Source of the DNA: Acidobacteriota bacterium | Lineage (GTDB): Bacteria > Acidobacteriota > Vicinamibacteria > Fen-336 | DNA: 64,000 bases | Direction of reading: 5' to 3' | Assembly (NCBI GenBank): GCA_011526565.1 | Contig: WYBL01000116.1 | Span: 3,019 to 67,018, forward strand | Notes under the pieces: generated by a model | What the model saw: only the letters and a program-made list of their open reading frames with translations | What the model was told of the DNA's origin: nothing | Databases searched by the model: none | Made by a program: the position numbers and the translations under genes | In this document: positions 1 to 64,000 of the stretch, piece after piece | How positions within the stretch are numbered: the first letter of the stretch is position 1 | Layout: every line of letters starts with the position of its first letter

Positions 1-826
1 CCGCGCGGTCGATCGCCAGCGAGACGTGGCGGTGCTCGATGCCGTCGGCCGAGCGCTTCGCGTCGAGGTCGGGCAGCGCCACGCCGGGGCCGCTGCGCGC
101 GGTCGAGGTCGCCACCAGCGCGGATGCCTTCTCCGGCACCCGGGTCGCGAACTTCGACAGCGGCACCACCTCGTCGACCAGCCGCCACTGCACCGCGCGC
201 TTGCCCTTCACGCCTTCACCGAGGGACGAGAACACGTCGGCCAGGTCGCGCCGCACCTTGCGCTTGTCGGTGACGCGGGTCAGGCCGCCGGTGCCGGGCA
301 GCACGCCGAGCAGGCTGACCTCGGGCAGGCTGACCGCCGAGTTCGAGTCGTCGACGAGCAGGATCTCGTCGCAGGCGAGCGCCAGCTCGTAGCCGCCGCC
401 GGCGCAGGCGCCGTTGACCGCCGCCAGCGACTTGAGCCCCGAGTGCGCCGAGGCGTCCTCGATCGCGAGCCGCGTCTCGTTGGTGAACTTGCAGAAGTTG
501 ACCTTGAACGCGTGGGTCGAGCTGCCCAGCATGTAGATGTTGGCGCCCGAGCAGAAGATGCGGTCCTTGCCCGACGAGATCACGACCACCCGCACCTCGG
601 GGTGCTCGAAGCGCAGGCGCTGGATCGCGTCGGCCAGCTCGATGTCGACGCCGAGGTCGTAGCTGTTGGTCTTGAGCGTGTAGCCCTCGCGCAGCGGGCG
701 CTCCTCGACGACGTCCATCACCAGGCGGGCGACGGGCGCTTCCACGTGCAGCTTCCAGTGCACGTAGCGCGAGGGGTGGGTGTCGAAGCGGACGGGGGCC
801 GCGGGCTCCGGGGCGTGGTGGTCCAT
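1..826 (-). CDS. boxC: Benzoyl-CoA-dihydrodiol lyase-like crotonase-family enzyme (BoxC-like). Partial: the C-terminus runs off the window start; the N-terminal ATG is at 826.
   Basis: The minus-strand translation from the ATG at 826 reads MDHHAPEPAAPVRFDTHPSRYVHWKLHVEAPVARLVMDVVEE...YDLGVDIELADAIQRLRFEHPEVRVVVISSGKDRIFCSGANIYMLGSSTHAFKVNFCKFTNETRLAIED...NGACAGGGYELALACDEILLVDD...VSLPEVSLLGVLPGTGGLTRVTDKRKVRRD. This is crotonase-fold, and the KVNFCKFTNETR and VSLPEV.LLGVLPGTGGLTRVTDKRKVRRD stretches match BoxC as I remember it. The six-frame track does not list it because the ORF has no in-window stop; the overlapping + ORF 26..904 is antisense junk. Confidence 0.72.
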   Translation of the reverse strand, partial: MDHHAPEPAAPVRFDTHPSRYVHWKLHVEAPVARLVMDVVEERPLREGYTLKTNSYDLGVDIELADAIQRLRFEHPEVRVVVISSGKDRIFCSGANIYMLGSSTHAFKVNFCKFTNETRLAIEDASAHSGLKSLAAVNGACAGGGYELALACDEILLVDDSNSAVSLPEVSLLGVLPGTGGLTRVTDKRKVRRDLADVFSSLGEGVKGKRAVQWRLVDEVVPLSKFATRVPEKASALVATSTARSGPGVALPDLDAKRSADGIEHRHVSLAIDRA

Positions 827-859
827 GCGCTTTCGAGGCTAGCCCCGGGGCCCGGGACT

Positions 860-910
860 GTCAAGCAGTATAGTGCTTGGCGTCGACGCAGAAGTGCATT
901 ATAGTGCTGC
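860..910. promoter_or_regulatory. Candidate boxR promoter and BoxR-type operator repeats in the boxC-boxR divergent intergenic region
   Basis: TTGGCG (877-882), a 17-nt spacer, then TATAGT (900-905) forms a sigma70-like promoter that ends about 11 nt before the boxR ATG, suggesting a short or leaderless transcript. The inverted repeat CAAGCA-gtatag-TGCTTG spans 863-880. A direct repeat TATAGTGCT occurs twice (870-878 and 900-908), and a TGCA-N6-TGCT arrangement is present. BzdR/BoxR operators are reported to be built from TGCA-containing repeats. Confidence 0.35.
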
Positions 911-915
911 TCGCC

Positions 916-1692
916 ATGGAACGCGCGGACCTGCTCGCCGAACTCGGCCACCGGGTGCGCGAGCGCCGCACGGAGCGCGGGTTGACGCTGCGCGAGCTGG
1001 CGACGCGGGCGGGGCTGTCGCCGCGCTTCGTGGCCGAGGTGGAGGCGGGGCGCGGCAACCCGTCGGTGGCCAGCCTGGCCGCGCTGGCCGAGGGGCTGGA
1101 GACCTCCGCGGCGGCGCTGCTCTCGACCCCCGCCGCGGCCGCGGCCGGCGGCCCGCGGCTGCTGGCGCTGCTCGGGCTGCGCGGCGCAGGCAAGAGCAGC
1201 GTGGGCCGCCGGGCGGCGCGGCAGTTGCGGCTGCCATTCGTCGAGCTCGACCGCCGCATCGAGGAGGCCTGCGGCCTGACCCTCGACGAGGTCTTCGCGC
1301 TGCACGGCGAGCCCTACTACCGCCGCCTCGAGCGCGAGGCGCTGGAGGCCGTGCTGCGCGAGAAGCGGCCGCTGGTGCTGGCCACCGGCGGCGGTCTCGT
1401 CGCTGCCGCCGACACCTTCGGCCGGCTGCGCGAGCGCGCGGCGACCGTTTGGCTGCGGGCGCGCCCGGAGGACCACTGGAACCGCGTCGTGCAGCAGGGC
1501 GACCGGCGGCCGATGGCCGATCACCCCGAGGCGATGGCCGAGCTGCGGCGGCTGCTGGCCGCGCGCGAGCCGCTCTACGCGCTGGCCGACGCGGTCGTCG
1601 ACACCTCCCGCCTGGGGCTCGAGGCCGCGACGCGGGCCGTCGTCCAGGCTTTCTCGCGAAAGGGGGCGCGCGGCGGGGCGGAAGCTGTCTAG
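916..1692 (+). CDS. boxR: BoxR/BzdR-family transcriptional regulator (N-terminal XRE-type HTH fused to a shikimate-kinase-like domain)
   Basis: An HTH region (RTERGLTLRELATRAGLSPRFVAEVEAGRGNPSVASLAALAEGL) is followed by a P-loop/shikimate-kinase-like region (LLGLRGAGKSSVGRRAARQLRLPFVELDRRIEE...LATGGG). It is divergent from boxC across an 89-bp intergenic region. I chose the ATG at 916 over 877 because an AT-rich TATAGT lies at 900-905, inside the longer ORF. Confidence 0.72.
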   Translation: MERADLLAELGHRVRERRTERGLTLRELATRAGLSPRFVAEVEAGRGNPSVASLAALAEGLETSAAALLSTPAAAAAGGPRLLALLGLRGAGKSSVGRRAARQLRLPFVELDRRIEEACGLTLDEVFALHGEPYYRRLEREALEAVLREKRPLVLATGGGLVAAADTFGRLRERAATVWLRARPEDHWNRVVQQGDRRPMADHPEAMAELRRLLAAREPLYALADAVVDTSRLGLEAATRAVVQAFSRKGARGGAEAV

Positions 1693-1704
1693 AATCGGCG
1701 GATC

Positions 1705-3195
1705 TTGAGCAACATCGTCAAGGAGCTGAAGGCGGATCTCACCCTCCGCTCGCTGCAGGACATCCTGAAGCCTTCGGAGCTGGCTTCGATCCGCCGCGGG
1801 CCGGCGCCGAGCCCTGCCGAGCAGAAGGCGCGGCAGAAGCTCGAGATCGTGCTCAAGGTCAGCGAGATGCTCTCGAACCCGGCAGCGGCCGACCGGCTGC
1901 CCGACGAGATCGTCGCCATCCTGCCGCAGATCGTCCCGGTCGAACGCACGGTGCTGGTGCTGGCCGACGAGGCGGGCGAGTTGCAGGCGCACAAGGCGTG
2001 GGTCGCGCCGGGCGTCGGCGCCGAGGCGGGCGTGTTCAGCCGCCAGATCGTGCGCTACGCGATGGACAACGCCGTCGCGGTGCTGTCGATGGACGCGGCC
2101 GGCGACTCGCGTTTCGACGCCGCCGGCTCGATCCAGGCCCAGCACATCCGCGCCTCGATGTGCGCCCCGCTGCGCGGCCGCCAGCGCATGCTGGGCGCGC
2201 TGGTCGCCGACAACGTCACTCGCACCGAGATGTTCGGCGAAGACGACCTGCGGCTGCTGGCCGGGTTCGCCAACCAGGCCGCAATCGCCCTCGAGAACGC
2301 CGAACTCGCCCGCAGCCTGGCCGAGCAGGCGCGGCGCCGCGAGGCGGAGCTGACGGGCCTGGTGGAGGAGCGCACCGCCAACCTGCGCGAGGAGAAGGAG
2401 CGCGCCGAGTCCGCCCGAGCCGAGGCGGATCGCCTGCGCGAAGTGGCGGAGGCCGCCACCCACGAGGCCGAGGAGGCGAGCCGCTCGAAGAGCCGCTTCC
2501 TGGCCAACATGAGCCACGAGTTGCGCACGCCGATGAACGCCATCATCGGCTACACCGACCTGCTCCTCGAAGAAGCCGCCGACGCCGGCGACGAGAGCCA
2601 GGTGCGAGACCTGAAGAAGATCGGCGGCGCGGCCAAGCACCTGCTGGCGCTGATCAACGACATCCTCGACATCTCCAAGATCGAGGCCGGCAAGATGACG
2701 CTGACGGTCGAAGACTTCGACCTCGCGACCCAGATCGGCCAGATCCAGGACACGCTGCGCCCGCTGGTGGCGCAGAAGGACAACCAGCTCGAGGTCACCT
2801 GCCCGCCCTCGCTGCCGATGCGGGCTGACGAGACGCGGGTGCGCCAGGTCCTCTACAACCTGCTCTCGAACGCCTGCAAGTTCACCGAGAAGGGGCGCAT
2901 CCGGCTCGACGTGCGCCACGAGCCGGACGGCTCCGGGCCGGGCTGGGTGGTCGTCGCGGTCGCCGATTCCGGGATCGGCATGACCCCGGAGCAGACCGGA
3001 CGCCTGTTCCAGGCCTTCGTGCAGGCGGACGACTCCACCTCGCGTCGCTTCGGCGGCACCGGCCTCGGCCTCGCGATCAGCCGCCATTTCTGCCGGATGA
3101 TGGGCGGCGACGTGACCGTCACCAGCGAACTGGGCCGCGGTTCGGTCTTCACCGTGCGCCTCCCCGCCGTCGTCACCCTGGCCTCCACCGAGTAG
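1705..3195 (+). CDS. Cytoplasmic GAF-domain sensor histidine kinase (GAF, coiled coil, HisKA, HATPase_c); no response regulator is adjacent
   Basis: The GAF-like region reads [14 protein letters not shown]...[19 protein letters not shown]. The H-box is [23 protein letters not shown]. The N/G boxes are [18 protein letters not shown] and [11 protein letters not shown]. It has a TTG start at 1705, 12 nt after the boxR stop. Confidence 0.85.
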
Positions 3196-3271
3196 CCGCG
3201 AGCCGACGCGCACGAACTGCGCGCCAGAGACGGGCATACGCCTTGCTAAGTGGCCACTTTGGTGCGTGGAC

Positions 3272-3299
3272 TTGACACCACGATGCCGACGCCTTAACT
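3272..3299 (+). promoter_or_regulatory. Candidate sigma70-like promoter upstream of the TonB-dependent receptor/phn operon
   Basis: TTGACA (3272-3277), 16 nt, then TTAACT (3294-3299) sit in a locally AT-richer 150-bp intergenic region about 55 nt upstream of the receptor ATG at 3354. Confidence 0.3.
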
Positions 3300-3353
3300 T
3301 TTGCGCGAAAGTTGAAACGGGATTTCACTTTCGATATCAGAACGGAGATCTCG

Positions 3354-5744
3354 ATGAATCGCCCCCTCGCCCTGCTGACGGCCGTGCTGGCCGCCCTCCT
3401 CCCCGCCAGCGGGATCCTGGCACAGTCCACGGGCTCGGTCTCGGGCCGGGTCGTCGACGAGACCGGCGCGGTGCTCCCCTACGCCCGGGTCACCGTGCGG
3501 CTCGCCGCGCTCGGGTTCGAGAAGAGCGCGACGACCGACGAGGCCGGGCAGTTCCGGCTCGAGCTGCCCGCAGGCGCCTACGAGGTGACCGCGGAGATCG
3601 ACGGCTTCTCGCTGTCGCGCAAGAAGGTCGAGGTCGGCAGCCGGCCCGCCGAGGTGCGCTTCACGCTGCACCCCGGCGGCTTCGACGAAGAAATGACCGT
3701 GGTCGGCGCCAGCATCCTCGGCGGCCCCGAGACCGTGCGCCGGATACCGGGGTCGATCGAGGTGCTGCCGCCCGAGTTGCTCGAGTCGGCCCGCGTGCGC
3801 GACGTCTCCGAGGCGCTGCGCAAGGCCAGCGGCGTCACCGTGCGCGACGAGGAGGGCTTCGCGCTGCGGCCCAACATCGGCATCCGCGGCCTCAACCCGA
3901 CGCGCTCGACCAAGACGCTGCTGCTCGAGGACGGGTTGCCGCTGTCCTACGCGCCGTACGGCGACAACTCGAGCTACTACCACCCGCCGATCGAGCGCTT
4001 CGAAAGCGTGGAGATCCTGAAGGGCGCGGGGCAGATCAGCTACGGTCCCGTCACGGTCGGCGGGGTCGTCAACTACCTGACCCCCGAGCCGCCCCGCGAC
4101 CTGCGGGCCACCGCCCGCGTCACCGCCGGCAACCGCGACTACCTGAACGCCCACGCCAGTGCGGGCGGCACCTTCGGCCGCGCCGGACTGCTGCTCGACG
4201 TGATGCGCAAGGGCGGCGACGGCTCCCGCGACGCCGTCCACTCCGACCTCACCGACGCCACCTTGAAGGCCGTCTTCGCCCTTTCGACCCGCCACACCGT
4301 GACCCTGAAGGGCAACTTCTACGGCGAGGACTCGCAGGTCACCTACTCCGGTCTCCGGCTCGCGGAGTGGGAGGCCGACCCGCGCCAGAACCCGTTCCTG
4401 AACGACGACTTCACGGGCCGCCGCTTCGGCGTCTCGGCTCGCCACAACGCCCTCGTCGGCAGCGGCCTGCTGCTCTCGACCCAGGCCTACCACTCGACCT
4501 TCAGCCGCGACTGGTGGCGCCAGTCGTCGAACTCCGGGCAGCGCCCCAACGACGCGTCCGACCCGAACTGCCGCGGCATGGCCAACCTGCTGACCACCTG
4601 CGGCAACGAGGGCCGGCTGCGCGACTACGACACCACCGGCATCGAGACGCGGCTGCGTTTCGGCCACGGCCTGTTCGGCGCTCGCGGCGAGGCGGAGGTC
4701 GGCCTGCGCGCCCACTTCGAGGTGCAGGAGCGGATCCAGAAGAACGGCGACACGCCGACCGCCCGCGACGGCCGCGTCGTCGAGGACAACCGCCGCGAGA
4801 ACTCCGCCTGGTCCGGCTTCCTCCAGGAGCGCATCCTGCTGGGCCGCTTCACCGTCACGCCCGGCCTGCGCTTCGAGGCGATCGACTACGAGCGCACCAA
4901 CCGACTCGCCAACGGCGGCGCCGGCGCCACCGGCAGCACCTCGCTCACGCAGTGGGTGCCGGGCCTCGGCGTGGCGTGGAACGTCGACGACCGCTTCGCG
5001 CTGTTCGGCGGAGCGCACCGCGGCTTCGCCCCGCCGCGCACCGAGGACATCGTCAGCAACGCCGGCGGCACGGTCGACCTCGACCCCGAGCTGTCCTGGA
5101 ACTTCGAACTCGGCCTGCGTGGCGCGCCGCGCCCCGGCGTGCGCTTCGACGCCACCTGGTTCCGCATGGACTACGAGAACCAGATCGTGCCGGCCAGCCT
5201 CGCGGGAGGCCTCGGCGCCGCGCTGACCAACGGCGGCGCGACGCTGCACCAGGGCTTCGAGGTGGGCGCGCGGGTCGACAGCGGCACCCTGACGGGCAGC
5301 GAGCACAACGTCTTCGCCCGGCTCGCCTACACCGCCGTGCCGACGGCCCGCTTCGAGGGCGAGCGTTTCAGCAACGTGCCCGGTTTCGCGACCACCCGCG
5401 TCACCGGCAACCGCCTGCCCTACTCCCCCGAGCACGCGCTCAACGCGATGGTCGGCTACCGCCACCCGCGCGGCGTGCAGGCCCAGCTCGAGGCGGTGGT
5501 GACGAGCGCCCAGTTCGCCGACGACCTCAATACCGTCGCGTCTTCGGCGGACGGCCAGCGCGGCCGCATCGACGGCCACACGATCTGGAACGCGACGCTC
5601 TCGTACGACGTCAAGGCGCTCGACGGCAGCCTGTTCGTGGCCGTCAAGAACCTGACCGACGAGCTCTACCTCGCCGACCGCAGCCGCGGCATGCTGCCCG
5701 GCCTGCCGCGCCTCGTGCAGGCGGGCTTCGTCGCCCGTTTCTAG
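3354..5744 (+). CDS. TonB-dependent outer-membrane receptor with an N-terminal carboxypeptidase-regulatory-like domain
   Basis: A signal peptide (MNRPLALLTAVLAALLPASGILAQ) is followed by GSVSGRVVDETGAVLPYARVTV (a CarbopepD_reg-like domain) and a plug domain (ETVRRIPGSIEVL...GVTVRDEEGF...IRGL). It has a long beta-barrel and ends in F (...GFVARF). Confidence 0.85.
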   Translation: MNRPLALLTAVLAALLPASGILAQSTGSVSGRVVDETGAVLPYARVTVRLAALGFEKSATTDEAGQFRLELPAGAYEVTAEIDGFSLSRKKVEVGSRPAEVRFTLHPGGFDEEMTVVGASILGGPETVRRIPGSIEVLPPELLESARVRDVSEALRKASGVTVRDEEGFALRPNIGIRGLNPTRSTKTLLLEDGLPLSYAPYGDNSSYYHPPIERFESVEILKGAGQISYGPVTVGGVVNYLTPEPPRDLRATARVTAGNRDYLNAHASAGGTFGRAGLLLDVMRKGGDGSRDAVHSDLTDATLKAVFALSTRHTVTLKGNFYGEDSQVTYSGLRLAEWEADPRQNPFLNDDFTGRRFGVSARHNALVGSGLLLSTQAYHSTFSRDWWRQSSNSGQRPNDASDPNCRGMANLLTTCGNEGRLRDYDTTGIETRLRFGHGLFGARGEAEVGLRAHFEVQERIQKNGDTPTARDGRVVEDNRRENSAWSGFLQERILLGRFTVTPGLRFEAIDYERTNRLANGGAGATGSTSLTQWVPGLGVAWNVDDRFALFGGAHRGFAPPRTEDIVSNAGGTVDLDPELSWNFELGLRGAPRPGVRFDATWFRMDYENQIVPASLAGGLGAALTNGGATLHQGFEVGARVDSGTLTGSEHNVFARLAYTAVPTARFEGERFSNVPGFATTRVTGNRLPYSPEHALNAMVGYRHPRGVQAQLEAVVTSAQFADDLNTVASSADGQRGRIDGHTIWNATLSYDVKALDGSLFVAVKNLTDELYLADRSRGMLPGLPRLVQAGFVARF

Positions 5745-5762
5745 GCGAAGATCCGCGGCGCC

Positions 5763-6644
5763 ATGAAGCTCGTCCGCCTCGCCTCCCTCGTCGCCCTCGC
5801 CGGCGCCCTGCCGCTCGCCGGCGGGGGCTCGCTGCACGCCTCCGAGAAGCTCGTCGTCGCCCTCAAGCCGGACAAGAACCCGGAGCAGATGCTGGCCGAG
5901 CGCCGCGCGCTCGCCGACTACCTGCAGGGCGCGCTGGGGCGCCCTGCCGAGGTGATCGTGCCGCTGTCGGCGGCGGTGATCCTCGAGGGGCTCGCCAACG
6001 GCACGCTGGACCTCGCCTACCTCTCGGCCTCGGACATGCTCAACGCGCGCCGCGCTCGGATCGCGGACGTGCTGCTGGCCGGCGAGATCGGCGGCCGGCC
6101 CGAGTACCGCAGCTACTGGGTGGCGCTCGCCGACAAGCCGTTCGCGAGGGTCGACGACCTGCGCGGCCGCCGCGTCGCGTTCTCCTCGCGCACCTCGACC
6201 TCGGGCTACGTGATCCCCCACGCCGACCTGGTCCGCAAGGGGCTGCTCGAGGCCGGTGCGTCACCCGAGGAGTTCTTCGGCGCCGGCAACGCCTGGTACG
6301 GCAGCGGCTACGTCTCCGCCGTGGAGCGCGTGCTCTCGGGCGAGGCCGAGGCGGCGGCGATCAGCTACTACGTGCTCGACGAGGACAAGCACCTGAACCT
6401 GGAGCAGCGCCGGCGCCTGAAGAAGGTGGCGGAGCAGAGCCCGGTGCCGACCCACGTGCTGGCCGTGCGGCGCACGCTGCCCGGCGCGCCGCGCGAGGCC
6501 CTGCGCCGCGCACTGCTGGCGCTGAACGAGCCGGCCCGCGCCGCGCTGCGCGACAAGGTGTTCACGTCGAAGCTGGTCGCCGTCGACGAGGCGAAGCACC
6601 TGGCGCCGCTCGAAGAGGCCCAGCGGCTGATCGGCGCCCGGTAG
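5763..6644 (+). CDS. phnD: Phosphonate/phosphite ABC transporter periplasmic substrate-binding protein
   Basis: Signal peptide, then LVVALKPDKNPEQ...YRSYWVALADKPFARVDDLRGRRVAFSSRTSTSGYVIPHADL, a PhnD/SsuA-family signature. It lies immediately upstream of phnC and phnE. Confidence 0.8.
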   Translation: MKLVRLASLVALAGALPLAGGGSLHASEKLVVALKPDKNPEQMLAERRALADYLQGALGRPAEVIVPLSAAVILEGLANGTLDLAYLSASDMLNARRARIADVLLAGEIGGRPEYRSYWVALADKPFARVDDLRGRRVAFSSRTSTSGYVIPHADLVRKGLLEAGASPEEFFGAGNAWYGSGYVSAVERVLSGEAEAAAISYYVLDEDKHLNLEQRRRLKKVAEQSPVPTHVLAVRRTLPGAPREALRRALLALNEPARAALRDKVFTSKLVAVDEAKHLAPLEEAQRLIGAR

Positions 6645-6647
6645 AGC

Positions 6648-7358
6648 TTGGCGGCGATCACGGCGCCGGCCCCCGGCGCCCCTCACCTGAGCCTGCGCGG
6701 GCTGGGCCTGCGCCGGGGCGAACGCTGGCTGTTCCGCGGCCTCGACCTCGAGGTGCGCCGGGGCGAGTTCCTCGCCGTCACCGGGCCCTCGGGCGCCGGC
6801 AAGTCGAGCCTGGTGGCGGCGCTCGCGGGACTGCTGCCCGCCTCCGAAGGCGGCCTGAGCTGGTGCGACGCCGCCGGCGCCGCGCAGCCGCCCGCCGCCC
6901 TGCGCGGGCGGCTCGGGCTCGTGTTCCAGGACCTGAGGCTGGTGCCGACGCTGCCGCTGCTCGACAACGTGTGCCTGGCCCGGCTCGGGCGTCACCCCTG
7001 GTGGCGCACGCTGGCCGGCGCGCCGCGCGAGGGCGAAGCGCGGGCGCGCGCGCTGCTGGGCGCGCTGGGCCTCGCCGAGGTCGCGGAGCGCACGGCGGCG
7101 TTGTGCTCGGGGGGCGAGCAGCAGCGCGCGGCGCTGGCCCGCGGCCTGTGCCTCGAACCCGAGGCCGTGCTCGCGGACGAGCCGGTCTCGGCGCTCGATC
7201 CCGACGGCGCCCGGCGTGCGCTCGGCGTGCTGCGCGACGAGGCGCGCGCCCGCGGCCTGACCGTCGTCTGCGTGCTGCACGACCGGCCCCACGTCGAGGA
7301 GTTCGCCGACCGCGCGCTGGTGATCGACCCGGCGCTGCCCGCGGGGTTCGCGCTGTGA
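6648..7358 (+). CDS. phnC: Phosphonate ABC transporter ATP-binding protein
   Basis: Walker A (GPSGAGKSSL), ABC signature (LCSGGEQQRAALARGL) and Walker B (LADEPVSALD). It starts 4 nt after phnD. Confidence 0.8.
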   Translation: MAAITAPAPGAPHLSLRGLGLRRGERWLFRGLDLEVRRGEFLAVTGPSGAGKSSLVAALAGLLPASEGGLSWCDAAGAAQPPAALRGRLGLVFQDLRLVPTLPLLDNVCLARLGRHPWWRTLAGAPREGEARARALLGALGLAEVAERTAALCSGGEQQRAALARGLCLEPEAVLADEPVSALDPDGARRALGVLRDEARARGLTVVCVLHDRPHVEEFADRALVIDPALPAGFAL

Positions 7359-8173
7359 GCGCCCCGAAGCGCGGCCGCGCGCTCTACGAGCGGCTCGACC
7401 TCGAGACCGTGCTCGCCCTGCTGCTGGCCGCTGCGGCAGTGTGGTCGCTGCCGGTGCTGCGCGGCTCGGGGCGCGACCTCGACCACTGGGCCAACCTGAA
7501 GCGCTTCCTGGGCCGCTTCCTGCCGCCCGACCTCTCCGTGCTGCCCGACGTCGCGGCCGCGCTGGGCGAGACGTTCCGCATCGCCGTGCTGGCCACGCTG
7601 TTCGCGGTCGCCCTGTCGTTGCCGCTCGCGCTGTGCGCGGCGCGCACGGTGTCGCCGCGGCCGCTCGCGCTGCTGGCGCGCCTCGCGATGAACATGGTGC
7701 GCACGCTGCCGAGCCTGGTGTGGGCGCTGGTCGCGGTCGCGGTGGTCGGTGCCAACCCGCTGGCCGGCGTGGTGGCGCTGACGTTCTACTCCGTCGGCTA
7801 CCTGGGCAAGTTCTTCGCCGACGCCTTCGAGTCGGTCGACCTGAAGGTGGCTGCCGGCCTGCGCGCGCTGGGGGCCCACCCGATCCAGGCCTTCCAGTAC
7901 GGCCTGTGGCCGCAGGCGCGGCCGCTCGTGTGGAGCCAGTCGCTGTGGATGCTGGAGTACAACCTGCGCTCCGCGGCGATCGTCGGCTACGTCGGCGCCG
8001 GCGGCATCGGCGTCCAGCTCCACGCCTACCAGGAGTACTACCAGTGGGACCGCTTCGCGACGGTGCTGCTGTGCATCCTGGCCCTGGTGATCGCGCTCGA
8101 CCTGGTCGGCGAGCGCCTGCGCGCGCGCCTGCTGCGCCGCACGGGCTCGGCCGAGACGCTCGCCGCGGACTGA
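7355..8173 (+). CDS. phnE: Phosphonate ABC transporter permease
   Basis: The GTG start overlaps the phnC stop (GTGA). It is a multi-TM permease, with LAMNMVRTLPSLVWALVAVAVVGANPLAGVVALTFYSVGYLGKFFADA typical of PhnE. In the six-frame track it is hidden inside the artefactual 3266..8173 ORF. Confidence 0.8.
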   Translation: MSAPKRGRALYERLDLETVLALLLAAAAVWSLPVLRGSGRDLDHWANLKRFLGRFLPPDLSVLPDVAAALGETFRIAVLATLFAVALSLPLALCAARTVSPRPLALLARLAMNMVRTLPSLVWALVAVAVVGANPLAGVVALTFYSVGYLGKFFADAFESVDLKVAAGLRALGAHPIQAFQYGLWPQARPLVWSQSLWMLEYNLRSAAIVGYVGAGGIGVQLHAYQEYYQWDRFATVLLCILALVIALDLVGERLRARLLRRTGSAETLAAD

Positions 8174-8177
8174 AGCG

Positions 8178-9418
<1,241 letters not shown>

Positions 9419-9421
<3 letters not shown>

Positions 9422-11029
9422 TCGCGCAGCCCCCGGCTGGAGCAGCGTGAAGCCCTCCTTCGCCTTCGCCTCGGCGACGATCCGCCGCACGTCCTCCAGC
9501 AGCCGCTTCGCGTCGTAGACGATGCCGTCCTTGATCGTGTAGCGCACGCCGCCGACACGGACCGGCTCGTTCTTCGCGTCGAGCTCGATCGCCCCGGTGC
9601 CGTACAGGGAGCCGAGGTGGGCCAGCGGGTTCTTCGAAAGCACCACCAGGTCGGCCTTCTTGCCGACCTCGACCGAGCCCACGTCCTTCGCGCGGCCGAG
9701 CGCCTCCGCGCCCTTCAGCGTCGCCGCGCGCAGCACCTCGAGCGGGTGGAAGCCCGCCTCGCGCAGCAGCTCCAGCTCGCGCACGTAGTCGAAGCCGTAG
9801 AGCTTGTAGATGAAGCCCGAGTCGGAGCCGGTGGTGACGCTGCCGCCGCGGTTCTTGTACTCGTTCACGAACGCCATCCACAGCCGGTAGTTCTCGCGCC
9901 AGGCCACCTCGTCCTCGGTGGTCCAGTAGAACCAGTACGAGCCGTGGGCCTTGCGCGAGGGCTGGTAGAAGCGCCACAGCGAGGGCAGCGTGTGCTCCTC
10001 GTGCCACTCGGCGCGGCGGGCCCGCATCAGGTCGCGGCTGGCCTCGTAGATCGTGAAGGTGGGATCGAGGTTGAAGCCGAGCGAGACGAGCTCGTCCATC
10101 ACCGCGTTCCACTTCGGGCTGAACGGCGCCGCCGCCTGCTTCCACAGCCGGCCGGCCTCGCCGAAGCGGTGCTGCTCGTCGTTGTAGTTGTAGCCGGCCG
10201 GAAAGTCCTGGACGGTGCGGCCCTCGAACAGCGCCTCGGGCAGCCCGTACCAGTGCTCCATGCCGTGCAGGCCCATGCGCGCGGCGTCGAGCACGTTGAC
10301 GCGCGCGACGCCCAGTTGCGCCAGGTGGGCCGTGGTGCGGATGCCCTGCTTCCGCGCCTCGTCGATGGTGGCCGCCATGATCGCCGGCGGCAGCGAGGTC
10401 AGCTTGAGGCCGTCGGCGCCCTGCTTCGCGACCGAGGCCACCCACGCCCGCGCCGCCTCGGGGGTGCTCGCCGGCGCCTTCAGGCCCTGGCTCCACCACG
10501 CGTAGGCCTCGATCCGCGGCGCCGTGATCTCGTTGCGCGCGCTCTTCGCCTTCGCCTCCAGCACCCAATCGAGCCCGTTGCCGGCCCCGGGATCGCGGAT
10601 CGTCGTCACGCCGTGGGCCATCCACAGCTTGAAGACGTACTCGGCAGGCGTGCCCTGCTCGCGGCCGCCGATGTGGGCGTGGGCGTCGACGAAGCCGGGG
10701 ATCACGAAGTGGCCGTCGAGCTCGCGGACCTCGTCGCCGGGTTCCGCCTTGGGCCGCCGCGACGGGTCGATCGGCACGCCGGGGAAGCCGACGCTCTGGA
10801 TCTTCGCGATGCGGTCCTTCTCGATGACGATGTCGACGGGGCCCACCGGCGGAGCCCCGGTGCCGTCGATCAGCGTCACGCCGCGCAGGATCAGCCGCCC
10901 CCACGGCCCCTCGCCTTCGGCCCTGGGGGGCGCCTTGGGAATGCCCCGCGCCTCCTCCTCGTCGGCCCCCGCGCCGCCGGCGAACAGCGCCAGCCCCGCG
11001 CACAGGACCAGTGACAGCCAGCGGTTCAT
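9419..11029 (-). CDS. Secreted metal-dependent amidohydrolase-family protein
   Basis: Signal peptide (MNRWLSLVLCAGLALFAGGAGA). The HxH metal motif reads GFVDAHAHIGG. Further amidohydrolase-fold motifs include ...TTAHLAQ... and ...SVTTGSDSG.... Confidence 0.75.
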
Positions 11030-11049
11030 CGCGCGACCTCCGGGACCTC

Positions 11050-13182
11050 TCAGAATCGCAGTTCGGCCGACAGCTCCACGCGCCGCCCGTCGACCGGAAG
11101 CCGCAGCGGGACGTACACGTAGCTGGCGGCCTGCAGTCCCTCCTCGTCCAGCGCGTTGCGCAGGTCGAGGTGGAACGTCACCGGGTAGACGAGGCGGGTC
11201 TTGTAGGACACCCGCGCGTTCATCGTCAGGAACTTGCCGGCCTCGCCGGCGCCGCGGGCCGAGTCGACGGCATGGGGCCCCATGAAGCGCACGGCGTAGG
11301 AGCCGGTCCAGTCACCGAACCGCTGCGAGAAACCGATCGAGCCGAGCAGGGCCGAACTGGCGGGCAGCTTCTCCTCGGGCCCGCCATCCACCTGCTGCCG
11401 GGAGCGGGCCCAGGCCAGGTTCAGGTACGCCGAGGTGCCGCGGTCCCGGAAGCGCATCGCGGCGCCCACGCCGGAGGAGCGGACGACGCCGCGCGATTGG
11501 TACTGCAGCAGGCCGACCAGGTCCTCGGCGGTGCCGGAGCGGCCGACGATGCCGCCCTGCACCTCGGACGGCGCGCCGATCTCGACGCCCTGGATCAGGC
11601 CGTCGAGCCGCGAGCGGAACGCATAACCCTGGACCGCGACGCGCGGAGAGGCGCTCCAGATGGTCGACAGCTCCCACGACTCGATCTCCTCGGACTCGAG
11701 CGAGGGGTTCGGGATCTGGGTCTCGAAGTCGTCCTCGTAGGACGCCTCGAAGATGGTCGGCGGGCGGAAGCCGCGGCCGTAGAGCGCCTTCAGCGACAGC
11801 GTCGGGTCGGGCTTGAAGATCGCCGCCACCCGCGGCTGGGCCTTGGAGCCACCGGGGTCGGTGTCGGCCCAGTTGCCGCCCAGCACCAGCGTGAAGCGCT
11901 CGGTCGGCCGCCACTCCTCCTGGGCGTAGAGCACGGCGAAGCGGCCGGTCGTCTGCTGCTCGGTGACCGCGCTGCCGCCGGCGCCGACGAGCGGACGCAA
12001 CTGGAAGTCGCGACCCAGGCTGCGGTGCCGGATCTCGCCGCCGACGGTCACGAAGTGGCTGCCGAGGCGGCGCGAGAAGCGCAACTCGCCGCCGGTGTCG
12101 CGCGAGTCGGTGTTGAGGGCGAAGCGGTAGCCTGGCGCCGGCGGGAACACCGTGGGGTCGGCGTACGGGTCGCGCTCGCGATAGGTGTAGATGTCGTGGA
12201 ACGCGCGGGCCGCAACGTCCCAGCCGCTGGCCAGCCTGCGGTCCCACTTGACCTCGAGCAGGGTGCGGTGGTCGCGCTGGGTCTGGCCCGCGCCGAACAC
12301 CGTGCCGTAGGGCGCGTAGGCGCCCTCCTTCTCCCGCACGCCGGTGCGCGCCATCAGCGACCAGTCGCCGCGGCTCGCGGTCACGAACGCGAACGGCGCC
12401 TTCTCCGAGTCGACTCCTTCGGCGCGCCCGCCCCAGGCCGTGGAGCCGTCGAAGCGGACCGGGAACCCGGCGTCCTCCTCGGGCAGGTCGATCTCCTCGC
12501 CCGCCGAGCCGTAGTACCCGGCCGCCACCAGCACCTTCCACTCGCGCGGGTCGTCTCCGCCCGTCAACCCGGAGCCGCCCCAGGACACGACGCCGCTTCC
12601 CGTCGCCTGGTTCCCGCCGGTCACTCGCACCCGCCAGCCGGCGAGAGCCTCCGAGGCGCCGTTCCCGGTGACCACGTTCACGATGCCGTACAGGCTGTAG
12701 CCCCCGTACAGGAGCGACGACGGGCCGTAGACGATCTCGATACGCTCGACCAGGTCGAGCGGCACCAGCATCTCGCGGCCGACGCCGCCGAAGCTCGACC
12801 ACGGCTCGTTGACCGGGTGGCCGTTGAGCATGACGAGGATGCGGGTGTTGAAGTCCTCGAAGAAGAACAGCCCGCGCGAGCCGACCAGGTCGTAGCGCTT
12901 GTCGGACAGCGTGAAGTTGCCGAGCGAGGCGTAGTTGAGCACCTCGGACAGCGTGCGGAAGCCCCAGCGCTCGATGTCCTCGCGGGACAGGATGGTGACG
13001 GTGGCCGGGGTTTCCTTGGGGTCCTCGGCGTGCTTGGAGACGCCCTCGATCCGCTCGTTGTTGAAGTACTGGGCGGCCTGCTCGAAGAAGTCCTCCTGGG
13101 CTGTCGCGACGGGCGGACACAGCAGGGTCCAGGCGCCGAGCGCCAGGGCGCCGGCGAGCCGGGCGGGGCTAGCGCTGCGCAC
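11050..13182 (-). CDS. TonB-dependent outer-membrane receptor
   Basis: Signal peptide, a plug domain (ETPATVTILSREDIERWGFRTLSEVL...) and a long barrel that ends in the aromatic residue F (...SAELRF). Confidence 0.85.
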   Translation of the reverse strand: MRSASPARLAGALALGAWTLLCPPVATAQEDFFEQAAQYFNNERIEGVSKHAEDPKETPATVTILSREDIERWGFRTLSEVLNYASLGNFTLSDKRYDLVGSRGLFFFEDFNTRILVMLNGHPVNEPWSSFGGVGREMLVPLDLVERIEIVYGPSSLLYGGYSLYGIVNVVTGNGASEALAGWRVRVTGGNQATGSGVVSWGGSGLTGGDDPREWKVLVAAGYYGSAGEEIDLPEEDAGFPVRFDGSTAWGGRAEGVDSEKAPFAFVTASRGDWSLMARTGVREKEGAYAPYGTVFGAGQTQRDHRTLLEVKWDRRLASGWDVAARAFHDIYTYRERDPYADPTVFPPAPGYRFALNTDSRDTGGELRFSRRLGSHFVTVGGEIRHRSLGRDFQLRPLVGAGGSAVTEQQTTGRFAVLYAQEEWRPTERFTLVLGGNWADTDPGGSKAQPRVAAIFKPDPTLSLKALYGRGFRPPTIFEASYEDDFETQIPNPSLESEEIESWELSTIWSASPRVAVQGYAFRSRLDGLIQGVEIGAPSEVQGGIVGRSGTAEDLVGLLQYQSRGVVRSSGVGAAMRFRDRGTSAYLNLAWARSRQQVDGGPEEKLPASSALLGSIGFSQRFGDWTGSYAVRFMGPHAVDSARGAGEAGKFLTMNARVSYKTRLVYPVTFHLDLRNALDEEGLQAASYVYVPLRLPVDGRRVELSAELRF

Positions 13183-14011
13183 CGAGAGCCTCCGGATTCG
13201 CCCCGATGGCCTCCGCGGCCTTGCGGGACACCACGACCTGCATCTGGTCCACCTCGATGCGTTTCTTGCCCACCGTCTGCGGCTGCTGGGCCGCCTCGGT
13301 CGCGGCCTTCGCCATCGCCGCCGGCGGCGCGACCAGCGCCAGCGTCACGCCCTCGCGGGTCAGGCCCTCGAGGAACCCGACCGTCGGCTTCTTCGCCGCC
13401 TGGGACTGCTCGACGACGTACTCGACCGACTCGCGGCTGGTGGTGACCGGGTCCCCGATCGCCAGCAGCAGGGCGTCGACCTTGCCGAGCGCCGGCTTCA
13501 CGGAGCGGTACAGGTCTCCCGTCGAGTTCACGGTGACGGGCACCACCGCCACCCCGGCGGCCTCGCCGGCCTTGACGAAGCCCAGCGCGATCTCGCGGTT
13601 GCGGGCCGGCGTGAAGACGAAGCCGACCGCCTTCGCCTTCAGCGTGTCGCGCAGGTACTCGAACACCTTGTCGAGCCGCGGGTAGAAGGAGATGTAGGTG
13701 CCCGGGGTGCGGACCTGGGCGGGGTTGGCGACGCCCAGCGACACGACCGCGGCGCCTCGCGCCTCGGCCGCCACCTCGGCGGACTTGGGCCCGACGGCGA
13801 ACAGCACCCGCTGGCCCTTCGACTCGCGGGCGAGGCGAGAGGAGTCCGCGAGGTCGTCGCCGGTCAGCTCCACGACGCGGGCTTCGCCGGACAGCGCGCG
13901 CACGATGGCGTCGGTCAGGCCGAAACTCTCGCTGCGCGGCTTGAGCACCACCGAGCCGGTGGCGGGAGCCGCGAGCGAGGCGACCAGCAGGAGCCGGGCT
14001 GCAAGCGTCAC
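13169..14011 (-). CDS. Periplasmic binding protein of the uncharacterised-ABC-transport-system family (COG2984-like)
   Basis: The signal peptide starts at a GTG (VTLAARLLLVASLAAPATGS). The body (...LFAVGPKSAEVAAEA...VGFVFTPARNREIALGFVKAGEAAGVAV...) resembles ABC_sub_bind/COG2984 proteins. The start is uncertain: it could be 14011 (GTG, no clear SD) or the upstream ATG at 14155. It overlaps the downstream receptor start by 14 nt. Confidence 0.5.
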   Translation of the reverse strand: MTLAARLLLVASLAAPATGSVVLKPRSESFGLTDAIVRALSGEARVVELTGDDLADSSRLARESKGQRVLFAVGPKSAEVAAEARGAAVVSLGVANPAQVRTPGTYISFYPRLDKVFEYLRDTLKAKAVGFVFTPARNREIALGFVKAGEAAGVAVVPVTVNSTGDLYRSVKPALGKVDALLLAIGDPVTTSRESVEYVVEQSQAAKKPTVGFLEGLTREGVTLALVAPPAAMAKAATEAAQQPQTVGKKRIEVDQMQVVVSRKAAEAIGANPEALGAQR

Positions 14012-14105
14012 GTTCCGCGGAGGATAGCCGATTCCGGGGCGGACCCGGGCGGGCGTCGACGAGGCCCCGTCGGTGCTGTTACAGTGCGCGCGGTTTCCCA
14101 AGGGA

Positions 14106-15647
14106 ATGAAGCTGCTCCAGGACCTCTCGATCCGGCGCAAGCTGATCGCCATCATCCTGATGACGACCAGCGCGGTCTTCCTGCTGACCGCGGTCGCCTT
14201 CTTCAGCTACGACCTCGTCACCCTGCGCGGGCGCATGGTCGAAGAACTGAAGGTGATGGCGCGCCTGGTCGACGCCAACACCCAGGCCCTGCTCCTCTTC
14301 AACGAGCAGGACGAGGCGCGGGCCCGGCTGGAGTCGCTGGCCGCGCAGCCGCGGCTGCTCTCGGCCCGGCTGCTGACCCCCGACGGCAAGGTCCTCGCCG
14401 AATACGTGGCCAAGAGCCGCGAGGGACCGATGGGCGGGCCGCCCGAGGTGGAGACCGTGCGCGACCAGGAGCTGCACCGCTTCCTGCCCGGAACCCTGCT
14501 GCCGCGCCGCCTGGTCCTGTCGCGCCCGATCTACATCGGCCAGGACCAGTTCGCGGGCTGGGTCTACCTCGAGTCCGACACCCGCGAGCTGACGGCCCGG
14601 CTGTGGAACTACTTCGGCGTCACGGCGCTGATCATGCTGGCGGCCTCCGGCCTCGCGTTCCTGCTCTCCTCGCGGCTGCAGGGCCTGGTCTCGGAGCCGA
14701 TCCTTCACCTCGTGCAGGTGGCCGGCGAGGTCTCCCACAAGCAGGACTACCGGGTGCGGGCGACGCGGCGCGGCGACGACGAGGTCGGCAAGCTGGTCGA
14801 CGCCTTCAACGAGATGCTGGTCCAGATCGAGCGCCGCGACGAGGCCCTCGTCGAAGCGCGCGACCAGGCCTACGAGGTGAGCCGGACCAAGAGCGCGTTC
14901 CTGGCCAACATGAGCCACGAGTTGCGCACGCCGCTCAACGCCATCATCGGCTACACGGAGATGCTGCGCGAGGAGGCGGAAGAAGTCGGCCAGGAGGACT
15001 TCATCCCCGACCTGGTCAAGATCCACTCGGCCGGCAAGCACCTGCTGGGGCTGATCAACGACATCCTCGATCTGTCGAAGATCGAGGCCGGCAAGATGAC
15101 CGTGCACGCCGAGCTGTTCGACGTGGCGGGCGTCGTGCGCGACGTCGCCTCCACCGTGCAGCCGCTGTTCGACAAGAACGGCAACGTCCTGGTCGTCGAG
15201 ACCGGCGACGGGCTCGGCGACATGAGTTCCGACGTCACCCGCGTGCGCCAGGTGCTGCTCAACCTGCTGTCGAACGCCTCGAAGTTCACGTCGGCGGGCC
15301 GTGTCCACATGCGGGTCGGCAAGTTCGAGCGCGACGGCGCCGACTGGGTCCGCTTCGCGGTCCAGGACTCGGGCATCGGCATGACCCCGGAGCAGCTCGC
15401 CAAGCTGTTCCAGCCGTTCAGCCAGGCCGATTCCTCGACGACCCGCAAGTACGGCGGCACCGGGCTCGGCCTCGCGATCAGCCGCCGCTTCTGCCACATG
15501 ATGGGCGGCGACATCGCGGTGACCAGCGAGATCGGCAAGGGCTCGACCTTCACCGTCGAGTTGCCCGTGGCGATGCCCGAGCCCGCGGCCTCCTCCGCCG
15601 TGCGGGCGCGGGCCGCGGCCGAGCCGAGGCCCGCCACCGGGCGCTAG
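14106..15647 (+). CDS. Membrane sensor histidine kinase (two TM helices, periplasmic domain, HAMP, HisKA, HATPase_c); orphan
   Basis: TM1 is [20 protein letters not shown] and TM2 is [17 protein letters not shown]. The HAMP region includes [12 protein letters not shown]. The H-box [23 protein letters not shown] and the catalytic core are about 60% identical to the kinase at 1705..3195. Confidence 0.85.
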
Positions 15648-15654
15648 ACCGCCT

Positions 15655-18600
15655 TCAGCTCGTCACCGTCCGCAGCCGCTCGCACAGCACGCGGATCACG
15701 CCCCGCACGACCTCGATGCGGTCGGCCATCAGCTCGTACAGCGCCTCCTGCTCGAGCCGGAACAGGTGGGTGGCGCCGATCGCCAGCACCGACGCCGAGC
15801 GCGGCTCCGGGTCCAGCGCGGCCATCTCGCCGAAGATCTCGCGCGGGCCCAGCTCGCGCAGCACGCGGCCCTCGTTGACGACCCGCACCCCGCCTTCGAC
15901 GACGATGTAGAGCGCCGACCCCATGTCGCCCTTCTCGAACACGATGCCGCCGGGGCCGACGTCGACCTCCTCGAGCCGCGAGGCCACCTCGGCCAGGATC
16001 TCGTCGGGCGTCTCGCGGAAGATCGACACGCTCTTCAGGATGATCACCTTCTCGACCGTGGTCAGCATCGACGTCCCTCCCGACAGCTCCGCCTCGTAGC
16101 GCGCGATCAACCGCTCGGCCTCGTCGAGCGCGAGGCCGGTGGCCGGCTGGCGCCGCCGCGGCAGCCGGGTCAGCACCTCGCGCACGATCGTCTCGTCGGC
16201 TGGCACGCGGGGCGCCAGCGCCAGCAGCCCCGGCAGGTCCGCCTCGACCGCAGCCTGCAAGGCGCAGGCGCGCAGCCAGGGCGCCGTCGCCTCGTCCGTC
16301 ACCAGTCGCTCGAGCCGCGCGGCGAAGCCCAGGAGTTGATGCGGGAAGGTCGCGCCCAACTTGCGCAGTCGCTCGGCATGCGCCACGTCCTCGAGCAGCG
16401 GCACCACCAGCTTGCCGACGTCGGGGGTCACAAGGCTGTCGACCAGTTCCACCGCCTGGGCCCGCTTCTCCGGCCGGCGGCTCGACAGGTTGACGCGGGC
16501 GCGCAGCACCGGGTCGGGCGGGTAGACGAAACCGAGCAGGCAGAAGACCCGCTCGCGAGCCCTGCCGAACGCGTGGTCCAGCGTGCTCGCGAGCAGCGCG
16601 CCCCGGGCCTCCGCGCGCACGTCCTCGAGCATCGCCAGCACCACCACCGCGTCGCGCACCTCGCGGGCGATCCGTTCCTTCACCTGCGGCACGGCAGCCG
16701 GCGCCGCCTCGAAGCCTGTCGTCGCCAGCGAGGACAGCAGCGACAGTCGCACCTCGGGATCGTCGTGGTCGGCGCACAGCCACAGGAACTCGCGGGCGCG
16801 GGCCCCGCCGATCTGCCCGATCAGGCGCGCGACCCGGCGCTGCGCCGAGCGCCGCCGCTGCTCGTCGGCGGCGTGGAAGGCCTGCTCGAGGTCCGGGAGC
16901 ACGGCGGGGCCCGAGGCGACCAGCGCCGCCATCGCCGCGGAACGGTGGGCGGGCAGGTCGAGGCTGCGCAACAGCAGCGGCAGCAGCCGCGGGTTGCGGA
17001 GCCGACCCGCGGCCCACAACGCGGCGCGCCGCACGGCCGGCTCGCGGTCGGCGAGCAACGCGATCAGCGGCCGGTAGAAGCTGGCCTGGCCGACCTCGCC
17101 GATCACCCGGGCCGCCTCCTCGCGGGCGACCGGTTCTTCGGCGCGGGCCATCGTCACCAGCCGCTCGCCGGCGGCCAGCACGCCTTCGATGCCGCCGTGG
17201 CGCAGCAGCGCCACCAGCGCTCCGCACCGGGCCTCCACCTCGGGGGCGTCGAGCGAGAGCATCACCCGCTCGACGTCCTCGGGTTCGCCGATCGCAGCCA
17301 GCGCCCGCAACGCCGCGCCGCGCGCCGCCGCATCCTCCTCCGCCACCGCCGCCAGCCGCACGGCCCCGAGCGCCGCGCGCAGGCCCAGCCGTTCCACACG
17401 CAGCGAGGCATCGCGGCGCACCGCGGGGTCCTGGTGGCCGAGTTGAGCGACCACGGCGCTCTCCAGCGACGGGTGGCCCAGTTCCTCGAGCACGCCGAGG
17501 CAGTAGGCGACCTCCTCGGGGCGCGGCGAGTGCAGCCCCTTCTGCAGCACGGCCAGGCTGGAGGCGTCGAGCGCCAGCGAGACCCCCTGCAGGTGGCGGC
17601 TCTCCAGCGCGCGGCGCAGCTTCTCGGTGTAGGCGCCGCGGAGCGTGGCGGCGACGACGACCCAGCCGAGCACCAGCAGTCCGAGCAGCGCGCACAGCTC
17701 GACGGCGCCGAAGCCGAGGCCGCCGACCAGGGCCAGCAACGCAATGCCGGCGACGCCGCCGGCCAGCGGGCCGACGATGCCTTCCACCGCGGTCTGCGCC
17801 CGCACCCGGGCCGCGCCGGGCAGCGGCTGGTAGAGCAGCAGCACCGCGCTGCGGTCGATCGAGTCGCGCAGCGACTGGTCGACCAGCTTGGTCAGCGCCA
17901 GCAGCGCGAAGAGCAGGGCCGTCGGAGCCGCCAGCGCACCCGCGCCGACGACGCCGAGGCAGCCGAGCCCGATCGCCGCCGGCATGAACTGCAGCGCCCC
18001 GAGCCCGAAGCGGGCCAGCGCCCGACCCGCCAGCGCTCGAGCCAGCAGGGTGATGGCCGCGACGCTGCCGTTGAACACGCCGATGAACGCGGTCAGGTCG
18101 CGCTCGGCGGGGTAGCGCGCCGCAGCCAGCGCGTAGAAGGCGTTGTCGAGGAAGTAGTAGGCGACGTACGACAGCGCCACGAGGGCGAACAGCAGCCGCA
18201 GGTAGCCGCTGCGCAGCCCGCCGCCGGAGCGGGCGGCGTGGGAGCGGTCCTCCTCGCCGCCGGCCGCCTCGAGCAGCGGGAAGCGCCGCGTCACCACTCG
18301 CAGCAGGGCCAGGCACCCGACCACGGCGGCGGCCGAGACCCACAGCAGGTCGGCGGTGCCGAAGCGCGCCACGAACAGCGGCACCAGCAGGCCCGTGAGC
18401 GCCCCGGCGGCGAGCTCTCCGGCGCCGATCGGCCCGAACAGCCGCTTGCCCTGGCGCACGTTGAGCAGCGAGCCCGAGAGCCCCCAGAACTCGAGCGTCA
18501 GCAGCACGCCCTCGACCTCGGCCCACACCGGCAGGACCAGCGCGACGGGCACGACGTGTCCCATGCCCAGCGCGCCGCGCAGCGTCAGCAGCGTGACCAG

Positions 18601-18879
18601 CACGACCAGCAGGTCGACGGCCAGCAGCGTGCGCAGGCCGACGCGCGCGGACAGGCGCAGGCGCAGGAAGCCGGTGACCGGGATCGCGATCGCCGCCGCG
18701 ATGTAGACCCAGGGCAGGTGGCGGGCGTCGCTGTGCGACAGGAACAGCGCCATGCCCGCGGTGCTGGTCAGGTTGCGCGGCACGCCGATGCAGAAGGAGT
18801 GGAGCATCAGCAGCCAGACGAGGCGCTCCTCCTCCGGGCGCACGTCCAGCATCGTGGCGATCGCCCTGCGCAGCCCCAT
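15655..18879 (-). CDS. Large multidomain protein: an N-terminal ATP/ADP-translocase-like (TLC/Npt) multi-TM transporter domain, central HEAT/PBS-lyase-type repeats, and a C-terminal cyclic-nucleotide-binding domain
   Basis: About 12 predicted TM helices lie in the first 430 aa. A helical repeat region carries recurring DPAVRRDA, REPAVRRAAL and DDPEVRLS motifs (HEAT/PBS-lyase-like). The C-terminus (VEKVIILKSVSIFRETPDEILAEVASRLEEVDVGPGGIVFEKGDMGSALYIVVEGGV...REIFGEMAAL...RSASVLA) is a cNMP-binding fold. Confidence 0.75.
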   Translation of the reverse strand: MGLRRAIATMLDVRPEEERLVWLLMLHSFCIGVPRNLTSTAGMALFLSHSDARHLPWVYIAAAIAIPVTGFLRLRLSARVGLRTLLAVDLLVVLVTLLTLRGALGMGHVVPVALVLPVWAEVEGVLLTLEFWGLSGSLLNVRQGKRLFGPIGAGELAAGALTGLLVPLFVARFGTADLLWVSAAAVVGCLALLRVVTRRFPLLEAAGGEEDRSHAARSGGGLRSGYLRLLFALVALSYVAYYFLDNAFYALAAARYPAERDLTAFIGVFNGSVAAITLLARALAGRALARFGLGALQFMPAAIGLGCLGVVGAGALAAPTALLFALLALTKLVDQSLRDSIDRSAVLLLYQPLPGAARVRAQTAVEGIVGPLAGGVAGIALLALVGGLGFGAVELCALLGLLVLGWVVVAATLRGAYTEKLRRALESRHLQGVSLALDASSLAVLQKGLHSPRPEEVAYCLGVLEELGHPSLESAVVAQLGHQDPAVRRDASLRVERLGLRAALGAVRLAAVAEEDAAARGAALRALAAIGEPEDVERVMLSLDAPEVEARCGALVALLRHGGIEGVLAAGERLVTMARAEEPVAREEAARVIGEVGQASFYRPLIALLADREPAVRRAALWAAGRLRNPRLLPLLLRSLDLPAHRSAAMAALVASGPAVLPDLEQAFHAADEQRRRSAQRRVARLIGQIGGARAREFLWLCADHDDPEVRLSLLSSLATTGFEAAPAAVPQVKERIAREVRDAVVVLAMLEDVRAEARGALLASTLDHAFGRARERVFCLLGFVYPPDPVLRARVNLSSRRPEKRAQAVELVDSLVTPDVGKLVVPLLEDVAHAERLRKLGATFPHQLLGFAARLERLVTDEATAPWLRACALQAAVEADLPGLLALAPRVPADETIVREVLTRLPRRRQPATGLALDEAERLIARYEAELSGGTSMLTTVEKVIILKSVSIFRETPDEILAEVASRLEEVDVGPGGIVFEKGDMGSALYIVVEGGVRVVNEGRVLRELGPREIFGEMAALDPEPRSASVLAIGATHLFRLEQEALYELMADRIEVVRGVIRVLCERLRTVTS

Positions 18880-18921
18880 GGGAACCCGCGAACGATAACC
18901 GATCGCGGCCCGGCCCCTGCG

Positions 18922-19383
18922 CTACCTCGGGCGGTAGCGCTCGATCCGCCCCCGGCAGCGCGGGCTCCCGCAGCGACAGGCGAAGCTCCAGCGCGGGTCC
19001 CAGAAGTAGTGCTCGGGGAAGCGGGCGAAGAGACGGGCGTCGGCCCACTCGTAGTCGATCGTCAGCTCGGTCCCGGCGGCCACGTCGCGCAGGGTGGCGA
19101 GGTCGCGGTCGGAGCGGATCTCGGCATTGGGCTCGCAGCCGTGGTTGACGTAACGGGCGAGCGTCAGCGGCACCGTCCACTCGAACGGCGCGAAGGAGTT
19201 GACGTAGACGATCTCCGCCTCCGGCACCTCGGTCCACGGCAGGTCGGGCCCGAGGAAACGGGTGAAGACCGTGCCGGCCGGCAGGCCGACCCGCGCGAAG
19301 ATCCCGGTGTGGCCCGCCGTCACCTCCCGCGCCTCCACGAAGCTCGCCTCGAGGGCCCGGGTGGCCGCGATGGCCGCCTTCAC
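18922..19383 (-). CDS. SET-domain protein (putative protein-lysine methyltransferase)
   Basis: The SET core and post-SET Cys cluster read ...YVNHGCEPNAEI...ELTIDYEW...CRCGSPRCRGRI. The GTG start at 19383 overlaps the stop of the upstream decarboxylase gene by 4 nt (GTGA). Confidence 0.7.
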   Translation of the reverse strand: MKAAIAATRALEASFVEAREVTAGHTGIFARVGLPAGTVFTRFLGPDLPWTEVPEAEIVYVNSFAPFEWTVPLTLARYVNHGCEPNAEIRSDRDLATLRDVAAGTELTIDYEWADARLFARFPEHYFWDPRWSFACRCGSPRCRGRIERYRPR

Positions 19384-20573
19384 AACGCGATCTCGCGCAC
19401 CGGGCCACGCAGGCAGTGGTCGGAGGCCATCGAGGATCCGTAGGCGCCGGCGGGCAGCAACGCCAGCAGGTCGCCCTCCTCGATCGCCGGCAGCGGCAGG
19501 TCGCGGGCGAAGATGTCGTTCGATTCGTTGATGTTGCCCGCGACCGAGACCGGCCCGGCGACCGGCGCCAGCGGGCGGTCGACGTGGGCGATCTCGACCG
19601 GCAGTCCGTAGTGGGCGGCGTACAGGTTGACGTTGTGGCCGGCGTCGACGCCGATCCACACCGTGCCCGACTTCTCCTCGACCGTGTTGACCTCCACGAC
19701 GAGCACCCCCGCCGCGTCGACCAGCAGCGTGCCCGGCTCGCAGGCGACCGTCACGCCCAGCGGCCCGAGGTGGCGCGCGGCGGCCTCCGCCCACTCCTCC
19801 GCCATCACCGGGTCGTCCACGGCGCGGCGGCGGGCGCCGAGGCCGCCGCCCAGGTTCACGGAACGGACGTCCGGCAGCCGCCGCGCGAAGCCCGCGAGCT
19901 TCTCCATCACCCACTCGAGCTTGTGCAGCGCGCCGCGCTGGATGCCCCAGCCGCAGTGCACGTGCAACCGGTCGACGACGAGGCCCGCGGCGCCGGCGGC
20001 CTCCACCGCCGCGTCGAAGGCGTCGTGGGCGAAGCCGAACTTGGTGTTGCCGTAGGCCAGCTTGGGGTGGCTGCCGTAGCCGATGTCGACGGCGCAGTCG
20101 AGCCGCAGGCCGATCGCCGTGCCGCGCGGCACGCGGCGCCCCCAGCGGCGGATCGCCGACAGCGAGTCGAGGTTGAGGCCCGCGCCCTCCGCGGCGAAGA
20201 AGTCGAGGTCGCGGTCGCTCAGCATCGAGGCGGTGACCGAGATCTCGTCGGCCGCGAAGCCCGTCTCGCGCGCGAGCGCGAACTCGCGCGGGGAGCAGGC
20301 GTCGATGCCGACGTCGCCGCAGCCGCGGATCGTCGCGAGCACCGGCCGGAAGCGGTTGGCCTTCATCGCGTAGTAGAGCCGGAACGGCAGGCCGCGCGAG
20401 GCGAAGGCCGCGCGCAACTCGTCGACGCGGCGGCGCACCTTGGCCAGGCTGTAGACGTAGAGCGGGGTGCCGTGCTCGGCCGCCAGCTCGCGCAGCGATC
20501 GGCCGTCGAAGCTGAGGCCCGCGGCTTCGGCGCGCAGGCCGTTGCCGGCCCACCAGGCGGGGATCGTGCTCAC
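19380..20573 (-). CDS. PLP-dependent decarboxylase of the Orn/DAP/Arg family (fold type III; LysA/NspC-like)
   Basis: It has the YYAMKAN PLP-lysine motif, ...HVHCGWG..., ACEPGT and ...AGAYGSSMAS.... I chose the start at GTG 20573 (VSTIPAWW...); the listed 476-aa ORF carries an Arg/Pro-rich junk N-terminal extension. Confidence 0.72.
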   Translation of the reverse strand: MSTIPAWWAGNGLRAEAAGLSFDGRSLRELAAEHGTPLYVYSLAKVRRRVDELRAAFASRGLPFRLYYAMKANRFRPVLATIRGCGDVGIDACSPREFALARETGFAADEISVTASMLSDRDLDFFAAEGAGLNLDSLSAIRRWGRRVPRGTAIGLRLDCAVDIGYGSHPKLAYGNTKFGFAHDAFDAAVEAAGAAGLVVDRLHVHCGWGIQRGALHKLEWVMEKLAGFARRLPDVRSVNLGGGLGARRRAVDDPVMAEEWAEAAARHLGPLGVTVACEPGTLLVDAAGVLVVEVNTVEEKSGTVWIGVDAGHNVNLYAAHYGLPVEIAHVDRPLAPVAGPVSVAGNINESNDIFARDLPLPAIEEGDLLALLPAGAYGSSMASDHCLRGPVREIAL

Positions 20574-20637
20574 GTTCGGGCTCGCGCAGAGTATAGGCGC
20601 GGCCCGGGCACGCGCCGGGCCGCGGCCGTGACCCCGC

Positions 20638-24525
<3,888 letters not shown>

Positions 24526-24535
24526 CCCGACGAGC

Positions 24536-26185
24536 TTAGGGTGAGACGGCCCCCCAGTCGATCTCGTAGAGGCGATCGCCGTCTTCGGCGACGTGGACGA
24601 GGACGAACGTGCGCGCGGCGTCCATCGCGGGCACCAGCCGCCCCAGCGTCGGGAAGGCCCCCGCGCGCACGACCACGTAGCGGGTGTCGGGGAACCGCTC
24701 GCGGAGCAGCCGGAGCGGCCGCGAGGCGTCGACGTCGCCGGGGTCGCCGCGGCGCCAGTGGTTGCGCACCTGGCGCTGCAGCGCGAGGTTGTAGGGCGGG
24801 CCGAACGCGGCGAGGCCGTTGACGAACGGGTAGCCCGTGCGCGCGGCCCACACCAGCAGGTCCGGGTTGGTCGGAGCCACCTCGAGCACGGGCGCCCGCG
24901 GGCGGCGCACGAGCTCGGCGTAGACCGGGGCCAGTCCCGGCGCCACCTCGCGCACCTTCTGTGGCGGCGACCAGGCCTCGGCGGCGGCGGCGGCCAGCAG
25001 CAGCGATCCGAGCAGGGCGCCGCGTCCAGGGGGCTGATCGGCCCGCAGTCGCGCCGTGGCAAGACCGGCCATCACCGCCAGCAGCATCAGGGCCAGCGCG
25101 CCGAAGCTGCACGGGTGCCGCATCTGCTCGAAGCCGGGCAGGAACGAGAGCAGCGCCCACGGGCCGGGGAACTCGAGGCCGGGCAGGATCACCCGCGGGC
25201 CGAAGGAGAGCGCGAAGAGGATGGCCGCGAGAGCGGCCCACAGCCGCACCCCGGGCACCCGCCGCCGCAGGCCCTCGATCGCCAGCAGCGGCGCCACCAC
25301 GCCGGGGAAGGCGGCCTCGCCGCCGGTGCCCAGCAGCGCGCCCCACAGGTAGCCGGTGCTGGTCAGGTCGCGGGCGGGCTGGAAGGAGTACGTGACCGCT
25401 TCGGCCGCCGAGCGCTGCATCGGGATCAGCTCCGCGAGCGCGGCGAAGGCCCGCAGGTAGGGCCACGTGAGCACCAGCGCGATCGCCGCGGCCGCGGCGG
25501 CGTGGGCGAAGAAGCGCCGGTCGCCGAAGCGGCGCCAGTGCGCCGCGCCGAACAGCACGGCGAAGACGGCGAGGATCAGGGCGTAGTAGCCCGAGGACTG
25601 CGCGCTCAGCGAGAACGACACCCCGGCCAGCATGGCGTCGCGGGCGCGGGGCTTCTCCGCGAGGCGCGTGATCGCCAGCAGGAACAGCGCGATCCAGCCC
25701 GTCGAGATCAGGTTGAGGTGGGGCAGGTGCAGGGTCTGGTGCGAGTCGTGGGTCGCCATCAGGCCCGCCAGCGCGCCGGCCAGGCGGTCGCCCGTGCGGT
25801 CGTGGACCAGCTTGTGGAACGCCCAGCCCGAGAACGCCAGCGCGAACAGCGTGGCCAGGTTGAACAGCGGGATCGGATCGTCGATCAGCAGCCGCAGCGG
25901 CCAGACGAGGATGCCCGATCCCAGCGCGAAGTCGGCGTACAGCAGCGACCAGGGCGAGGGGTGGAAGACGTTCGCGTGGAAGAACGAGTCGCGGAGCAGG
26001 TGCCCGGTGGTCCAGTGGACCGCGAACATCTCCATCGCCGGGTCGGTCCCGGCCAGCGTCGCGCCGAAGAGATCGCGACCGAGCGGCCAGGTGAACGCGA
26101 CGGCCAGCGCCAGGAAGCCGGCGGCGACTGCGAGTTCGACCGCGAAAGGAGCCACCCCCTCCCGCAACCGGCCAGCTCTCTCCAC
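24536..26185 (-). CDS. Polytopic integral membrane protein, possibly glycosyltransferase-like; hypothetical
   Basis: A 549-aa ORF with protein-like composition and at least 10 hydrophobic helices. I recognised no catalytic signature. Confidence 0.5.
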
Positions 26186-26279
26186 CGTGCCCCCACGAGG
26201 AGCGTCGATCCTACTAGAATCCGCGCTCCGCGCTTGGGGACGGAGGCGAAGGACCTTGGATCACGGACGGCGGACGTCG

Positions 26280-26675
26280 ATGGCGGCGATGGCGGCGGGA
26301 CTGCTGGCGGCGTGCGGCGGTAGCGGGGGCGACTCGCCCACCGGCCCGACCCAGCTCGTGGTCGAGGACATCACGATCGGCACCGGGGCCACCGCGGCCG
26401 TCGGCGACACGGTCACCGTGCACTACGTCGGCACGCTGCTCAACGGCACGCAGTTCGACAGCTCGTATCCCTCGGGACGGCCGTTCACCTTCCGCATCGG
26501 CGCCGGCCAGGTGATCCAGGGCTGGGAGCAGGGCGTGCCCGGCATGCGCGTCGGCGGCAAGCGGCGGCTGACGATCCCGCCGAGCCTCGGCTACGGCAGC
26601 CAGGCCAACGGCCCGATCCCTGCCAACTCGACGCTGCGCTTCGAGATCGAGCTGCTGTCGATCGCCGGCAAGTGA
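26280..26675 (+). CDS. FKBP-type peptidyl-prolyl cis-trans isomerase, putative lipoprotein
   Basis: The lipobox-like region is MAAMAAGLLAACGG, followed by an FKBP core (VHYVGTLLNGTQFDSSYPSGRPFTFRIGAGQVIQGWEQGVPGMRVGGKRRLTIPPSLGYG). Confidence 0.8.
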   Translation: MAAMAAGLLAACGGSGGDSPTGPTQLVVEDITIGTGATAAVGDTVTVHYVGTLLNGTQFDSSYPSGRPFTFRIGAGQVIQGWEQGVPGMRVGGKRRLTIPPSLGYGSQANGPIPANSTLRFEIELLSIAGK

Positions 26676-26688
26676 TCCCCGACGCGCC

Positions 26689-26707
26689 GCGTCAGCGCTT
26701 CTGACGC
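26689..26707 (+). terminator. Hairpin after the FKBP gene (7-bp stem, 5-nt loop, no U-tract); weak terminator candidate
   Basis: GCGTCAG-cgctt-CTGACGC lies 14 nt after the stop at 26675. Confidence 0.2.
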
Positions 26708-26749
26708 ACCGCGCGTGCTCGTGATGCCCTATCCTTCGCGGACCCCGCG

Positions 26750-28609
26750 ATGGACGAGAATCCCCACGCCTCCCGCCACCAGACCGAACTGCTGCTGCAC
26801 GGGCTGCGCGCCCTGTTCGGCGAGGTCGACGAGACGTTCCTCGCCGAACTGCGCCCGCGCCTCGACTGGATCGAGCTGGCCGGCGGCGAGACGCTGTTCC
26901 GCCAGGGCGAGCGCGCCGACGACATCTACTTCGTGATCAGCGGGCGCCTGCGCGCCCACGTCGCGGACGAAGAGGGCGAGCGCGTGCTCGGCGAGATCAT
27001 GCGCGGCGAGACGATCGGCGAGATGGCGATCTTCACCGGCGAGCCGCGCTCGGCGTCGATCACCGCCGTGCGCGACAGCGTGCTCGTCAGGCTGTCGCGT
27101 CCCGCGTTCGAGGCGTTGCTCGGCTCCCACCCGCTGTTGTCGATCAACGTGACGCGGCTGATCATCGACCGCCTGAAGCGCTCCAGCCACCCGCGCAACG
27201 CGGCGCGGCGCCCGGTCAACCTGTGCCTGCTGCCGATCACGCCTGGCGCCGACGGCGAGGAACTCGGCCGCGCGCTGGTCGGGCGGCTGGGGCGCTACGG
27301 CCGCGCCGTGCTGCTGACCAGCGCCGGCGTCAACGCCCAGCACGGGCCGGACGTCGCGCAGGCCGACAAGTCGCGGCCCGACGACTACCGCCGGCTGACC
27401 CGCTGGCTCGACGAGGTCGAGGCCCAGCACGACTTCCTGGTCTTCGTCGCCGACCGCGAGGCCAGCGAGTGGTCGCGCCGCTCGCTGCGCCACTCGGACG
27501 AGGTGCTGCTGCTGTGCGAGGCGGGTGCGGAGCCCGCCGTGCACCCGATGGAGCGCGACTTCCTGGAGGGCCCGGGCCGGGTCGGCGGCGCGAGCCAGAC
27601 GCTGGTGCTGCTCCACCCGCCGGGCACCACCTTCCCGCGCGGCACGAAGCGCTGGCTGGACCGCCGGCCCGTCGCCCGCCACTTCCACGTGCGCCCCCAC
27701 CTCGAGCGCGACGTCGCGCGGCTCGGCCGCATCCTCTCGGGCCACGCGATCGGCCTCGTCTTCAGCGGCGGCGGCGCCCGCGGCTTCGCGCATCTCGGCG
27801 TGCTGCGCGCGCTGGAGGAGCACGGCGTCGCGATCGACTACGTCGGCGGCACCAGCATCGGCGGGGTGATGGCCGCGCTGTGCGGCTTCGACCAGCCGGC
27901 GATGCAGGCGATCCACAACGCCCGCCGCGCCTTCAAGGCCGACCCCACGAGCGACTACAACATCGTGCCGATGATCTCGTTCATCCGCGGCCGCAAGCTG
28001 AAGCGGATCATCGAGCAGGCGGTCGAGGAGGCGGTCGGTTCGCCGTGCGACCTCGAGGACTGCTGGAAGACGGTGTTCTGCATCGCCACCAACTTCTCGC
28101 GCTCGACGGAGATGGTGCTGACCCGCGGCGACCTGGCGCGCCAGGTGCGGGCCTCGGTCTCGATCCCCGCCGCGCTGCCGCCGGTGATCCACGACGGCGA
28201 CCTGCTGGTCGACGGCGGCTGCTTCAACAACTTCCCCACCGACGTGATGGGCCGGCTCGGGGTCGGCAGGGTGATCGGAGTCGACCTGATCAAGGACGTG
28301 CGGCGGCGCCAGGAGATCGACGAGGTGCCCGGCAACTGGGACCTGCTGCGCGACAAGCTGCGCGGCCGCCGCCGCCGTTACCGGCTGCCGTCGCTGACCG
28401 CCGTGCTGCTGATGTCGACGATCCTGTACTCCAACTCGCGCCGCAAGCAGACGAAGCAGTACACCGACCTCTACTTCAACCCGGAGATGGGGCGGGTCGG
28501 CCTGCTCGAGTGGGGCCGCTTCGAGTCGATCGTCGAGCTCGGCTACCTCCACGCGAAGGAGGTGCTCGGCCGCATGACCGACGCGGAGCTCGCCCCCTAC
28601 CGCGACTGA
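26750..28609 (+). CDS. Cyclic-nucleotide-binding domain fused to a patatin-like phospholipase (NTE/RssA-like lysophospholipase)
   Basis: The N-terminal cNMP fold reads ...GERADDIYFVISGRLRA...GEIMRGETIGEMAIFTGEPRSASITA.... The patatin oxyanion/nucleophile motifs are GLVFSGGGARGFAHLGVL and GGTSIGG, and the catalytic Asp context is DGDLLVDGG. Confidence 0.8.
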   Translation: MDENPHASRHQTELLLHGLRALFGEVDETFLAELRPRLDWIELAGGETLFRQGERADDIYFVISGRLRAHVADEEGERVLGEIMRGETIGEMAIFTGEPRSASITAVRDSVLVRLSRPAFEALLGSHPLLSINVTRLIIDRLKRSSHPRNAARRPVNLCLLPITPGADGEELGRALVGRLGRYGRAVLLTSAGVNAQHGPDVAQADKSRPDDYRRLTRWLDEVEAQHDFLVFVADREASEWSRRSLRHSDEVLLLCEAGAEPAVHPMERDFLEGPGRVGGASQTLVLLHPPGTTFPRGTKRWLDRRPVARHFHVRPHLERDVARLGRILSGHAIGLVFSGGGARGFAHLGVLRALEEHGVAIDYVGGTSIGGVMAALCGFDQPAMQAIHNARRAFKADPTSDYNIVPMISFIRGRKLKRIIEQAVEEAVGSPCDLEDCWKTVFCIATNFSRSTEMVLTRGDLARQVRASVSIPAALPPVIHDGDLLVDGGCFNNFPTDVMGRLGVGRVIGVDLIKDVRRRQEIDEVPGNWDLLRDKLRGRRRRYRLPSLTAVLLMSTILYSNSRRKQTKQYTDLYFNPEMGRVGLLEWGRFESIVELGYLHAKEVLGRMTDAELAPYRD

Positions 28610-28616
28610 AGGCCGC

Positions 28617-29153
28617 TCACAGGTCGTCCTTCAGGAACGCCTCGCGGGCCGTGACCTTGGTCTCGACCAGGTCGGCGTTCGAGAGCCCGATCGCCAGCGC
28701 CACCTTGCGCACGAAGTACTCCTCGTGGCCCGCGAGCTCGGCGTCGGCATAGGCCAGGCGCCACAGGTTGAGCACGATCTCGCGGCGCTGCGGCATGTCG
28801 GCGTTGGCGCGGATCGCGTTGAGCAGCTCCGGCAGCGGCGTGCGTCCGACCTTGTCCTCGGCGACCCGCACCAGCATCAGCGCGGCGTCCCCGCGCAGGC
28901 CGAGGGCGCGCTCGAGGGCCGCCATCAGGGCCAGGTGCTCGTCCGTCTTCAGCTCGTGGTCGGCGCGGGCCACCTGCAGGAACAGCACGGCGGTGGCGAG
29001 CTGGACCGCCTCCGGGGAGAGGTCGACGGGCGGTGCCCCGACGAGGGCGCTGGCGAACGCCTGGCGCGCGGCCGCGCGCCGCCCCTCGAAGACGTCGGTG
29101 ATCGCGGCGAGCAGGGCGCCCTCCAGCTCGTCCGGCACCAGGTGGTCGAGCAT
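28617..29153 (-). CDS. TerB-family (tellurite-resistance TerB / DjlA N-domain-like) protein
   Basis: A helical acidic protein whose motifs match the TerB fold: ...AVLFLQVARADHELKTDEHLALMAALERALGL...EIVLNLWRLAYADAELAGHEEYFVRKVALAIGL. Confidence 0.55.
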   Translation of the reverse strand: MLDHLVPDELEGALLAAITDVFEGRRAAARQAFASALVGAPPVDLSPEAVQLATAVLFLQVARADHELKTDEHLALMAALERALGLRGDAALMLVRVAEDKVGRTPLPELLNAIRANADMPQRREIVLNLWRLAYADAELAGHEEYFVRKVALAIGLSNADLVETKVTAREAFLKDDL

Positions 29154-29204
29154 GTCCGCCTCCCCGACCGCGACCCTACGAAGTCTGCGCCCCCCGCGTC
29201 AACC

Positions 29205-29578
29205 TCAGATCCGCTCGGGGTCGCGCACCGTGCGCGCCTCGACGACCTCGCCCGTGTTGACGACGCCGCGGCGCTCGAACAGCAACACGTGGCACTCGGC
29301 GTCGGCGACCGGCCGGTGCTCGACGCCGCGCGGCACGACCAGCAGTTGCGAGGGCCCCAGCTCGGCGACGCCGTCGCGGAACTCGATGCGCAGGCGGCCG
29401 GAGAGGACCAGGAACAGCTCGTCTTCGGCCTCGTGGCGGTGCCACACGAACTCCCCGTGCAGCTTCGCCAGCTTGACGTCGTAGCCGTCGACCTCGGCGA
29501 TCCGCTTCGGGGTCCAGGTCTCGGAGAACGAGGCGAGCTTGGCGCCGAGGTCGACGACGGGCGGGACCCCGTTCAACC
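29205..29578 (-). CDS. Cupin-domain protein
   Basis: The cupin motifs ...HRHEAEDELFLVLSG... and ...VVPRGVEHRP... are present. The start is uncertain (TTG 29578 chosen); it overlaps the end of the DinB-family gene. Confidence 0.5.
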
Positions 29579-30073
29579 GCGCGACTCGCGCCAGGCGGCG
29601 ACGTTGCGCTCGATCTGCCGCGCGTGGTTCTCCACGTGGGCGGCGTAGGAGCGCAGCCAGTCGCACGCCGAGTACGGGCCCGACTCGGTGTGGCGGCCCG
29701 CGCGCGCCCACGCCGCGTCCGGCAGTCTTCGGGCGAGGGCCGCCGTGTGCGCGCGCACGGCGTCGACCACCGCGAGGGCGACCTCCGCCGGGTGCGCGTG
29801 GTAGTCGTGCTCGCGGGCCCACGCCTCCTGGTCGTAGCCGACGATCAGCGGCTCCTTCTCCGTGACCAGATACCGCAGGCGCAGCGCCGCGTTGGCCTCG
29901 GAGTCGGCGCAGTGCACGACCACCTCGTGGGCCGACCACGTGCCGGGCCCCGGCCGCCATTGGCGGGCCTCGGCGGGCACCACCTCCCAGGCCGCGCGCA
30001 GCCGCGCCGGCCCCTTCTCGTACTGGCGCAGCAGGGGCTCGCGTTCGGCCGCAGTCAGGACACCCGTGCTCAT
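29573..30073 (-). CDS. DinB/YfiT-family (DinB_2) metal-dependent protein
   Basis: A four-helix-bundle DinB_2 signature with His residues: ...WSAHEVVVHCADSEANAALRLRY...HDYHAHPAEV...AAHVENHARQ. Confidence 0.65.
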   Translation of the reverse strand: MSTGVLTAAEREPLLRQYEKGPARLRAAWEVVPAEARQWRPGPGTWSAHEVVVHCADSEANAALRLRYLVTEKEPLIVGYDQEAWAREHDYHAHPAEVALAVVDAVRAHTAALARRLPDAAWARAGRHTESGPYSACDWLRSYAAHVENHARQIERNVAAWRESRG

Positions 30074-30105
30074 CGAACTCCTCCGGCTCGCCCCCGGGGA
30101 ATCGT

Positions 30106-31149
30106 TCAGCGCTTCTTCGGCGCCTCGACGATGCGCAGCAGGTCGGAGAGCAGCGCATACGCGGTCTGGTCGACCCCGCCGCGGCCCTCGACGATCGCCA
30201 CCTCGCGCATCAGGTCGGTCTCCAGCACCAGCACGCCGTCGACGTCGTCGAGCGCCAGCGGGTCGCCGGCCGGTACCGCTTCCGGCCCGACCGAGATGCG
30301 GACGCGGCCGGCCTCGCGGCGGGCGCGGGCGACCAGCCGCAGCCGCTCGCCGCGGGCGCGGGCCTCGCGGGCCTCGCGCTCCACGCCCGGCCCGATCCCG
30401 GCCCGCACGACGTCCGCGGGCTCCACGTCGGCGTCGAGCAGCGCGTTGGCCAGCGCGCAGGCCTTGACGGCGGCGTCCCAGCCGTCGACGTCGAGCGAGG
30501 GGTCGGCCTCGGCCACGCCCAGCTTCTGCGCGTCGGCCAGCGCCTCCTCGTAGCTGAGGCCGCGCGAGGCGTCGGAGAGGATGCGGGTGGTCGTCGAGTT
30601 GAGCAGGCCACGGAAGCCGTTGACCTTCGCGCCGCGCAGGCAGGTCTCGACCAGGTTGAAGATCGGGGCGCCGTCCATCACCACGCCCTCGTGCAGGAAG
30701 TGCACTTTCTTCGACCGGGCCAGCGCCATCAGCTTCTTGCGGGCGAACGCGACCGGGCCCTTGTTGGCCGTGATCACGTGGAGGCCGCGGCCCAGCGCCG
30801 CGCGGATGTGGGCCGTGGCCGGCTCTCCGCCACGCACGTCGAGCGTGGAGATCTCGATCACCACGTCGGCGGGCACCGACTTCACGAACTCGAGCGCCGA
30901 AGCCGGCGCCTTGCGCCCGCGGTGCAGCGGCTCGAGCGAGCGCCCGGCCTTGACCAGGTGCAGGGCCTTGCCGAGCGGCAGCCCCTTCGGGTCGATCGCG
31001 GTCCCGTGGCGACGGGTGGCGATGCCCGTGATCGTGACCGCCACCCCCGCGGCCTTCAACTCCTTGCCGTAGCGACCGGCGAGCTGCTCCGCGAAGTAGC
31101 GACCGACGTTGCCGAACCCGACCAGGGCCAGACGCAGCGGACGTGCCAT
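30106..31149 (-). CDS. hom: Homoserine dehydrogenase
   Basis: The NAD-binding motif LALVGFGNVGRYF is followed by the catalytic domain (...LHVITANKGPVA...FLHEGVVMDGAPIFNL...). Confidence 0.85.
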   Translation of the reverse strand: MARPLRLALVGFGNVGRYFAEQLAGRYGKELKAAGVAVTITGIATRRHGTAIDPKGLPLGKALHLVKAGRSLEPLHRGRKAPASALEFVKSVPADVVIEISTLDVRGGEPATAHIRAALGRGLHVITANKGPVAFARKKLMALARSKKVHFLHEGVVMDGAPIFNLVETCLRGAKVNGFRGLLNSTTTRILSDASRGLSYEEALADAQKLGVAEADPSLDVDGWDAAVKACALANALLDADVEPADVVRAGIGPGVEREAREARARGERLRLVARARREAGRVRISVGPEAVPAGDPLALDDVDGVLVLETDLMREVAIVEGRGGVDQTAYALLSDLLRIVEAPKKR

Positions 31150-31306
31150 AACGAGGCGGGATTGTAACCGCGGCGGCGTCTTTTTGCCCCCGGGCGGTTG
31201 CCGGGCCGGGAGCGGTCGGCTACTTTAGGGGGGTCCGTGCTCTCGCGGACCCGATGTGCGGGTGGCTTTCGCGCAGATCCTGCGGGAAGTCGCCCTAGGA
31301 GTGTGC

Positions 31307-32200
31307 ATGACGTCATTGCCGTTCCGGCGCCCGAGCGCCGCGCTCCTCCTGCTCCTGCTGACCTCGTGCGGCGGGGGCGGTTCTTCTCCGGCCGCACCCA
31401 GCACTCCTCCGACGGGCAACACCACTCCGACCCCCACGCCGGCGCCGACCGCGACGCCGACTCCCACCCCGGGCGGCGGCACCGCGGCCGCGAGCTGCAC
31501 CGCCCTCGGCTACGGCGTCTGGGACGCCCCCTGCTCGCGCAGCGGCGGTCAGTTCACGGAAGTCGTGATGTCCGCCATCAACCAGCTCCAGCGGGAGAAG
31601 CCGGGCCTGTTCGACACCACGCAGTTCGCGGGGGGCAACCCCGAGCAGTGGCGGGTGCTCGACGCGTCCGCCTACTACCAGGGCGTGATGGAGGTCCTCG
31701 GCCGCAACGGCTACTGCGCGAACCTGCTGGCCACCACGATCTCGGTCAAGACCTCCAACTCCTTCTCGGAGGACTTCGACGTGATGCTCAGCTCGGGCCA
31801 CGTCCGGCGAGGCGAGGCGGCCTACCGCAACACCTGCCAGCCCGCCAACTTCCCCGCCAACCCGGTCGAGATGATCAACCGCGTCCGGGTCGGCTTCTTC
31901 GAGATCCGCTGCCCCGACGGGCGCACGCCGCCCCGCAACGGCGAGAACACGCTGCCGATCGGCTGCCTCGGCACCGTCACGGCGACGCCCAAGGACAGGG
32001 ACGACCACGACGTGCCGGCCTCCGTCCACGGCCCCGACATCGAGTGGGAGCTGCTCCAGGACGGCTTCATCGCCGACATCGGCGACGACCCGGTCAGCAA
32101 GTTCAACATGTTCGTCTCGGCCCACAACCCCGGAAGCTTCGAGCTGTGCGCCACCGTGCAGACGATCCGCGGCTGCATGAGGGGCACGGTCATCGAGTAG
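31307..32200 (+). CDS. Secreted lipoprotein with a Thr/Pro-rich linker and a Cys-containing domain; hypothetical
   Basis: The lipobox is LLLLLTSCGGGG. The linker PTGNTTPTPTPAPTATPTPTPGG is followed by a roughly 230-aa domain with 8 Cys. Confidence 0.55.
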   Translation: MTSLPFRRPSAALLLLLLTSCGGGGSSPAAPSTPPTGNTTPTPTPAPTATPTPTPGGGTAAASCTALGYGVWDAPCSRSGGQFTEVVMSAINQLQREKPGLFDTTQFAGGNPEQWRVLDASAYYQGVMEVLGRNGYCANLLATTISVKTSNSFSEDFDVMLSSGHVRRGEAAYRNTCQPANFPANPVEMINRVRVGFFEIRCPDGRTPPRNGENTLPIGCLGTVTATPKDRDDHDVPASVHGPDIEWELLQDGFIADIGDDPVSKFNMFVSAHNPGSFELCATVQTIRGCMRGTVIE

Positions 32201-32209
32201 GAGGAGATC

Positions 32210-33325
32210 ATGGTTCTCGGCCTGTTCGGGGGAACCGACGTCGGGGACCTGATCGCGAAGAAGAAGTACGCGCGGGCCATCGAGGTCCTCGGCGAGCAGC
32301 TTCGCCGGGGCACCTCGGACCCGCGCGTCCGCAACCAGCTCGCGGACGTGCTGATCATGGCCGGCCGCGAGAAGGAAGCGGTGCCGGTGCTGATCGAGCT
32401 GGCGGACGAGTACGCCCGCGTCAACCAGGCCCCGCGCGCGATCGCGCTGCTCAAGAAGATCGAGCGCATCGACCCCGGCCGTCGCGACGTCGACCAGAAG
32501 CTGGCCTCGCTGATCCGCGACAAGAAGCCGAAGGCCAAGGCCCCGGCGGGCGGCGGCTGGCAGCCCTACGAGGAAGGCGGCCTGAGCACCGGCGGCTCGG
32601 TGTTCGACGCCTCCCACTTCGAGCCCTCGCCGTACACGGGCCAGGAGTCGGTCGCCGCGGCGAAGAAGGCGTCGTGGGAACCCGACATCGGGACCCGGAA
32701 GGAGGAGGCGCCCGGCGCGCCTGCGCCCCCCGACTTCCCTGCGATCCAGCTCCCGCCCGAGCCCGACGAGCCGCCGATGTTCTCGCAGGAGATGTTCCGC
32801 GGCCAGGTGCTCGACGTGATCCAGCAGGTGCTGCAGTCGCCTGCCGTGCCACCCCCGGCGCCACTCGCGACCGCGCCGGCCGTGACGGCCGAAGGCGAAG
32901 AGCCGCTGATCGAGGTCGAGCCGGAGCCGGAACTCGTGACGAGCCCGCTGTTCGGCGACATGTCGGAGGACGAGCTGATCGCGTTCATGCGCGGCCTGCG
33001 GCTGCTGAGCTTCGAGCCCGGCGACGTGATCCTGACCGAGGGCCACCCGGGCGACTCGCTGTTCGTGGTCTCGAGCGGCCTGGTCAAGGCCTTCGTCAAG
33101 GACCAGGGAGCCACCGGCCAGCGCCTCGCCCGCACGATGAAGGACGGCGACTTCTTCGGCGAGATCTCGATCCTGTCGGGCAAGCCGCGCACCGCGACGG
33201 TCACCGCGGCGACCCGCGTCGAGCTGCTGGAGATGGACCGCCCGACGCTCGACGAGATGCTGAAGCAGTACCCGCGCATCATGCAGGTCCTGCAGGACTT
33301 CTACGTCGCCCGCGCGACGGCCTGA
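32210..33325 (+). CDS. Helical (TPR-like) N-terminal module plus C-terminal cyclic-nucleotide-binding domain protein
   Basis: The N-terminal module is paralogous to both modules of the 34752..37451 protein. The cNMP fold reads ...FEPGDVILTEGHPGDSLFVVSSGLVKAF...GDFFGEISILSGKPRTATVTA.... A GGAG RBS lies about 8 nt upstream. Confidence 0.72.
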   Translation: MVLGLFGGTDVGDLIAKKKYARAIEVLGEQLRRGTSDPRVRNQLADVLIMAGREKEAVPVLIELADEYARVNQAPRAIALLKKIERIDPGRRDVDQKLASLIRDKKPKAKAPAGGGWQPYEEGGLSTGGSVFDASHFEPSPYTGQESVAAAKKASWEPDIGTRKEEAPGAPAPPDFPAIQLPPEPDEPPMFSQEMFRGQVLDVIQQVLQSPAVPPPAPLATAPAVTAEGEEPLIEVEPEPELVTSPLFGDMSEDELIAFMRGLRLLSFEPGDVILTEGHPGDSLFVVSSGLVKAFVKDQGATGQRLARTMKDGDFFGEISILSGKPRTATVTAATRVELLEMDRPTLDEMLKQYPRIMQVLQDFYVARATA

Positions 33326-33363
33326 AGCGGGGCCTCTCGCGAGGCGAATCGAAGGGGACTGCC

Positions 33364-34158
33364 ATGATCCGGGATACGCTCCGCCGTCTCCGGCGACGCT
33401 TCGGCCGTGATCAGGAGCGCGAGGCGGAGAACATGGCTCGCGCCTACGTCGCCGAGCACCCGCGACTCGCTGAAGTCCTGGCCCACGCGGATCGGGTGTC
33501 GGGTTCGACCGGCGTCCAGCTCGCGGACTCGGTGTTCCTCCACAAGGCCGTGCTGCGGCTGCGCCCGACCACGGTCCTCGAATGCGGCACCGGGCGGTCG
33601 ACCTTCGTACTGGCTCAGGCCATGGCCGAAGCGGCGCAGCCGGGGACCCGTCCGCGCCTGGTGTCGATGGAACACGACCGGGCGTGGTTCGAGGCGGCGC
33701 TTCGTGCGTTCCCGAAGGACGAGTTCCCGTTCGTCGAGATCGTCCACTCGCCCCAGGCGCTCCACGGGTACTCGTTCGTTCGCGGCACGGTGTACAGCAG
33801 CGTGCCGACGGCGCCCTATGACCTGGTCTTCGTCGACGGCCCGGGGCAAGAAATGAGCAGCGTGCATCCGCACACGATGTGCAATCTCGATTTCATCCGC
33901 CTCGTGGAGCAATCCGACAGGCCCGTGCGGGCGATCATCGACAACCGAAAGCACACGGTGCTCGCATACACGGTGATCCTTGGCCGCGCCAAGGTGCGCT
34001 TCTTCCCCGGCGGCCGAGGGCAGGGGAGCCTCGGCATCGTGGCACCGGTAACCCGCAAGGACCTCCTGCTGGCGGACAAGATGGCCATGCGCAAGACGCT
34101 GTTTCCGGAGTTCGTGCGCATCGGAGGCGACACGCCGCTGGCCTTCCTGGAAGGCTGA
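33364..34158 (+). CDS. Putative class I SAM-dependent methyltransferase-like protein; hypothetical
   Basis: A glycine-rich motif VLECGTGRSTFVLAQA and a following acidic-loop pattern (...YDLVFVDGPG...) resemble the CmcI/TylF-type Rossmann methyltransferase fold. I could not assign a family with confidence. Confidence 0.45.
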   Translation: MIRDTLRRLRRRFGRDQEREAENMARAYVAEHPRLAEVLAHADRVSGSTGVQLADSVFLHKAVLRLRPTTVLECGTGRSTFVLAQAMAEAAQPGTRPRLVSMEHDRAWFEAALRAFPKDEFPFVEIVHSPQALHGYSFVRGTVYSSVPTAPYDLVFVDGPGQEMSSVHPHTMCNLDFIRLVEQSDRPVRAIIDNRKHTVLAYTVILGRAKVRFFPGGRGQGSLGIVAPVTRKDLLLADKMAMRKTLFPEFVRIGGDTPLAFLEG

Positions 34159-34203
34159 CGTTCGTCAGGAAGCTGGGGCCTCGACCGGCGCCCGGCGGCG
34201 TGG

Positions 34204-34755
34204 TCAGCGCGCGGGCGGGGACGGGGGCGCGGGGCAGGCGGACACCCCGCGCTCCGCGCGGCGGGCCTCCAGCGCCTGCCCGATGCGGGCGAGCTGCTCC
34301 GCGCCCAGGTGCCGCTGCAACGTCTCGTAGAAGGCGCGCTCCTCGTAGCGGACGTGGTCGTCGAGCAGCGGGCCGAGTTCGGCGCACACCGGCCGGAGGT
34401 CGTCGCCGCGAACGAGCGCCGTGGCGAGCGACGCGGCCAGGGCCTCCATCTCGCGGTGCTCGTCCGCGATCCGCCGCACGCCCTCGGGGTCGAAGCCGCG
34501 CGCCGCGGGCAGCAGCTCCTGCTCCTCGTCGGCGAAGTGGCCGCGCATCTCCGCCTCCCAGGTCGCGAGGAACGCGCGGGCCGCGGCGACGACGGCCGGG
34601 TCGCCCGCGGGCCGCTGCGCGGCGCGCTTGAGGTCGAGGGCGCGGACCAGCACGCCATGGTGCTCGCGGGAGAGGGCGACGAGGGCGGGATCGCGGCGCA
34701 GGCCGCGGGTGCCGGGAGCCAGCGCGGGCACGACCCGCGGCGGGCGTTCGCTCAC
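34204..34755 (-). CDS. Hemerythrin-like (HHE cation-binding) domain protein
   Basis: It has repeated His-containing helices (...LSREHHGVLVR..., ...HFADEEQELLP..., ...DEHREMEAL..., ...DDHVRYEERAFY...). The GTG start overlaps the stop of the upstream cNMP protein (GTGA). Confidence 0.6.
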   Translation of the reverse strand: MSERPPRVVPALAPGTRGLRRDPALVALSREHHGVLVRALDLKRAAQRPAGDPAVVAAARAFLATWEAEMRGHFADEEQELLPAARGFDPEGVRRIADEHREMEALAASLATALVRGDDLRPVCAELGPLLDDHVRYEERAFYETLQRHLGAEQLARIGQALEARRAERGVSACPAPPSPPAR

Positions 34756-37451
34756 GCCGGGGGCTGGCCGCGCAGCTGCGCAGCCTCGGCGCTCTGCGCG
34801 CGCTCGCGGGCGAACGCTTCCAGCACCTCGCGCATGCGCGGGTGGCTCGCGGTACACGCCTCGAGCGCCTCGCGGGTCAGCTCCAGCAGCTCGCCCCGGG
34901 TCGAGGCGATCACGGTCGCGCGCCGCGGGCCACCCGAGAGCGCGGCCATCTCGCCGAAGAAGGCGCCGTCGCGCAGCACCGCCAGGCGCGCGTCGTGGCC
35001 GCGCGGGGTGCGCACGAACACCTTGACCACGCCGGTGGCGAGGATGAACAGGCTGCCGCCGGGCTCGCCTTCGCTGATCAGGATCTCGCCCGGCTCGATC
35101 GGCACCAGCCGGAGCTGCTGGACGAGCGCCAGCAGCTCTTCTTCGGTGAAGCCCTCGAACAGCGGGCTGCCGCGCAGGCCGCTGTCGTAGGAGCGGGCGG
35201 CCGCCGGCGCCGCCTGCGCGCCCAGCGTCGGCGTGCGCTGCACCTGGTCGCGCACGACGTCGACGAGCCAGTCGGCGAAGCTCGCCTCGGTGCGCGGGCC
35301 GCGCGCGGGCGCGGGGGCGACGGGTGGCGGCGGGGCGGGCACGGGCGGGGCCGGCTCGGCGGCGGCGGTCGCCCGCGGCCGCTTGAGCGGCGCGAGGTTG
35401 ACCTCCTCGACGTAGCGCCGCTGCAGTCCCTCGATCTTCTTGAGGATCGCGATCGCCTTCTCGGGGAACCCGCCGCGCACGAGCTCGTCGGCGAGGCCCA
35501 CCAGCACCGCGACCGCGTCCTCCTCCTTGCCCGCTCGCAGCAGCGCGTCGGCCAGCCGCAACTGCATCTTGGGGTCCCACTGGCTGGCGCCGAAGTGGGC
35601 GAGCAGCACCTCGGTGGCACGCCGCCGGGTGTTCTCCGCGTCGAGCGCGACCGCGCGCACCGCGGCGTTGGCGGGCGAACTGGCGCGCGCGATGTAGGCC
35701 GCCTCCAGCCGGTCGCGCACCCGCGGGTGCACGGCGGCCATCGCGTCGAGCGTGGGCTTCGACAGCTCGAGGCACTCGACCCAGTCGGCGGCGACGACGG
35801 TCGCGGAACGCGGGCGGCCGGAGAGCGCGGAGACCTCGCCGAACCAGTCGCCCTCGAGGAGGCGCGCGACCTCGACGTTGCGGCCGACCGGGTTGCGCAC
35901 GTAGACCCGCAGCTCGCCGGTCGTGAGCAGGAACAGGCTGTTGCCCGGCGCGCCCTCGCTGACCAGCACGTCGCCCGGGTCCCACGTGCGCAGCGTCAGG
36001 CCTTCGACGACGGCCATCAGCTCGTCCTGCTTGAGGTCGCCGAACAGGGGCGTGGCCAGCAGGCGCCGGCTCATCTCCAGGTAGTGGCGAGCGTCGACAC
36101 GAACGGGGTGCGCCTCTTCGTCGAGCGCGTCGATCTCGGGCTCGACGGGTTTCGCGACCGGTTCGCCGGGCCGCTTCAGCACGTCCTGGACGAGGTCGAG
36201 GAGCTGGTCGTGGAACTCCGCCTCGTCGAGGCCCTCCGAGCCCTCGGGCTCGGGCAGCAGCTCGATCAGCGACTCGGGAGGCGCTTCGTCTTCGGCCTCC
36301 GGCTCCACTTCCGGGGAGGGCTCGACTTCTGCCGCCACCGGCGCCGCGGCGTCCACCGGTTGCGCTTGCTCCACCTGCAGCGCCGGCGCCGCGGGCTCGG
36401 GCGCTGCCGCGGCAATCGGCTCAGGCTCCACCGTGGGCTCGGCGGCAGGCTCGGTCTCGGGCTCGGTCTCGGGCTCGGTGTCGACCTCGGGCTCGGCTTC
36501 CGGCTCCGGCTCGATGCGCGGCTCCTCATCGCCCTCGCGGCTCAGGAACCCGCGCAGCGCGCCCTTGAAGCGATCGACGCCGGACTCCTCGGCGTCGGGG
36601 CTCGCGGCTTCGGGCGCGGGCGCGTCCGCGGCGGCCAGCGCGGGCTCGGGTGCTTCGGCCGGGACCGGCTCGGGTGCGGAGGGCGCCGCGGGCTCCGCGG
36701 GCTTCTCGTCGTCGACGAGCGACGACAGGAAGCGGCGGAACACGGAGCGCAGGCGACCGCCCGCGGGCTTCGCCGGCTCGGCCGGCGCCTCCGGCTCCGG
36801 CACCGGCTCGGCCTCGGGTTCGGGCTCAGGCACGGGCTCGGCCTCGGGTTCCTCGGCCCGAGCTTCGGCGGCCTGCTGCGCGGGCGACGGCGGGACCTCG
36901 GCCGCGGCTGGCGCAGGTGGCGTGGGCACCGGAACCGCGGCCGCCTCGTCGGGCGGCAGCGGCCCGCCGATCTCGGGCGGCAGCGCCGTGAAGTCGGGCA
37001 CTGCCATCCGCGACAGCGTCTCGTCGCCGGGCGCCTCGCCGATCTCCTCGATCCCGAACAGGGGCGCCGGGGCGGGTCGCGGCGTCGGGGTCGGCGTCGA
37101 GCTGCCCGCAGCCGACTGGCGCGCCTGCTCCTCGACCAGCGCGGCCATCCGCTCCGCGACGTCGGCGCGCCCCGGGTCGACCTTCTCGACGCGCTTGAGG
37201 ATCGCGATCGCCTTGGCGACGAAGCCGTCGCGGCGCAGCTCGTCGACCAGCGCCAGCAGGATCGGGCATGCCTCGTTCGGGCGGCCCGCCTGGATCAGCA
37301 GGTCCGCGAGCTGGAGGCGCACCTTCTCCGAGGGCGCCTTGCCCTCGAGCTGCTCGCGCAGCGTCTCGATCGCCTTCGCCCGCCGCTTGCGGGCGAGGAT
37401 CTCGGAGACGTTCGACTCGATCGGCGAGTTGAGCCAGTCGATCGGCGGCAT
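34752..37451 (-). CDS. Tandem-duplicated protein: (helical TPR-like module, cNMP-binding domain) x2, with a roughly 340-aa Pro/Glu/Ala-rich low-complexity linker
   Basis: Module 1 (MPPIDWLNSPIESNVSEILARKRRAKAIETLREQ...) is followed by an acidic PEPEAEPVPEPE... low-complexity region, then cNMP domain 1 (...WDPGDVLVSEGAPGNSLFLLTTGELRVY...GDWFGEVSALSGRPRSATVVA...). Module 2 (TRRRATEVLLAHFGASQWDPKMQLRLADALLRAG...) is followed by cNMP domain 2 (...IEPGEILISEGEPGGSLFILATGVVKVF...GAFFGEMAALSGGPRRATVIA...). Confidence 0.72.
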   Translation of the reverse strand: MPPIDWLNSPIESNVSEILARKRRAKAIETLREQLEGKAPSEKVRLQLADLLIQAGRPNEACPILLALVDELRRDGFVAKAIAILKRVEKVDPGRADVAERMAALVEEQARQSAAGSSTPTPTPRPAPAPLFGIEEIGEAPGDETLSRMAVPDFTALPPEIGGPLPPDEAAAVPVPTPPAPAAAEVPPSPAQQAAEARAEEPEAEPVPEPEPEAEPVPEPEAPAEPAKPAGGRLRSVFRRFLSSLVDDEKPAEPAAPSAPEPVPAEAPEPALAAADAPAPEAASPDAEESGVDRFKGALRGFLSREGDEEPRIEPEPEAEPEVDTEPETEPETEPAAEPTVEPEPIAAAAPEPAAPALQVEQAQPVDAAAPVAAEVEPSPEVEPEAEDEAPPESLIELLPEPEGSEGLDEAEFHDQLLDLVQDVLKRPGEPVAKPVEPEIDALDEEAHPVRVDARHYLEMSRRLLATPLFGDLKQDELMAVVEGLTLRTWDPGDVLVSEGAPGNSLFLLTTGELRVYVRNPVGRNVEVARLLEGDWFGEVSALSGRPRSATVVAADWVECLELSKPTLDAMAAVHPRVRDRLEAAYIARASSPANAAVRAVALDAENTRRRATEVLLAHFGASQWDPKMQLRLADALLRAGKEEDAVAVLVGLADELVRGGFPEKAIAILKKIEGLQRRYVEEVNLAPLKRPRATAAAEPAPPVPAPPPPVAPAPARGPRTEASFADWLVDVVRDQVQRTPTLGAQAAPAAARSYDSGLRGSPLFEGFTEEELLALVQQLRLVPIEPGEILISEGEPGGSLFILATGVVKVFVRTPRGHDARLAVLRDGAFFGEMAALSGGPRRATVIASTRGELLELTREALEACTASHPRMREVLEAFARERAQSAEAAQLRGQPPA

Positions 37452-37603
37452 CGTGGTAACCCGTTGAAGGTGAGCGGCCGAGGCGAGGCTATGCGCCACG
37501 CGGCCGGGGGTCAACCGGCCAAACTTGACTTTTTAGTCCAGATTGCCGATTCTTGGGTCTGCGCCCTCCCCGAGCGCGGCATCGGAAGGACTTCCCGCCC
37601 GCC

Positions 37604-39043
<1,440 letters not shown>

Positions 39044-39065
39044 CGGCAACAGGAATCGAAGAGAG

Positions 39066-39832
<767 letters not shown>

Positions 39833-39836
<4 letters not shown>

Positions 39837-41253
39837 GCACGGTGGAACCGGCCGCGCCGGACGCGACCACCCCGGCTCCGGCCCCCGCGGCCGCGCCGAG
39901 CGCTGTCGAGGTGCGCGAGACCCAGCGCGAGGCTTCACGGCGCGACGAAATCGCACCCTGGCTCGTGGCGCTCGAGGCGCTGCGCCGAAAGGGAGAGCCG
40001 GAGTGGCTGGCCGCGCAGCGCGACGACGCCACGGCCCGCTTCGCGCGCCTCGGCTTCCCCACCACCCGCGACGAGGCCTGGCGCCAGACCAGCGTCGCGG
40101 CGCTGGCGCGCACCCGCTTCGACAACGCGACCCGCGGCGCGCTCGACGACGCGCTCGAATCGATGCCCGCGTTCCGCTTCGGCGGAGCGTTCGCCGGCCG
40201 CGAGGCGGTGTTCGTCAACGGCCGCTTCATGCCCGAGCTCTCCAGCCTCGGCAAGCTGGCCCGGGTGCGGGTGCGACCGCTGCGCCAGGTGCTCGCGGAC
40301 GACCCCGACGCGCTGTGCGGCCTGATCGGCGCGGCGGCCGACGACGACAAGCACCCGTTCCTGGCCCTGAACCTCGCCGCCTTCCAGGACGGCGCGGTGG
40401 TCGAGGTGCCCGAGCGATACACGGTCCACGGCCCGATCCACCTGCTCTTCATCAGCACCGGCGGCGCGGCCAGCCATCCGCGGGTGCTGATCGGCCTCAA
40501 CCGCAACTCCCAGGCGACGGTCGTCGAGAGCTACGTCAGCCCGCGCGGCGCCCACTCGTTCTGCAACGCGGCCACCGAGGTGCTGCTCGGCGACGGCGCC
40601 GTGCTCGACCACGTGCGGCTGCAGGCGGAGTCGGAGAAGGCCTACCACGTCGCCACCACCGCGACCCGGGTCAGCCGCAGCGCCACCTACCGCAGCCACG
40701 CGCTGACGCTGGGTGCGGCTCTCTCCCGCCACGACCTCGGCGTGCGGCTCGAGGGCGAAGGCGCCGACGTCGAACTGCACGGCCTGTTCGTCTCCGACGA
40801 CGCCCAGCTCCACGACACCCACTCGAAGCTCGACCACGTCGCCCCGCACGGCACCTCGCGCGAGGTCTACAAGGGCGTGCTCGGCGGCCGCGCTCGCGGC
40901 GTCAAGAACGGGCTGATCGTGGTGCGCCCCGGCGCCCAGAAGACCGACGCCCAGCAACAGAGCCGCAACCTGCTGCTCTCGCGCGAGGCGCTGGTCCACG
41001 CCACGCCGCAGCTCCTGATCCACGCCGACGACGTCAAGTGCAAGCACGGCGCGACCACGGGCCAGATCGAGGACGCGCCGCTGTTCTACCTGCGGTCGCG
41101 CGGCCTCGACGAGGAGGCGGCCCGCGCGCTGCTGGTGTGGGCGTTCGCGGCCGACGTGGTGTCGAAGCTGAAGGTGGCGCCGGTCCGCGAGTCGGTCGAG
41201 CGCTTCCTGCGCGAGCGGCTGCCGGCGGCCGGCGCGGTGCCCGGGACCCGCGC

Positions 41254-41257
<4 letters not shown>
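39833..41257 (+). CDS. sufD: Fe-S cluster assembly protein SufD
   Basis: It overlaps the sufC stop (ATGA) and has the SufD/SufB-like beta-helix C-terminus (...LSREALVHATPQLLIHADDVKCKHGATTGQIED...). Confidence 0.85.
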
Positions 41258-42506
<1,249 letters not shown>

Positions 42507-42507
<1 letters not shown>

Positions 42508-42965
42508 TGTCCGACCTGCGCGAGCTGTACCAGGAGGTCATCCTGGACCACACGAAGAAGCCGCGCAACAAGCGGCCGATGCCCGATGCCACCGGCCACA
42601 GCGACGGCATGAACCCGCTGTGCGGCGACAAGGCGACGGTGTACGTGAAGGTCGAGGACGGGCGCGTCGTCGACGTCTCGTTCGAGGGCCAGGGCTGCTC
42701 GATCTCGACCGCCTCGGCCTCGATGATGACCGAGGCGGTGCGCGGCAAGACGCCCGCCGAGGTCGACGCGCTGTTCGAGCGCTTCCACGCCCTCGTCACA
42801 GCCCCGCCCGACCAGGCGGGCCGCGACGCCGCTCCCGAGCTCGGCAAGCTGGCCGTGTTCGCGGGCGTGTGCGAGTTCCCCGTGCGCGTGAAGTGCGCGT
42901 CGCTCGCGTGGCACACGCTGAAGGCCGCGCTCGCCGGCAACGGCACGCCGGTCAGCACCGAGTAG
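42507..42965 (+). CDS. sufU: SufU/NifU-like Fe-S scaffold or sulfur-transfer protein
   Basis: It has the three conserved Cys (NPLCGD, GQGCSIS, VKCASLAW). The ATG overlaps the sufS stop. Confidence 0.8.
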
Positions 42966-42975
42966 GAGCCCCATC

Positions 42976-43518
42976 ATGATGAGACAGGCCAAGACGCTGT
43001 CCCGCGACATCGAGGCGACGGCGATCCCCTACGGCGACAAGATCCCGCTCAAGGCGGGCGCGATGGTCTACATCACCCAGGCCCTCGGTGGCACCTGGAC
43101 CGCGATGACCGACCACGGCTACATGGTGCGCATCGAGGCCACCGACGCCGACGCCATCGGCGAGAAGGCCGACCAGGGCCCGAGCCCCGAGGACCTCGCC
43201 AGCAAGCCGCTCGACCAGCTCTGCTGGGACCAGCTCAAGACCTGCTTCGACCCCGAGATCCCGGTCAACATCGTCGACCTCGGCCTCGTCTACGAGTGCG
43301 TGATCAGCGACCGGCCCGAGGGCGGCAAGAAGGTGGCGATCCGCTTCACGCTGACCGCCCCCGGCTGCGGCATGGGCGACTACCTGAAGGCCGACATCGA
43401 GCGCAAGATCGCGAGCATCCCCGGCGTCGACGAGTTCGACGTGCAGCTCGCCTTCGAGCCCCAGTGGAACCAGGCCATGATGAGCGACGCCGCGCGGCTG
43501 CAGCTCGGCCTGATGTGA
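42976..43518 (+). CDS. sufT: SufT-like Fe-S assembly protein (DUF59/MIP18 family with an N-terminal extension)
   Basis: The DUF59 core reads ...VNIVDLGLVYEC...IRFTLTAPGCGMGDYL...VQLAFEPQWNQAMMSDAARLQLGL. Confidence 0.7.
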   Translation: MMRQAKTLSRDIEATAIPYGDKIPLKAGAMVYITQALGGTWTAMTDHGYMVRIEATDADAIGEKADQGPSPEDLASKPLDQLCWDQLKTCFDPEIPVNIVDLGLVYECVISDRPEGGKKVAIRFTLTAPGCGMGDYLKADIERKIASIPGVDEFDVQLAFEPQWNQAMMSDAARLQLGLM

Positions 43519-43537
43519 GGGGCGCGAGGCCCGCCGC

Positions 43538-43990
43538 TTGAAGCTCTCGTCCCAGGAGGAGTACGGCCTGCGCTGCCTGCTCCAGCTCGCCCGCGCGGGC
43601 GACGCCGCCAGCCTGACCATCGCGGAGCTGAGCAAGCGCGAGGGCCTGTCGGCCCCCAACGTCGCCAAGATGCTGCGCCTGCTGCGCCGCTCCGGCTTCG
43701 TGCGTGCCACCCGCGGCCAGCAGGGCGGCTACGCCCTCGCCCGCCCCGCGGCGACGATCAGCGTCGGCGAAGCCCTCTCCGCCCTCGGCGGCCGCATCTT
43801 CGACGAAGGCTTCTGCGACCGCCACGCGGGCGCCGAAGCCTCCTGCGCCCACCTCGACGGCTGCTCGATCAAGCCCGTCCTGCAGCGCCTCCAGGAAGTC
43901 GTCGACTCGGTCCTCGGCCACATGACCCTGTCCGAGCTGCTGAGCCCGCAGGCCCCCCTGATCCGTCTCCAGTCCCGAAGACCGGCCTGA
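43538..43990 (+). CDS. Rrf2-family transcriptional regulator (IscR/SufR-like), trailing the suf operon
   Basis: The HTH reads LTIAELSKREGLSAPNVAKMLRLLRRSGFVRATRGQQGGYALAR. Three Cys (C..HAGAEASCAHLDGC) are positioned like the Fe-S ligands of IscR. It has a TTG start. Confidence 0.7.
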   Translation: MKLSSQEEYGLRCLLQLARAGDAASLTIAELSKREGLSAPNVAKMLRLLRRSGFVRATRGQQGGYALARPAATISVGEALSALGGRIFDEGFCDRHAGAEASCAHLDGCSIKPVLQRLQEVVDSVLGHMTLSELLSPQAPLIRLQSRRPA

Positions 43991-44002
43991 AACGTCCGGC
44001 CC

Positions 44003-44401
44003 TCAGCACCACTTGAAGAAGGGCACGATCGGGCCGCGCCGGGCACCGAGCCAGAACCCGCAGTCGACTTCCATCGACGCCACCTTCGCGTCTCGCAACT
44101 CGATCTCGGAGTGACCGGCGGCGTCCGCCAGGGCGCGAGCGAGACGCCCGAGCATCACGGCGCGGGACCGGACGTTGGCTCGGGCCTTCTTCCAGTCCTG
44201 GCCGATGGCGTGCTCGGCGAAGAAGAACGTCCTCGTGTAGTGCCCGATCCACCAGCCCCGGGCGTCGTCTCCGATAGGGAACGCCTGCTTGCTGCCCGGC
44301 TTCTTGCCGACGCCTCTGCCGACCATCGGTAGCACGTCGGCCTCGAAGCGCGCCTTCATGCGCTGGGTCTCGACGCTCGGGTCAATCGTGATCGTACCCA
44401 T
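44003..44401 (-). CDS. Hypothetical protein
   Basis: A protein-like ORF (...GWWIGHYTRTFFFAEHAIGQDWKKARANVRSRAVMLGR...) lying downstream of, and co-directional with, the Ser/Thr kinase gene. No family recognised. Confidence 0.4.
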   Translation of the reverse strand: MGTITIDPSVETQRMKARFEADVLPMVGRGVGKKPGSKQAFPIGDDARGWWIGHYTRTFFFAEHAIGQDWKKARANVRSRAVMLGRLARALADAAGHSEIELRDAKVASMEVDCGFWLGARRGPIVPFFKWC

Positions 44402-44461
44402 ATCACCCTCCACGGTGGTCCTGTCCACAAGAACGGCAGCCCGGCGCGATACGAACGACGG

Positions 44462-47047
44462 TCAATGCCAGAGCGCCTTGGCGAAACCGCGGGCGTCCCT
44501 AACGGACCGCCGGCCCGGCACCGCGGCAAGAGCGCCCCGAAGAAGACTCGCGAGCCACTCCGGTGTGCGGCTGGCGTCCAGGCGTGCGGGAGAGCCCTGG
44601 CGGACCGTGCGCAGCGTGATCTCCTCGGTAGCCCCCTGGAATGGATGGCTCCCTGCAATCGCCTCGTAGATCACGACCGCCAGCGCCCAGACGTCCCACT
44701 CGGGCGAAGGCGCCACGCCCTCCCAGGCTTCCGGCGGAAGGTAGCGGGGAGTGCCTGCGACACAACCTTCCTGGTCCGCAGACAGCTCCATGAGGTGCGC
44801 GAGGCCGAAATCCAGGAGCTTGGGCGGGCCGGCAACCTGGAATCCGACATTCCCCGGCTTGATGTCACGGTGGAGCAGGCCCTCATCGTGGAGGTCGGCG
44901 AGCGTCGTGGCCAGGGCGCGGCCGAGGCTGAGGCTGGCTTCCAGACCCAGCGGGCCCCGCGTCAGGCGGTCCGCGAGCGTCTCGCCCGCGAGGTACTCCA
45001 CGACCAAGAACGGCACGCCCTTCCAGGTTTCTGCCCCGAACAGGGTCGCCACGCCGGGGTGGTTGATCGACGCCATCACGCGCGCCTCGGATCGCAGCCG
45101 TGCCGCCAGTGCCGGGGACGATCGCGGGAGCGTCTTCAGGGCCACGGTGCGCCCGAGAGTCGTGTCTTCTGCCTCGTAGACGACGCCCATGCCACCCTGA
45201 CCGACGCGCCGAACCAGCCGGAACTTGCCCAGCGCGATGCGCGGCAAGGCCGCCTGCCGACTTCGATCGGCGCCGCACTCGCAGCGCGGTTCGGAGTGAG
45301 CGCGAACTCGCGTGCAGGCGTCGCATTCCAGACCCGGCTCGTCGTCCCACTCCCCGCCCTCGGCGGCGCCCGGCTGCGGCACGCGAGCGATCGCGATTCC
45401 CGCAGCGGACGCGAGACTGTGAGCGAGTTCCTGCGCTCCGCGGTCCCAAGGCTCCTCGGACACGCGTTCGCCGAGGGCCAGGATGGCCGCCGGCTGTCCC
45501 GTGCTGCCCATCACGGGAACGACCAAGGTCACGCCGAGGTCGCTGCTCCATGCACGGTCGTCGTCAGGGAGCAAGGCCAGGAGGCGCGGTGTGATCTCCA
45601 GCGGGCGCGGGTCGGCGTCGAGCATCGCCACGATCGCGCTGCTCGCACTGAGTGGCCGGCAGGCGGAATCGCCCCCAGCGAACGTGCCGCTCGAGTTCCT
45701 CGTCAGAACGCGAACCTGGGTCGCCCCCAACGACATCCTCACCTCGCCTGTGAGGGCCGCCGCGACGTCGCGCTGACCCCGGGCCGCGCTCAGCGCGGTC
45801 AGCAGGCGTTGCAGCCCCGCGCCGCGGTCTCCATCGCCACGCGAGAACAGCCGATCGAGCCCGGCCTGGATCGGCCTGCGAAGCACCCGCAGGACTGTCG
45901 AGAGCGCGAGGGCCGCCAGCAGGCCCTTGCCCGGCCCCGCTCCGAGCAACTCGGCGAGCGGTCGATGGCGCTCGGCGAACAGGTATAGGGCCAACAGCAG
46001 GGCTGGCAGGAACACCAGCAAGTGAAGCGTCGTGCGGGCCAGTGCATGAGAGAGCGCACGCCGCGCCAGGAGGCGGAGGCCGAGGACGCGGCCCGCCGCT
46101 ACGGCTGCAGCGGTCGTCACGGGCAGCGACAGGAGGCCTCCATAGACGATGGTGTCCGTGGCGGCCTCGTACCGATCGACCCAGCGCTCCGCACCCGGCA
46201 CCAGGACCGAAACCAGCGTCAGGAGTACGAGCGGCGCTAGGCCGACGAAGACGGCCACGACGAAGCCGGCCACCCGACGCCCCTCGTCGCCGCTGGCAAG
46301 CCGCGCCTTGCGCAGGGCCAGACGAGCTCCGAGGGCCATGACCGAGAACTGCGCGGCCCAGAACAAGCGACCGCGGCCGTCACCGCCGTCGCGGCCGACG
46401 ACGATCAGCGCCTCACCCAGCGGGCTACCCGAGGCCAGCACTGCAACCGGGGTCACCAGGAAGAGGAACAGACCCAGGGCCGCTGCCGCCTTCTCCAACC
46501 GGACCAGCCCAACCTGTGCCGGCAGGTGGGCTGGCGCGGCGGGGAATCGCAGCAGGAGCGCGAGGAAGGTCGCCGCGAGGAATGCGTCGGGCTGCAGGCC
46601 CGCAAGGAGCGATACGCCGCTGGCCGCGCCCGAAGTGGCGGCGGCGATCGGCCTCGTGGCGAACGTCGCCGCCACGACGACGTAGAAGACGCCGAGACGG
46701 ATCGCGCGAGGGTCGCGGTCTCCGGAGTAGAGGAGCGCGGCACCGGAAAAGCCGAAAACCAGGAGTGGTCCGATGAGTCCGAAGTCCGAGTTCGCGATCG
46801 CCAGCCCGAGCCCTGACAAAGCGCGCGTCGCAGCGAGTAGGCAGAGCAGGCGGAACCCGAGGGACAACGGGTCCGAGACCGAGGCGCTCGCCACCCTGGC
46901 TCGCGCCCGGACGTTTTCGGCAACCGCCTCGAGTACGGTCGCGGTTCGCGACGGCAGCGCGACTCCGCGGTAGGCATCGCGCCAGTCCAGCGGTGCGCCA
47001 TCGGCCGCCGCCGCGGCGAGCCGCACGAGCGCGCCCTCAGGCTCCAT
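44462..47047 (-). CDS. Membrane-embedded sensor Ser/Thr protein kinase (N-terminal multi-TM region, central domain, Cys-rich Zn-ribbon-like motif, C-terminal Hanks-type kinase)
   Basis: There are 7 or more TM helices in the first 420 aa. A Zn-ribbon-like motif reads CDACTRVRAHSEPRCECG. The kinase has a GQGGMGVVYEA glycine loop, VALK, HRDIKPGNV, DFGLA and GTPRYLPPE. The start overlaps the end of the ECF sigma gene by 11 nt. Confidence 0.75.
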   Translation of the reverse strand: MEPEGALVRLAAAAADGAPLDWRDAYRGVALPSRTATVLEAVAENVRARARVASASVSDPLSLGFRLLCLLAATRALSGLGLAIANSDFGLIGPLLVFGFSGAALLYSGDRDPRAIRLGVFYVVVAATFATRPIAAATSGAASGVSLLAGLQPDAFLAATFLALLLRFPAAPAHLPAQVGLVRLEKAAAALGLFLFLVTPVAVLASGSPLGEALIVVGRDGGDGRGRLFWAAQFSVMALGARLALRKARLASGDEGRRVAGFVVAVFVGLAPLVLLTLVSVLVPGAERWVDRYEAATDTIVYGGLLSLPVTTAAAVAAGRVLGLRLLARRALSHALARTTLHLLVFLPALLLALYLFAERHRPLAELLGAGPGKGLLAALALSTVLRVLRRPIQAGLDRLFSRGDGDRGAGLQRLLTALSAARGQRDVAAALTGEVRMSLGATQVRVLTRNSSGTFAGGDSACRPLSASSAIVAMLDADPRPLEITPRLLALLPDDDRAWSSDLGVTLVVPVMGSTGQPAAILALGERVSEEPWDRGAQELAHSLASAAGIAIARVPQPGAAEGGEWDDEPGLECDACTRVRAHSEPRCECGADRSRQAALPRIALGKFRLVRRVGQGGMGVVYEAEDTTLGRTVALKTLPRSSPALAARLRSEARVMASINHPGVATLFGAETWKGVPFLVVEYLAGETLADRLTRGPLGLEASLSLGRALATTLADLHDEGLLHRDIKPGNVGFQVAGPPKLLDFGLAHLMELSADQEGCVAGTPRYLPPEAWEGVAPSPEWDVWALAVVIYEAIAGSHPFQGATEEITLRTVRQGSPARLDASRTPEWLASLLRGALAAVPGRRSVRDARGFAKALWH

Positions 47048-47582
47048 CGCCCATCGCCTTCGCAAGCTTGGCGAGCGCGCGCGCCACGACCATCCGGGCC
47101 GAGTCCGAAGAGGGCTTGCCCAGTGCCAGCGCGATCTGCTCGTAGCTGTATCCCATCTCGACCCGGGCGACGACCGCCTGCTGCTCGGGAGCCGGCAACT
47201 CGGCCAGGGCGGCCTGGTAGCGGCCCCGAAGTTCGGCGTCGGCGAAGAGGGAGTCCGGCCCTGGCTCCCGGCTCGCCATCTCGTCGCCGATCTCGTCGAC
47301 AGGCGGCCGGCGCGCGGCCCGACGGACGTGGTCGCGAACCCGGTTGACGACGGCCGTGCGGAGGTACGCCCCCAGCGCGCCGCGTCGGCGCGCGTCGAAG
47401 CGATCGAGATTCCGGACGGCCCCGATCAGCGTCTCCTGGACGATGTCTGCGGTGTCGCCCAGCGCGCGCGCCCACCCCGGCAGCCGCCCGCGGGCGAACC
47501 GGAGCAGCCCGGGCATCTCCCGCTCCAGCAGCCGCTCGAGGGCGGAGCGATTCCCGCGCCGCGCCAGGCTGAGCAGGCGCAC
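47037..47582 (-). CDS. ECF-family RNA polymerase sigma factor
   Basis: Region 2 reads ALERLLEREMPGLLRFARGRL...ADIVQETLIGAVRNLDRFD and region 4 reads LPAPEQQAVVARVEMGYSYEQIALALGKPSSDSARMVVARALAKL. I chose the GTG start at 47582; upstream of it the ORF runs through a low-GC, non-protein-like stretch. Confidence 0.75.
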   Translation of the reverse strand: MRLLSLARRGNRSALERLLEREMPGLLRFARGRLPGWARALGDTADIVQETLIGAVRNLDRFDARRRGALGAYLRTAVVNRVRDHVRRAARRPPVDEIGDEMASREPGPDSLFADAELRGRYQAALAELPAPEQQAVVARVEMGYSYEQIALALGKPSSDSARMVVARALAKLAKAMGDGA

Positions 47583-47756
47583 GGTGGTCGGGGCCGGGGA
47601 GAGAGGGGCCTCGGTCAAGGGATCACGACTCCGCACAGTGACTTCCCAGATTCTGACGACGGAGTGTACATGCACCCGGCGTGCTGTTCGGAACTCCGGT
47701 GAGGGACGTTGTTCCATTCAAGTTCCCCGTTCGCGCCGTGGACAAGGAGGCGTGCC

Positions 47757-48809
47757 ATGCCGACCGTCAGTTGGCTCACGAAGATCACGGACTTCGTCAA
47801 CCTCGGGAAGATCCTGGTCGACGCGGGTCCCGGCTTCATTCTGGCCCTGGCGCTCTACGTCGGCCTTGGGACGGCCCTCAACCTCCCCCTCATTCCTGTG
47901 CACGGCCATGACGCGGTCGAGAGCCGCCTTGCCGGCGAGCTCGAGAAGCGGAGGCAGGAGGAGGAGGGGCTCGAAGGCCAGGCCCTGCACGCCGAGCAGG
48001 GCCGGGAGGCCGCAGCCGCGGCGGTGAGCGGGGCCGAGGCAGCGCTGACTCGCGCGAAAGCGTCGCCCCTGGGGGGAAAGGCCGAGAGGCGGCTCGTGGT
48101 CGAGCTCCAACGGCTGCAGGGAGACCTGAGGGAGAAGCAACGTAGCGCGAAGGCCGCCGAGCGGAAGCTGCGACAGGGCAGCGAAGCCGTCGCTGAAGCC
48201 AAGGCGGCCCTCGCCGACGCGAAGAAGGCACAGGTGACGAGCGTCGCCGATCTGCTCTCGAGGGTGCTCGAGCACCTGGTCGCACTCGGCCTCGTGGGCT
48301 ACGTTCTCGGCACCCTGCTCAGCCCCGTCAATCGTTGGGTCTTTCTCGACACGATGGGGTCCGATCCCGCCAGCAACGGACTCGATGGCCGACCCTCTTC
48401 CTACTTCGTCGGAAAGGGGGTGGTGTCGCAGACCGAACTCGATGGCCTGGTGACTTCCTACTACCGGTTCGCCGAAGCGAGCGCCAACATGATCCTCCCG
48501 ATCCTGGCGCTTGCCCTCGCGGTCGGCATCGAACGCCGGAGTTCGGTGGCTTCGACTCCCTGGACCTCAGGCGCCGCGGCGCTGCTCGTCTTGGCGTTCG
48601 TTGTGTTCCTGGCCGTCACAGGCCGGCGCCGCTACCGCGACTACAAGACCCGCGTCCACTCGTTCATCACGGGGCGGCTCGAGAAGGTCCAGGCGGCGGA
48701 CGACGATCGCCGGCAGGGGCTGGAGAAGGCCAGGACGCTCGAACAGGTCGTCAAGCTCGCCGAGGAGCTGCTCAAGAAGACGGCCAAGCCCGGGAGCCCA
48801 ACCGCGTGA
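47757..48809 (+). CDS. Membrane protein with a long coiled-coil segment; hypothetical
   Basis: A strong SD (AAGGAGG) lies 6 nt upstream of the ATG. The N-terminal TM helix is ILVDAGPGFILALALYVGLG. A charged coiled coil (...ELEKRRQEEEGLEGQALHAEQGREAAAAA...LREKQRSAKAAERKLRQGSEAVAEAKAALADAKKAQ...) is followed by further TM helices. Confidence 0.55.
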   Translation: MPTVSWLTKITDFVNLGKILVDAGPGFILALALYVGLGTALNLPLIPVHGHDAVESRLAGELEKRRQEEEGLEGQALHAEQGREAAAAAVSGAEAALTRAKASPLGGKAERRLVVELQRLQGDLREKQRSAKAAERKLRQGSEAVAEAKAALADAKKAQVTSVADLLSRVLEHLVALGLVGYVLGTLLSPVNRWVFLDTMGSDPASNGLDGRPSSYFVGKGVVSQTELDGLVTSYYRFAEASANMILPILALALAVGIERRSSVASTPWTSGAAALLVLAFVVFLAVTGRRRYRDYKTRVHSFITGRLEKVQAADDDRRQGLEKARTLEQVVKLAEELLKKTAKPGSPTA

Positions 48810-49837
48810 TTCTCCTGTTCACCCTGGCGCAGCGCCTTCGACAGCGGTACGGCGAGGCCCACTGGGACCGCCTGCGGGCCTCGTTGGTCGACCTCGCCGA
48901 CGCCTACACCCTGACTCACGGGGCCGCAGCGCTGTGCCTGCCCGACGAGTTCTGGCCTCCAGGCTCGGACGCCAACGCCGTCGAGCTGATCCGTTCCGAG
49001 CTGGAGGCGCGGGCCCCGATCGAAGCGCTCGTGATCATCGGCGGCGACTCCGTAGTCCCGTTCGGGAGGGCGCCCAATCCCGTCGCCGATCGCGTCGCCG
49101 ATCCTGATTCCCTGGTCCTCAGCGACGCGGTCTACGGATCACCGTGGAGTCTTGCAGGAGCCCGCGTGCCCGTGGCGAGAATCCCCGACAGCGACCCGCC
49201 AGAACTGGGTGAACTGCTGTCGCTCCTCGAGGCGGCCCGGCCGGATTCCCGTGGCTCGTCTCGACGGGGCGCATTCGCGGTCGCGAATCCGGAGTGGGAA
49301 GCAGCGACCTGGAGGGCGCTCAAGGGTCACCGGCCGACCGTGCGAGTCGCTCCCCACTGGCACGGCGGTGATCCGGAGTGGCCATCCAACGACGCCGCCC
49401 TCCTCTACTTCAACCTCCACGGGTTCGCTCGACGACCCGAGTGGTTCGGATTCCACGACCGCAGCGGATGGACTCCCGTGCTGCGGCCCGGGAACATCCA
49501 ACGCGAGGCGGTCGCGGGCGCGATCGTCTTCGTGGAGAACTGCTACGGCGGCAACACCGTCGGCCGGTCACGACGCTCCAGCATCTCGCTGGCCCTGCTC
49601 GCCTGTGGCGCGCGGGCGATCATCGCCACCGCAGGCCTGGCGTTCGGAAGCCACCTGCCTTCCATGGAGCACAACGCCGACGCGCTGGCCAGCGCGACAC
49701 TCTCCGCCCTTTCCACTGGCGCCTCGGTTGGCGCAGCGCTGGACCGGGCGCGGCAAGCTCTGCCGGGCGACGACGCGTTCGCAGCCAAGACCCGATCCCA
49801 ATTCCTGATCTTCGGCGATCCCCTCGCCACCCTCTGA
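48806..49837 (+). CDS. Caspase-fold (CHAT/C25/C14-like) putative cysteine protease; hypothetical
   Basis: The GTG start overlaps the upstream stop (GTGA). It has an ordered His-Gly ... Cys dyad typical of the caspase-hemoglobinase fold (...ALLYFNLHGFARRPEW..., then ...AIVFVENCYGGNTVG...SLALLACGARAIIATAG). The N-terminal region reads ...ALVIIGGDSVVPFG.... Confidence 0.5.
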   Translation: MILLFTLAQRLRQRYGEAHWDRLRASLVDLADAYTLTHGAAALCLPDEFWPPGSDANAVELIRSELEARAPIEALVIIGGDSVVPFGRAPNPVADRVADPDSLVLSDAVYGSPWSLAGARVPVARIPDSDPPELGELLSLLEAARPDSRGSSRRGAFAVANPEWEAATWRALKGHRPTVRVAPHWHGGDPEWPSNDAALLYFNLHGFARRPEWFGFHDRSGWTPVLRPGNIQREAVAGAIVFVENCYGGNTVGRSRRSSISLALLACGARAIIATAGLAFGSHLPSMEHNADALASATLSALSTGASVGAALDRARQALPGDDAFAAKTRSQFLIFGDPLATL

Positions 49838-49850
49838 TCGGAGACTCGCG

Positions 49851-51707
49851 ATGAGACTGGAATACGTGCTCGCCCTGACCCTCGGAGTCGCTCCGGGCGC
49901 CGCAGCCGAGTCCAACGACCGAAAGGCAAGCCAGTACGTCGTCTTCGACGCTCGGTCCGGCGGCAAGGGGCTTCACCGGTGTGTCGGCAGCCCGGGTGCG
50001 GACTGCCGCGCGCCGAAGACCGACTTCTTCGACAGCCAGGACATCGTCCTGTTCCAGCTCGTCGGCGCTCCCTGCAACACCCGATGGACGTTTCAGCTCG
50101 GCGACGTGGCCGTCCCGGAACCCGAGCCGGGGATACGCGGCCTGGGCGACATGCCATCGCTGGCCAAGGCTCTTGCCGGACCGCCACCGGCGCACGGTTC
50201 TGATGCTCCAGCAGCGCAAGCGGCCGACTCGTGGTCCATCGAAGACATCCTCGGTCGGCTCGTCTCCCGGGAAGGGATCCAGGGCCTCCGGCTCGACATC
50301 GAGGGAGAGAAAGCCAGGCTCGAATCTGAGATCAGGAACCTGGCTGCCGCCGTCGCCGCGTACGAGTACGACGTCCGCATCTTCCTCGCCGACGCCGCGG
50401 TCGAGAACGCGGTTGCCGCGGTTCGCGCGGTCGAGGATGCGGCCGGCAAGCCTCCTGCGGCGGGATGCTCCGGCGCGTACCAGTTGCGCGAAGCTGCGGA
50501 GATGGCCGAGGCGGAACTCTCCCGTGTGGAGGCAAACATCACAACCTCAGGCTTGGGGAGCAAGGCCAGCACTCTGCGGGAGCGGCTGCGCGTGCTCGGA
50601 GCCGAGATTGGCCTTCACGCAGCCCGGGTGGACAGGGCACGCGCCGCGGTCGAGATCGCCCGCTCGGGCCTTGGCTGGGAATGCGAAGCCGCGCCGCAGA
50701 CCACGTCGGCCACCGAATGCGACGCTCCTGTCGAGGTGGGCCTGGAACGCTTGAAGCGAGCGGTGGCCGCCTACGGTGCGACCGCTACGGGCGAGGCTCT
50801 GCGCCGGATATACGACCACTACGAGACGGAGAGGCCTCGCGTCCGATACGCCCTTATGCAAGACCTCGCCGAGCTCGGGGTCGCGCTTTCGAGCACGGCC
50901 GTCGATGGCCAGTTGGGCGCGCAGCGGGATAGCGTTCGTCGCTCCTCGGCATCGCTCGAGACGTGGGGGGCTGGGGCCGACGACCGCCTCCGCGACATGC
51001 GGAAGGCGCTCCGACGCCACTTCGCCGATTCCACCTACGCCTCGACCGTCGACGTGCGCCCTCGATTCACGGGGAACACCGTCCTGAGTCTCAAGGTGCG
51101 GCGCCAGGTATTCGATCCGCTCGCGCCGCCGGCCACCGAGCCTCCCGCCGCCGTCGAAGTGGCGAGTGCATCCTACGAGGTGCACAAGCGGTACCTCTTC
51201 AACGTCGGCGGCGGATTCATGATCAGCGGCATCGGGAACAGGGAATACGCCGTCCGGCAGTATCGACGCCTGGATGCCGACGGGCAGCCCGTCTCCGACG
51301 ACGACGGACCAATCTTCGACAAGAAGCTCGTCGAGTCGGGCTCGGATGACCGGTCGCAGGATTTCGCCCTGACCTTCACCGCCTACCTTCCGCGCCGTCT
51401 CGACACTTTCCACGCGTCGGCGGCGCGCCGACCCACGACTGGGTTGATGGTGGGCTTCTCACTCGAGAAGCCCACGGACAACCTGTACGCGGGCCTCGTT
51501 CTTCAGCCGACCCTGGGCATCCAACTGACGGCCGGGGTTCACTTCGGAAAGCGCTCGGCCCCACAGGATGGCATCGTCCCCGAGGTCACCGTGCTCCCGG
51601 CCGACACGACAGCGCCGCCGATACGAGACGAGTGGGCGAGGGCGCTCTTCTTCAGTATCGGGTTCGACGCCAGCGTGTTCTCGCGGTTGTTCGGGTCGTC
51701 CGAGTAG
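49851..51707 (+). CDS. Large secreted protein with a possible C-terminal beta-barrel/beta-rich region; hypothetical
   Basis: Signal peptide MRLEYVLALTLGVAPGAAAE. The C-terminus has alternating-hydrophobic beta-strand-like segments (...YLFNVGGGFMISGIGN..., ...TGLMVGFSLE..., ...LVLQPTLGIQLTAGVHFG..., ...ALFFSIGFDASVF...). It starts 14 nt after the preceding gene. Confidence 0.5.
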   Translation: MRLEYVLALTLGVAPGAAAESNDRKASQYVVFDARSGGKGLHRCVGSPGADCRAPKTDFFDSQDIVLFQLVGAPCNTRWTFQLGDVAVPEPEPGIRGLGDMPSLAKALAGPPPAHGSDAPAAQAADSWSIEDILGRLVSREGIQGLRLDIEGEKARLESEIRNLAAAVAAYEYDVRIFLADAAVENAVAAVRAVEDAAGKPPAAGCSGAYQLREAAEMAEAELSRVEANITTSGLGSKASTLRERLRVLGAEIGLHAARVDRARAAVEIARSGLGWECEAAPQTTSATECDAPVEVGLERLKRAVAAYGATATGEALRRIYDHYETERPRVRYALMQDLAELGVALSSTAVDGQLGAQRDSVRRSSASLETWGAGADDRLRDMRKALRRHFADSTYASTVDVRPRFTGNTVLSLKVRRQVFDPLAPPATEPPAAVEVASASYEVHKRYLFNVGGGFMISGIGNREYAVRQYRRLDADGQPVSDDDGPIFDKKLVESGSDDRSQDFALTFTAYLPRRLDTFHASAARRPTTGLMVGFSLEKPTDNLYAGLVLQPTLGIQLTAGVHFGKRSAPQDGIVPEVTVLPADTTAPPIRDEWARALFFSIGFDASVFSRLFGSSE

Positions 51708-51808
51708 TCGGGGGGCGAGAATCACCTGGGGTGTCAACGTCGGGCGAGCGCGCACGAGACCTGGGCAAGGAGGGACAGGCGCGGGTTCGGGCTGGGAGCG
51801 GATCCTGG

Positions 51809-52585
51809 TCAGCGAGCGGGTGCGGGAGGCTCTGCGAAGATCGCGGCGACGAGGTCGAGGCGGCCCGCTTTCCACTTGGCAAAGAGCCAGTTGACCTCCG
51901 GGGCGAGGCTGGCCGCGGCGATGCGTTCCTGGAGGGGCCCCAGCGCTGCGCGAAGGCCGAGCGTGGCTTCGCCGGCCAGGATCTGGAGCTGGGGCCTTCC
52001 TCGCTCCTGCTTGACCGCGGCCACCAGGAAGCCGTCGCCGAGTTCTTTCGGGACTTGCACCTTGGCCGCGCGCAGCAAGGGACCCTGCGGTGGTGCGCCT
52101 GGGTCGCCCGGGCACAGGGTCAGCTTCAGGTCGTGGTCGGCGGGGAGTTCGAGTTCCTTGGGGCTGAGGCCGCGCAGGCTCGACTCGGCGCTTGCGACCA
52201 CCGCCACCGCGCCGCTGCCGCTCGGCCGGTACACCACCCGCCAGTGCGGTGCTGTCCCGCTCCCGTCCTCGTGGGTGGAGACCGCGGTGGAGGCTGACTG
52301 ACCCGCGATCCAACCCGGGTTGTATCCGCAGTCGAGCGAGCCCGACCAGGTGCCGACGCCCGGCTCGCGCCAGCAGACGAAGTGGCCCTGGAACTCGCCG
52401 CACGAGCCACTCGTGCACCACAGGTTCCCGTCGCACCAGGCCTCGACCTGGGCGCAGGGCCACGGCGGCAACCAGCGCTGGCACTCGACCACGCAGTGAT
52501 CGGCGGCCGCGGGCGCGGTCGCCGAGACCAACGTCAGCGTGAGGAAGAGGTCCGTGATTCGAAGCCTTCTTCTCATGCTTCTCAT
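51809..52585 (-). CDS. Secreted Cys-rich hypothetical protein
   Basis: Signal peptide (MRSMRRRLRITDLFLTLTLVSATAPAAA) then a Cys-rich region: DHCVVECQRWLPPWPCAQVEAWCDGNLWCTSGSCGEFQGHFVCW.... Confidence 0.5.
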   Translation of the reverse strand: MRSMRRRLRITDLFLTLTLVSATAPAAADHCVVECQRWLPPWPCAQVEAWCDGNLWCTSGSCGEFQGHFVCWREPGVGTWSGSLDCGYNPGWIAGQSASTAVSTHEDGSGTAPHWRVVYRPSGSGAVAVVASAESSLRGLSPKELELPADHDLKLTLCPGDPGAPPQGPLLRAAKVQVPKELGDGFLVAAVKQERGRPQLQILAGEATLGLRAALGPLQERIAAASLAPEVNWLFAKWKAGRLDLVAAIFAEPPAPAR

Positions 52586-52976
52586 CCCTGCCGCCCGCGC
52601 GTGACCACCTCGACCGTGCCGCCGGGCCGCAGGATCAGCTCGATCCGCGCCGCATCCGAGACTTGAAGCACCTGAGTCCACCGCTCCGCCCTCCCGTCGT
52701 TCGACCAACTCACCGTCGCCTGCACGACGCCGGCGTGCGCCCGCACCCGGAGCCTCGGCCCCGTGCCCGTCTCGTGCCCGAGCAACTCGGCCCGCACGCA
52801 CGCCGCATCCACCCTCAGCGTGACGCCAGACGCAGCCCCCGGCCCGCCATTCACGACCTCGACGAGCACTCTGTCGCCGAGGAGGCGGGCGCCGAGCCGC
52901 GGCGCGGCGGCGAGCCCCGCCCCGACCACTGCGAGCGAAGCGACGGCCGCCCAGCGCAACGCCAGGTGGCCACTCA
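52582..52976 (-). CDS. Small secreted hypothetical protein
   Basis: Signal peptide MSGHLALRWAAVASLAVVGAGLAAA. Both ends overlap the neighbouring genes by 3-4 nt (operon-style). Confidence 0.45.
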
Positions 52977-54337
52977 TGGCTTCTGGTAGCCGTAGAGCTC
53001 GCGTCGAGCGCCGGCAACCGGGGACATCCAGTCGTCGATCGGGAGACCGGGGAGCGGGCGGCCCCAGAGGTCGCCCCACCTCGCGCCTCGGAGGAAGCTG
53101 ATCGTCCAGCGCTGGACGAGATTCATCAGCGGGAGCGCGGCGTGCAGGGTCATGCCCTTGCGGAACGGGAGGTTCTCGCCGACTCCGAGGAACCCGCCGA
53201 AGTCGCGCTCCGCGACGCCGACCACGGAATCCCGGTCCGCCCACTCAGGAACCGCCCCGTGCAACGGCACGGTACCGTCGCCGAGGTTGTCGCGCCAGGC
53301 GTCGACGTCGGCCGGGGCCCCGTCTTCGCCGCGGTACTCCTGCGACTCCACGTCGAACGCGAAGCGGCCGTCGGCCGCCAGCTTCACACGATGCGCCGTG
53401 CGCTCGTCCAGGCCCACGATCAGCAGCCACTGGCCCGGCTCGGCGAGGGCCGCGCTCGGGTCCTCCTCGTTGACGCTCGCGAGGAAGCTGCGCCCGTCTT
53501 CGAGGCGCTCGCGGAGGTACTTCCACGCGGACTTCATGCGCTGCTCGGCGTTGGAGTTCCTGGGGTCGGTGCTGTGCGTCCGGATGAAGTCGGCGACCGA
53601 CTCGACGATGCTCTCCTGCCAGTTCTTCGCGTTGAAGATCGCCTTCCCCGAGTGCCCCGCCAGCGCTCCTTCGAAGTACGGCAACAGGTGGTAGATCGCG
53701 GGCGTCATGCGGGCCGCCAGGCGCTCGCTGTGCTGCGGCGAGCCGACCATCGAGCCTTCGCCCGTGGCCAGCTTGATCACCGCGTCGACCGCTCCCTGGA
53801 AGGGCGTTCCGATCGTCACCACGCGTCGAACCAGCGGCTTGCCGTTCGGGCCCTTGCAACCCTTGGCGAGAGCCGATGCGATCACCAGACCGCCCATCGA
53901 GTGGCCCACGAGGTCGACCGTCGTCGCCTTCTCTTTCGCGTAGCTCTTCAGGAGGTTGGTGCGGTCGATCACCTCGCGCACGAACTCGCAGAGCTGGTCC
54001 GCCACGACGCGGTTGTCGGCGCGCCAGTCGTAGGCGAACGGGAAGACGGGCACGACTGCCGTCGGCCCGCGATCTTCGCGCAGCGCCGATCGCAGCTCGC
54101 GGATGAACTCCGCGTAGCCCATCTCCGCCGCGTGCGAGGGGACGATCTTCGCCGGCTCCACCGCCTCGAAGCGCAGGTCGTCCGGGTGCATCGCGATGCG
54201 GTGGAACTCCTTGATCGGCCGCCAGCGCAGCGCCTCGATCCCGGGGTCCCAGACGACCTCGGGCGTGGTGGGATAGACGTCGCGGAGCACGGACCCCGTG
54301 ATCCCGTGGACGACGATCACCGGTGGCTGCACCTTCA
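52974..54337 (-). CDS. Alpha/beta-hydrolase of the PGAP1/LCAT-like lipase family
   Basis: MKVQPPVIVVHGITGS and the nucleophile elbow LVGHSMGGLVIAS are present; PGAP1-like esterases share the VHG...GHSMGG pattern. Confidence 0.68.
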
Positions 54338-54444
54338 TTGCCAGGCCCTCCAGACTCGCTCGTTCATAAAGTATACATAAAGCACACACGGAACGCTCGA
54401 TGGATCGGCTTTGAGCCCCGCGCGAAGGCTCGAGCCTCGGCCCT

Positions 54445-56760
54445 TCAGGGGCGGCGCAGGGTCTCCAACGGGGCTTGCCGTGACGCGGCGACTGCCGGTG
54501 CCAGCGAGGCGGCGGCGGCGCACAGAAGGGTGAACGCCGCCGATGCGGTCAGCGTCGTGAGTTCGAACGACGCCCACTGGAAATGAGCCGACTCGGCCCA
54601 CTGGCCCAGCCACACCGAGACGAGGGTTCCGATCCCGATGCCTGCCATGGCCAGCGTCGCCCCCTCGGCCGCCATCAGGATCGTCAACTCGCGGGGCCCT
54701 GCTCCGACGACGGCCCGGACCGCCATCTCGAAGCGGCGCATCGCGGCGAGGGAGTACACGACGGCAGAGACGCCGACGAGCGCCGCCCCAAGGCCGACGA
54801 GGGCGTACGTGCCGAGCAGTCGCACCTGCGCCAGGAGCGGCGCCTGTGCTCGGGCGACGAGATCCCCGGCGAACACCAGGCCATGGACCGAGGGGCTCTT
54901 CGCCGTCCCGCTGACGGCGTGGATCTGCCGAGCGGCCTCGCCGCAATCGTGGCAGCGCACCAGCAACCACTCCTCGTCGGGGTGGCGACCGCGGGCCGGC
55001 CGACTGCGCGGCAGGTAGCACTGGGGCAGGGGTTCCTGGGCAGCATCGATGCCTCGTACCGGTGCGACGACGCCGATGACCTCGCGCAGGGCCAGTTCGC
55101 CCTCGATGCGGATCTGACGACCCACGGCCGCGACAGCCTGCCCTGGCCGCCGCCCCTCGTCGGCGAACGCCAGGATCAGTACGTCCGCGTCTCCCGGCGC
55201 GAAAGCCCGCCCGGCGAGCAGCCGGATCCCGGTCGCGGCCAGGAAGTCGCCCTCCACGTGCCAGACCTGACAGAGGACCCTCCCGGCCTCCCCGTCGATC
55301 CACACGCCCCCTGCTGACGCGACACCTGGAGGCGCAGACGCGGTCGCCGCGGCCGACACTCCGGGAAGTTGCGCGACCTCGGCCATCAGGGCCTGAGGCG
55401 AGGCGCCCAGGCGCCCGAGCAGCAGGTTCTTCGATTCGTAGCCCAGAGGAATCTCGAGTGCTGCTCTCAGGGTCCATGCGGAGACCAGCGCGCCGTTGAG
55501 CAAGACGACCGCGATGACCGTCTGACTGATCACCAGGAGGCGGCGCGTCCACCGCACCTGCCCTGTGGACGCTCCCCCGCCGTCCCGCAGGCCTTCCGAC
55601 GGAGCCGCGCGCAATGCAACGGCCATCGCGCCGGCGGATGCGAGGAGGACGCTCGGGAACGCCAGACCGAGAGCCGCCCCGCTCGCGACGGCGACGAGAC
55701 GCTCGAGCGGCGGCTGGTGGACCCACCAGGCCGCGAATATCTCGCGTCCGCCGACGATCGAGAGGGAGGCGACCAGCGCCCCCACGACGCCCACTCCGAG
55801 GGCGAGGGAGAACGTCTCGCTGCCGAGCTGCAGCAGGAGGTTTCGCCGCGTCGCGCCGAGAGCCTGCCGCACGGCGAACTCGACGCGGCGCACCGACATC
55901 CGACCCAGCAAGAGAGTGCCCAGGCTCGCGACGGCGGTACCCAGGAGCAAGCCCGAGAGCGCCAGGAGCAGCAGCGCGGGCGCTATCACTCTCTCGCGCG
56001 CCACGTCCACCATCGGCCGGACGAACACGCGCTCGCCGAAGCGCACCCCGGTGCTGCGCGTGTAGAGGGCGTGCAGGCCGTGCAGCAAGCCCCCCAGTTG
56101 CGAACGCGCCGACTCGATGCTGGTCTCGGGCCGCAGGCGCCCGACCCAGCCGTCGCGTCGCACCAGGCCGAACGGATCGTCGTTGCCTCGGGCCCGCCCT
56201 CCTGCACGCGTGCGTGGCGTCCAGATCTCGGTGCCTCCCGGGAAGTCGAAGCCCGCCGGGGCGACACCGACGACGCGGTGAAGGGTGCCTTCCAGCAGGA
56301 TCTGCGCCCCGAGCACGGCCGCCCCGGGACCGAAGTGCCGGTCGCGGAAGGCGGCGCCCACAACGGCCACAGGTTCGTTCGATCGATCCTCCTCGACGCT
56401 GAATGCGCGCCCCGGCAAAGGAACGACCCCGAACACGCTGAAGAAGGCGGCGGAGACAGCGGTGGTCCTGACCTCTCTACGGTGGCCGTCCAGTCGGACC
56501 TCGACGAGTCCGGTCTCGTAGGTCGCCAACGCCGCGAGGCTTCGCGCCTGCCCCCAGTACTCGACGGGGTCCCCGACGAGAGGGTGCGCCATGTTCCCGA
56601 GATGCACGATGCGGTCCGCCGCGGGCACCCCGAGCGGGCGCAGGACCAAGGCATCGACGGCGGCCACCATCGCGCTCGCCACGCCGAGGACGACCCCGAG
56701 GGCGATGGCGACGACGGCCGTACCGCGATGGCGAAGGGCGAGCCGGGCATCGAGGCGCAC
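54445..56760 (-). CDS. ABC transporter permease of the FtsX/MacB type (duplicated FtsX domains; ADOP family); no ATPase gene adjacent
   Basis: An N-terminal TM helix is followed by a large periplasmic domain, then two blocks of 3-4 TM helices (...LLLGTAVASLGTLLLGRMSVRRVEFAVRQALGATRRNL... and ...VVYSLAAMRRFEMAVRAVVGAGPRELTILMAAEG...), the pattern of the FtsX permease fold. Confidence 0.72.
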   Translation of the reverse strand: MRLDARLALRHRGTAVVAIALGVVLGVASAMVAAVDALVLRPLGVPAADRIVHLGNMAHPLVGDPVEYWGQARSLAALATYETGLVEVRLDGHRREVRTTAVSAAFFSVFGVVPLPGRAFSVEEDRSNEPVAVVGAAFRDRHFGPGAAVLGAQILLEGTLHRVVGVAPAGFDFPGGTEIWTPRTRAGGRARGNDDPFGLVRRDGWVGRLRPETSIESARSQLGGLLHGLHALYTRSTGVRFGERVFVRPMVDVARERVIAPALLLLALSGLLLGTAVASLGTLLLGRMSVRRVEFAVRQALGATRRNLLLQLGSETFSLALGVGVVGALVASLSIVGGREIFAAWWVHQPPLERLVAVASGAALGLAFPSVLLASAGAMAVALRAAPSEGLRDGGGASTGQVRWTRRLLVISQTVIAVVLLNGALVSAWTLRAALEIPLGYESKNLLLGRLGASPQALMAEVAQLPGVSAAATASAPPGVASAGGVWIDGEAGRVLCQVWHVEGDFLAATGIRLLAGRAFAPGDADVLILAFADEGRRPGQAVAAVGRQIRIEGELALREVIGVVAPVRGIDAAQEPLPQCYLPRSRPARGRHPDEEWLLVRCHDCGEAARQIHAVSGTAKSPSVHGLVFAGDLVARAQAPLLAQVRLLGTYALVGLGAALVGVSAVVYSLAAMRRFEMAVRAVVGAGPRELTILMAAEGATLAMAGIGIGTLVSVWLGQWAESAHFQWASFELTTLTASAAFTLLCAAAASLAPAVAASRQAPLETLRRP

Positions 56761-56787
56761 GGGAGATGGTAGCGGCCCAGTGCGGCC

Positions 56788-57015
56788 CTATGAACGAGGC
56801 GCCGGCTCCCAACGCCCGGCACGGCAGACGAGGATGCTGCTCTGGCCCCTGATCAGAGCACCCTCGGAATACGTGGCCCCCTCGAACGTGCATCCGGCGG
56901 GCTTGGCGGCAGGCAGCCCTGGCGACTGGTCGGAAGCCCTCCAGAGGGCGAGGGCAGCCAACAGACTGACGATGCCCAGGACCCCGATCGCCAGACGGAC
57001 GTGCGGCTGCTTCAC
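56788..57015 (-). CDS. Small secreted/membrane-anchored hypothetical protein (75 aa, 2 Cys)
   Basis: It has an N-terminal hydrophobic segment and lies 3 nt downstream of the TlpA-like gene. Confidence 0.35.
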   Translation of the reverse strand: MKQPHVRLAIGVLGIVSLLAALALWRASDQSPGLPAAKPAGCTFEGATYSEGALIRGQSSILVCRAGRWEPAPRS

Positions 57016-57018
57016 AGT

Positions 57019-57618
57019 TCACCCCTCCTGTTCGACGCCATCCTCACGTTGCAGCCCCGGCAGACGAACTCCGAAATAGGCCTCCACTTCGCCCTGCAGC
57101 GCACCCGAGAGAGCACCGCCCCATATCTTCTCGACTCGTCCATCGGCGCTGACCACGATGAGGGTCGGCGTGGCCGCGAGCCCGAACTCCTGCGCGGTCG
57201 GACGTTCGAGACCGACAACTTCGAACCCCAGCAGTGTTTCCTCTGCTGTCACCTTCTCGCGGGACGCGCTCAAGGAAAGCCCTTTGAACTGATATCGCCC
57301 CGTGCTAGCGGCGGCCAGGACGCGGATGTTCGCGAGATTGCGACGGCACCAGACGCACTCCTCGGACTGCACGTAGAGAACACTCGGCAGGGCGCCTCCC
57401 AGCGTGAGCGGTTGTCCCCGTCCGTGGCGATCGGTTACCGGGATCTCCGGAACTTGCCTGCCGACACTCAGGGCCTTGGGAGGTCGACCCCGGTCATCAG
57501 GTGGTTGCCTGAGCTTGAGGCCGAGACCCACATTCGCGGCAAGGGAGGCGCCCAAGGCGATGAGCAACAGCGCCACGGCCAGATTGCTGTCGAGAAGCCG
57601 ATCCATGCAGGCTCGCAT
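57019..57618 (-). CDS. TlpA/ResA-like membrane-anchored thiol-disulfide oxidoreductase (thioredoxin fold)
   Basis: The N-terminal TM anchor is LAVALLLIALGASLAANVGLGL. The CxxC motif sits in ...SEECVWCRRNLANI..., with a downstream TPTLIVV cis-Pro-like region typical of the redoxin family. Confidence 0.62.
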   Translation of the reverse strand: MRACMDRLLDSNLAVALLLIALGASLAANVGLGLKLRQPPDDRGRPPKALSVGRQVPEIPVTDRHGRGQPLTLGGALPSVLYVQSEECVWCRRNLANIRVLAAASTGRYQFKGLSLSASREKVTAEETLLGFEVVGLERPTAQEFGLAATPTLIVVSADGRVEKIWGGALSGALQGEVEAYFGVRLPGLQREDGVEQEG

Positions 57619-57690
57619 GGTGGCACCTCCTTTCCGGGGGCTGACGGGTGGCGTACTCCGGCCAGCTGGCGCTGGCCGGAGTACAGGTTG

Positions 57691-57957
57691 TCAGCAGAGC
57701 TCGCAGGATCCCCAGGTTCCGTCGCTCTTGCACTTCTGGCTCTTGCCGCTCGAGCAGACGCTCTGGACGCAGGAACCGGTGCTGTAGCAGACACCTGCGT
57801 ACTGGCAGTTGCAGCTACCGCCACTGCCCCCGCCATCCCCAGGATCCTGGTAGTACGGCCCATCGGCCAACACCGAAAACGCGCCGCCGGCACCGACGAT
57901 CATCAGCAGCGTCAGCGCCAGGACGAATCCCCTTCGCGCCCGTCGTGTCCTTCCCAT
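57691..57957 (-). CDS. Secreted Cys-rich mini-protein (88-aa precursor; about 57-aa mature region with 8 Cys)
   Basis: An SD GGGAG lies 7 nt upstream of the ATG. The Sec-type signal is MGRTRRARRGFVLALTLLMIVGAGGAFSVLA. The mature part is DGPYYQDPGDGGGSGGSCNCQYAGVCYSTGSCVQSVCSSGKSQKCKSDGTWGSCELC, with Cys spacing C-x-C-x5-C-x5-C-x4-C-x7-C-x8-C-x2-C. Confidence 0.5.
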   Translation of the reverse strand: MGRTRRARRGFVLALTLLMIVGAGGAFSVLADGPYYQDPGDGGGSGGSCNCQYAGVCYSTGSCVQSVCSSGKSQKCKSDGTWGSCELC

Positions 57958-58261
57958 CGTTCACTCCCTCTGGCGGGCTCACCCGCTGGGCCAAGTGTAT
58001 ACCAAGGGGCCGCTTTTCGACACCCTCTAGTCGATCATGAGCCGCGGCACTGACGGGTGCCCGCGAGTCACGCCGGGTAAGGGTCCGGCGGCGGAGTGAA
58101 TCCGCCGGCGGATTCTCTGGCGTCTGGGCGGGAGGACTTGGGCCCGCCCTCCCACCCGCTGACAGTCTCCACCCCCAAGCCCCCGGGCGCACGCCACGTG
58201 GTCCCTGCGCCGGCGGGGTGTTGTCCACGGGCACAACCACCCGGCTGACAGTGCGATCGCG

Positions 58262-58645
58262 TCAGGGGGCGGCGGAGGCTGGTTCAGCGCGCTGCCCCCC
58301 GCGCAGGCTGCCGAGCCGAGCGATGAGTACCTTGCATTTCAGGGCAGCGACTTGCCTGCGCCACTCGGGGCCCTGGTCCTGAAGCACGTTGAGGGCTCGC
58401 TCATAGCTCGCCTCGGCCTCTTGGAACGCGCCGCTATCGAAGTGAGTGTCCCCTTCCCGGGAGTACAGGCCGGCTGCACCTGCGAGCCCCGCCGATTCAC
58501 TGGACAAGTCCGTCTGCTGCGTGGGCATCACCCCGACCGGCAAGAGGAACATCAGCGGCAGCGCCACAACCGCAAGAAGGACCACTGCGGCACAACCGAC
58601 GGGAGTGATCCAACTTGTTCCGCGCCCCTCCGCAGACGTGGTCAC
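58262..58645 (-). CDS. Small membrane protein with a helical TPR-like C-terminal region; hypothetical
   Basis: The TM helix is AAVVLLAVVALPLMFLLPV. The C-terminus resembles one TPR unit (...GAFQEAEASYERALNVLQDQ...). Confidence 0.4.
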   Translation of the reverse strand: MTTSAEGRGTSWITPVGCAAVVLLAVVALPLMFLLPVGVMPTQQTDLSSESAGLAGAAGLYSREGDTHFDSGAFQEAEASYERALNVLQDQGPEWRRQVAALKCKVLIARLGSLRGGQRAEPASAAP

Positions 58646-58663
58646 TGGCTCTTGCGCTTTGCG

Positions 58664-59116
58664 TCACGCGCCGCAGGAGGTGGGGCTGGCCTGGAGTCGA
58701 TCGATCATCTCGATCGCCTTGAGCAGTTCTCTTTGGAGGACTTCGAGCGCCTTGGTGTTTTCGTCGTCCAGCTGCTTCTGCACGGTCCGGGCGTGGTCAA
58801 GGATCCTGTCGATTTCTGCAGACGCAGGTGCGTGGGCCTTCGCGAGTTCTTCGGCGGCGATCTGCTGGAACTTCGCGTCCGCGGCAAGCTGGCGGGCTAC
58901 TCCCTGCGCGATCGTCTCGCGGAGGCTGGAGAGTTGATACAGGATGCCCGCACCCCCACACAGCAGGCCCACGACCAGCCATGTCTTGAAGAACCGCACG
59001 ACACGCTCGCGGAGGTCCCACTCGACCTTCCGGATGGCGCGAAGCAGCAGTGCCGCTTCCTCCTCCGTCAGAGTGTCCGGCAAGGCCGGAGCCTTCGCTT
59101 TCTGGTCATCGCTCAT
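58664..59116 (-). CDS. Small membrane protein with a coiled-coil C-terminus; hypothetical
   Basis: The TM helix is WLVVGLLCGGAGILY, followed by a helical charged tail. Confidence 0.42.
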   Translation of the reverse strand: MSDDQKAKAPALPDTLTEEEAALLLRAIRKVEWDLRERVVRFFKTWLVVGLLCGGAGILYQLSSLRETIAQGVARQLAADAKFQQIAAEELAKAHAPASAEIDRILDHARTVQKQLDDENTKALEVLQRELLKAIEMIDRLQASPTSCGA

Positions 59117-59134
59117 GTAACACCCCGTTTCCGA

Positions 59135-60262
59135 TCAAGCAGGCAGGCAACAGACGAATCCGCTGACCAGCCACAGGCCCAGCAAGCCGAGGGCTGTCAG
59201 AAGGAGGCCCAGTGCTCCGTAGCGCAGGAGGCCCGCGCGAAGCAGGCGCGGCGGTGGACGCCAAGGGGGCTCGGGCAGGGCTCGCGCGGGGACTGCGGCT
59301 GAGACGTGATCGCCTGGGACGCTGAGGAACGGTCCCCACGTGTGCTCGAAGACGTCCGGCATTCGAGCCTCGTCGAAGAAGTCGCTGTGGCTGAAGTCCG
59401 CGTCGAAGGCGTGGTGGATGCGAGCCCTGTCATCGAAACCGCGGCAGCCGGACGGGCCCGATTCGGGGATGAAGTAGACGGCGACGCTCGCCCACACGTC
59501 CCGGCCCGCCGCGTGACACAACACCGCTTCCACGCGGCCGGCTTCGATCAGCGGTGCCCAGCCGAAGTCCGGGCGGACGATGCTCCCCGCCAGGATCACC
59601 CGGCCCACTTCGATCGACGAGTCGGCCAGCAGAGCCTGGGCGAGCAGCCATGTGCCGAAGCTGTGGGCGATCACGTCCGGACGGCCACCAAACCCCGCCC
59701 CCAGGGCGCGCGCCTGGATCACGCGAAACCGCTGAACCAGATGTCGCACGAGCTGTCGCTGGCGGAATCTCACCAGCACCCCTGGCCTCACGACGCCGTA
59801 CTTGTAGACGAAGACCGGGACGGAGTGGCCGTAGGTCGTGGCGAGGTGCCAGGCGAGAGACTCCTGCCACGATCCGGTCGTGTTCATGCCATGGAGCGTG
59901 AGGACCCAGGGGACGTCGCGGGTCGGGGGCTCGTGGCGCTCGAAAAAGGTCTCGGGCCGGGGCTCGTCCCCCGGCGCGAAGACCCGCTCACATTCGGAGC
60001 ATGCGGGCGTCGAAGGCTCGTCCAGCTCGAGGCGCCGTTCGCACGGGCAGACGAATCCCGCGCGCGCCTGGAGAAGACCCGCGGCCGCAAGATCCGCGAG
60101 CAGCGCCGCGGCCTCAGTGAGCGGCGCGTTCGTCCGAGTTGCGAGGCTCTCCGCTGTGAGCGACAGCGGACCACCCGCCAGGAACGCCCCGCGGCACGAC
60201 TCGACCAGTCGCCCGGAATACCGCCCCGCAATGACAGGCCAGGGGTCCGTCACGCCGCTTCG
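59135..60262 (-). CDS. Alpha/beta-hydrolase (DUF676/PGAP1-like serine esterase) with an N-terminal wHTH-like segment, a CxxC...CxxC zinc ribbon and a C-terminal TM anchor
   Basis: The zinc ribbon is GFVCPCERRLELDEPSTPACSECERVF. The hydrolase core carries the elbow DVIAHSFGTWLLAQALL and a later ...HHAFDADFSHSDFF... segment. The C-terminal hydrophobic tail is LLRYGALGLLLTALGLLGLWLVSGFVCCLPA. The GTG start overlaps the upstream gene. Confidence 0.55.
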   Translation of the reverse strand, partial: RSGVTDPWPVIAGRYSGRLVESCRGAFLAGGPLSLTAESLATRTNAPLTEAAALLADLAAAGLLQARAGFVCPCERRLELDEPSTPACSECERVFAPGDEPRPETFFERHEPPTRDVPWVLTLHGMNTTGSWQESLAWHLATTYGHSVPVFVYKYGVVRPGVLVRFRQRQLVRHLVQRFRVIQARALGAGFGGRPDVIAHSFGTWLLAQALLADSSIEVGRVILAGSIVRPDFGWAPLIEAGRVEAVLCHAAGRDVWASVAVYFIPESGPSGCRGFDDRARIHHAFDADFSHSDFFDEARMPDVFEHTWGPFLSVPGDHVSAAVPARALPEPPWRPPPRLLRAGLLRYGALGLLLTALGLLGLWLVSGFVCCLPA

Positions 60263-61302
60263 ACGACGCGGCTCAGCAAGTCCCACACCTCGCTGGAACG
60301 GAGCTGGGTGCGAATGTGGATGCGCCGCTCCAGGCTGAACAAGCCGAAGCGCACGGGCGTCAGGGGCGCCGCCCGCGGCCAGGTGAAGAGTCCCATTGTC
60401 GCGGTGAGCTTGTCTCGCCTCAGCGCTTTCCACGCCTGGCGGATGACTGTGGAGTCTGTGTAGGCGTGGTCCTTCTTGAGGCTCTCGAACGCGACAGACG
60501 CCAACCCGTCGTCCAGGCGCGCCTGTATCGGCTTGACGCTGACACCTCCCGCTCCCTCTGAGCCAGTCGCCTCGCTGGCCTGCGCCAGGCGCTTGACCGC
60601 ATCGGACAGCCCGATCGGCTCCAGCTTCCCGAGGTCGATCGCGGCCTTGACCGTCTCGGCGATGCGGGCCCGCGCCTCTTCGTGAGCGGCGCGGTTCCAG
60701 GGCACCTGCAGGAAGGCCGCGGCCAAACGTGGCTCTCGGTGCAACTCGAGCCTCATGAGCGTCCGGTCGCGGCGCTGGCGATACGCTTCGTAGCGGTAGA
60801 CCTCGCCGTCGTCCTCGGCTGCCGGAGCCTTGTCGCGCTCCTTCGTCCGCTCCCAGATCTCCAGACCCTTGTGCCAGACGAAGCGGATGGAATCCTCGGC
60901 CTGACGGATGCCGGTCAACTCCTGCTCGTCCGGGAAGGCGAGCGTGGAGGGGGCCCCGAGCAGGGATTCGAGCCCGGCGCGCGCAAGCCGCCGGCGCAAC
61001 TGGGGTTCCGAGGTGAATAGCGCGTCCGGCACCACGCTCGCCGGCAGCCACCAGAGGTAGATGTGCTGTTCGCCCCAGCCCTCGACGTGCGCCAGCCAGG
61101 ACTCGACATCCTCCAGCCGCAACTCGCCGTCGTCGACTGCTGCGGCGAGGTTGTGCGCGAAGTCCTCCTTCGTCCGTCCGATCGTCAGGCCCTTGTCGCG
61201 GAGCAGTTCCTTGATGAAGACGTTGCCTTGCGCCAGGACGATCCCCGAGACGAGTTCACGGAGCTGGGACTTCTCGCGCGGAGTCGGGCCCTTGCCCCCC
61301 AT
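60250..61302 (-). CDS. Hypothetical cytoplasmic protein (350 aa)
   Basis: Protein-like composition with mixed alpha and beta character; no family recognised. It is operon-coupled (4-nt gap upstream, 13-nt overlap downstream). Confidence 0.5.
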   Translation of the reverse strand: MGGKGPTPREKSQLRELVSGIVLAQGNVFIKELLRDKGLTIGRTKEDFAHNLAAAVDDGELRLEDVESWLAHVEGWGEQHIYLWWLPASVVPDALFTSEPQLRRRLARAGLESLLGAPSTLAFPDEQELTGIRQAEDSIRFVWHKGLEIWERTKERDKAPAAEDDGEVYRYEAYRQRRDRTLMRLELHREPRLAAAFLQVPWNRAAHEEARARIAETVKAAIDLGKLEPIGLSDAVKRLAQASEATGSEGAGGVSVKPIQARLDDGLASVAFESLKKDHAYTDSTVIRQAWKALRRDKLTATMGLFTWPRAAPLTPVRFGLFSLERRIHIRTQLRSSEVWDLLSRVVEAA

Positions 61303-61306
61303 GGCG

Positions 61307-62516
61307 TCACCCCTCCGGGTTCACCTCGCGGACCAGGACCTTGGGCTCTCCCAGCAGATCCAGGTCCAACGTGAGCCTCGGCTGGCCGCCCGCGCGCGCG
61401 CTCGGATACACGAGCCCCGGGATGCGTTCGTCGCCGCTGCCCGCCACTTCGACCAGGAAGCCGCCCTGACCGGGATACACGACGAGAGCGCCCGGGTCGG
61501 CGTCGTCGAGGGCGACCACGCGATAGCCGAAGCGACCGGGATCGGCGTAGAGCTGTCGGGTGGTGATCGGATGATCGTAGGGGGTTCTCGGCAGCCCCTT
61601 GCCGCCATCCGCCGCGGCGGCCACGTCCAAGAAGACGTTGGCCGCATCGAAGCTCTTGCCTGCAACCTCGACCAGCGGCTCGACCCGATAGACCCGCAGC
61701 CACTTCTGGCACGCCGGACATTCCTTCTTGTCGGCCTCCTTAAGCGCGACACACGGTTCGGTCGGCGGAGCAGTGCAGACGTAGTAGAAGGCCGGGGCCG
61801 ACTGTGCCTCGGCAGCCGGGCCGGCGACCAGCGCGCCCGCGGTCAGGGCCAAGATCGGAGCCCTCCCGCCGGCGGCTTTGGCGATGGCGTTGATGAAGAC
61901 CTCGAGGACGCTTTTCAGGTTCTGGTAGAAGGTGGTCACGAAGAGGCCCGCGAGGAGCGCGAGCACCTGCCCTGCGGTCGTCGCCGTCGTGCCAGCCAGG
62001 AAGGCGAGCCCAAAGACGAGCCCGTAGCAGATCACTCCCGCCAGGGCCGCCAGGAAAAACGAAGCGAGCAGGCTCGGGAACGCCTGCTTGCCATCGGGCT
62101 GCAGGGCGCTGAGCCAGACCGACGCGCACCAACCGATCAGGCCACTGAGACAGAAGGCCGCGACCCACAAGCGCGGGTGCGGTCGCGACATTAGGAGGGT
62201 CCGAGCTACGGGCCGCTTCAGTTCGGCCGCATAGAGCTCCGGGAAGATGTGCCGTTGAGCAGCGTCCTCCTGGGTCATCTCGACGGCGCCGAGTCGTGTC
62301 GTTTCGTCGGGCCTCGGCGCGTGTTTGTCCCAGACTCGGATCGCCCAGTCGACCTGGGCGTAGAGCCAGACTGCACCCACGAACACGGCCACGGAGGCGA
62401 GCAACGTCCGGACCAAACGGTCTCGCTGAGACTTCTGTCGTCGCAACGCCGCACCTCCCGCGGACAGGGCCGGCCCTGGAACGGTTCGGGTATCATATAT
62501 ACGCTTTGCGTACCGC
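61307..62516 (-). CDS. Membrane protein with a C-terminal extracytoplasmic Cys-containing domain; hypothetical
   Basis: Four or more TM helices (LLASVAVFVGAVWLYA; WVAAFCLSGLIGWCASVWLSAL; LLASFFLAALAGVICYGLVFGLAFL; VLALLAGLFVTTFY) precede a roughly 170-aa domain with CTAPPTEPC and CPACQKW. The start is uncertain: the ATG at 62516 lies in a locally AT-rich patch, and the ATG at 62278 is an alternative. Confidence 0.42.
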
Positions 62517-62526
62517 ATCGGCAACC

Positions 62527-62923
62527 GGTGGGTCCCGTGCCTGTACCGCTTCACGGACCGGAGCAGGCAGCCTCGGCGGCGGCCGGCAATGCGCTGGTGC
62601 TGGAAGCGTCCACGAAGTCTGCCGAGAAACTGGGGCGACACCTCAGCGCTTTTCACTTGAAGGTGAAGGCTCCTGACCGTGAGTTGCCCTTGGAGTCTGC
62701 CTTCCAGGGCAGCAAGGTGTTCGAACGCGGCGGCCCCTTCACGGATCTCTACGCCGCTGGGGCCGTGGATGCCAAGCGGGATCCTCGGCTGCGAGATTCG
62801 GGACGGGTCATTGCGTTCGATTTTGCGGGCCATCGCTTCCCGGTCGAGCCGCGCACCGCCTTCTACGACTGGCTCTACATCGACACGCGACGTCCACCTC
62901 CGCCCTGGTTCGGGGCCCTGTAG
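62527..62923 (+). CDS. Small hypothetical protein (about 130 aa) with low GC3 relative to its neighbours; start uncertain
   Basis: A protein-like sequence (...LESAFQGSKVFERGGPFTDLYAAGAVDAKRDPRLRDSGRVIAFDFAGHRFPVEPRTAFYDWLYIDTRRPP...) convergent with the AAA ATPase gene. No ATG is in frame, so the start is GTG/TTG with an unclear RBS; an alternative start lies near 62596. It could also be the C-terminal end of a longer gene. Confidence 0.3.
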
Positions 62924-62995
62924 GCCTCGGCGCGCGGGGGATCGGGGACGAGGATGTGGCGGTAGCGAGGGGGGCTCCTCGGCCGTTGCCCTGGG

Positions 62996-63982
62996 TCAGC
63001 CCTTGCGACCCAGCCGGGCAGCGGCGCGCTGCCGTTCCTGCAAGGTGGCCCGGATGTCGGCCTCGCGAAGAGGCAGGCGCTCCGCGATCAGCGCCTCCTT
63101 GAGAGCCTCGTCTCCCGCTCGAGTGACCTCGGCATGGCTCAGACCGCTCGCCAGCCGCGCGAGCTTGGTCCAGGGGGTGCCCTGGATCGCGAGAGGACCG
63201 AGCCGGGAGCGGAGCAACTCGGCGACCTGCTTCTGGCTCGGCAGCTCGTAGTGGAGCACGTCGTCGAAGCGCCGCAGCAGCGCAGGGTCCAGGATCTGCC
63301 CGTGGTTGGTGGCCGCGAGGATCAGGCTGTTCGAGTGATCCTGCTCGATCATCTTCAGGAAGCTGTTCAGCACGCGCCGGATCTCGCCGACGTCGTTCGT
63401 CAACCCACGCTGCGAGCCGATCGCGTCGAACTCGTCGAAGAAGTACACGCCTCGCGTCTGGCCCGTGGCGTCGAAGACCTGCCGCAGCTTGGCGGCGGTC
63501 TCGCCGAGCATTTTGGTGATCAGGCCGTCGAGCCGGATCTGGAAAAGCGGGAGACCAAGCTCGCCTGCCAGCACTGAGGCCGTCAGCGTCTTGCCCGTAC
63601 CCGGAGGGCCGACCAAGAGCAGCTTGCGGCGCGGCGTGAGGCCGTGTTCGAGAATGCGCCCGGCGTGACGCTGCTCGCGCAGCACCCGGGTGAGCTGCCC
63701 TTCCAGCTCGGGCGCCAGGACCATCTGGCCGAGGCGGCTCGCCGGATAGGACACCTCGAGGAGGTGCGCGAGGTCCCCGCGGGGTCGCGCGATCGGGACG
63801 GGAGATGCGGCCCCGCGCCGCCGCTTGGCGTCGTCGATGACGGCCCGCAGTTCTTCCGCGAGCTTCCCGTGCCCAAGCCGCGCCTCGTGAGCAGCAACCT
63901 GCATCGCCACGGAGAAGAACCGTTGGTCGTCCCGCTCGACGAACGAGTCGAGCAGTGCCTTGAGCTGGTCAGCGCTGGCCAT
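62996..63982 (-). CDS. AAA+ ATPase (classic AAA family, single ATPase domain with a roughly 100-aa N-terminal domain)
   Basis: Walker A LLLVGPPGTGKT, Walker B VYFFDEFDAIG, sensor-1/SRH LILAATNHGQILDPALLRRFD. The ATG at 63982 leaves its promoter and any upstream partner outside the window. Confidence 0.8.
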   Translation of the reverse strand: MASADQLKALLDSFVERDDQRFFSVAMQVAAHEARLGHGKLAEELRAVIDDAKRRRGAASPVPIARPRGDLAHLLEVSYPASRLGQMVLAPELEGQLTRVLREQRHAGRILEHGLTPRRKLLLVGPPGTGKTLTASVLAGELGLPLFQIRLDGLITKMLGETAAKLRQVFDATGQTRGVYFFDEFDAIGSQRGLTNDVGEIRRVLNSFLKMIEQDHSNSLILAATNHGQILDPALLRRFDDVLHYELPSQKQVAELLRSRLGPLAIQGTPWTKLARLASGLSHAEVTRAGDEALKEALIAERLPLREADIRATLQERQRAAARLGRKG

Positions 63983-64000
63983 GACTCGTTCCCCCCGGGC

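Follow-up and report, generated by a model that had tools for sequence, protein, structure and literature searches.

TPR–CNB proteins of an Acidobacteriota bacterium are candidate cyclic nucleotide–controlled docking adaptors

A 64-kb stretch of Acidobacteriota (Vicinamibacteria) DNA, the window analyzed here, encodes two related proteins, C and D, which we are inclined to read, from their sequences, as lineage-expanded soluble cyclic-nucleotide receptors that act as cNMP-controlled protein-docking adaptors. Each of their units joins a tetratricopeptide repeat (TPR) helical-hairpin module of ~100 residues to a canonical cyclic nucleotide–binding (CNB) domain of the PKA-R/PKG type. Acidobacteriota are abundant in soil and their signaling is almost unexplored; the family to which C and D belong, with thousands of clusters and several paralogues per genome, appears to be one of the main types of soluble cyclic-nucleotide receptor in the phylum. 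The features of the two proteins and of the genes next to them are as follows (domain boundaries from the family HMM):

31307–32200, plus strand: predicted lipoprotein of 297 aa with the signal sequence LLLLTSC, stopping 9 nt upstream of C
32210–33325, plus strand: protein C of 371 aa, one TC unit (TPR module, acidic disordered linker, CNB)
32210–32524, plus strand: TPR module of C
32930–33319, plus strand: CNB domain of C
34204–34755, minus strand: hemerythrin-like (HHE) protein of 183 aa (Pfam Hemerythrin, 4.7e-14)
34752–37451, minus strand: protein D of 899 aa, with two TC units in tandem (TCTC; TPR1-linker-CNB1-TPR2-linker-CNB2)
37128–37442, minus strand: TPR1 of D
35670–36065, minus strand: CNB1 of D, running directly into TPR2
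35379–35663, minus strand: TPR2 of D, followed by a short linker before CNB2
34785–35180, minus strand: CNB2 of D
37486–37514, minus strand: putative D promoter (TTGACC, 17-nt spacer, TAGCCT)

Genes were called by a GC3-based method, and their boundaries were identical in independent metagenome gene calls. A six-frame HMM scan found exactly five CNB domains and three TPR modules in the 64 kb. The CNB domains belong to four genes (A, B, C, and D), all within 15.6 to 37.5 kb; Pfam and the scan thus agree with a first-pass annotation of the window, which had counted four cNMP proteins with five cNMP domains.

That annotation had also described three related helical module–cNMP units, and the relationship holds up well. 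The module peptides that it quoted map to 32339–32491 (plus strand), 37158–37310 (minus strand), and 35424–35555 (minus strand). By BLAST, the module of C is 44% identical to that of D1 (E 1e-23) and 44% identical to that of D2 (E 4e-12). D1 and D2 are 42% identical to each other (E 8e-12). The three pairs score 93, 58, and 56 bits; in 100 shuffles that kept the composition, scores averaged 11 bits and never exceeded 26. The fold is another matter, since the module had been proposed to be an uncharacterized receiver-like domain. Pfam places the C module in TPR_19 (33.4 bits, cut-off 25) and TPR_14 (26.5 bits, cut-off 23.5) and the D1 module in TPR_20 (28.9 bits), TPR_19 (26.7 bits), and TPR_14 (25.6 bits); the D2 module has no Pfam TPR call and reaches 102 bits with the family HMM. 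AlphaFold2 predicts an all-helical module of five to six helices (pLDDT 86–92), stacked as antiparallel helix pairs as in TPR, with ~2.5 hairpins plus a capping helix in 100 aa, and the top Foldseek matches are all TPR, with loose superpositions (TM ~0.4). We conclude that sequence profiles and predicted structure assign the module to an ordinary TPR fold. The receiver-like proposal was dropped in view of the all-helical prediction, which differs from the alpha/beta Rossmann-like receiver fold with its phospho-acceptor Asp, and a Pfam search that gave no Response_reg match. TPR modules are usually protein-docking surfaces, and docking or output is a more plausible role for the module than that of a receiver domain.

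The close subfamily of this module, which scores 100 to 147 bits per copy, occurred only fused to CNB, as TC or TCTC, in the proteins that we found, so the idea that the module is dedicated to cNMP proteins stands for this subfamily. Calling the module uncharacterized was also right insofar as our searches turned up neither a curated family model nor literature for the TPR-CNB subfamily, although its TPR fold is already known. The family comprises 2,155 clusters at 50% identity (E ≤ 1e-10) and at least 935 full-length homologues, and all 78 of the genome loci that were kept are from Acidobacteriota. Among the 149 best 50%-identity representatives that were retrieved, there were 43 TCTC proteins, 35 TC proteins, and 15 TCT fragments. 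Three kinds of candidate for a module apart from CNB were set aside. Proteins of 1.2 to 3.6 thousand residues with non-CNB partners, met among the representatives, are generic giant TPR arrays, which the module profile matches at 5 to 30 bits per unit compared to 100 to 147 in the true family; short matches with a TPR part only fall solely into TPR families and resemble fragments or truncated genes; and the protein at locus L089, which had seemed to lack CNB, turned out to be a regular TC protein.

The units of the family are joined via acidic disordered linkers. Protein C matches TPR_19 (5.7e-08), TPR_14 (8.2e-06), and cNMP_binding (1.3e-21) in Pfam, and its linker is acidic and disordered and carries conserved motifs. 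AlphaFold2 gives a pLDDT of ~92 at residues 10 to 105 and predicts residues 108 to 245 to be disordered; the pTM of the full-length model is 0.33, so the model is silent on inter-domain contacts and geometry. Protein D matches cNMP_binding in two stretches (1.4e-44) together with TPR_19, TPR_20, and TPR_14, and its TPR1–CNB1 linker is a P/E/A-rich segment of 340 aa with a net charge of −64. The two halves of D are an internal duplication (E 3e-34 between the CNBs and 8e-12 between the TPRs), and the duplication is old because other TCTC proteins contain separate orthologues of the D1 module and of the D2 module, at 61 to 70% identity. The lid helix of CNB1 continues straight into TPR2, and a conservation profile against 25 TCTC homologues ranks this CNB1–TPR2 junction with the best-conserved parts of D. 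Conserved amphipathic helices were seen in the linker of C (FRGQVLDVIQQVL) and in D (FHDQLLDLVQDVL and FADWLVDVVRDQV), and an ASWxP motif recurs in C-type linkers. The 297-aa lipoprotein, which has no Pfam or NCBIfam match, is encoded directly upstream of the C-type gene in loci L007, L010, L012, and L014 as well, and its gene is probably cotranscribed with C.

We examined the CNB domains for the residues that contact the nucleotide, a check that the first-pass annotation had called for. All five exceed the PF00027 cut-off of 27.5 bits, with 64.8 to 85.6 bits each and 150.4 bits for the D pair. Aligned to E. coli CRP, the phosphate-binding cassette is intact in all five, each keeping Gly-Glu and Arg-(Ser/Thr)-Ala, with the Glu and Arg in contact with the cyclic phosphate, except that D2 has Arg-Arg-Ala:

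Cassette of A: FGEMAALDPEPRSASV
Cassette of B: IGEMAIFTGEPRSASI
Cassette of C: FGEISILSGKPRTATV
Cassette of D1: FGEVSALSGRPRSATV
Cassette of D2: FGEMAALSGGPRRATV, with Arg in place of Ser/Thr

The FGE motif and the cassette Arg are invariant in all 24 homologues of C in alignment A1, from which the invariant residues were taken. The nearest solved CNB structures are those of PKG and PKA-R (profile search, E 3e-34 to 1e-29). A Thr after the cassette Arg, as in C-type proteins, also occurs in PKG and is not diagnostic. As judged from these residues, the four proteins should bind cAMP or cGMP. It is quite improbable, in our estimate, that the CNB domains instead have a different small-molecule ligand or a purely structural role, which would make the proteins cNMP-unresponsive TPR scaffolds. 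CNB folds have been reused for other ligands, and the CRP/FNR superfamily has members that bind other ligands or none, such as heme- and 2-oxoglutarate-sensing ones; moreover, neither the window nor the flanks of annotated relatives yielded a cyclase. Set against this are the intact cassettes in five of five domains, the invariance of FGE and Arg across the 24 homologues, and the fact that the closest solved relatives, the PKG and PKA-R CNBs, truly bind cNMP. The statement of the first-pass annotation that the window contains no cyclase is supported, in that the called genes and the extra ORFs at 57 to 58.6 kb gave no Pfam match to cyclase families; for a cNMP circuit, the lack of a cyclase nearby counts against the reading. 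For several ORFs in the interval from 47 to 62 kb, Pfam gave no match of any kind, and Rfam reports zero RNA families in the window.

How binding would be transmitted can be sketched from the domain order. Occupation of the phosphate-binding cassette by cAMP or cGMP would move the C-terminal hinge and lid helices, and this movement would alter the binding surface or the reach of the TPR module, whose target may be a partner protein or one of several conserved amphipathic helices of the protein's own linker. C and D would then be cNMP-switched adaptors or scaffolds and not transcription factors or enzymes. Pfam and NCBIfam find no HTH or enzymatic domain in either protein, both end at most ~10 to 25 residues past the CNB C-helix, and NCBIfam CRP-type matches cover the CNB part only (36 to 58 bits compared to cut-offs of at least 266). 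We rejected the transcription-factor reading because there is no HTH, and with neither a DNA-binding nor an enzymatic output, targets would have to be reached via protein docking. In TC proteins, at least 130 disordered residues lie between TPR and CNB, so that direct allosteric coupling is not obvious. The module's ~2.5 repeats also speak against an adaptor, as classical peptide-binding TPR domains have more.

Comparison with known cNMP effectors places these proteins between familiar types. They share the cassette residues of PKA-R and PKG, and PKA-R, like D, has tandem CNBs in one chain and acts through protein–protein contacts and not on DNA. In contrast to PKA-R and PKG, C and D lack a kinase, an inhibitor sequence, and a docking/dimerization domain; they are bacterial (Acidobacteriota), with the TPR as candidate partner-binding part and a long acidic linker. 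In CRP/FNR proteins the C-helix leads into the output domain, and the C-helix of D CNB1 leads into TPR2 at the equivalent topological position. In contrast to CRP/FNR proteins, C and D have no helix-turn-helix, and their candidate output domain is a TPR. The interaction of the TPR protein TRIP8b with the CNB domain of HCN is antagonized by cAMP (PMC7478871). By analogy only, the pair shows that a contact between TPR and CNB can be switched by cNMP: TRIP8b and HCN are two eukaryotic proteins unrelated in sequence to C and D, which have both parts in one bacterial polypeptide. The identity of the TPR partner would reveal what cAMP or cGMP controls in Acidobacteriota, and the suf genes and CNB-effector neighbors described below (GGDEF, PilT-like ATPase, nucleotide transporter, lipase) are concrete candidate partners.

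The other two CNB proteins of the window, A and B, are unrelated CNB effector types that are already catalogued:

15655–18879, minus strand: protein A, 1074 aa, with a polytopic membrane region (putative TLC/Npt nucleotide-transporter type), HEAT repeats, and a C-terminal CNB
15661–16041, minus strand: C-terminal CNB domain of A
26750–28609, plus strand: protein B, 619 aa, with an N-terminal CNB, an NTE P-loop-like domain, and a patatin phospholipase

Protein A, which has a counterpart of 100% identity in an NCBI Vicinamibacteria MAG, matches HEAT_2 (7.8e-19) and cNMP_binding (7.4e-18) in Pfam. It resembles Npt1/Npt2 (TLC)-HEAT-CNB proteins, as full-length homologues at 34 to 82% identity combine PF03219, HEAT, and PF00027; many of them carry PF03219 as a precomputed annotation, and their source names are Npt1/Npt2 family nucleotide transporter or ATP:ADP antiporter. 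Unlike these homologues, A itself scores below the Pfam cut-off for TLC (E 0.0074, 15.6 bits, cut-off 21), and its transport substrate and the role of its CNB domain are putative. A literature search on NTT-HEAT-cNMP proteins returned nothing relevant. One A-type homologue is found in Sorangium. By its sequence, protein B (cNMP_binding 2.3e-24, NTE_Ploop 4.1e-20, Patatin 4.4e-29) belongs to the bacterial neuropathy-target-esterase (NTE) type; its domain order, cNMP_binding, NTE_Ploop, Patatin, is identical to that of bacterial NTE-type CNB-patatin proteins with no difference noted, and it looks like an ordinary member of that group. B occupies the equivalent position in L001–L004 and L012 and is absent there in L010.

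Whether the gathering of CNB genes has functional meaning is less clear. The co-occurrence of C, D1, and D2 is explained by duplication, and A and B may lie nearby by chance, in a lineage whose CNB effector genes tend to cluster. That the local enrichment carries no functional meaning at all, with C and D a local duplication and A and B a coincidence in a CNB-rich genome, strikes us as possible though somewhat doubtful. Around related TC genes, 1.2 Mb of flanks contain non-family CNB genes at ~1.1 per 100 kb, so two in the 64-kb window are not exceptional (Poisson p ~0.16). A and C are 13 kb apart, and in a relative with a 90%-identical C, the place of B is taken by a different gene set that includes an unrelated CNB-ferredoxin protein; both are compatible with coincidence. 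Against it, seven to eight of the ~12 non-family CNB genes in these flanks lie within 1 kb of a TC gene (p ~5e-5, binomial compared to uniform placement), which makes the clustering of CNB effectors around the TC family a recurrent feature. In addition, A-type genes directly adjoin TC paralogues at two loci, L048 and L052, the distance at L021 is 4.7 kb, and the pairing of C and D is retained down to 49 to 54% identity. The effectors encoded less than 1 kb from TC genes include GGDEF, PilT-like ATPase, and transporter-HEAT proteins. On a broader and unlikely reading, TC proteins might serve as common adaptors for the varied CNB effectors of neighboring genes. If the clustering were inherited gene order only, C and D would be an ordinary domain combination already catalogued by automated annotation.

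On its other side, D stands divergently beside an Fe-S cluster assembly operon:

37525–37553, plus strand: putative sufB promoter (TTGACT, 17-nt spacer, GATTCT), conserved in nine loci
37527–37538: palindrome GACTTTTTAGTC, overlapping the putative sufB promoter, a candidate Rrf2 operator
37604–43990, plus strand: suf operon (sufB, sufC, sufD, sufS, NifU_N/SufU-like, FeS_assembly_P, and Rrf2, from Pfam)
43538–43990, plus strand: Rrf2 regulator gene at the end of the suf operon

In most of the relatives that were looked at, the doubled form and the suf operon likewise stand back to back. A TCTC or D1-like TC gene lies beside sufB in L007, L010, L012, L014, L028, L029, L031, L033, L035, L038, L039, L042, L059, and L061, in L090 an aconitase gene separates the two, and five of the six informative TCTC genome loci have one within 5 kb of sufB. 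Both hexamer regions of the putative D promoter are kept upstream of the TCTC genes in L007, L010, L012, L014, L059, and L061. At the far end of D, its TGA stop overlaps the GTG start of the hemerythrin-like gene as GTGA, a 4-nt overlap that is also present in the independent gene calls and that confirms the coupling of the two genes. The hemerythrin-like protein scores 53.4 bits against PF01814 (cut-off 25.3), and the motifs HH, HFADEE, DEH, and HVRYEE in its translation are predicted His/Glu metal ligands. The hint of O2, NO, or iron sensing that had been drawn from this coupling keeps the gene overlap in its favor but is weak, as the arrangement occurs only in relatives of at least 86% identity and is absent at 49 to 54% identity. 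Circumstantially, the adjacency of D and suf, which the first-pass annotation did not mention, is a stronger hint of iron or redox than the hemerythrin coupling.

Taken further, the TCTC protein and the SUF machinery, here with the hemerythrin-like protein, might work together, the TCTC protein being a cNMP-dependent docking or regulatory factor that helps to assemble or repair Fe-S clusters during iron or oxidative stress. We consider this unlikely, although if true it would be a direct protein-level link from cAMP or cGMP to Fe-S biogenesis, which we have not seen described. The sufB adjacency recurs across Vicinamibacteria, at the loci listed above and in five of six informative TCTC loci, it outlasts changes in orientation (divergent or codirectional) and in architecture (TC or TCTC), and the hemerythrin-like gene overlaps the D stop codon. 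However, neighbors within one bacterial class may share their gene order by descent and have no functional tie, D and sufB each have a putative promoter of their own and a variable spacing, the TCTC genes of L087 and L092 are away from suf, the hemerythrin gene is missing at 49 to 54% identity, and the operon already has an Rrf2 regulator.

At 72% G+C, the window yields raw ORF lists crowded with spurious frames; genes were called from third-position G+C, and their boundaries are the same in independent metagenome gene calls on identical DNA. A six-frame HMM scan of the 64 kb detected exactly five cNMP-binding (CNB) domains, with the helical module present three times, bearing out the count of four proteins with five such domains in the first-pass annotation. 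All four genes fall between 15.6 and 37.5 kb:

15655-18879 (-): protein A, 1074 aa; membrane domain, HEAT repeats, CNB
26750-28609 (+): protein B, 619 aa; CNB, NTE P-loop-like domain, patatin
32210-33325 (+): protein C, 371 aa; TPR, linker, CNB
34752-37451 (-): protein D, 899 aa; TPR, linker, CNB, TPR, linker, CNB

An NCBI Vicinamibacteria MAG encodes a protein with 100% identity to A, and both A and B are unremarkable examples of already catalogued CNB effector types. No called gene matched a cyclase family, in agreement with the earlier statement that the window holds no cyclase.

The three module peptides quoted earlier lie where they had been placed, one in C and one in each TPR-CNB unit of D (D1 and D2), and the modules are significantly related. 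C is 44% identical to both D1 (E 1e-23) and D2 (E 4e-12), D1 and D2 share 42% identity (E 8e-12), and pair scores of 56–93 bits lie far above those of composition-preserving shuffles (≤26 bits). When aligned to E. coli CRP, all five CNB domains retain the conserved phosphate-binding cassette, with Gly-Glu and Arg-(Ser/Thr)-Ala present throughout, read as Arg-Arg-Ala in D2. We regard it as very unlikely that these domains do not bind cNMP. With the modules aligning significantly and every cassette intact, the initial observation is confirmed, while its interpretation is partly supported.

The description of the module as uncharacterised and receiver-like did not hold. The C and D1 modules match Pfam TPR_19, TPR_14, and TPR_20 above cut-offs, AlphaFold2 predicts five to six helices (pLDDT ~92), and the best Foldseek matches are TPR proteins throughout, although they are weak (E 3.5e-3, TM ~0.4). 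A module profile built from the three window copies and ten homologues, searched against 1.84 billion representatives, returned 8,763 proteins at E ≤ 1e-3, of which 2,155 remain at E ≤ 1e-10. The best 149 matches retrieved included 43 proteins with the doubled TPR-CNB unit (TCTC), 35 with a single unit (TC), 15 fragments of the doubled form (TCT), 25 short sequences with TPR families alone, and ~28 giant generic TPR arrays lacking CNB. Per unit, the giant arrays score 5–30 bits versus 100–147 bits in the true family, indicating that the fold class is ordinary TPR. Thus, the proposal that the module is dedicated to cNMP effectors fails for the fold but stands for the close subfamily, which was met only together with CNB domains. 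NCBIfam holds no model for the TPR-CNB family, and no sequence relative of the TPR part was found in the PDB, where the closest relatives of the CNB part are PKG and PKA-R.

At least 935 full-length homologues of protein C, ~340–400 aa long, share its architecture and are named, where at all, "hypothetical," "TPR repeat protein," or "cyclic nucleotide-binding domain-containing protein." Scanning a single genome from each species gave 427 relatives, with several paralogues per genome common; the best 78 of the 427 loci are all from Acidobacteriota (mainly Vicinamibacteria, also Thermoanaerobaculia and Holophagae), and the closest genome, a Vicinamibacteria MAG, encodes a C-type protein of 86% identity. 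In a Thermoanaerobaculia MAG, three TC genes stand in tandem on one strand (L041 518-5236). The homologue alignment shows a conserved TPR part, a conserved linker motif EERIAAAR.ASWVPST in which Trp and Pro are invariant, a short amphipathic helix (QILDVIQ.AL) also recurring ahead of each CNB domain of D, and a nearly invariant cassette FFGEISILSGKPRTATVTA. We found no paper on this family. C and D belong to a TPR-CNB family that is large, uncharacterised, and to date seen in Acidobacteriota only; nothing here overturns expectations, yet the family is big, unstudied, and has testable genomic associations.

We rate the family as probable CNB effectors with a protein-docking output. C and D combine canonical CNB domains and a TPR-class module with acidic, P/E/A-rich tethers predicted by AlphaFold2 to be disordered (net charge of –15 for the C linker and –64 for the first linker of D), and no DNA-binding or catalytic domain was found in either. 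The CNB1 C-helix of D-type proteins runs on into TPR2 without a linker, forming a rigid and highly conserved junction. Separate orthologues of the D1 and D2 modules occur in other TCTC proteins, which makes the internal duplication an old one. The otherwise acidic linker of D also contains two short basic amphipathic segments, RLRSVFRRFLSSL and VDRFKGALRGFLS (residues ~230–245 and 290–305), moderately conserved among TCTC homologues, which could be docking or membrane-binding motifs. We postulate that cNMP binding would shift the CNB lid helices and so change the binding target of the TPR surface, which could be a partner protein or one of the conserved amphipathic helices within the same chain. 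We somewhat favor this reading of C and D as cNMP-switched adaptors or scaffolds. The TRIP8b–HCN pair, in which cAMP competes with a TPR protein for a CNB domain (PMC7478871), offers a functional analogy alone.

The co-occurrence of C, D1, and D2 is explained by duplication, leaving A and B to account for. Across 1.2 Mb of sequence flanking related TC genes, non-family CNB genes occur at ~1.1 per 100 kb, so two of them in the window are unremarkable, and B keeps its position only in near-identical contigs and in the 86% relative. The B position of the 90% relative is taken by a different block, which includes a CNB-4Fe-4S ferredoxin protein, multihaem cytochromes, and a triple-FHA protein (L010 933-2459). 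However, 7–8 of the ~12 non-family CNB genes in these flanks lie within 1 kb of a TC gene (estimated binomial p ~5e-5 against uniform placement, uncorrected for shared ancestry). They include CNB-GGDEF (L026, L034, L088), CNB-MshEN-PilT-like ATPase-PDZ (L022, L066), and A-type transporter-HEAT-CNB proteins (L048, L052). We conclude that CNB effectors around TC genes are a recurrent cluster in the phylum, and coincidental clustering of A and B seems rather unlikely; this favors the gist of the local enrichment first proposed, although B is not conserved in its position here.

The gene unit holding the C–D pair is kept where the relatives' C is 90%, 86%, 54%, and 49% identical. Features at this locus include the following:

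31307-32200 (+): predicted lipoprotein, 297 aa; ends 9 nt before C
34204-34755 (-): hemerythrin-like gene; GTG start overlaps the D TGA stop as GTGA
37525-37553 (+): putative sufB promoter; TTGACT, 17-nt spacer, GATTCT-like hexamer; overlaps the conserved palindrome GACTnnnnAGTC

The lipoprotein matches nothing in Pfam or NCBIfam, and its placement upstream of C-type genes is conserved down to 39–40% identity. Beyond relatives of the C–D unit, D1-like TC or TCTC genes adjoin sufB in at least 10 more loci, divergently or co-directionally directly upstream, and for one further TCTC gene (L090) an aconitase gene intervenes. These associations, with the hemerythrin overlap, would fit a specific role of the doubled TCTC protein with SUF and the hemerythrin. 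The 4-nt overlap is real, recurring both in the independent gene calls and in the relative at 90% identity, but the suggested coupling is confined to the two closest relatives, the only ones with the hemerythrin gene. Two TCTC genes are not near suf, and D and sufB have separate predicted sigma-70-like promoters, each conserved. We consider such a role improbable. The sufB promoter-like element is conserved in the window, L007, L010, L012, L014, L033, L035, L059, and L061, and GACTnnnnAGTC is a plausible candidate operator for the suf operon's own Rrf2 regulator (gene 43538-43990). At L090 (1299-3818), SufB carries an intein with a LAGLIDADG domain, and a Fe-superoxide dismutase gene lies nearby.

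Elsewhere in the window, an 87-bp tandem repeat (22326-22598; 3.1 copies, 98% identity) lies in frame inside the long ORF 20638-24525 (-), in which a DUF255/thioredoxin part and an aldo-keto-reductase part are fused; there is a dip in third-position G+C there, so this ORF may combine two separate genes, with the repeat between them being intergenic. The window also encodes two GAF signalling proteins, GAF-HisKA-HATPase (1705-3195, +) and a GAF-SpoIIE/PP2C phosphatase (8178-9422, -); the GAF domains of some proteins are cyclic-nucleotide binders. Finally, a series of ORFs lacking any Pfam match and showing a weaker bias in third-position G+C (47757-52929 and 57001-62416) is bordered by a Ser/Thr kinase (44462-46894), an ECF-type sigma factor (47037-47582), a MacB/FtsX permease, and an AAA ATPase.

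Follow-up and report, generated by a model that had tools for sequence, protein, structure and literature searches.

A divergent Acidobacteriota locus encoding a kinase-coupled ECF sigma factor and a stand-alone gingipain-fold peptidase homologue with membrane and secreted partners

Results

Organisation of the locus

The window, i.e. the whole 64,000-nucleotide stretch of DNA analysed, includes a block of six open reading frames (ORFs), all of which were confirmed by ORF listing. An operon of sigma factor, kinase and small-protein genes lies on the minus strand, head-to-head with a three-gene peptidase operon on the plus strand, and the starts of the two operons are 138–174 bp apart. The features are listed below.

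44003..44428, minus strand: small soluble protein, 141 aa in the longest ORF; no family match
44462..47065, minus strand: polytopic membrane Ser/Thr kinase, 861–867 aa (Pkinase, E 4.7e-37; hydropathy)
47037..47618, minus strand: ECF (group 4) sigma factor, 181–193 aa (Sigma70_r2, Sigma70_r4_2, TIGR02937)
47619..47756, no strand: divergent intergenic region (sequence; alignment with L001 and L002)
47757..48809, plus strand: memCC, predicted 4-TM coiled-coil inner-membrane protein, 350 aa (hydropathy, composition)
48806..49837, plus strand: stand-alone C25 (gingipain)-fold cysteine peptidase homologue, 343 aa (structure comparison, alignment)
49851..51707, plus strand: secreted 618-aa protein with a Sec signal peptide (signal peptide, composition)

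The genes that neighbour the block have housekeeping and envelope or transport functions, and include the Suf operon and a MacB-type ABC transporter. No integrase or other defence genes were found among the neighbours of the block in this gene context. The full six-gene block was found intact in one relative only, which is 82% identical. In comparison with this relative, codon position 3 differs more than positions 1+2 in 6/6 genes, and the excess of third-position differences indicates purifying selection on all six.

The ECF sigma factor

The product of 47037..47618 is an ECF (group 4) sigma factor. It includes the Pfam domains Sigma70_r2 (3e-12) and Sigma70_r4_2 (5.7e-8) and matches the NCBIfam model TIGR02937 at 1.8e-21 (76.5 bits, cut-off 42.9). 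Among the NCBIfam subfamily models, those for ShbA and for Planctomycete subfamily 1 (TIGR02984) matched best, but far below their cut-offs. Candidate start codons are GTG 47582 (181 aa) and TTG 47618 (193 aa), and the latter is probably used, as DNA conservation with the 82%-identical relative is nearly complete to about 47622 and the same start is used in several public gene calls.

Region 2.2 of the sigma factor reads GDTADIVQE, in which both Asp residues and the QE of the acidic DxxDxxQE motif are retained. The first-pass annotation proposed to look for a phosphorylatable Thr in the region-2 loop, and a Thr is present inside DTAD of region 2.2. This Thr and Ser residues of the linker between sigma2 and sigma4 are candidate phosphorylation sites.

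The stop codon of the sigma factor gene overlaps the start of the kinase gene by 11 nt (ATG 47047) or 29 nt (TTG 47065), and an anti-sigma domain is absent from every neighbouring gene product in Pfam and NCBIfam searches. Hence, the earlier assignment of the overlapping downstream partner as a kinase and not an anti-sigma factor was borne out. The sigma factor is 95% identical to its counterpart in the relative; the two kinases share only 62% identity.

The membrane kinase and the small downstream gene

As judged by its sequence, the product of 44462..47065 is a Hanks-type Ser/Thr kinase. Its architecture is unusual. A short, predicted cytoplasmic N-terminus is followed in the hydropathy profile by about 8–9 hydrophobic segments (residues 70–365, nt 45971–46858), and then by a GAF-like region (residues 484–559, nt 45389–45616) that was detected weakly and below the cut-off (E 0.0022). 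Next are a four-Cys Zn-ribbon-like motif, CxxC-N10-CxC (residues 581–597, nt about 45275–45325), whose CxxC and CxC parts are located at residues 581 and 595, respectively, and the C-terminal Hanks domain (residues 616–853, nt 44507–45220; PF00069 E 4.7e-37, 128.3 bits). The protein had been predicted to carry seven or more TM segments, a Zn ribbon and a C-terminal Hanks kinase, and this description stands. The catalytic motifs GQGGMG, VALK, HRDIKPGN, DFG and PPE, read from the sequence, are all intact, and the closest solved relatives are PknA, StkP and PknB. The N-terminal 63 residues were considered as a possible anti-sigma domain, but matches to zf-HC2, RskA and others are absent.

The small gene at 44003..44428 lies 33 nt downstream of the kinase gene, has the same orientation and probably completes the operon as its third gene; public calls give it 125–132 aa. 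The 141-aa protein has zero matches in Pfam, NCBIfam, PADLOC and PHROG. It is kept at the equivalent position in the 82%-identical relative with an identity of only 46%, and the two proteins have in common the core motif WW.GHY.RTFFFA and a C-terminal DCG.W...FFKWC.

The gingipain-fold peptidase homologue

The candidate catalytic residues of the 343-aa protein are His205 (codon 49418–49420, in YFNLHG) and Cys246 (codon 49541–49543, in ENCYG). Together with Gly206 and Gly248, they are invariant in an alignment of 81 sequences with an overall identity of only about 30%. In the AlphaFold model, for which the 81-sequence input was used because a 5-sequence run was too poor (pLDDT 52.6), His205-Gly206 follows strand 199–203 and Cys246 follows strand 240–243. 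The model confirmed a clan CD caspase-hemoglobinase α/β fold with a two-subdomain catalytic domain of the gingipain type, in which the putative dyad has the order, His-Gly and then Cys, of C25 and clan CD. From strand topology and invariance, we infer that His205 and Cys246 are equivalent to His211 and Cys244 of RgpB.

The first-pass annotation had recognised the ordered dyad of a clan CD protease, and both its invariance and the PF01364 matches of related proteins uphold this. A Pfam comparison of 48806..49837, proposed as a check, gave a mixed outcome. The window peptidase itself matches neither PF01364 nor any other peptidase model at E≤0.1. However, its relatives score 31–46 bits against PF01364 (cut-off 23), with PF01364 precomputed on all listed homologues, and the Terriglobia counterpart at the same operon position (locus L029) reaches 42.6 bits, with a match that spans profile positions 45–372 of 374. 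The alternative assignments fell away: neither profile matches nor the nearest structure point to a CHAT (PF12770) or separase-type protein, and neither the nearest structure nor the sequence points to a C14 caspase or metacaspase. Searches of solved structures with sequence profiles built from 5 and 81 sequences failed to retrieve the gingipains, which were found via structure comparison only. Craspase and SAVED-CHAT are also among the structural neighbours, but the closest fold is that of the gingipains and not of CHAT effectors.

The catalytic domain fills the whole length of the protein, with no extra domains and with the N-terminus forming strand 1. The signal peptide, prodomain, Ig-like domain and T9SS C-terminal domain of gingipains proper are missing. 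The N-terminal segment MILLFTLAQ was considered as a signal peptide and rejected; it is strand 1 of the confidently modelled fold and is internal in relatives of 850–950 aa. Given these features, the 343-aa protein would be a stand-alone cytoplasmic peptidase homologue of putative activity. A search of the metagenome collection with the pattern NLHGF-x5-W[LF]GF of the short peptidase type gave two chance matches only: the first falls within an ORF of 1086 aa that we read as a TonB-dependent receptor, and the second lies beside an unrelated ORF.

Alternatively, the protein could be a catalytically inert scaffold that uses the gingipain fold for binding only. The missing direct Pfam match would agree with this, as would the Asn in place of the usual Ala before Cys (ENC in the window protein, EAC in relatives) and the existence of inactive clan CD domains, such as that of DdvA with its incomplete site (PMC11506125). 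However, four residues invariant across 81 sequences are hard to explain without catalysis, and an inert scaffold is considered very improbable.

The membrane and secreted partners

The stop codon of the memCC gene (48809) and the start of the peptidase gene (48806) overlap by 4 nt, and a 13-nt gap separates the latter from the gene for the 618-aa protein, in agreement with the tightly coupled three-gene operon described earlier. In memCC, one TM segment at the N-terminus precedes a charged helix of ~115 residues (about 50–165), which is followed by three further TM segments and a basic, helical tail that is predicted to be cytoplasmic. Its residues 51–150 are composed of 74–76% helix formers and 34–40% charged residues, and residues ~50–165 are predicted to form a coiled coil. 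No family match was found in Pfam or NCBIfam. The architecture is homologous to that of 958–978-aa proteins of two Terriglobia loci (L023 and L029), which have a large Ig-like insert (ASH/Cep192_D4-like, below cut-off) between TM1 and the coiled coil. Three features suggest that the coiled coil is probably periplasmic: the basic tail after TM4 (RRRYRDYKTR), the Ig-like insert at the same position of the Terriglobia version, and the signal peptide and conserved cysteines of the third protein of the operon.

The 618-aa protein has a signal peptide with cleavage at about AAA|ES and six Cys residues, and is probably disulfide-bonded. It had been described as secreted and beta-rich; secretion is supported by the signal peptide, but residues 121–360 are rich in helix formers and only the C-terminal third is beta/loop-rich in composition. 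No family match was found in Pfam, NCBIfam, PADLOC or PHROG, and a profile search with this protein retrieved two close relatives only. Its alignment with the 824–835-aa proteins of L029 and L023 spans the full length, and Cys278 and Cys290 are invariant among them. Searches of solved structures with the 618-aa protein and memCC returned only compositional noise, e.g. apolipoprotein A-I.

Conservation of the three-gene core

The three-gene core recurs in metagenome-assembled genomes of Terriglobia, where stop and start codons again overlap (by 1 nt and 11 nt in L029 and L023), and each of the three proteins of the Vicinamibacteria version can be aligned with its Terriglobia counterpart. The core is therefore conserved across two acidobacterial classes and is a real, lineage-restricted module of Acidobacteriota. 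Envelope genes of the Lol and Mla types flank the Terriglobia cores, and neither a sigma factor nor a Hanks kinase is encoded within 10 kb of them; hence, the link to the sigma factor and kinase may be local or coincidental.

Synteny of the full block carries little weight, as its sole carrier is a close relative. In that relative, the block is bounded on one side by a Pnkp/Hen1 RNA-repair cassette, whose insertion directly after the gene for the 618-aa protein marks the edge. Thus, the conserved neighbourhood sought by the first-pass annotation exists for the full block in the relative and for the core in Terriglobia, but the latter is missing the sigma factor and kinase.

The divergent intergenic region

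Counted from GTG 47582, the divergent gap (47583–47756) is 174 bp in length. A block conserved with the relative consists of CTGTTCGGAAC at 47684–47694, which ends in GGAAC (47690–47694), followed after 12 nt by CGTT at 47707–47710. A second conserved block is GAGTGTACATG at 47664–47674. The Shine-Dalgarno sequence AGGAGG (47745–47750) precedes ATG 47757 and is also conserved.

GGAAC-containing motifs and a strong Shine-Dalgarno sequence had been pointed out in this gap. Both are present, but the number of GGAAC-N12-CGTT matches is not above chance (1 match compared with 0.35 expected; 29/100 shuffles reach 1), its spacer is atypically short, and the relative does not share a second, inverted GGAAC. 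The frequency of the GTTCGGAAC motif is not above chance either. No -35/-10 pair common to both strands was found in the window and the relative, the promoter scan found no sigma-70-type promoter in the divergent region, and no Rfam family matched it. The only terminator-like site is inside the memCC gene, which is fewer than expected by chance.

Discussion

Comparison with other kinase-associated sigma factors

The arrangement resembles that of the ECF43 pairs EcfP-PknT of Vibrio parahaemolyticus and EcfK-PknS of Xanthomonas citri, in which the sigma factor is coupled to a transmembrane Hanks kinase, an anti-sigma factor is absent and candidate targets are adjacent. In the case of EcfK/PknS, the target is T6SS genes (PMC13147305, PMC8999054, PMC7826278). 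At the present locus, a kinase gene is likewise conserved beside the sigma factor gene with no anti-sigma factor, as seen in one close relative. ECF43 sigma factors have lost the acidic sigma-2.2 motif DAED and have STTA or QTTA instead, with phospho-Thr supplying the charge, and this loss makes phosphorylation obligatory (PMC13147305, PMC8999054). Unlike them, the window sigma factor retains DTADIVQE, does not have (S/Q)TTA, and is thus not of the ECF43 type.

In PknT and PknS, the kinase domain is N-terminal and there is a single TM segment. The window kinase differs from them in being polytopic and in having its kinase domain at the C-terminus, after the GAF-like region and Zn ribbon. PknT and PknS are transmembrane kinases with a periplasmic region (PMC13147305, PMC8999054).

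A kinase is also co-encoded, and an anti-sigma factor lacking, in groups ECF59-62, ECF217 and ECF283 (Casas-Pastor et al. 2021, PMC7826278), which retain a DAED-like motif with Ser/Thr in or near it (PMC8999054). They have been described from Planctomycetes and Actinobacteria, not Acidobacteria, and none has been reported with a C25-type peptidase operon. The DTAD of the window sigma factor fits the motif pattern of these groups, as compared by description and not by group models.

ECF sigma factors with CHAT-type proteins nearby occur in ECF54 contexts. In the DdvS/DdvA pair of Myxococcus xanthus, DdvA carries a periplasmic CHAT domain that is fused to the anti-sigma factor, and the active site of this domain is incomplete. 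The window peptidase, in contrast, is a protein of its own, is predicted to be cytoplasmic and has both dyad residues, and an anti-sigma factor is absent from the locus. Hence, the earlier view that the locus represents an undescribed ECF/kinase-protease system needs narrowing: ECF-kinase pairs and ECF-CHAT contexts are already described.

Proposed working of the locus

The reading that we prefer, though tentatively and with a probability put just short of even, is that the three co-translated genes form an envelope module and that, in Vicinamibacteria, their divergent operon is transcribed by the kinase-controlled sigma factor. Control of the peptidase operon by the sigma factor and kinase is plausible, and the following favours it: known pairs of ECF sigma factors and Hanks kinases have no anti-sigma factor and lie beside the genes that they activate (PMC13147305, PMC8999054, PMC7826278), the six-gene block is intact in the 82%-identical relative, and no sigma-70-type promoter was found in the gap. 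The membrane-embedded kinase would sense an envelope or membrane cue and control the sigma factor, either by phosphorylation at the DTAD Thr or the linker Ser residues or by holding it with the cytoplasmic N-terminus of the kinase. The active sigma factor would transcribe the divergent operon. In a putative complex, memCC and the secreted 618-aa protein would then position the peptidase on the cytoplasmic side of the inner membrane or gate it there, and the peptidase may cleave one or more cytoplasmic targets at this site.

It had been claimed that phosphorylation replaces an anti-sigma factor here. The coupled kinase and the lack of a recognisable anti-sigma factor are consistent with this, but the sigma factor keeps the acidic DxxDxxQE, so that phosphorylation is not obviously required for core binding and is one possibility only. 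The mechanism of kinase-associated ECF sigma factors outside ECF43 is still open (PMC8999054), and the peptidase operon offers a concrete candidate target for one of them.

The two operons could instead be independent neighbours, with the sigma factor, kinase and small gene regulating genes elsewhere or themselves and the peptidase operon having its own promoter. The Terriglobia cores lacking the sigma factor and kinase fit this reading, as do the limitation of full-block synteny to the 82%-identical relative and the lack of a motif common to both strands of the gap or of a significant ECF-type motif. Against it, the divergent placement is kept in the relative though the other flank was rearranged by the Pnkp/Hen1 insertion, and both the adjacency of published ECF-kinase pairs to their targets and the gap without a sigma-70-type promoter argue for a connection. 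Independence is therefore thought somewhat unlikely. The proposed sigma factor and kinase control of the protease module thus draws on the arrangement in the relative and finds no counterpart in the Terriglobia copies.

A bolder reading, and quite an unlikely one, is that the three proteins constitute an envelope-spanning proteolytic switch of an undescribed kind that, in Vicinamibacteria, is wired to the sigma factor/kinase circuit as its output or reset protease. A periplasmic or outer-envelope cue would be read jointly by the 618-aa protein and by the coiled coil in the periplasm, and the four-helix membrane anchor would transmit it, switching on the cytoplasmic gingipain-fold peptidase. 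If so, a gingipain-type enzyme would serve as an intracellular signalling protease and not as a secreted degradative one.

Decidedly unlikely is the reverse order, in which an envelope signal received via the 618-aa protein and memCC activates the peptidase, which then cleaves a component of the sigma factor circuit, for example the cytoplasmic N-terminus of the kinase or the 141-aa protein. Parallels to such a scheme would be the cleavage of the sigma-associated Csx30 by Craspase and the proposed autoproteolysis of DdvA. However, there is no anti-sigma domain to be cleaved, Terriglobia modules work without an adjacent sigma factor, and the substrate is only hypothetical.

Clan CD proteases serve as effectors in several defence systems, and the first-pass annotation had suggested a role in cell death or defence, a view that found no support. 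Although Craspase and SAVED-CHAT are structural neighbours of the peptidase and the Pnkp/Hen1 cassette lies beside the block in the relative, an anti-phage or abortive-infection system with the caspase-like protease as effector is a very improbable reading, since PADLOC matched only generic kinase models (PD-T4-6, mad6, PglW), in the kinase domain alone, and none of memCC, the peptidase, the 618-aa protein, the sigma factor or the small protein, PHROG gave one weak coiled-coil-type match only, a viral contig scan found no relatives, the neighbours are Suf, envelope and transport genes free of integrase and defence genes, and the peptidase fold is nearest to gingipains and not to CHAT effectors.

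Relationship to other C25-type peptidases

To our knowledge, nearly all C25 peptidases described so far are virulence proteases that Bacteroidota secrete. The gingipains RgpB and Kgp of Porphyromonas gingivalis (C25, clan CD) share 12–15% identity with the window peptidase, which differs from them in lacking the export-related and accessory domains and would accordingly be cytoplasmic and not a secreted virulence protease. It is also from Acidobacteriota, not Bacteroidota, and its gene shares an operon with those of a membrane and a secreted protein. Here, a C25 catalytic domain with no export signal, a conserved dyad and a conserved operon is found in Acidobacteriota, a dominant and poorly studied soil phylum. 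If the enzyme is indeed an envelope-coupled intracellular protease, it would add to the ways in which bacteria employ the clan CD fold for signalling.

Proteins of Anaerolineae that combine tetratricopeptide repeats (TPR) with a C25-like domain belong to the same family as the window peptidase (28–33% identity, with common invariant motifs). They are longer (850–950 aa), with TPRs at the N-terminus and a Cys-rich extension at the C-terminus, and their loci include no membrane or secreted partner and no nearby sigma factor or kinase. The TPR-C25 family is very large, with 2299 representatives at E≤0.001, and a few of its Anaerolineae proteins carry the NCBI name 'C25 family cysteine peptidase'. 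The Anaerolineae gene follows a giant NACHT-TPR (STAND) gene in 74/80 loci, a pairing that may have wider reach.

Organisation of the locus

Two divergent gene sets, separated by 138–174 bp, lie in a window with a G+C content of about 71%. The features concerned are:

about 39440–43990, plus strand: complete Suf iron-sulfur cluster assembly operon (SufB, C, D, S, NifU-like, FeS_assembly_P)
44003–44428, minus strand: small protein, third minus-strand gene
44462–47065, minus strand: membrane kinase, 861–867 aa, its start overlapping the sigma stop
47037–47582, more probably up to TTG 47618, minus strand: ECF sigma factor, first of the three minus-strand genes
47757–48809, plus strand: memCC, a four-TM coiled-coil membrane protein, 350 aa
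48806–49837, plus strand: 343-aa peptidase homologue, 4-nt overlap with the memCC stop
49851–51707, plus strand: 618-aa protein, tightly coupled third operon gene
51809–54389, minus strand: secreted-protein/LCAT-like lipase operon, on the other flank of the block
54445–56760: MacB-type ABC transporter, after the lipase operon

By exact-sequence look-up, memCC and the 343-aa and 618-aa proteins are all annotated as hypothetical in a Vicinamibacteria (Acidobacteriota) MAG. An 82%-identical relative (contigs L001–L005) carries the six genes in unchanged order, and third-position differences from the window exceed first- and second-position ones in 6 of 6 genes, indicating that all are real coding genes. 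Upstream of GTG 47582, positions 47583–47622 are near-invariant between the relatives and the remaining intergenic region is not, which suggests that the sigma factor begins at TTG 47618 (193 aa), as in some public gene calls. The first-pass annotation described the sequence correctly, save for points on the regulatory pair and for calling the 618-aa protein beta-rich: its middle is helix-rich, and only the C-terminal third is beta/loop-rich.

The 343-aa peptidase homologue

The 343-aa protein gave no direct match in Pfam, NCBIfam, PADLOC or PHROG. A database search returned one 82%-identical and three distant proteins (30–36% identity), the latter carrying Peptidase_C25. Profile search of 1.84 billion representatives gave a family of 2299 members at E≤0.001, and a word-indexed profile search gave 1673 at E≤1e-5; among the matches listed, all had precomputed PF01364. 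Tyr201, Asn203, Leu204, His205, Gly206, Glu244, Cys246 and Gly248 are invariant in an alignment of 81 sequences (~30% identity to the window protein). With this alignment as input, the AlphaFold model was confident (pLDDT 87.4, pTM 0.90); a model from 5 sequences only was unusable.

Structure comparison of the 343-aa model (score)
RgpB gingipain: 29.5 (289 of 343 residues aligned)
Kgp gingipain: 26.9
Separases and Craspase TPR-CHAT: 14–17
CHAT anti-sigma DdvA: 12.8
PorU: 12.1
Caspases, metacaspases, legumain: about 7.5

Foldseek concurred (RgpB, E 5e-12). In the model, His205-Gly comes after strand 199–203 and Cys246 after strand 240–243, and this placement behind successive strands is the clan CD arrangement, indicating that the protein, as modelled, is a peptidase homologue of C25 type (gingipain fold) whose His/Cys dyad is complete. 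The earlier assignment to a caspase/CHAT/gingipain fold with an ordered His-Gly...Cys dyad was borne out by the model and the 81-sequence invariance; within clan CD the specific fold, identified by structure and not by Pfam, is that of the gingipains, whereas CHAT proteins and caspases scored lower.

Unlike the gingipains, the 343-aa protein is a catalytic domain only and lacks a signal peptide, prodomain, Ig-like domain and T9SS domain. Residues 2–5 form strand 1 of the modelled fold, not a signal peptide, and the protein is predicted to be cytoplasmic. It is a new C25-fold family member without an export signal.

Conservation of the three-gene core

memCC has an N-terminal hydrophobic segment followed by a highly charged helical stretch of ~115 residues; three more TM segments precede its tail, which is basic and helical. 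The 618-aa protein carries six cysteines and a signal peptide of Sec type. For neither was a relative detected, whether in solved structures or in families.

Scanning a single genome from each species for peptidase relatives gave 256 loci, of which the best 80 were fetched. Two of these, L023 and L029 from Terriglobia (Acidobacteriota) MAGs, have the same three-gene arrangement. Their membrane protein (L029 6819–9755; L023 6855–9731) has 958–978 aa, nearly three times the memCC length, and matches memCC in its N-terminal motif, its coiled coil and its C-terminal TM block; after the first TM segment and ahead of the coiled coil it carries a Cys-containing segment and a large Ig-like insert (ASH/Cep192_D4-like, below cut-off). 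The stand-alone C25-like protein has 363–367 aa, that of L029 being above the Pfam C25 cut-off (42.6 bits, nearly whole model covered), and the third protein is secreted (824–835 aa). All three align with their window counterparts and the stop and start codons overlap again, so that the core is conserved, well beyond chance, between two classes of Acidobacteriota. From the Ig-like insert, signal peptide and conserved cysteines it seems that the memCC coiled coil and the 618-aa protein are extracytoplasmic; the peptidase homologue would then be on the cytoplasmic side.

In the 82%-identical relative, a Pnkp/Hen1 RNA-repair cassette (Pnkp, AAA_33 + Metallophos + PNKP_ligase; Hen1, a methyltransferase) is inserted directly 3' of the 618-aa gene (L001 9565–13589; also L002, L003) and so marks the block edge; at this point the window has only ~100 bp before the next operon.

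Sigma factor, kinase and intergenic region

The best subfamily models for the sigma factor, ShbA and Planctomycete subfamily 1, were both far below cut-offs. Its region 2.2 is GDTADIVQE, i.e. the canonical DxxDxxQE, whereas in ECF43, the experimentally proven phosphorylation-dependent group, this motif is replaced by (S/Q)TTA (PMC13147305, PMC8999054); the defining ECF43 feature is therefore missing. By motif description, a better fit is provided by the other kinase-associated groups ECF59–62, 217 and 283 (PMC7826278), which retain a motif resembling DAED, close to a Ser or Thr, and act by an unknown mechanism (PMC8999054). The Hanks kinase is complete (nearest solved relatives PknA, StkP and PknB) and has ~8–9 TM segments, a weak GAF-like region, a four-Cys ribbon and then the C-terminal kinase domain. 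Such pairing of sigma factor and kinase is an established wiring, present here in a form other than ECF43 and with a kinase of unusual layout; the ECF-plus-kinase arrangement noted earlier stands, without the ECF43 phosphorylation motif.

Divergence within this operon is strongly uneven. Between the two relatives (window 44462–47618 versus L001 2264–5384) the sigma factor is 95% identical and the kinase 62% overall, with 44% in the N-terminal cytoplasmic 63 residues and 71% in the kinase domain; for the small protein encoded downstream, identity is 46%.

The intergenic blocks conserved with the relative are CTGTTCGGAAC-N12-CGTT, whose spacer is short and which occurs no more often than expected by chance within the window, and GAGTGTACATG. 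Of the GGAAC motifs in the first-pass annotation, the inverted second one is not conserved. Searches of the intergenic region for a promoter motif common to both strands, for a sigma-70-type promoter and for an Rfam element were all negative. A single terminator-like site, of a frequency below chance, lies inside the membrane-protein gene.

Proposed function and alternatives

We tentatively favour, at somewhat below even chances, an envelope-linked module that would place the cytoplasmic gingipain-fold peptidase at the membrane via the four-TM coiled-coil protein and a secreted partner. For Vicinamibacteria, position and published precedent suggest that the adjacent ECF sigma factor, which would itself be governed by the polytopic kinase, probably drives expression of the module.

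The main rival, mere adjacency of two independent operons, is less likely but substantial. The six-gene order is kept in the close relative; in tblastn against all fetched loci, the window sigma and kinase matched only close relatives, save one weak sigma match in an unrelated Chloroflexota locus. Hence the link to the module is not a conserved property, and of the neighbourhood first described only the three-gene core extends to Terriglobia, where it is flanked by Lol-like and Mla-like genes (ORFs read by eye).

Action of the peptidase on the sigma circuit is improbable, and an inert scaffold, given the invariant dyad, very improbable. ECF sigma factors associated with clan CD domains are already known (DdvS/DdvA, PMC11506125; ECF54, PMC8999054). 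No description of the three-gene module, or of its placement beside a sigma/kinase pair, was found in the literature.

A defence system, with the cell-death role also proposed earlier, is the least probable and gained no support: PADLOC matched only the kinase domain, with generic kinase models, no relatives were found on viral contigs, and the neighbours are Suf, lipase and ABC transporter genes. The Suf operon ends with an Rrf2-family regulator and immediately adjoins the sigma-kinase operon. The lipase operon encodes a 255-aa protein (read as secreted, Cys-rich), a 131-aa protein and a 454–471-aa LCAT/PGAP1-like alpha/beta hydrolase; it is conserved in the relative, separated there from the module by the Pnkp/Hen1 insertion.

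TPR-C25 proteins in Anaerolineae

Most members of the peptidase family are 850–950-aa proteins from Anaerolineae, in which a TPR region at the N-terminus is followed by the C25-like domain and a Cys-rich tail. Directly upstream on the same strand, in 74 of 80 Anaerolineae/Chloroflexota loci (L010–L089; best 80 of 256), is a giant NACHT + multi-TPR STAND gene (median product 1721 aa; e.g. L010 200–7237, then the TPR-C25 gene at 7183–8958). The two form a conserved STAND NTPase/gingipain-fold peptidase pair in a core-genome-like setting. A small membrane protein is encoded upstream of the pair in 45 loci and, further upstream, a two-component pair (putative sigma-54-type response regulator, 39 loci; putative PAS histidine kinase, 34 loci); in 35 loci the second gene downstream is ftsZ-like. 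Among these neighbours, NACHT/TPR alone was checked against Pfam, the response regulator, histidine kinase and ftsZ-like calls being made by eye.

Follow-up and report, generated by a model that had tools for sequence, protein, structure and literature searches.

A soil-bacterial gene set linking a secreted eight-cysteine peptide to an anchored redoxin and an orphan MacB-type permease: an apparently undescribed peptide system

Introduction

Bacteriocin and glycocin clusters can carry a thiol-disulfide oxidoreductase of their own, as the sublancin cluster does with BdbA/BdbB. In the Gram-positive clusters of pediocin (with PedC) and enterocin F4-9, a secreted disulfide peptide is encoded together with a dedicated thioredoxin-like protein and with transporter and immunity genes (PMC4919988, PMC8620827); PedC improves the potency of pediocin (PMC4919988). 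The enterotoxin STII (STb) of Escherichia coli is secreted through Sec, DsbA and MacAB-TolC: once Sec has exported this small peptide, its disulfides are formed in the periplasm, and it then passes to a MacB-family (type VII ABC) machine that takes its substrates from the periplasmic side (PMC5985334). AS-48H, another member of the MacB family, belongs to a bacteriocin cluster, and MacB homologs with fused permeases invariably have their ATPase on a polypeptide of its own (PMC5985334). The bacterial cis-defensins, of which five classes have been described, are small secreted Cys-rich peptides of soil bacteria, one of them from an acidobacterium; the terms thioredoxin, operon and gene cluster each occur zero times in the paper that describes them (PMC11561630).

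Here, we examine a locus that can be seen, by analogy, as a variation on two of these known kinds, namely the STII-DsbA-MacAB route and bacteriocin clusters that include an oxidoreductase gene. It lies in the window, the whole 64,000-nucleotide stretch of DNA that was analysed, in which we found again every sequence feature given in a preliminary description. Dozens of genomes of soil bacteria contain this set of genes, and we therefore take it to be a real peptide system, one that is apparently undescribed and whose putative biological role we derive from sequence comparison.

Results

Four co-directional genes at 54445-57957, all on the minus strand like the Shine-Dalgarno sequence, the hairpin, the start of the block common to L001 and the LCAT-like hydrolase described below, encode an 88-aa peptide precursor, a redoxin, a 75-aa protein and a permease. 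All four are real genes with recognizable homologs and a conserved linkage. The precursor gene (57691..57957; open reading frame, dN/dS, alignments and AlphaFold) has, as the preliminary description had it, a strong Shine-Dalgarno sequence, a Sec signal and a Gly-rich mature region with eight cysteines. A hydrophobic segment spans residues 12-30, and the predicted signal peptide (residues 1-31) is likely to be cleaved at VLA/DG to leave a mature peptide of 57 aa and 5.7 kDa, in which a flexible Gly-rich N-terminal tail precedes a DUF1496-like core at about residues 48-88 and the cysteines are spaced exactly C-x-C-x5-C-x5-C-x4-C-x7-C-x8-C-x2-C. The mature peptides of the family are acidic, with a net charge of -1 to -4 and a pI of about 4-5.

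Several metagenome and NCBI records, annotated independently, also call the gene. It differs from its counterpart in the related locus L001 by 10 synonymous and 6 non-synonymous changes (dN/dS 0.17), and its dN/dS against L004 is 0.36; both values are below 0.4, and positive selection on the peptide was not seen in either comparison. Between the window and L001, dS is 0.18 for the peptide gene and 0.013 for the redoxin gene. The preliminary description had named a lack of Cys conservation among homologs as grounds for its refutation; all eight cysteines are kept in L001 and L004, and an exhaustive search returned 13 homologs with conserved cysteines. The family alignments (A1/A3) conserve C-x-Y-x-G-x2-Y-S-x-G-A-C...Q-x-C-x3-G-x-W-x2-C-x2-C, and across the family cysteines are gained or lost in pairs, as would be expected for structural disulfides.

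The proposed likeness to knottins or defensins finds no support: the CxxxC...CxC motif is absent, and the AlphaFold core, which is all-beta (pLDDT 84-87), matched no knottin or defensin. The Cys framework, together with this modelled fold devoid of CS-alpha-beta, also sets the peptide apart from the cis-defensins (PMC11561630). We regard it instead as a remote, disulfide-elaborated relative of DUF1496. The scans of Pfam and NCBIfam gave no match for the peptide itself; it has in common with DUF1496 the core C-x-[YF]-x-G-x2-Y-S-x-G-A...C-x3-G-x-W, to which it adds up to three disulfides.

The Shine-Dalgarno motif GAGGGAG (57964..57970, read from the sequence) lies within a stretch, CCAGAGGGAGTGAACG, that is identical in the window, L001 and L004. 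An extended -10-like element, TGGTATACA, at 58004-57996, about 45 nt upstream of the peptide ATG, has TGGTATACC in its place in L001 and TGATATAGA in L004; a consensus sigma-70 scan of 54000-59200 found no site, and the element is a putative promoter. The region upstream of the peptide gene, 57958-58261, had been described as non-coding, a delimitation that is correct only if a weak 127-aa ORF at 58262-58645 is a genuine gene. On the other side, 6 nt after the peptide stop codon, the sequence forms a perfect 14-bp stem with a 4-nt loop (GTACTCCGGCCAGC gcca GCTGGCCGGAGTAC; 57653..57684). The 75-nt intergenic region with this hairpin folds at -40.8 kcal/mol (z = -5.0 against shuffled sequences); L001 and L004 preserve the stem but have a different loop, and analogous hairpins lie 3' of the peptide gene in L018, L023 and L011. 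Because it has no T-tract, the hairpin was not flagged by a terminator scan; it is likely to be a partial terminator or an mRNA stabiliser.

The redoxin (57019..57618), 199 aa long, has a thioredoxin fold and is anchored in the membrane by its N-terminus, as indicated by Pfam, the family profile, alignments A2/A4 and TM prediction. Its earlier description as a membrane-anchored CxxC redoxin downstream of the peptide gene is borne out by the active site C88-V-W-C91 and a single predicted N-terminal TM (residues 13-31); there are also a cis-Pro at T150-P151 and a conserved C-terminal motif, Q-x-E-V-E-A-x-F-x-V-x-L-P-G. The label TlpA-like is apt at the superfamily level only, the best Pfam match (Thioredoxin_2, E = 3e-4) being below the cut-off and the motif being CxWC rather than CxPC. 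The family profile matches ResA, StoA and Etrx-type proteins in the PDB (E 1e-6 to 1e-4), and these closest solved relatives are reductases, not oxidases. The window operon encodes neither DsbB, VKOR, CcdA nor any other redox partner of this kind.

Three nucleotides after the redoxin stop begins the gene (56788..57015; Pfam, hhalign) of a 75-aa two-Cys protein, the second small exported protein recognized earlier, in which an N-terminal hydrophobic anchor or signal precedes a minimal DUF1496 domain (Pfam 23.2 bits, above the 20.2 cut-off). An hhalign comparison with the peptide family (A1) gave a probability of 93% (E = 3.5e-7), which marks the protein as a distant paralog of the eight-Cys peptide. 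Its homologs occupy the same operon position in L026 and lie elsewhere in the locus in L023, and in L018 a minimal DUF1496-like module is fused to the C-terminus of the redoxin itself. To our knowledge, neither the function nor the partner genes of DUF1496 (PF07383), a domain of small exported proteins, have been described. One DUF1496 protein, that of plasmid pOXA-48, is known to be processed and abundant (bioRxiv 10.64898/2026.07.12.738056).

The fourth gene (54445..56760; Pfam, TIGR03434, TM prediction), separated from the third by 27 nt, encodes a 771-aa ADOP-like permease without a nucleotide-binding domain. It comprises two MacB units, each a TM, a periplasmic domain and 3 further TMs (8 predicted TMs; Pfam MacB_PCD x2 and FtsX x2). 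Like the ADOP family (TIGR03434, duplicated orphan permease of Acidobacteria), with which E. coli YbbP is grouped among the closest known permeases, it carries two MacB units per chain and has no adjacent ATPase; it matches the model end to end at 322.8 bits, but this is below the curated cut-off of 622.3. ADOPs, which are numerous in Acidobacteria genomes according to the TIGR03434 description, usually adjoin a PadR-family regulator; none was present among the window neighbours scanned with Pfam. The scans agree with the preliminary description that neither a partner ATPase nor a membrane-fusion gene is nearby. A six-frame Walker-A/LSGGQ scan of the 64 kb had its sole match at 39171, in a SufC gene between two SufB/D genes; no ATPase gene for the permease is near it in the window or in any related locus, and no membrane-fusion protein was found among the neighbours scanned. 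Since neither an adaptor nor an outer-membrane duct is encoded at the locus, a role of the permease in immunity or handling would be at least as likely as one in export.

Even where the peptide homolog is only 35-50% identical, the redoxin gene still follows it immediately (L022, L023-25, L026), and L026 repeats the full order of peptide, redoxin, small DUF1496-like protein and ADOP. An ADOP lies within 5 kb downstream in 6/7 evaluable loci with a DUF1496-like peptide versus 1/27 other redoxin loci (Fisher p = 3.5e-5); L022 has no permease, and L054 and L021 have DUF3738 in place of ADOP. The proposed linkage of the peptide to both redoxin and permease genes is thereby confirmed, and in no published description that we found is an ADOP linked to a peptide-redoxin pair. 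We surveyed redoxin genes at 53 non-redundant loci, 56 genes in all, and both flanks were available for 37 of these genes; 33/37 adjoin a small ORF on the same strand whose product has a signal peptide and ends in a Cys-rich tail, against a background of 2 such ORFs in 330 kb of strand sequence (0.003 per equivalent window), a linkage far beyond chance. The Cys frameworks of these redoxin-adjacent peptides are of several unrelated kinds; what the redoxin follows is therefore the property of being secreted and rich in cysteine, and not one sequence family. The evidence supports the view that the four genes are a conserved functional module.

The surroundings of the module vary. A 5-kb block with the module is 97.4% identical to L001 (blastn), in an alignment that starts at 58007 (start of the common block, 57990..58007), yet the upstream context differs. 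The block includes an LCAT-like alpha/beta hydrolase (52974..54389; Pfam LCAT E = 3e-12) with no predicted TM or signal peptide, which is limited to the window group (L001-L003), is absent from every other related locus and is probably not a core part. Upstream regulators differ (AraC in L023, GAF-HTH_8 in L001), L030 and L042 have peptide paralogs in tandem, glycosyltransferases are found in L023 (of the 'GT4-conflict' kind), L030 and L037, and beside the redoxin locus L028 a BlaR1-type M56 signal transducer carries a fused DUF3738. An IetA-like defence ATPase is located 5 kb from the window module.

Discussion

We propose, with a probability of about 0.5, that the operon makes and handles a secreted, disulfide-stapled mini-protein with a dedicated redoxin and membrane partners; its redox direction, disulfide map, hairpin and permease roles and toxin function we infer as follows. 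The 88-aa precursor would be transcribed from its own promoter, and the hairpin after the stop codon would let the peptide message outnumber the accessory messages. Sec would export the precursor, the signal peptide would be cut after residue 31, and the anchored CxWC redoxin, on the periplasmic side of the inner membrane, would form or proof-read four disulfides (putatively C49-C57, C51-C76, C63-C88 and C68-C85) to give an acidic peptide of about 5.7 kDa. Once folded in the periplasm, this peptide may be acted on by the basic two-Cys 75-aa paralog, physically working with the redoxin, and by the 8-TM ADOP permease, which would have to borrow an ATPase encoded elsewhere. The membrane partners would most likely protect the producer, by immunity or removal of the peptide from the membrane, or else would hand the peptide outward; the peptide itself is probably a bacteriocin-like competition factor.

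In favour of such an operon we count the linkage of the peptide to its partners and of the redoxin to Cys-rich peptides generally, the specificity of the ADOP association, the L018 fusion, the paired cysteines and the expression signals. The precedents of STII, AS-48H and PedC argue by analogy for the same reading, as does a variable, conflict-like setting suggested by the upstream context, the dS contrast, the tandem paralogs, the GT4-conflict gene and the IetA-like ATPase. Against it stand the acidity of the peptide, unlike the typical cationic and most membrane-active antimicrobial peptides, the lack of positive selection, the reductase relatives of the redoxin and the missing redox partner, the abundance of ADOPs in Acidobacteria, and the lack of an ADOP in L022, L054 and L021; an export role, moreover, is without direct support because ATPase, adaptor and outer-membrane duct are all unlinked.

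Compared with the STII route, the window replaces DsbA by a dedicated oxidoreductase from the operon itself, which has CxWC and a ResA/TlpA-like fold; two units are fused in the permease, to which no ATPase, adaptor or TolC gene is linked; export is putative; and there is an additional anchored paralog of the peptide. The glycosyltransferases of some related loci recall the bacteriocin and glycocin clusters, but the window peptide has a Sec signal instead of a double-glycine leader, a C39-peptidase ABC exporter is absent, the host envelope is of Gram-negative type, and a MacB/ADOP-type permease accompanies peptides that are acidic.

The same redoxin relatives, the acidic and Cys-dense peptides and the want of an encoded oxidase partner would suit an unlikely alternative based on envelope redox or metal homeostasis, in which the Cys-rich protein serves in the periplasm as a buffer or chaperone for thiols or metals (e.g. 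copper), kept reduced or recycled by a TlpA/ResA-type reductase, and the permease is a separate detoxification unit. Paired gain and loss of cysteines, however, suits structural disulfides and not free ligand thiols, and what the core conserves are aromatic and Gly residues of the fold. The range of unrelated Cys frameworks with which the redoxin is paired, and the tandem paralogs, fit diversifying effectors better than a housekeeping chaperone, metal-sensor, efflux and CcdA/DsbD genes are absent from the loci, and the locus lies in a variable region.

Somewhat less probable again is a juxtaposition of two modules, with the peptide, the redoxin and the 75-aa protein as one unit and the ADOP and the LCAT-like hydrolase as another, unrelated to it, that handles lipids in the manner of E. 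coli YbbAP-TesA. The hydrolase does lie within the 5-kb block that is 97% identical to L001, and YbbP is a fused double-MacB permease working with a lipid hydrolase (PMC12646458). This is countered by the restriction of the hydrolase, itself without a signal peptide, to the window group, by the 27-nt gap between the 75-aa and ADOP genes, and by the association of ADOPs with DUF1496-like peptide-redoxin pairs (6/7 versus 1/27).

We also consider it improbable that the peptide is an extracellular signal (a quorum or developmental cue) sensed by the 75-aa paralog, the ADOP or, elsewhere, DUF3738, as the transducer fusion next to L028, the upstream regulators of some loci and the purifying selection on the peptide might suggest; the window module has no sensor kinase or transducer, the regulators differ between loci, and the unrelated frameworks, tandem copies and variable context suit conflict systems better. 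Finally, the reading that unrelated genes have come together by chance, or that the peptide gene is a spurious ORF of the kind in which high-GC DNA abounds and which the peptide's lack of Pfam or NCBIfam matches might recall, is refuted by the dN/dS pattern of purifying selection, by the 13 homologs with conserved cysteines and by the redoxin-peptide and ADOP linkages kept across dozens of loci against a background of 0.003.

Organization and Genomic Setting of the Module

The module comprises four co-directional, closely packed genes on the minus strand, extending from 58007 to 54445, in the layout that the preliminary description had proposed: a peptide, a CxxC redoxin, a small exported protein and a double-FtsX permease. 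The ORF of the 88-aa peptide precursor (57691-57957, minus strand) has the Shine-Dalgarno sequence GAGGGAG and is followed, 6 nt past its stop, by a hairpin with a perfect 14-bp stem and a 4-nt loop (57653-57684, minus strand). Then come the ORF of the 199-aa CVWC-motif redoxin (57019-57618, minus strand), the gene of a 75-aa protein (56788-57015, minus strand), which starts 3 nt past the redoxin stop, and that of a 771-aa permease (54445-56760, minus strand), which starts 27 nt past the 75-aa gene. The same module is found in two related metagenome loci, L001 (97% nucleotide identity) and L004 (whose redoxin is 83% identical). The 75-nt intergenic region that bears the hairpin has a folding energy of -40.8 kcal/mol (z = -5.0); its stem is kept in both of these loci, the loop varies, and comparable hairpins lie 3' of the peptide gene in L018, L023 and L011. 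We infer that it serves attenuation or mRNA stabilization, favoring the peptide message. A consensus promoter scan at the module gave no site. The sequence TGGTAT-N5-TTGGC at 58004-57990 was considered as a sigma-54 promoter and dropped, as its GG is absent in L004 and sigma-70-like -35/-10 pairs occur in other loci; it is retained only for its apparent resemblance to an extended -10 element.

The homology with L001 (97.4% identity over the 5-kb module) starts at 58007, position 2530 of L001, roughly 50 nt ahead of the peptide start codon; beyond this point the two sequences diverge, and L001 has a GAF-HTH_8 regulator there. Within the shared block dS is 0.18 for the peptide gene, 0.034 for the ADOP-type permease gene (ADOP, the duplicated orphan permease family) and only 0.013 for the redoxin gene, the first value thus being more than 10 times the last, and such unevenness suggests recombination at the peptide end, that is, a mosaic. 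The base composition of the window (about 72% G+C) also shifts after the suf/Rrf2 genes, where overall G+C falls from about 72-76% to 67-69% and third-codon-position G+C from 0.94-0.98 (positions 1-44000) to 0.80-0.90 (about 44000-64000). In the last 20 kb most genes are without a Pfam family, and an IetA-like defense ATPase is included; this suggests that the segment, with the peptide module in it, is a variable or acquired island. PADLOC had no matches for the module genes.

The Secreted Peptide and Its Membrane-Anchored Paralog

The precursor begins with a signal peptide of the classical type, in which a hydrophobic core (residues 12-30) precedes a small-x-small cleavage site of the form VLA/DG; this signal peptide and the disulfides discussed below were predicted manually. 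The mature peptide (57 aa, 5.7 kDa, pI 4.4) carries exactly the spacing of eight cysteines that had been given for it. Although the window peptide contains the motif RRARRGF, Tat export was rejected because twin arginines occur in no homolog, and Sec is the likelier route. All eight cysteines are retained in L001 and L004. The comparison with L001 revealed 10 synonymous and 6 non-synonymous changes (dN/dS 0.17) and that with L004 a dN/dS of 0.36, so that no positive selection was seen in either. Several independent annotations call the gene, each time as a "hypothetical protein," and to judge by its sequence the small ORF is indeed a gene.

Since a word-indexed search with the peptide returned one near-identical protein only, an exhaustive HMMER search with the mature part was needed; it gave 13 matches at E <= 1e-3, mostly signal-peptide proteins of 72-93 aa. 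Their alignment has the core C-x-Y-x-G-x2-Y-S-x-G-A-C-[IV]-x-S-V-C-x5-Q-x-C-x3-G-x-W-x2-C-x2-C, of which two large proteins (P0009 and P0014) contain weak, uninformative repeats. The likeness to knottins and defensins claimed earlier found no backing in motif or fold searches: there is neither the CxxxC helix with a CxC strand nor a cystine knot, and membership of the knottins or cis-defensins (CS-alpha-beta) was therefore rejected. The locus also lacks the double-glycine leader and C39-peptidase ABC exporter of the class II bacteriocins and glycocins, and Pfam and NCBIfam revealed in the window module no modifying enzyme beside the precursor, other than the oxidoreductase, of the kind that defines a RiPP.

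The relatives of the peptide lie elsewhere. The 75-aa protein passes the Pfam DUF1496 model (PF07383; 23.2 bits, E = 4.9e-5, gathering cut-off 20.2). The window 8-Cys peptide has no match to this model, which finds weak matches in 4 of the 13 members of the peptide family (best E = 0.0035). Nonetheless, the profile of the peptide family aligns to the 75-aa protein with a probability of 93% (E = 3.5e-7), and the core HMM of the family retrieves the 75-aa proteins at E = 2e-5. These matches imply that the operon codes for two distant paralogs of one small fold, and the 8-Cys peptide appears to be a remote DUF1496 relative outside the curated cut-off. The 75-aa paralog is the minimal form, basic, with two cysteines and a predicted membrane anchor; the 8-Cys paralog is acidic, is predicted to be secreted and has up to three additional predicted disulfides. 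For DUF1496 the sole functional data concern one plasmid-encoded member, which is processed and abundant (bioRxiv 10.64898/2026.07.12.738056).

In the family alignment the cysteines come and go pairwise. Cys49 (or a nearby upstream Cys) accompanies Cys57 without exception in the 22 secreted members in which both positions are aligned; Cys63 co-occurs with Cys88 with few exceptions and Cys68 with Cys85; Cys51 and Cys76 are the sole two cysteines of the minimal form. From this pairwise presence a predicted disulfide map can be drawn: C49-C57, C51-C76, C63-C88 and C68-C85.

A Redoxin That Accompanies Secreted Cys-Rich Proteins

Fifteen redoxin homologs share an N-terminal transmembrane anchor (residues 13-31 in the window protein), a C-x-W-C motif, a T-P cis-proline loop and the C-terminal motif Q-x-E-V-E-A-x-F-x-V-x-L-P-G; the cysteines of C88-V-W-C91 and P151 are invariant among the 15, and the tryptophan is found in more than 90%. 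Against solved structures the family profile matches ResA, StoA and Etrx-type chains (E 1.6e-6 to 1e-3), and the protein has the thioredoxin fold, CxxC, cis-proline loop and N-terminal anchor of the TlpA/ResA type. Its match to Pfam Thioredoxin_2, on the other hand, is under the cut-off (21.4 vs 27 bits). The active-site dipeptide of TlpA and ResA is xP; here it is xW. The designation "TlpA-like" is thus valid at the level of the superfamily only. No CcdA/DsbD-like gene recurs among the neighborhood families of the redoxin loci. In L018 (7812-8483 and 8539-8781) a DUF1496-like module with two cysteines (…FCPYCIWDGHINSPGKVIKVDGRQIRCKQNGKWTEPY) is fused to the C-terminus of the redoxin, and a second redoxin copy lies in tandem behind it at the contig end; this fusion would tie the 75-aa protein of the window physically to the redoxin.

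A redoxin profile built from five sequences (A2) was scanned against species-representative genomes (9 loci) and JGI metagenomes (52 loci), and linkage was counted for 56 redoxin genes in 53 non-redundant loci, many of them on short metagenome contigs. As partners we accepted, by a heuristic filter, ORFs of 40-150 aa that have a hydrophobic segment at the N-terminus and, in the tail, at least 4 Cys at a density of at least 7%. Where the upstream sequence suffices, such an ORF ends within 400 nt upstream of the redoxin in 30 of 45 cases; where the downstream sequence suffices, one starts within 400 nt downstream in 7 of 46; where both flanks are available, 33 of 37 have one on either side. The filter missed at least two true cases (L015 and L022). 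Elsewhere in the same loci it picked out only 2 such ORFs over 330 kb of strand sequence, a background of 0.003 per equivalent interval.

The partner peptides of the 53 loci have at least four unrelated Cys frameworks, among them a DUF1496-like one, one of the form CC-x2-S-x-DC...CC-x-P...PNYC and a 14-Cys CCQxCE type whose gene lies downstream of the redoxin; NCBIfam gave no meaningful family name to the redoxin-linked peptides. Because these frameworks are unrelated, we take the redoxin to track small secreted Cys-rich proteins as a class, behavior that would be expected of a dedicated disulfide enzyme. Linkage of divergent peptide homologs to redoxin and permease genes, which the preliminary description had proposed to check, is seen on several long contigs. 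L026 has the order of the window (peptide, redoxin, 69-aa DUF1496-like gene, ADOP) with a peptide only about 43% identical. In L023-L025 an anchored DUF1496-like protein of 72 aa is encoded directly upstream of a set formed by an AraC regulator, the peptide, the redoxin, a GT4 glycosyltransferase and two ADOPs. In L022 the peptide precedes the redoxin. The carriers that have names are Acidobacteriota MAGs, except for two labeled Heliomicrobium.

The Permease and Its Partners

The permease combines a pair of MacB periplasmic core domains with a pair of FtsX domains; it has eight predicted transmembrane segments and no nucleotide-binding domain. Its score against the ADOP model TIGR03434 (322.8 bits over model positions 16-801 of 803) does not reach the cut-off of 622.3; the duplicated MacB_PCD and FtsX domains and the lack of an adjacent ATPase gene are those of an ADOP, and we regard the protein as a divergent branch with the same architecture. 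It had been described as having neither a partner ATPase nor a membrane-fusion gene nearby, and both statements stand: a six-frame Walker-A/LSGGQ scan of all 64 kb found one site, SufC of the suf operon, and the Pfam-scanned neighbors include no periplasmic adaptor (MacA/HlyD family) or outer-membrane duct, so that the locus does not encode a tripartite pump of the MacAB-TolC type. The scan of 13 related loci gave no ABC ATPase signature, and none occurs in any related ADOP locus. This is consistent with the MacB homologs that have fused permeases, whose ATPase, according to a review, is always encoded separately (PMC5985334).

An ADOP follows the redoxin in 6 of the 7 evaluable loci with DUF1496-like peptides versus 1 of the 27 others (Fisher p = 3.5e-5), and in that lone exception, L030, the peptides look DUF1496-like by eye. 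The remaining peptide families are followed by DUF3738/TIGR03435 proteins (10 loci) or by nothing. Beside one redoxin and DUF3738 locus (L028, 7020-8906, minus strand) a BlaR1-type Peptidase_M56 is fused to DUF3738, which suggests that the latter is a ligand-sensing or ligand-binding domain.

A Possible Mechanism and Its Alternatives

In soil, Acidobacteriota belong to the most abundant bacteria; they are difficult to culture and, to our knowledge, little is known of how they compete. The comparisons establish, at the level of sequence, four genes, two of them paralogous, with a CxxC redoxin predicted to face the periplasm, an ATPase-less MacB-type permease and conserved linkage of all four; the locus would join a disulfide-rich secreted peptide to an oxidoreductase of its own and a partner from the MacB family. 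In the mechanism that we propose, the precursor would be exported by Sec and its signal peptide cleaved, and the redoxin would form or proofread the four disulfides. At the membrane surface two partners, the basic anchored paralog and the ADOP, could then bind the folded acidic peptide or otherwise handle it, either for self-protection or for onward passage, and the peptide may serve bacteria in competing with one another. Both partners are candidates for the immunity gene. The best parallels are the STII route (Sec to DsbA to MacAB-TolC) and the MacB-family AS-48H of a bacteriocin cluster (PMC5985334), together with Gram-positive bacteriocin and glycocin clusters that have their own oxidoreductase (PMC4919988, PMC8620827).

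More broadly, Acidobacteriota and their relatives might possess a widespread and unrecognized class of Sec-dependent disulfide-rich peptide effectors, each matured by its own anchored CxWC redoxin, for which the large "orphan" paralog families of the phylum, ADOP permeases and DUF3738/BlaR1-type proteins, would be the immunity or sensing partners; we would give this tentative reading a probability of roughly 0.3. Against a toxin speak the acidity of the peptides and the absence of a positive-selection signal. Among the alternatives, a role of the peptides in redox or metal buffering is unlikely. It is slightly less likely that the ADOP forms with a hydrolase a unit distinct from that of the peptide, a reading to be weighed against the association of ADOPs with DUF1496-like peptide loci. 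That the peptide is a signal seems a little less likely again. A chance neighborhood is already refuted, the linkage standing far above its background.

The components of the module all come from known superfamilies; for their combination, peptide and redoxin with ADOP or DUF3738, no description was found in Pfam, NCBIfam, PADLOC or the searchable literature. What is defined here is a recurrent module, a small secreted Cys-rich peptide with a dedicated CxWC redoxin and an ADOP or DUF3738 protein, in which DUF1496, ADOP and DUF3738, all of unknown function, acquire testable roles. The redoxin offers a simple genomic handle for mining many new disulfide-rich peptide scaffolds; should the peptides be toxins or signals, such scaffolds, being compact and stable, might find use in biotechnology. 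Should the redoxin prove to be a disulfide catalyst dedicated to its substrate, Gram-negative bacteria would have in it a counterpart of PedC and BdbA. The peptide effectors proposed here would, if real, provide the first functional context for the ADOP, DUF3738/BlaR1-type and DUF1496 families, and the discovery would be a broader one should the link between the redoxin family and Cys-rich peptides prove functional.

Other Genes of the Related Loci and of the Window

Additional genes accompany the redoxin in some of the related loci. A 642-aa GT4 glycosyltransferase, also matched by the Pfam family "GT4-conflict," lies between redoxin and ADOP in L023 (6242-8170); GT4 glycosyltransferases occur in L023, L030 and L037 only, some of the DUF1496-like peptide loci, and by analogy with the glycocins the peptides of these loci may be glycosylated. 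L020 is alone in that it may have an extra modifying enzyme of the radical-SAM type, whose gene (1082-2161) lies 585 nt upstream of a 6-Cys peptide gene (2746-3006); the redoxin after this peptide gene appears to be frameshifted. A family of about 515 aa without a Pfam domain lies directly downstream of the redoxin in six loci (L014, 8653-10191; L017, 8970-10586; L042; L045; L046; L058), mostly those with "CC..S.DC…PNYC" peptides. Another, of about 606 aa and without a Pfam match, occurs in L005, L015 and L029; its member in L005 matches L056 at 31% identity (tblastn).

In the window, alpha/beta-hydrolase-like genes flank the module. That at 52974-54389 (minus strand) encodes an LCAT-like protein without a signal peptide, and is ruled out as a core part since it is present in the window group (L001-L003) only. 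That at 59135-61051 (minus strand), known from its sequence alone and without a PADLOC match, is a long ORF with a lipase-type HSFG motif in its C-terminal part, which also bears a hydrophobic tail at the C-terminus. Further along, a 328-aa AAA ATPase (62996-63982, minus strand) matches PADLOC IetA, the ATPase of the Iet defense system, at E = 1.4e-70. The adjacent 508-aa gene (61307-62833, minus strand) has no PADLOC or Pfam match and sits where the IetS protease would be expected; perhaps the two form a variant Iet system whose partner protein differs. The suf Fe-S assembly cluster (37553-41257) has two SufB/D homologs (37553-39043 and 39440-41257) with SufC, the sole ABC-type ATPase signature of the window, between them; next come genes for an Fe-S assembly protein and an Rrf2 regulator. 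Cyclic-nucleotide-binding domains occur in three proteins encoded within 18 kb (15655-18879, 26750-28609 and 32210-33325), one each as a fusion with HEAT repeats, with a patatin/NTE-like phospholipase and with TPR repeats.
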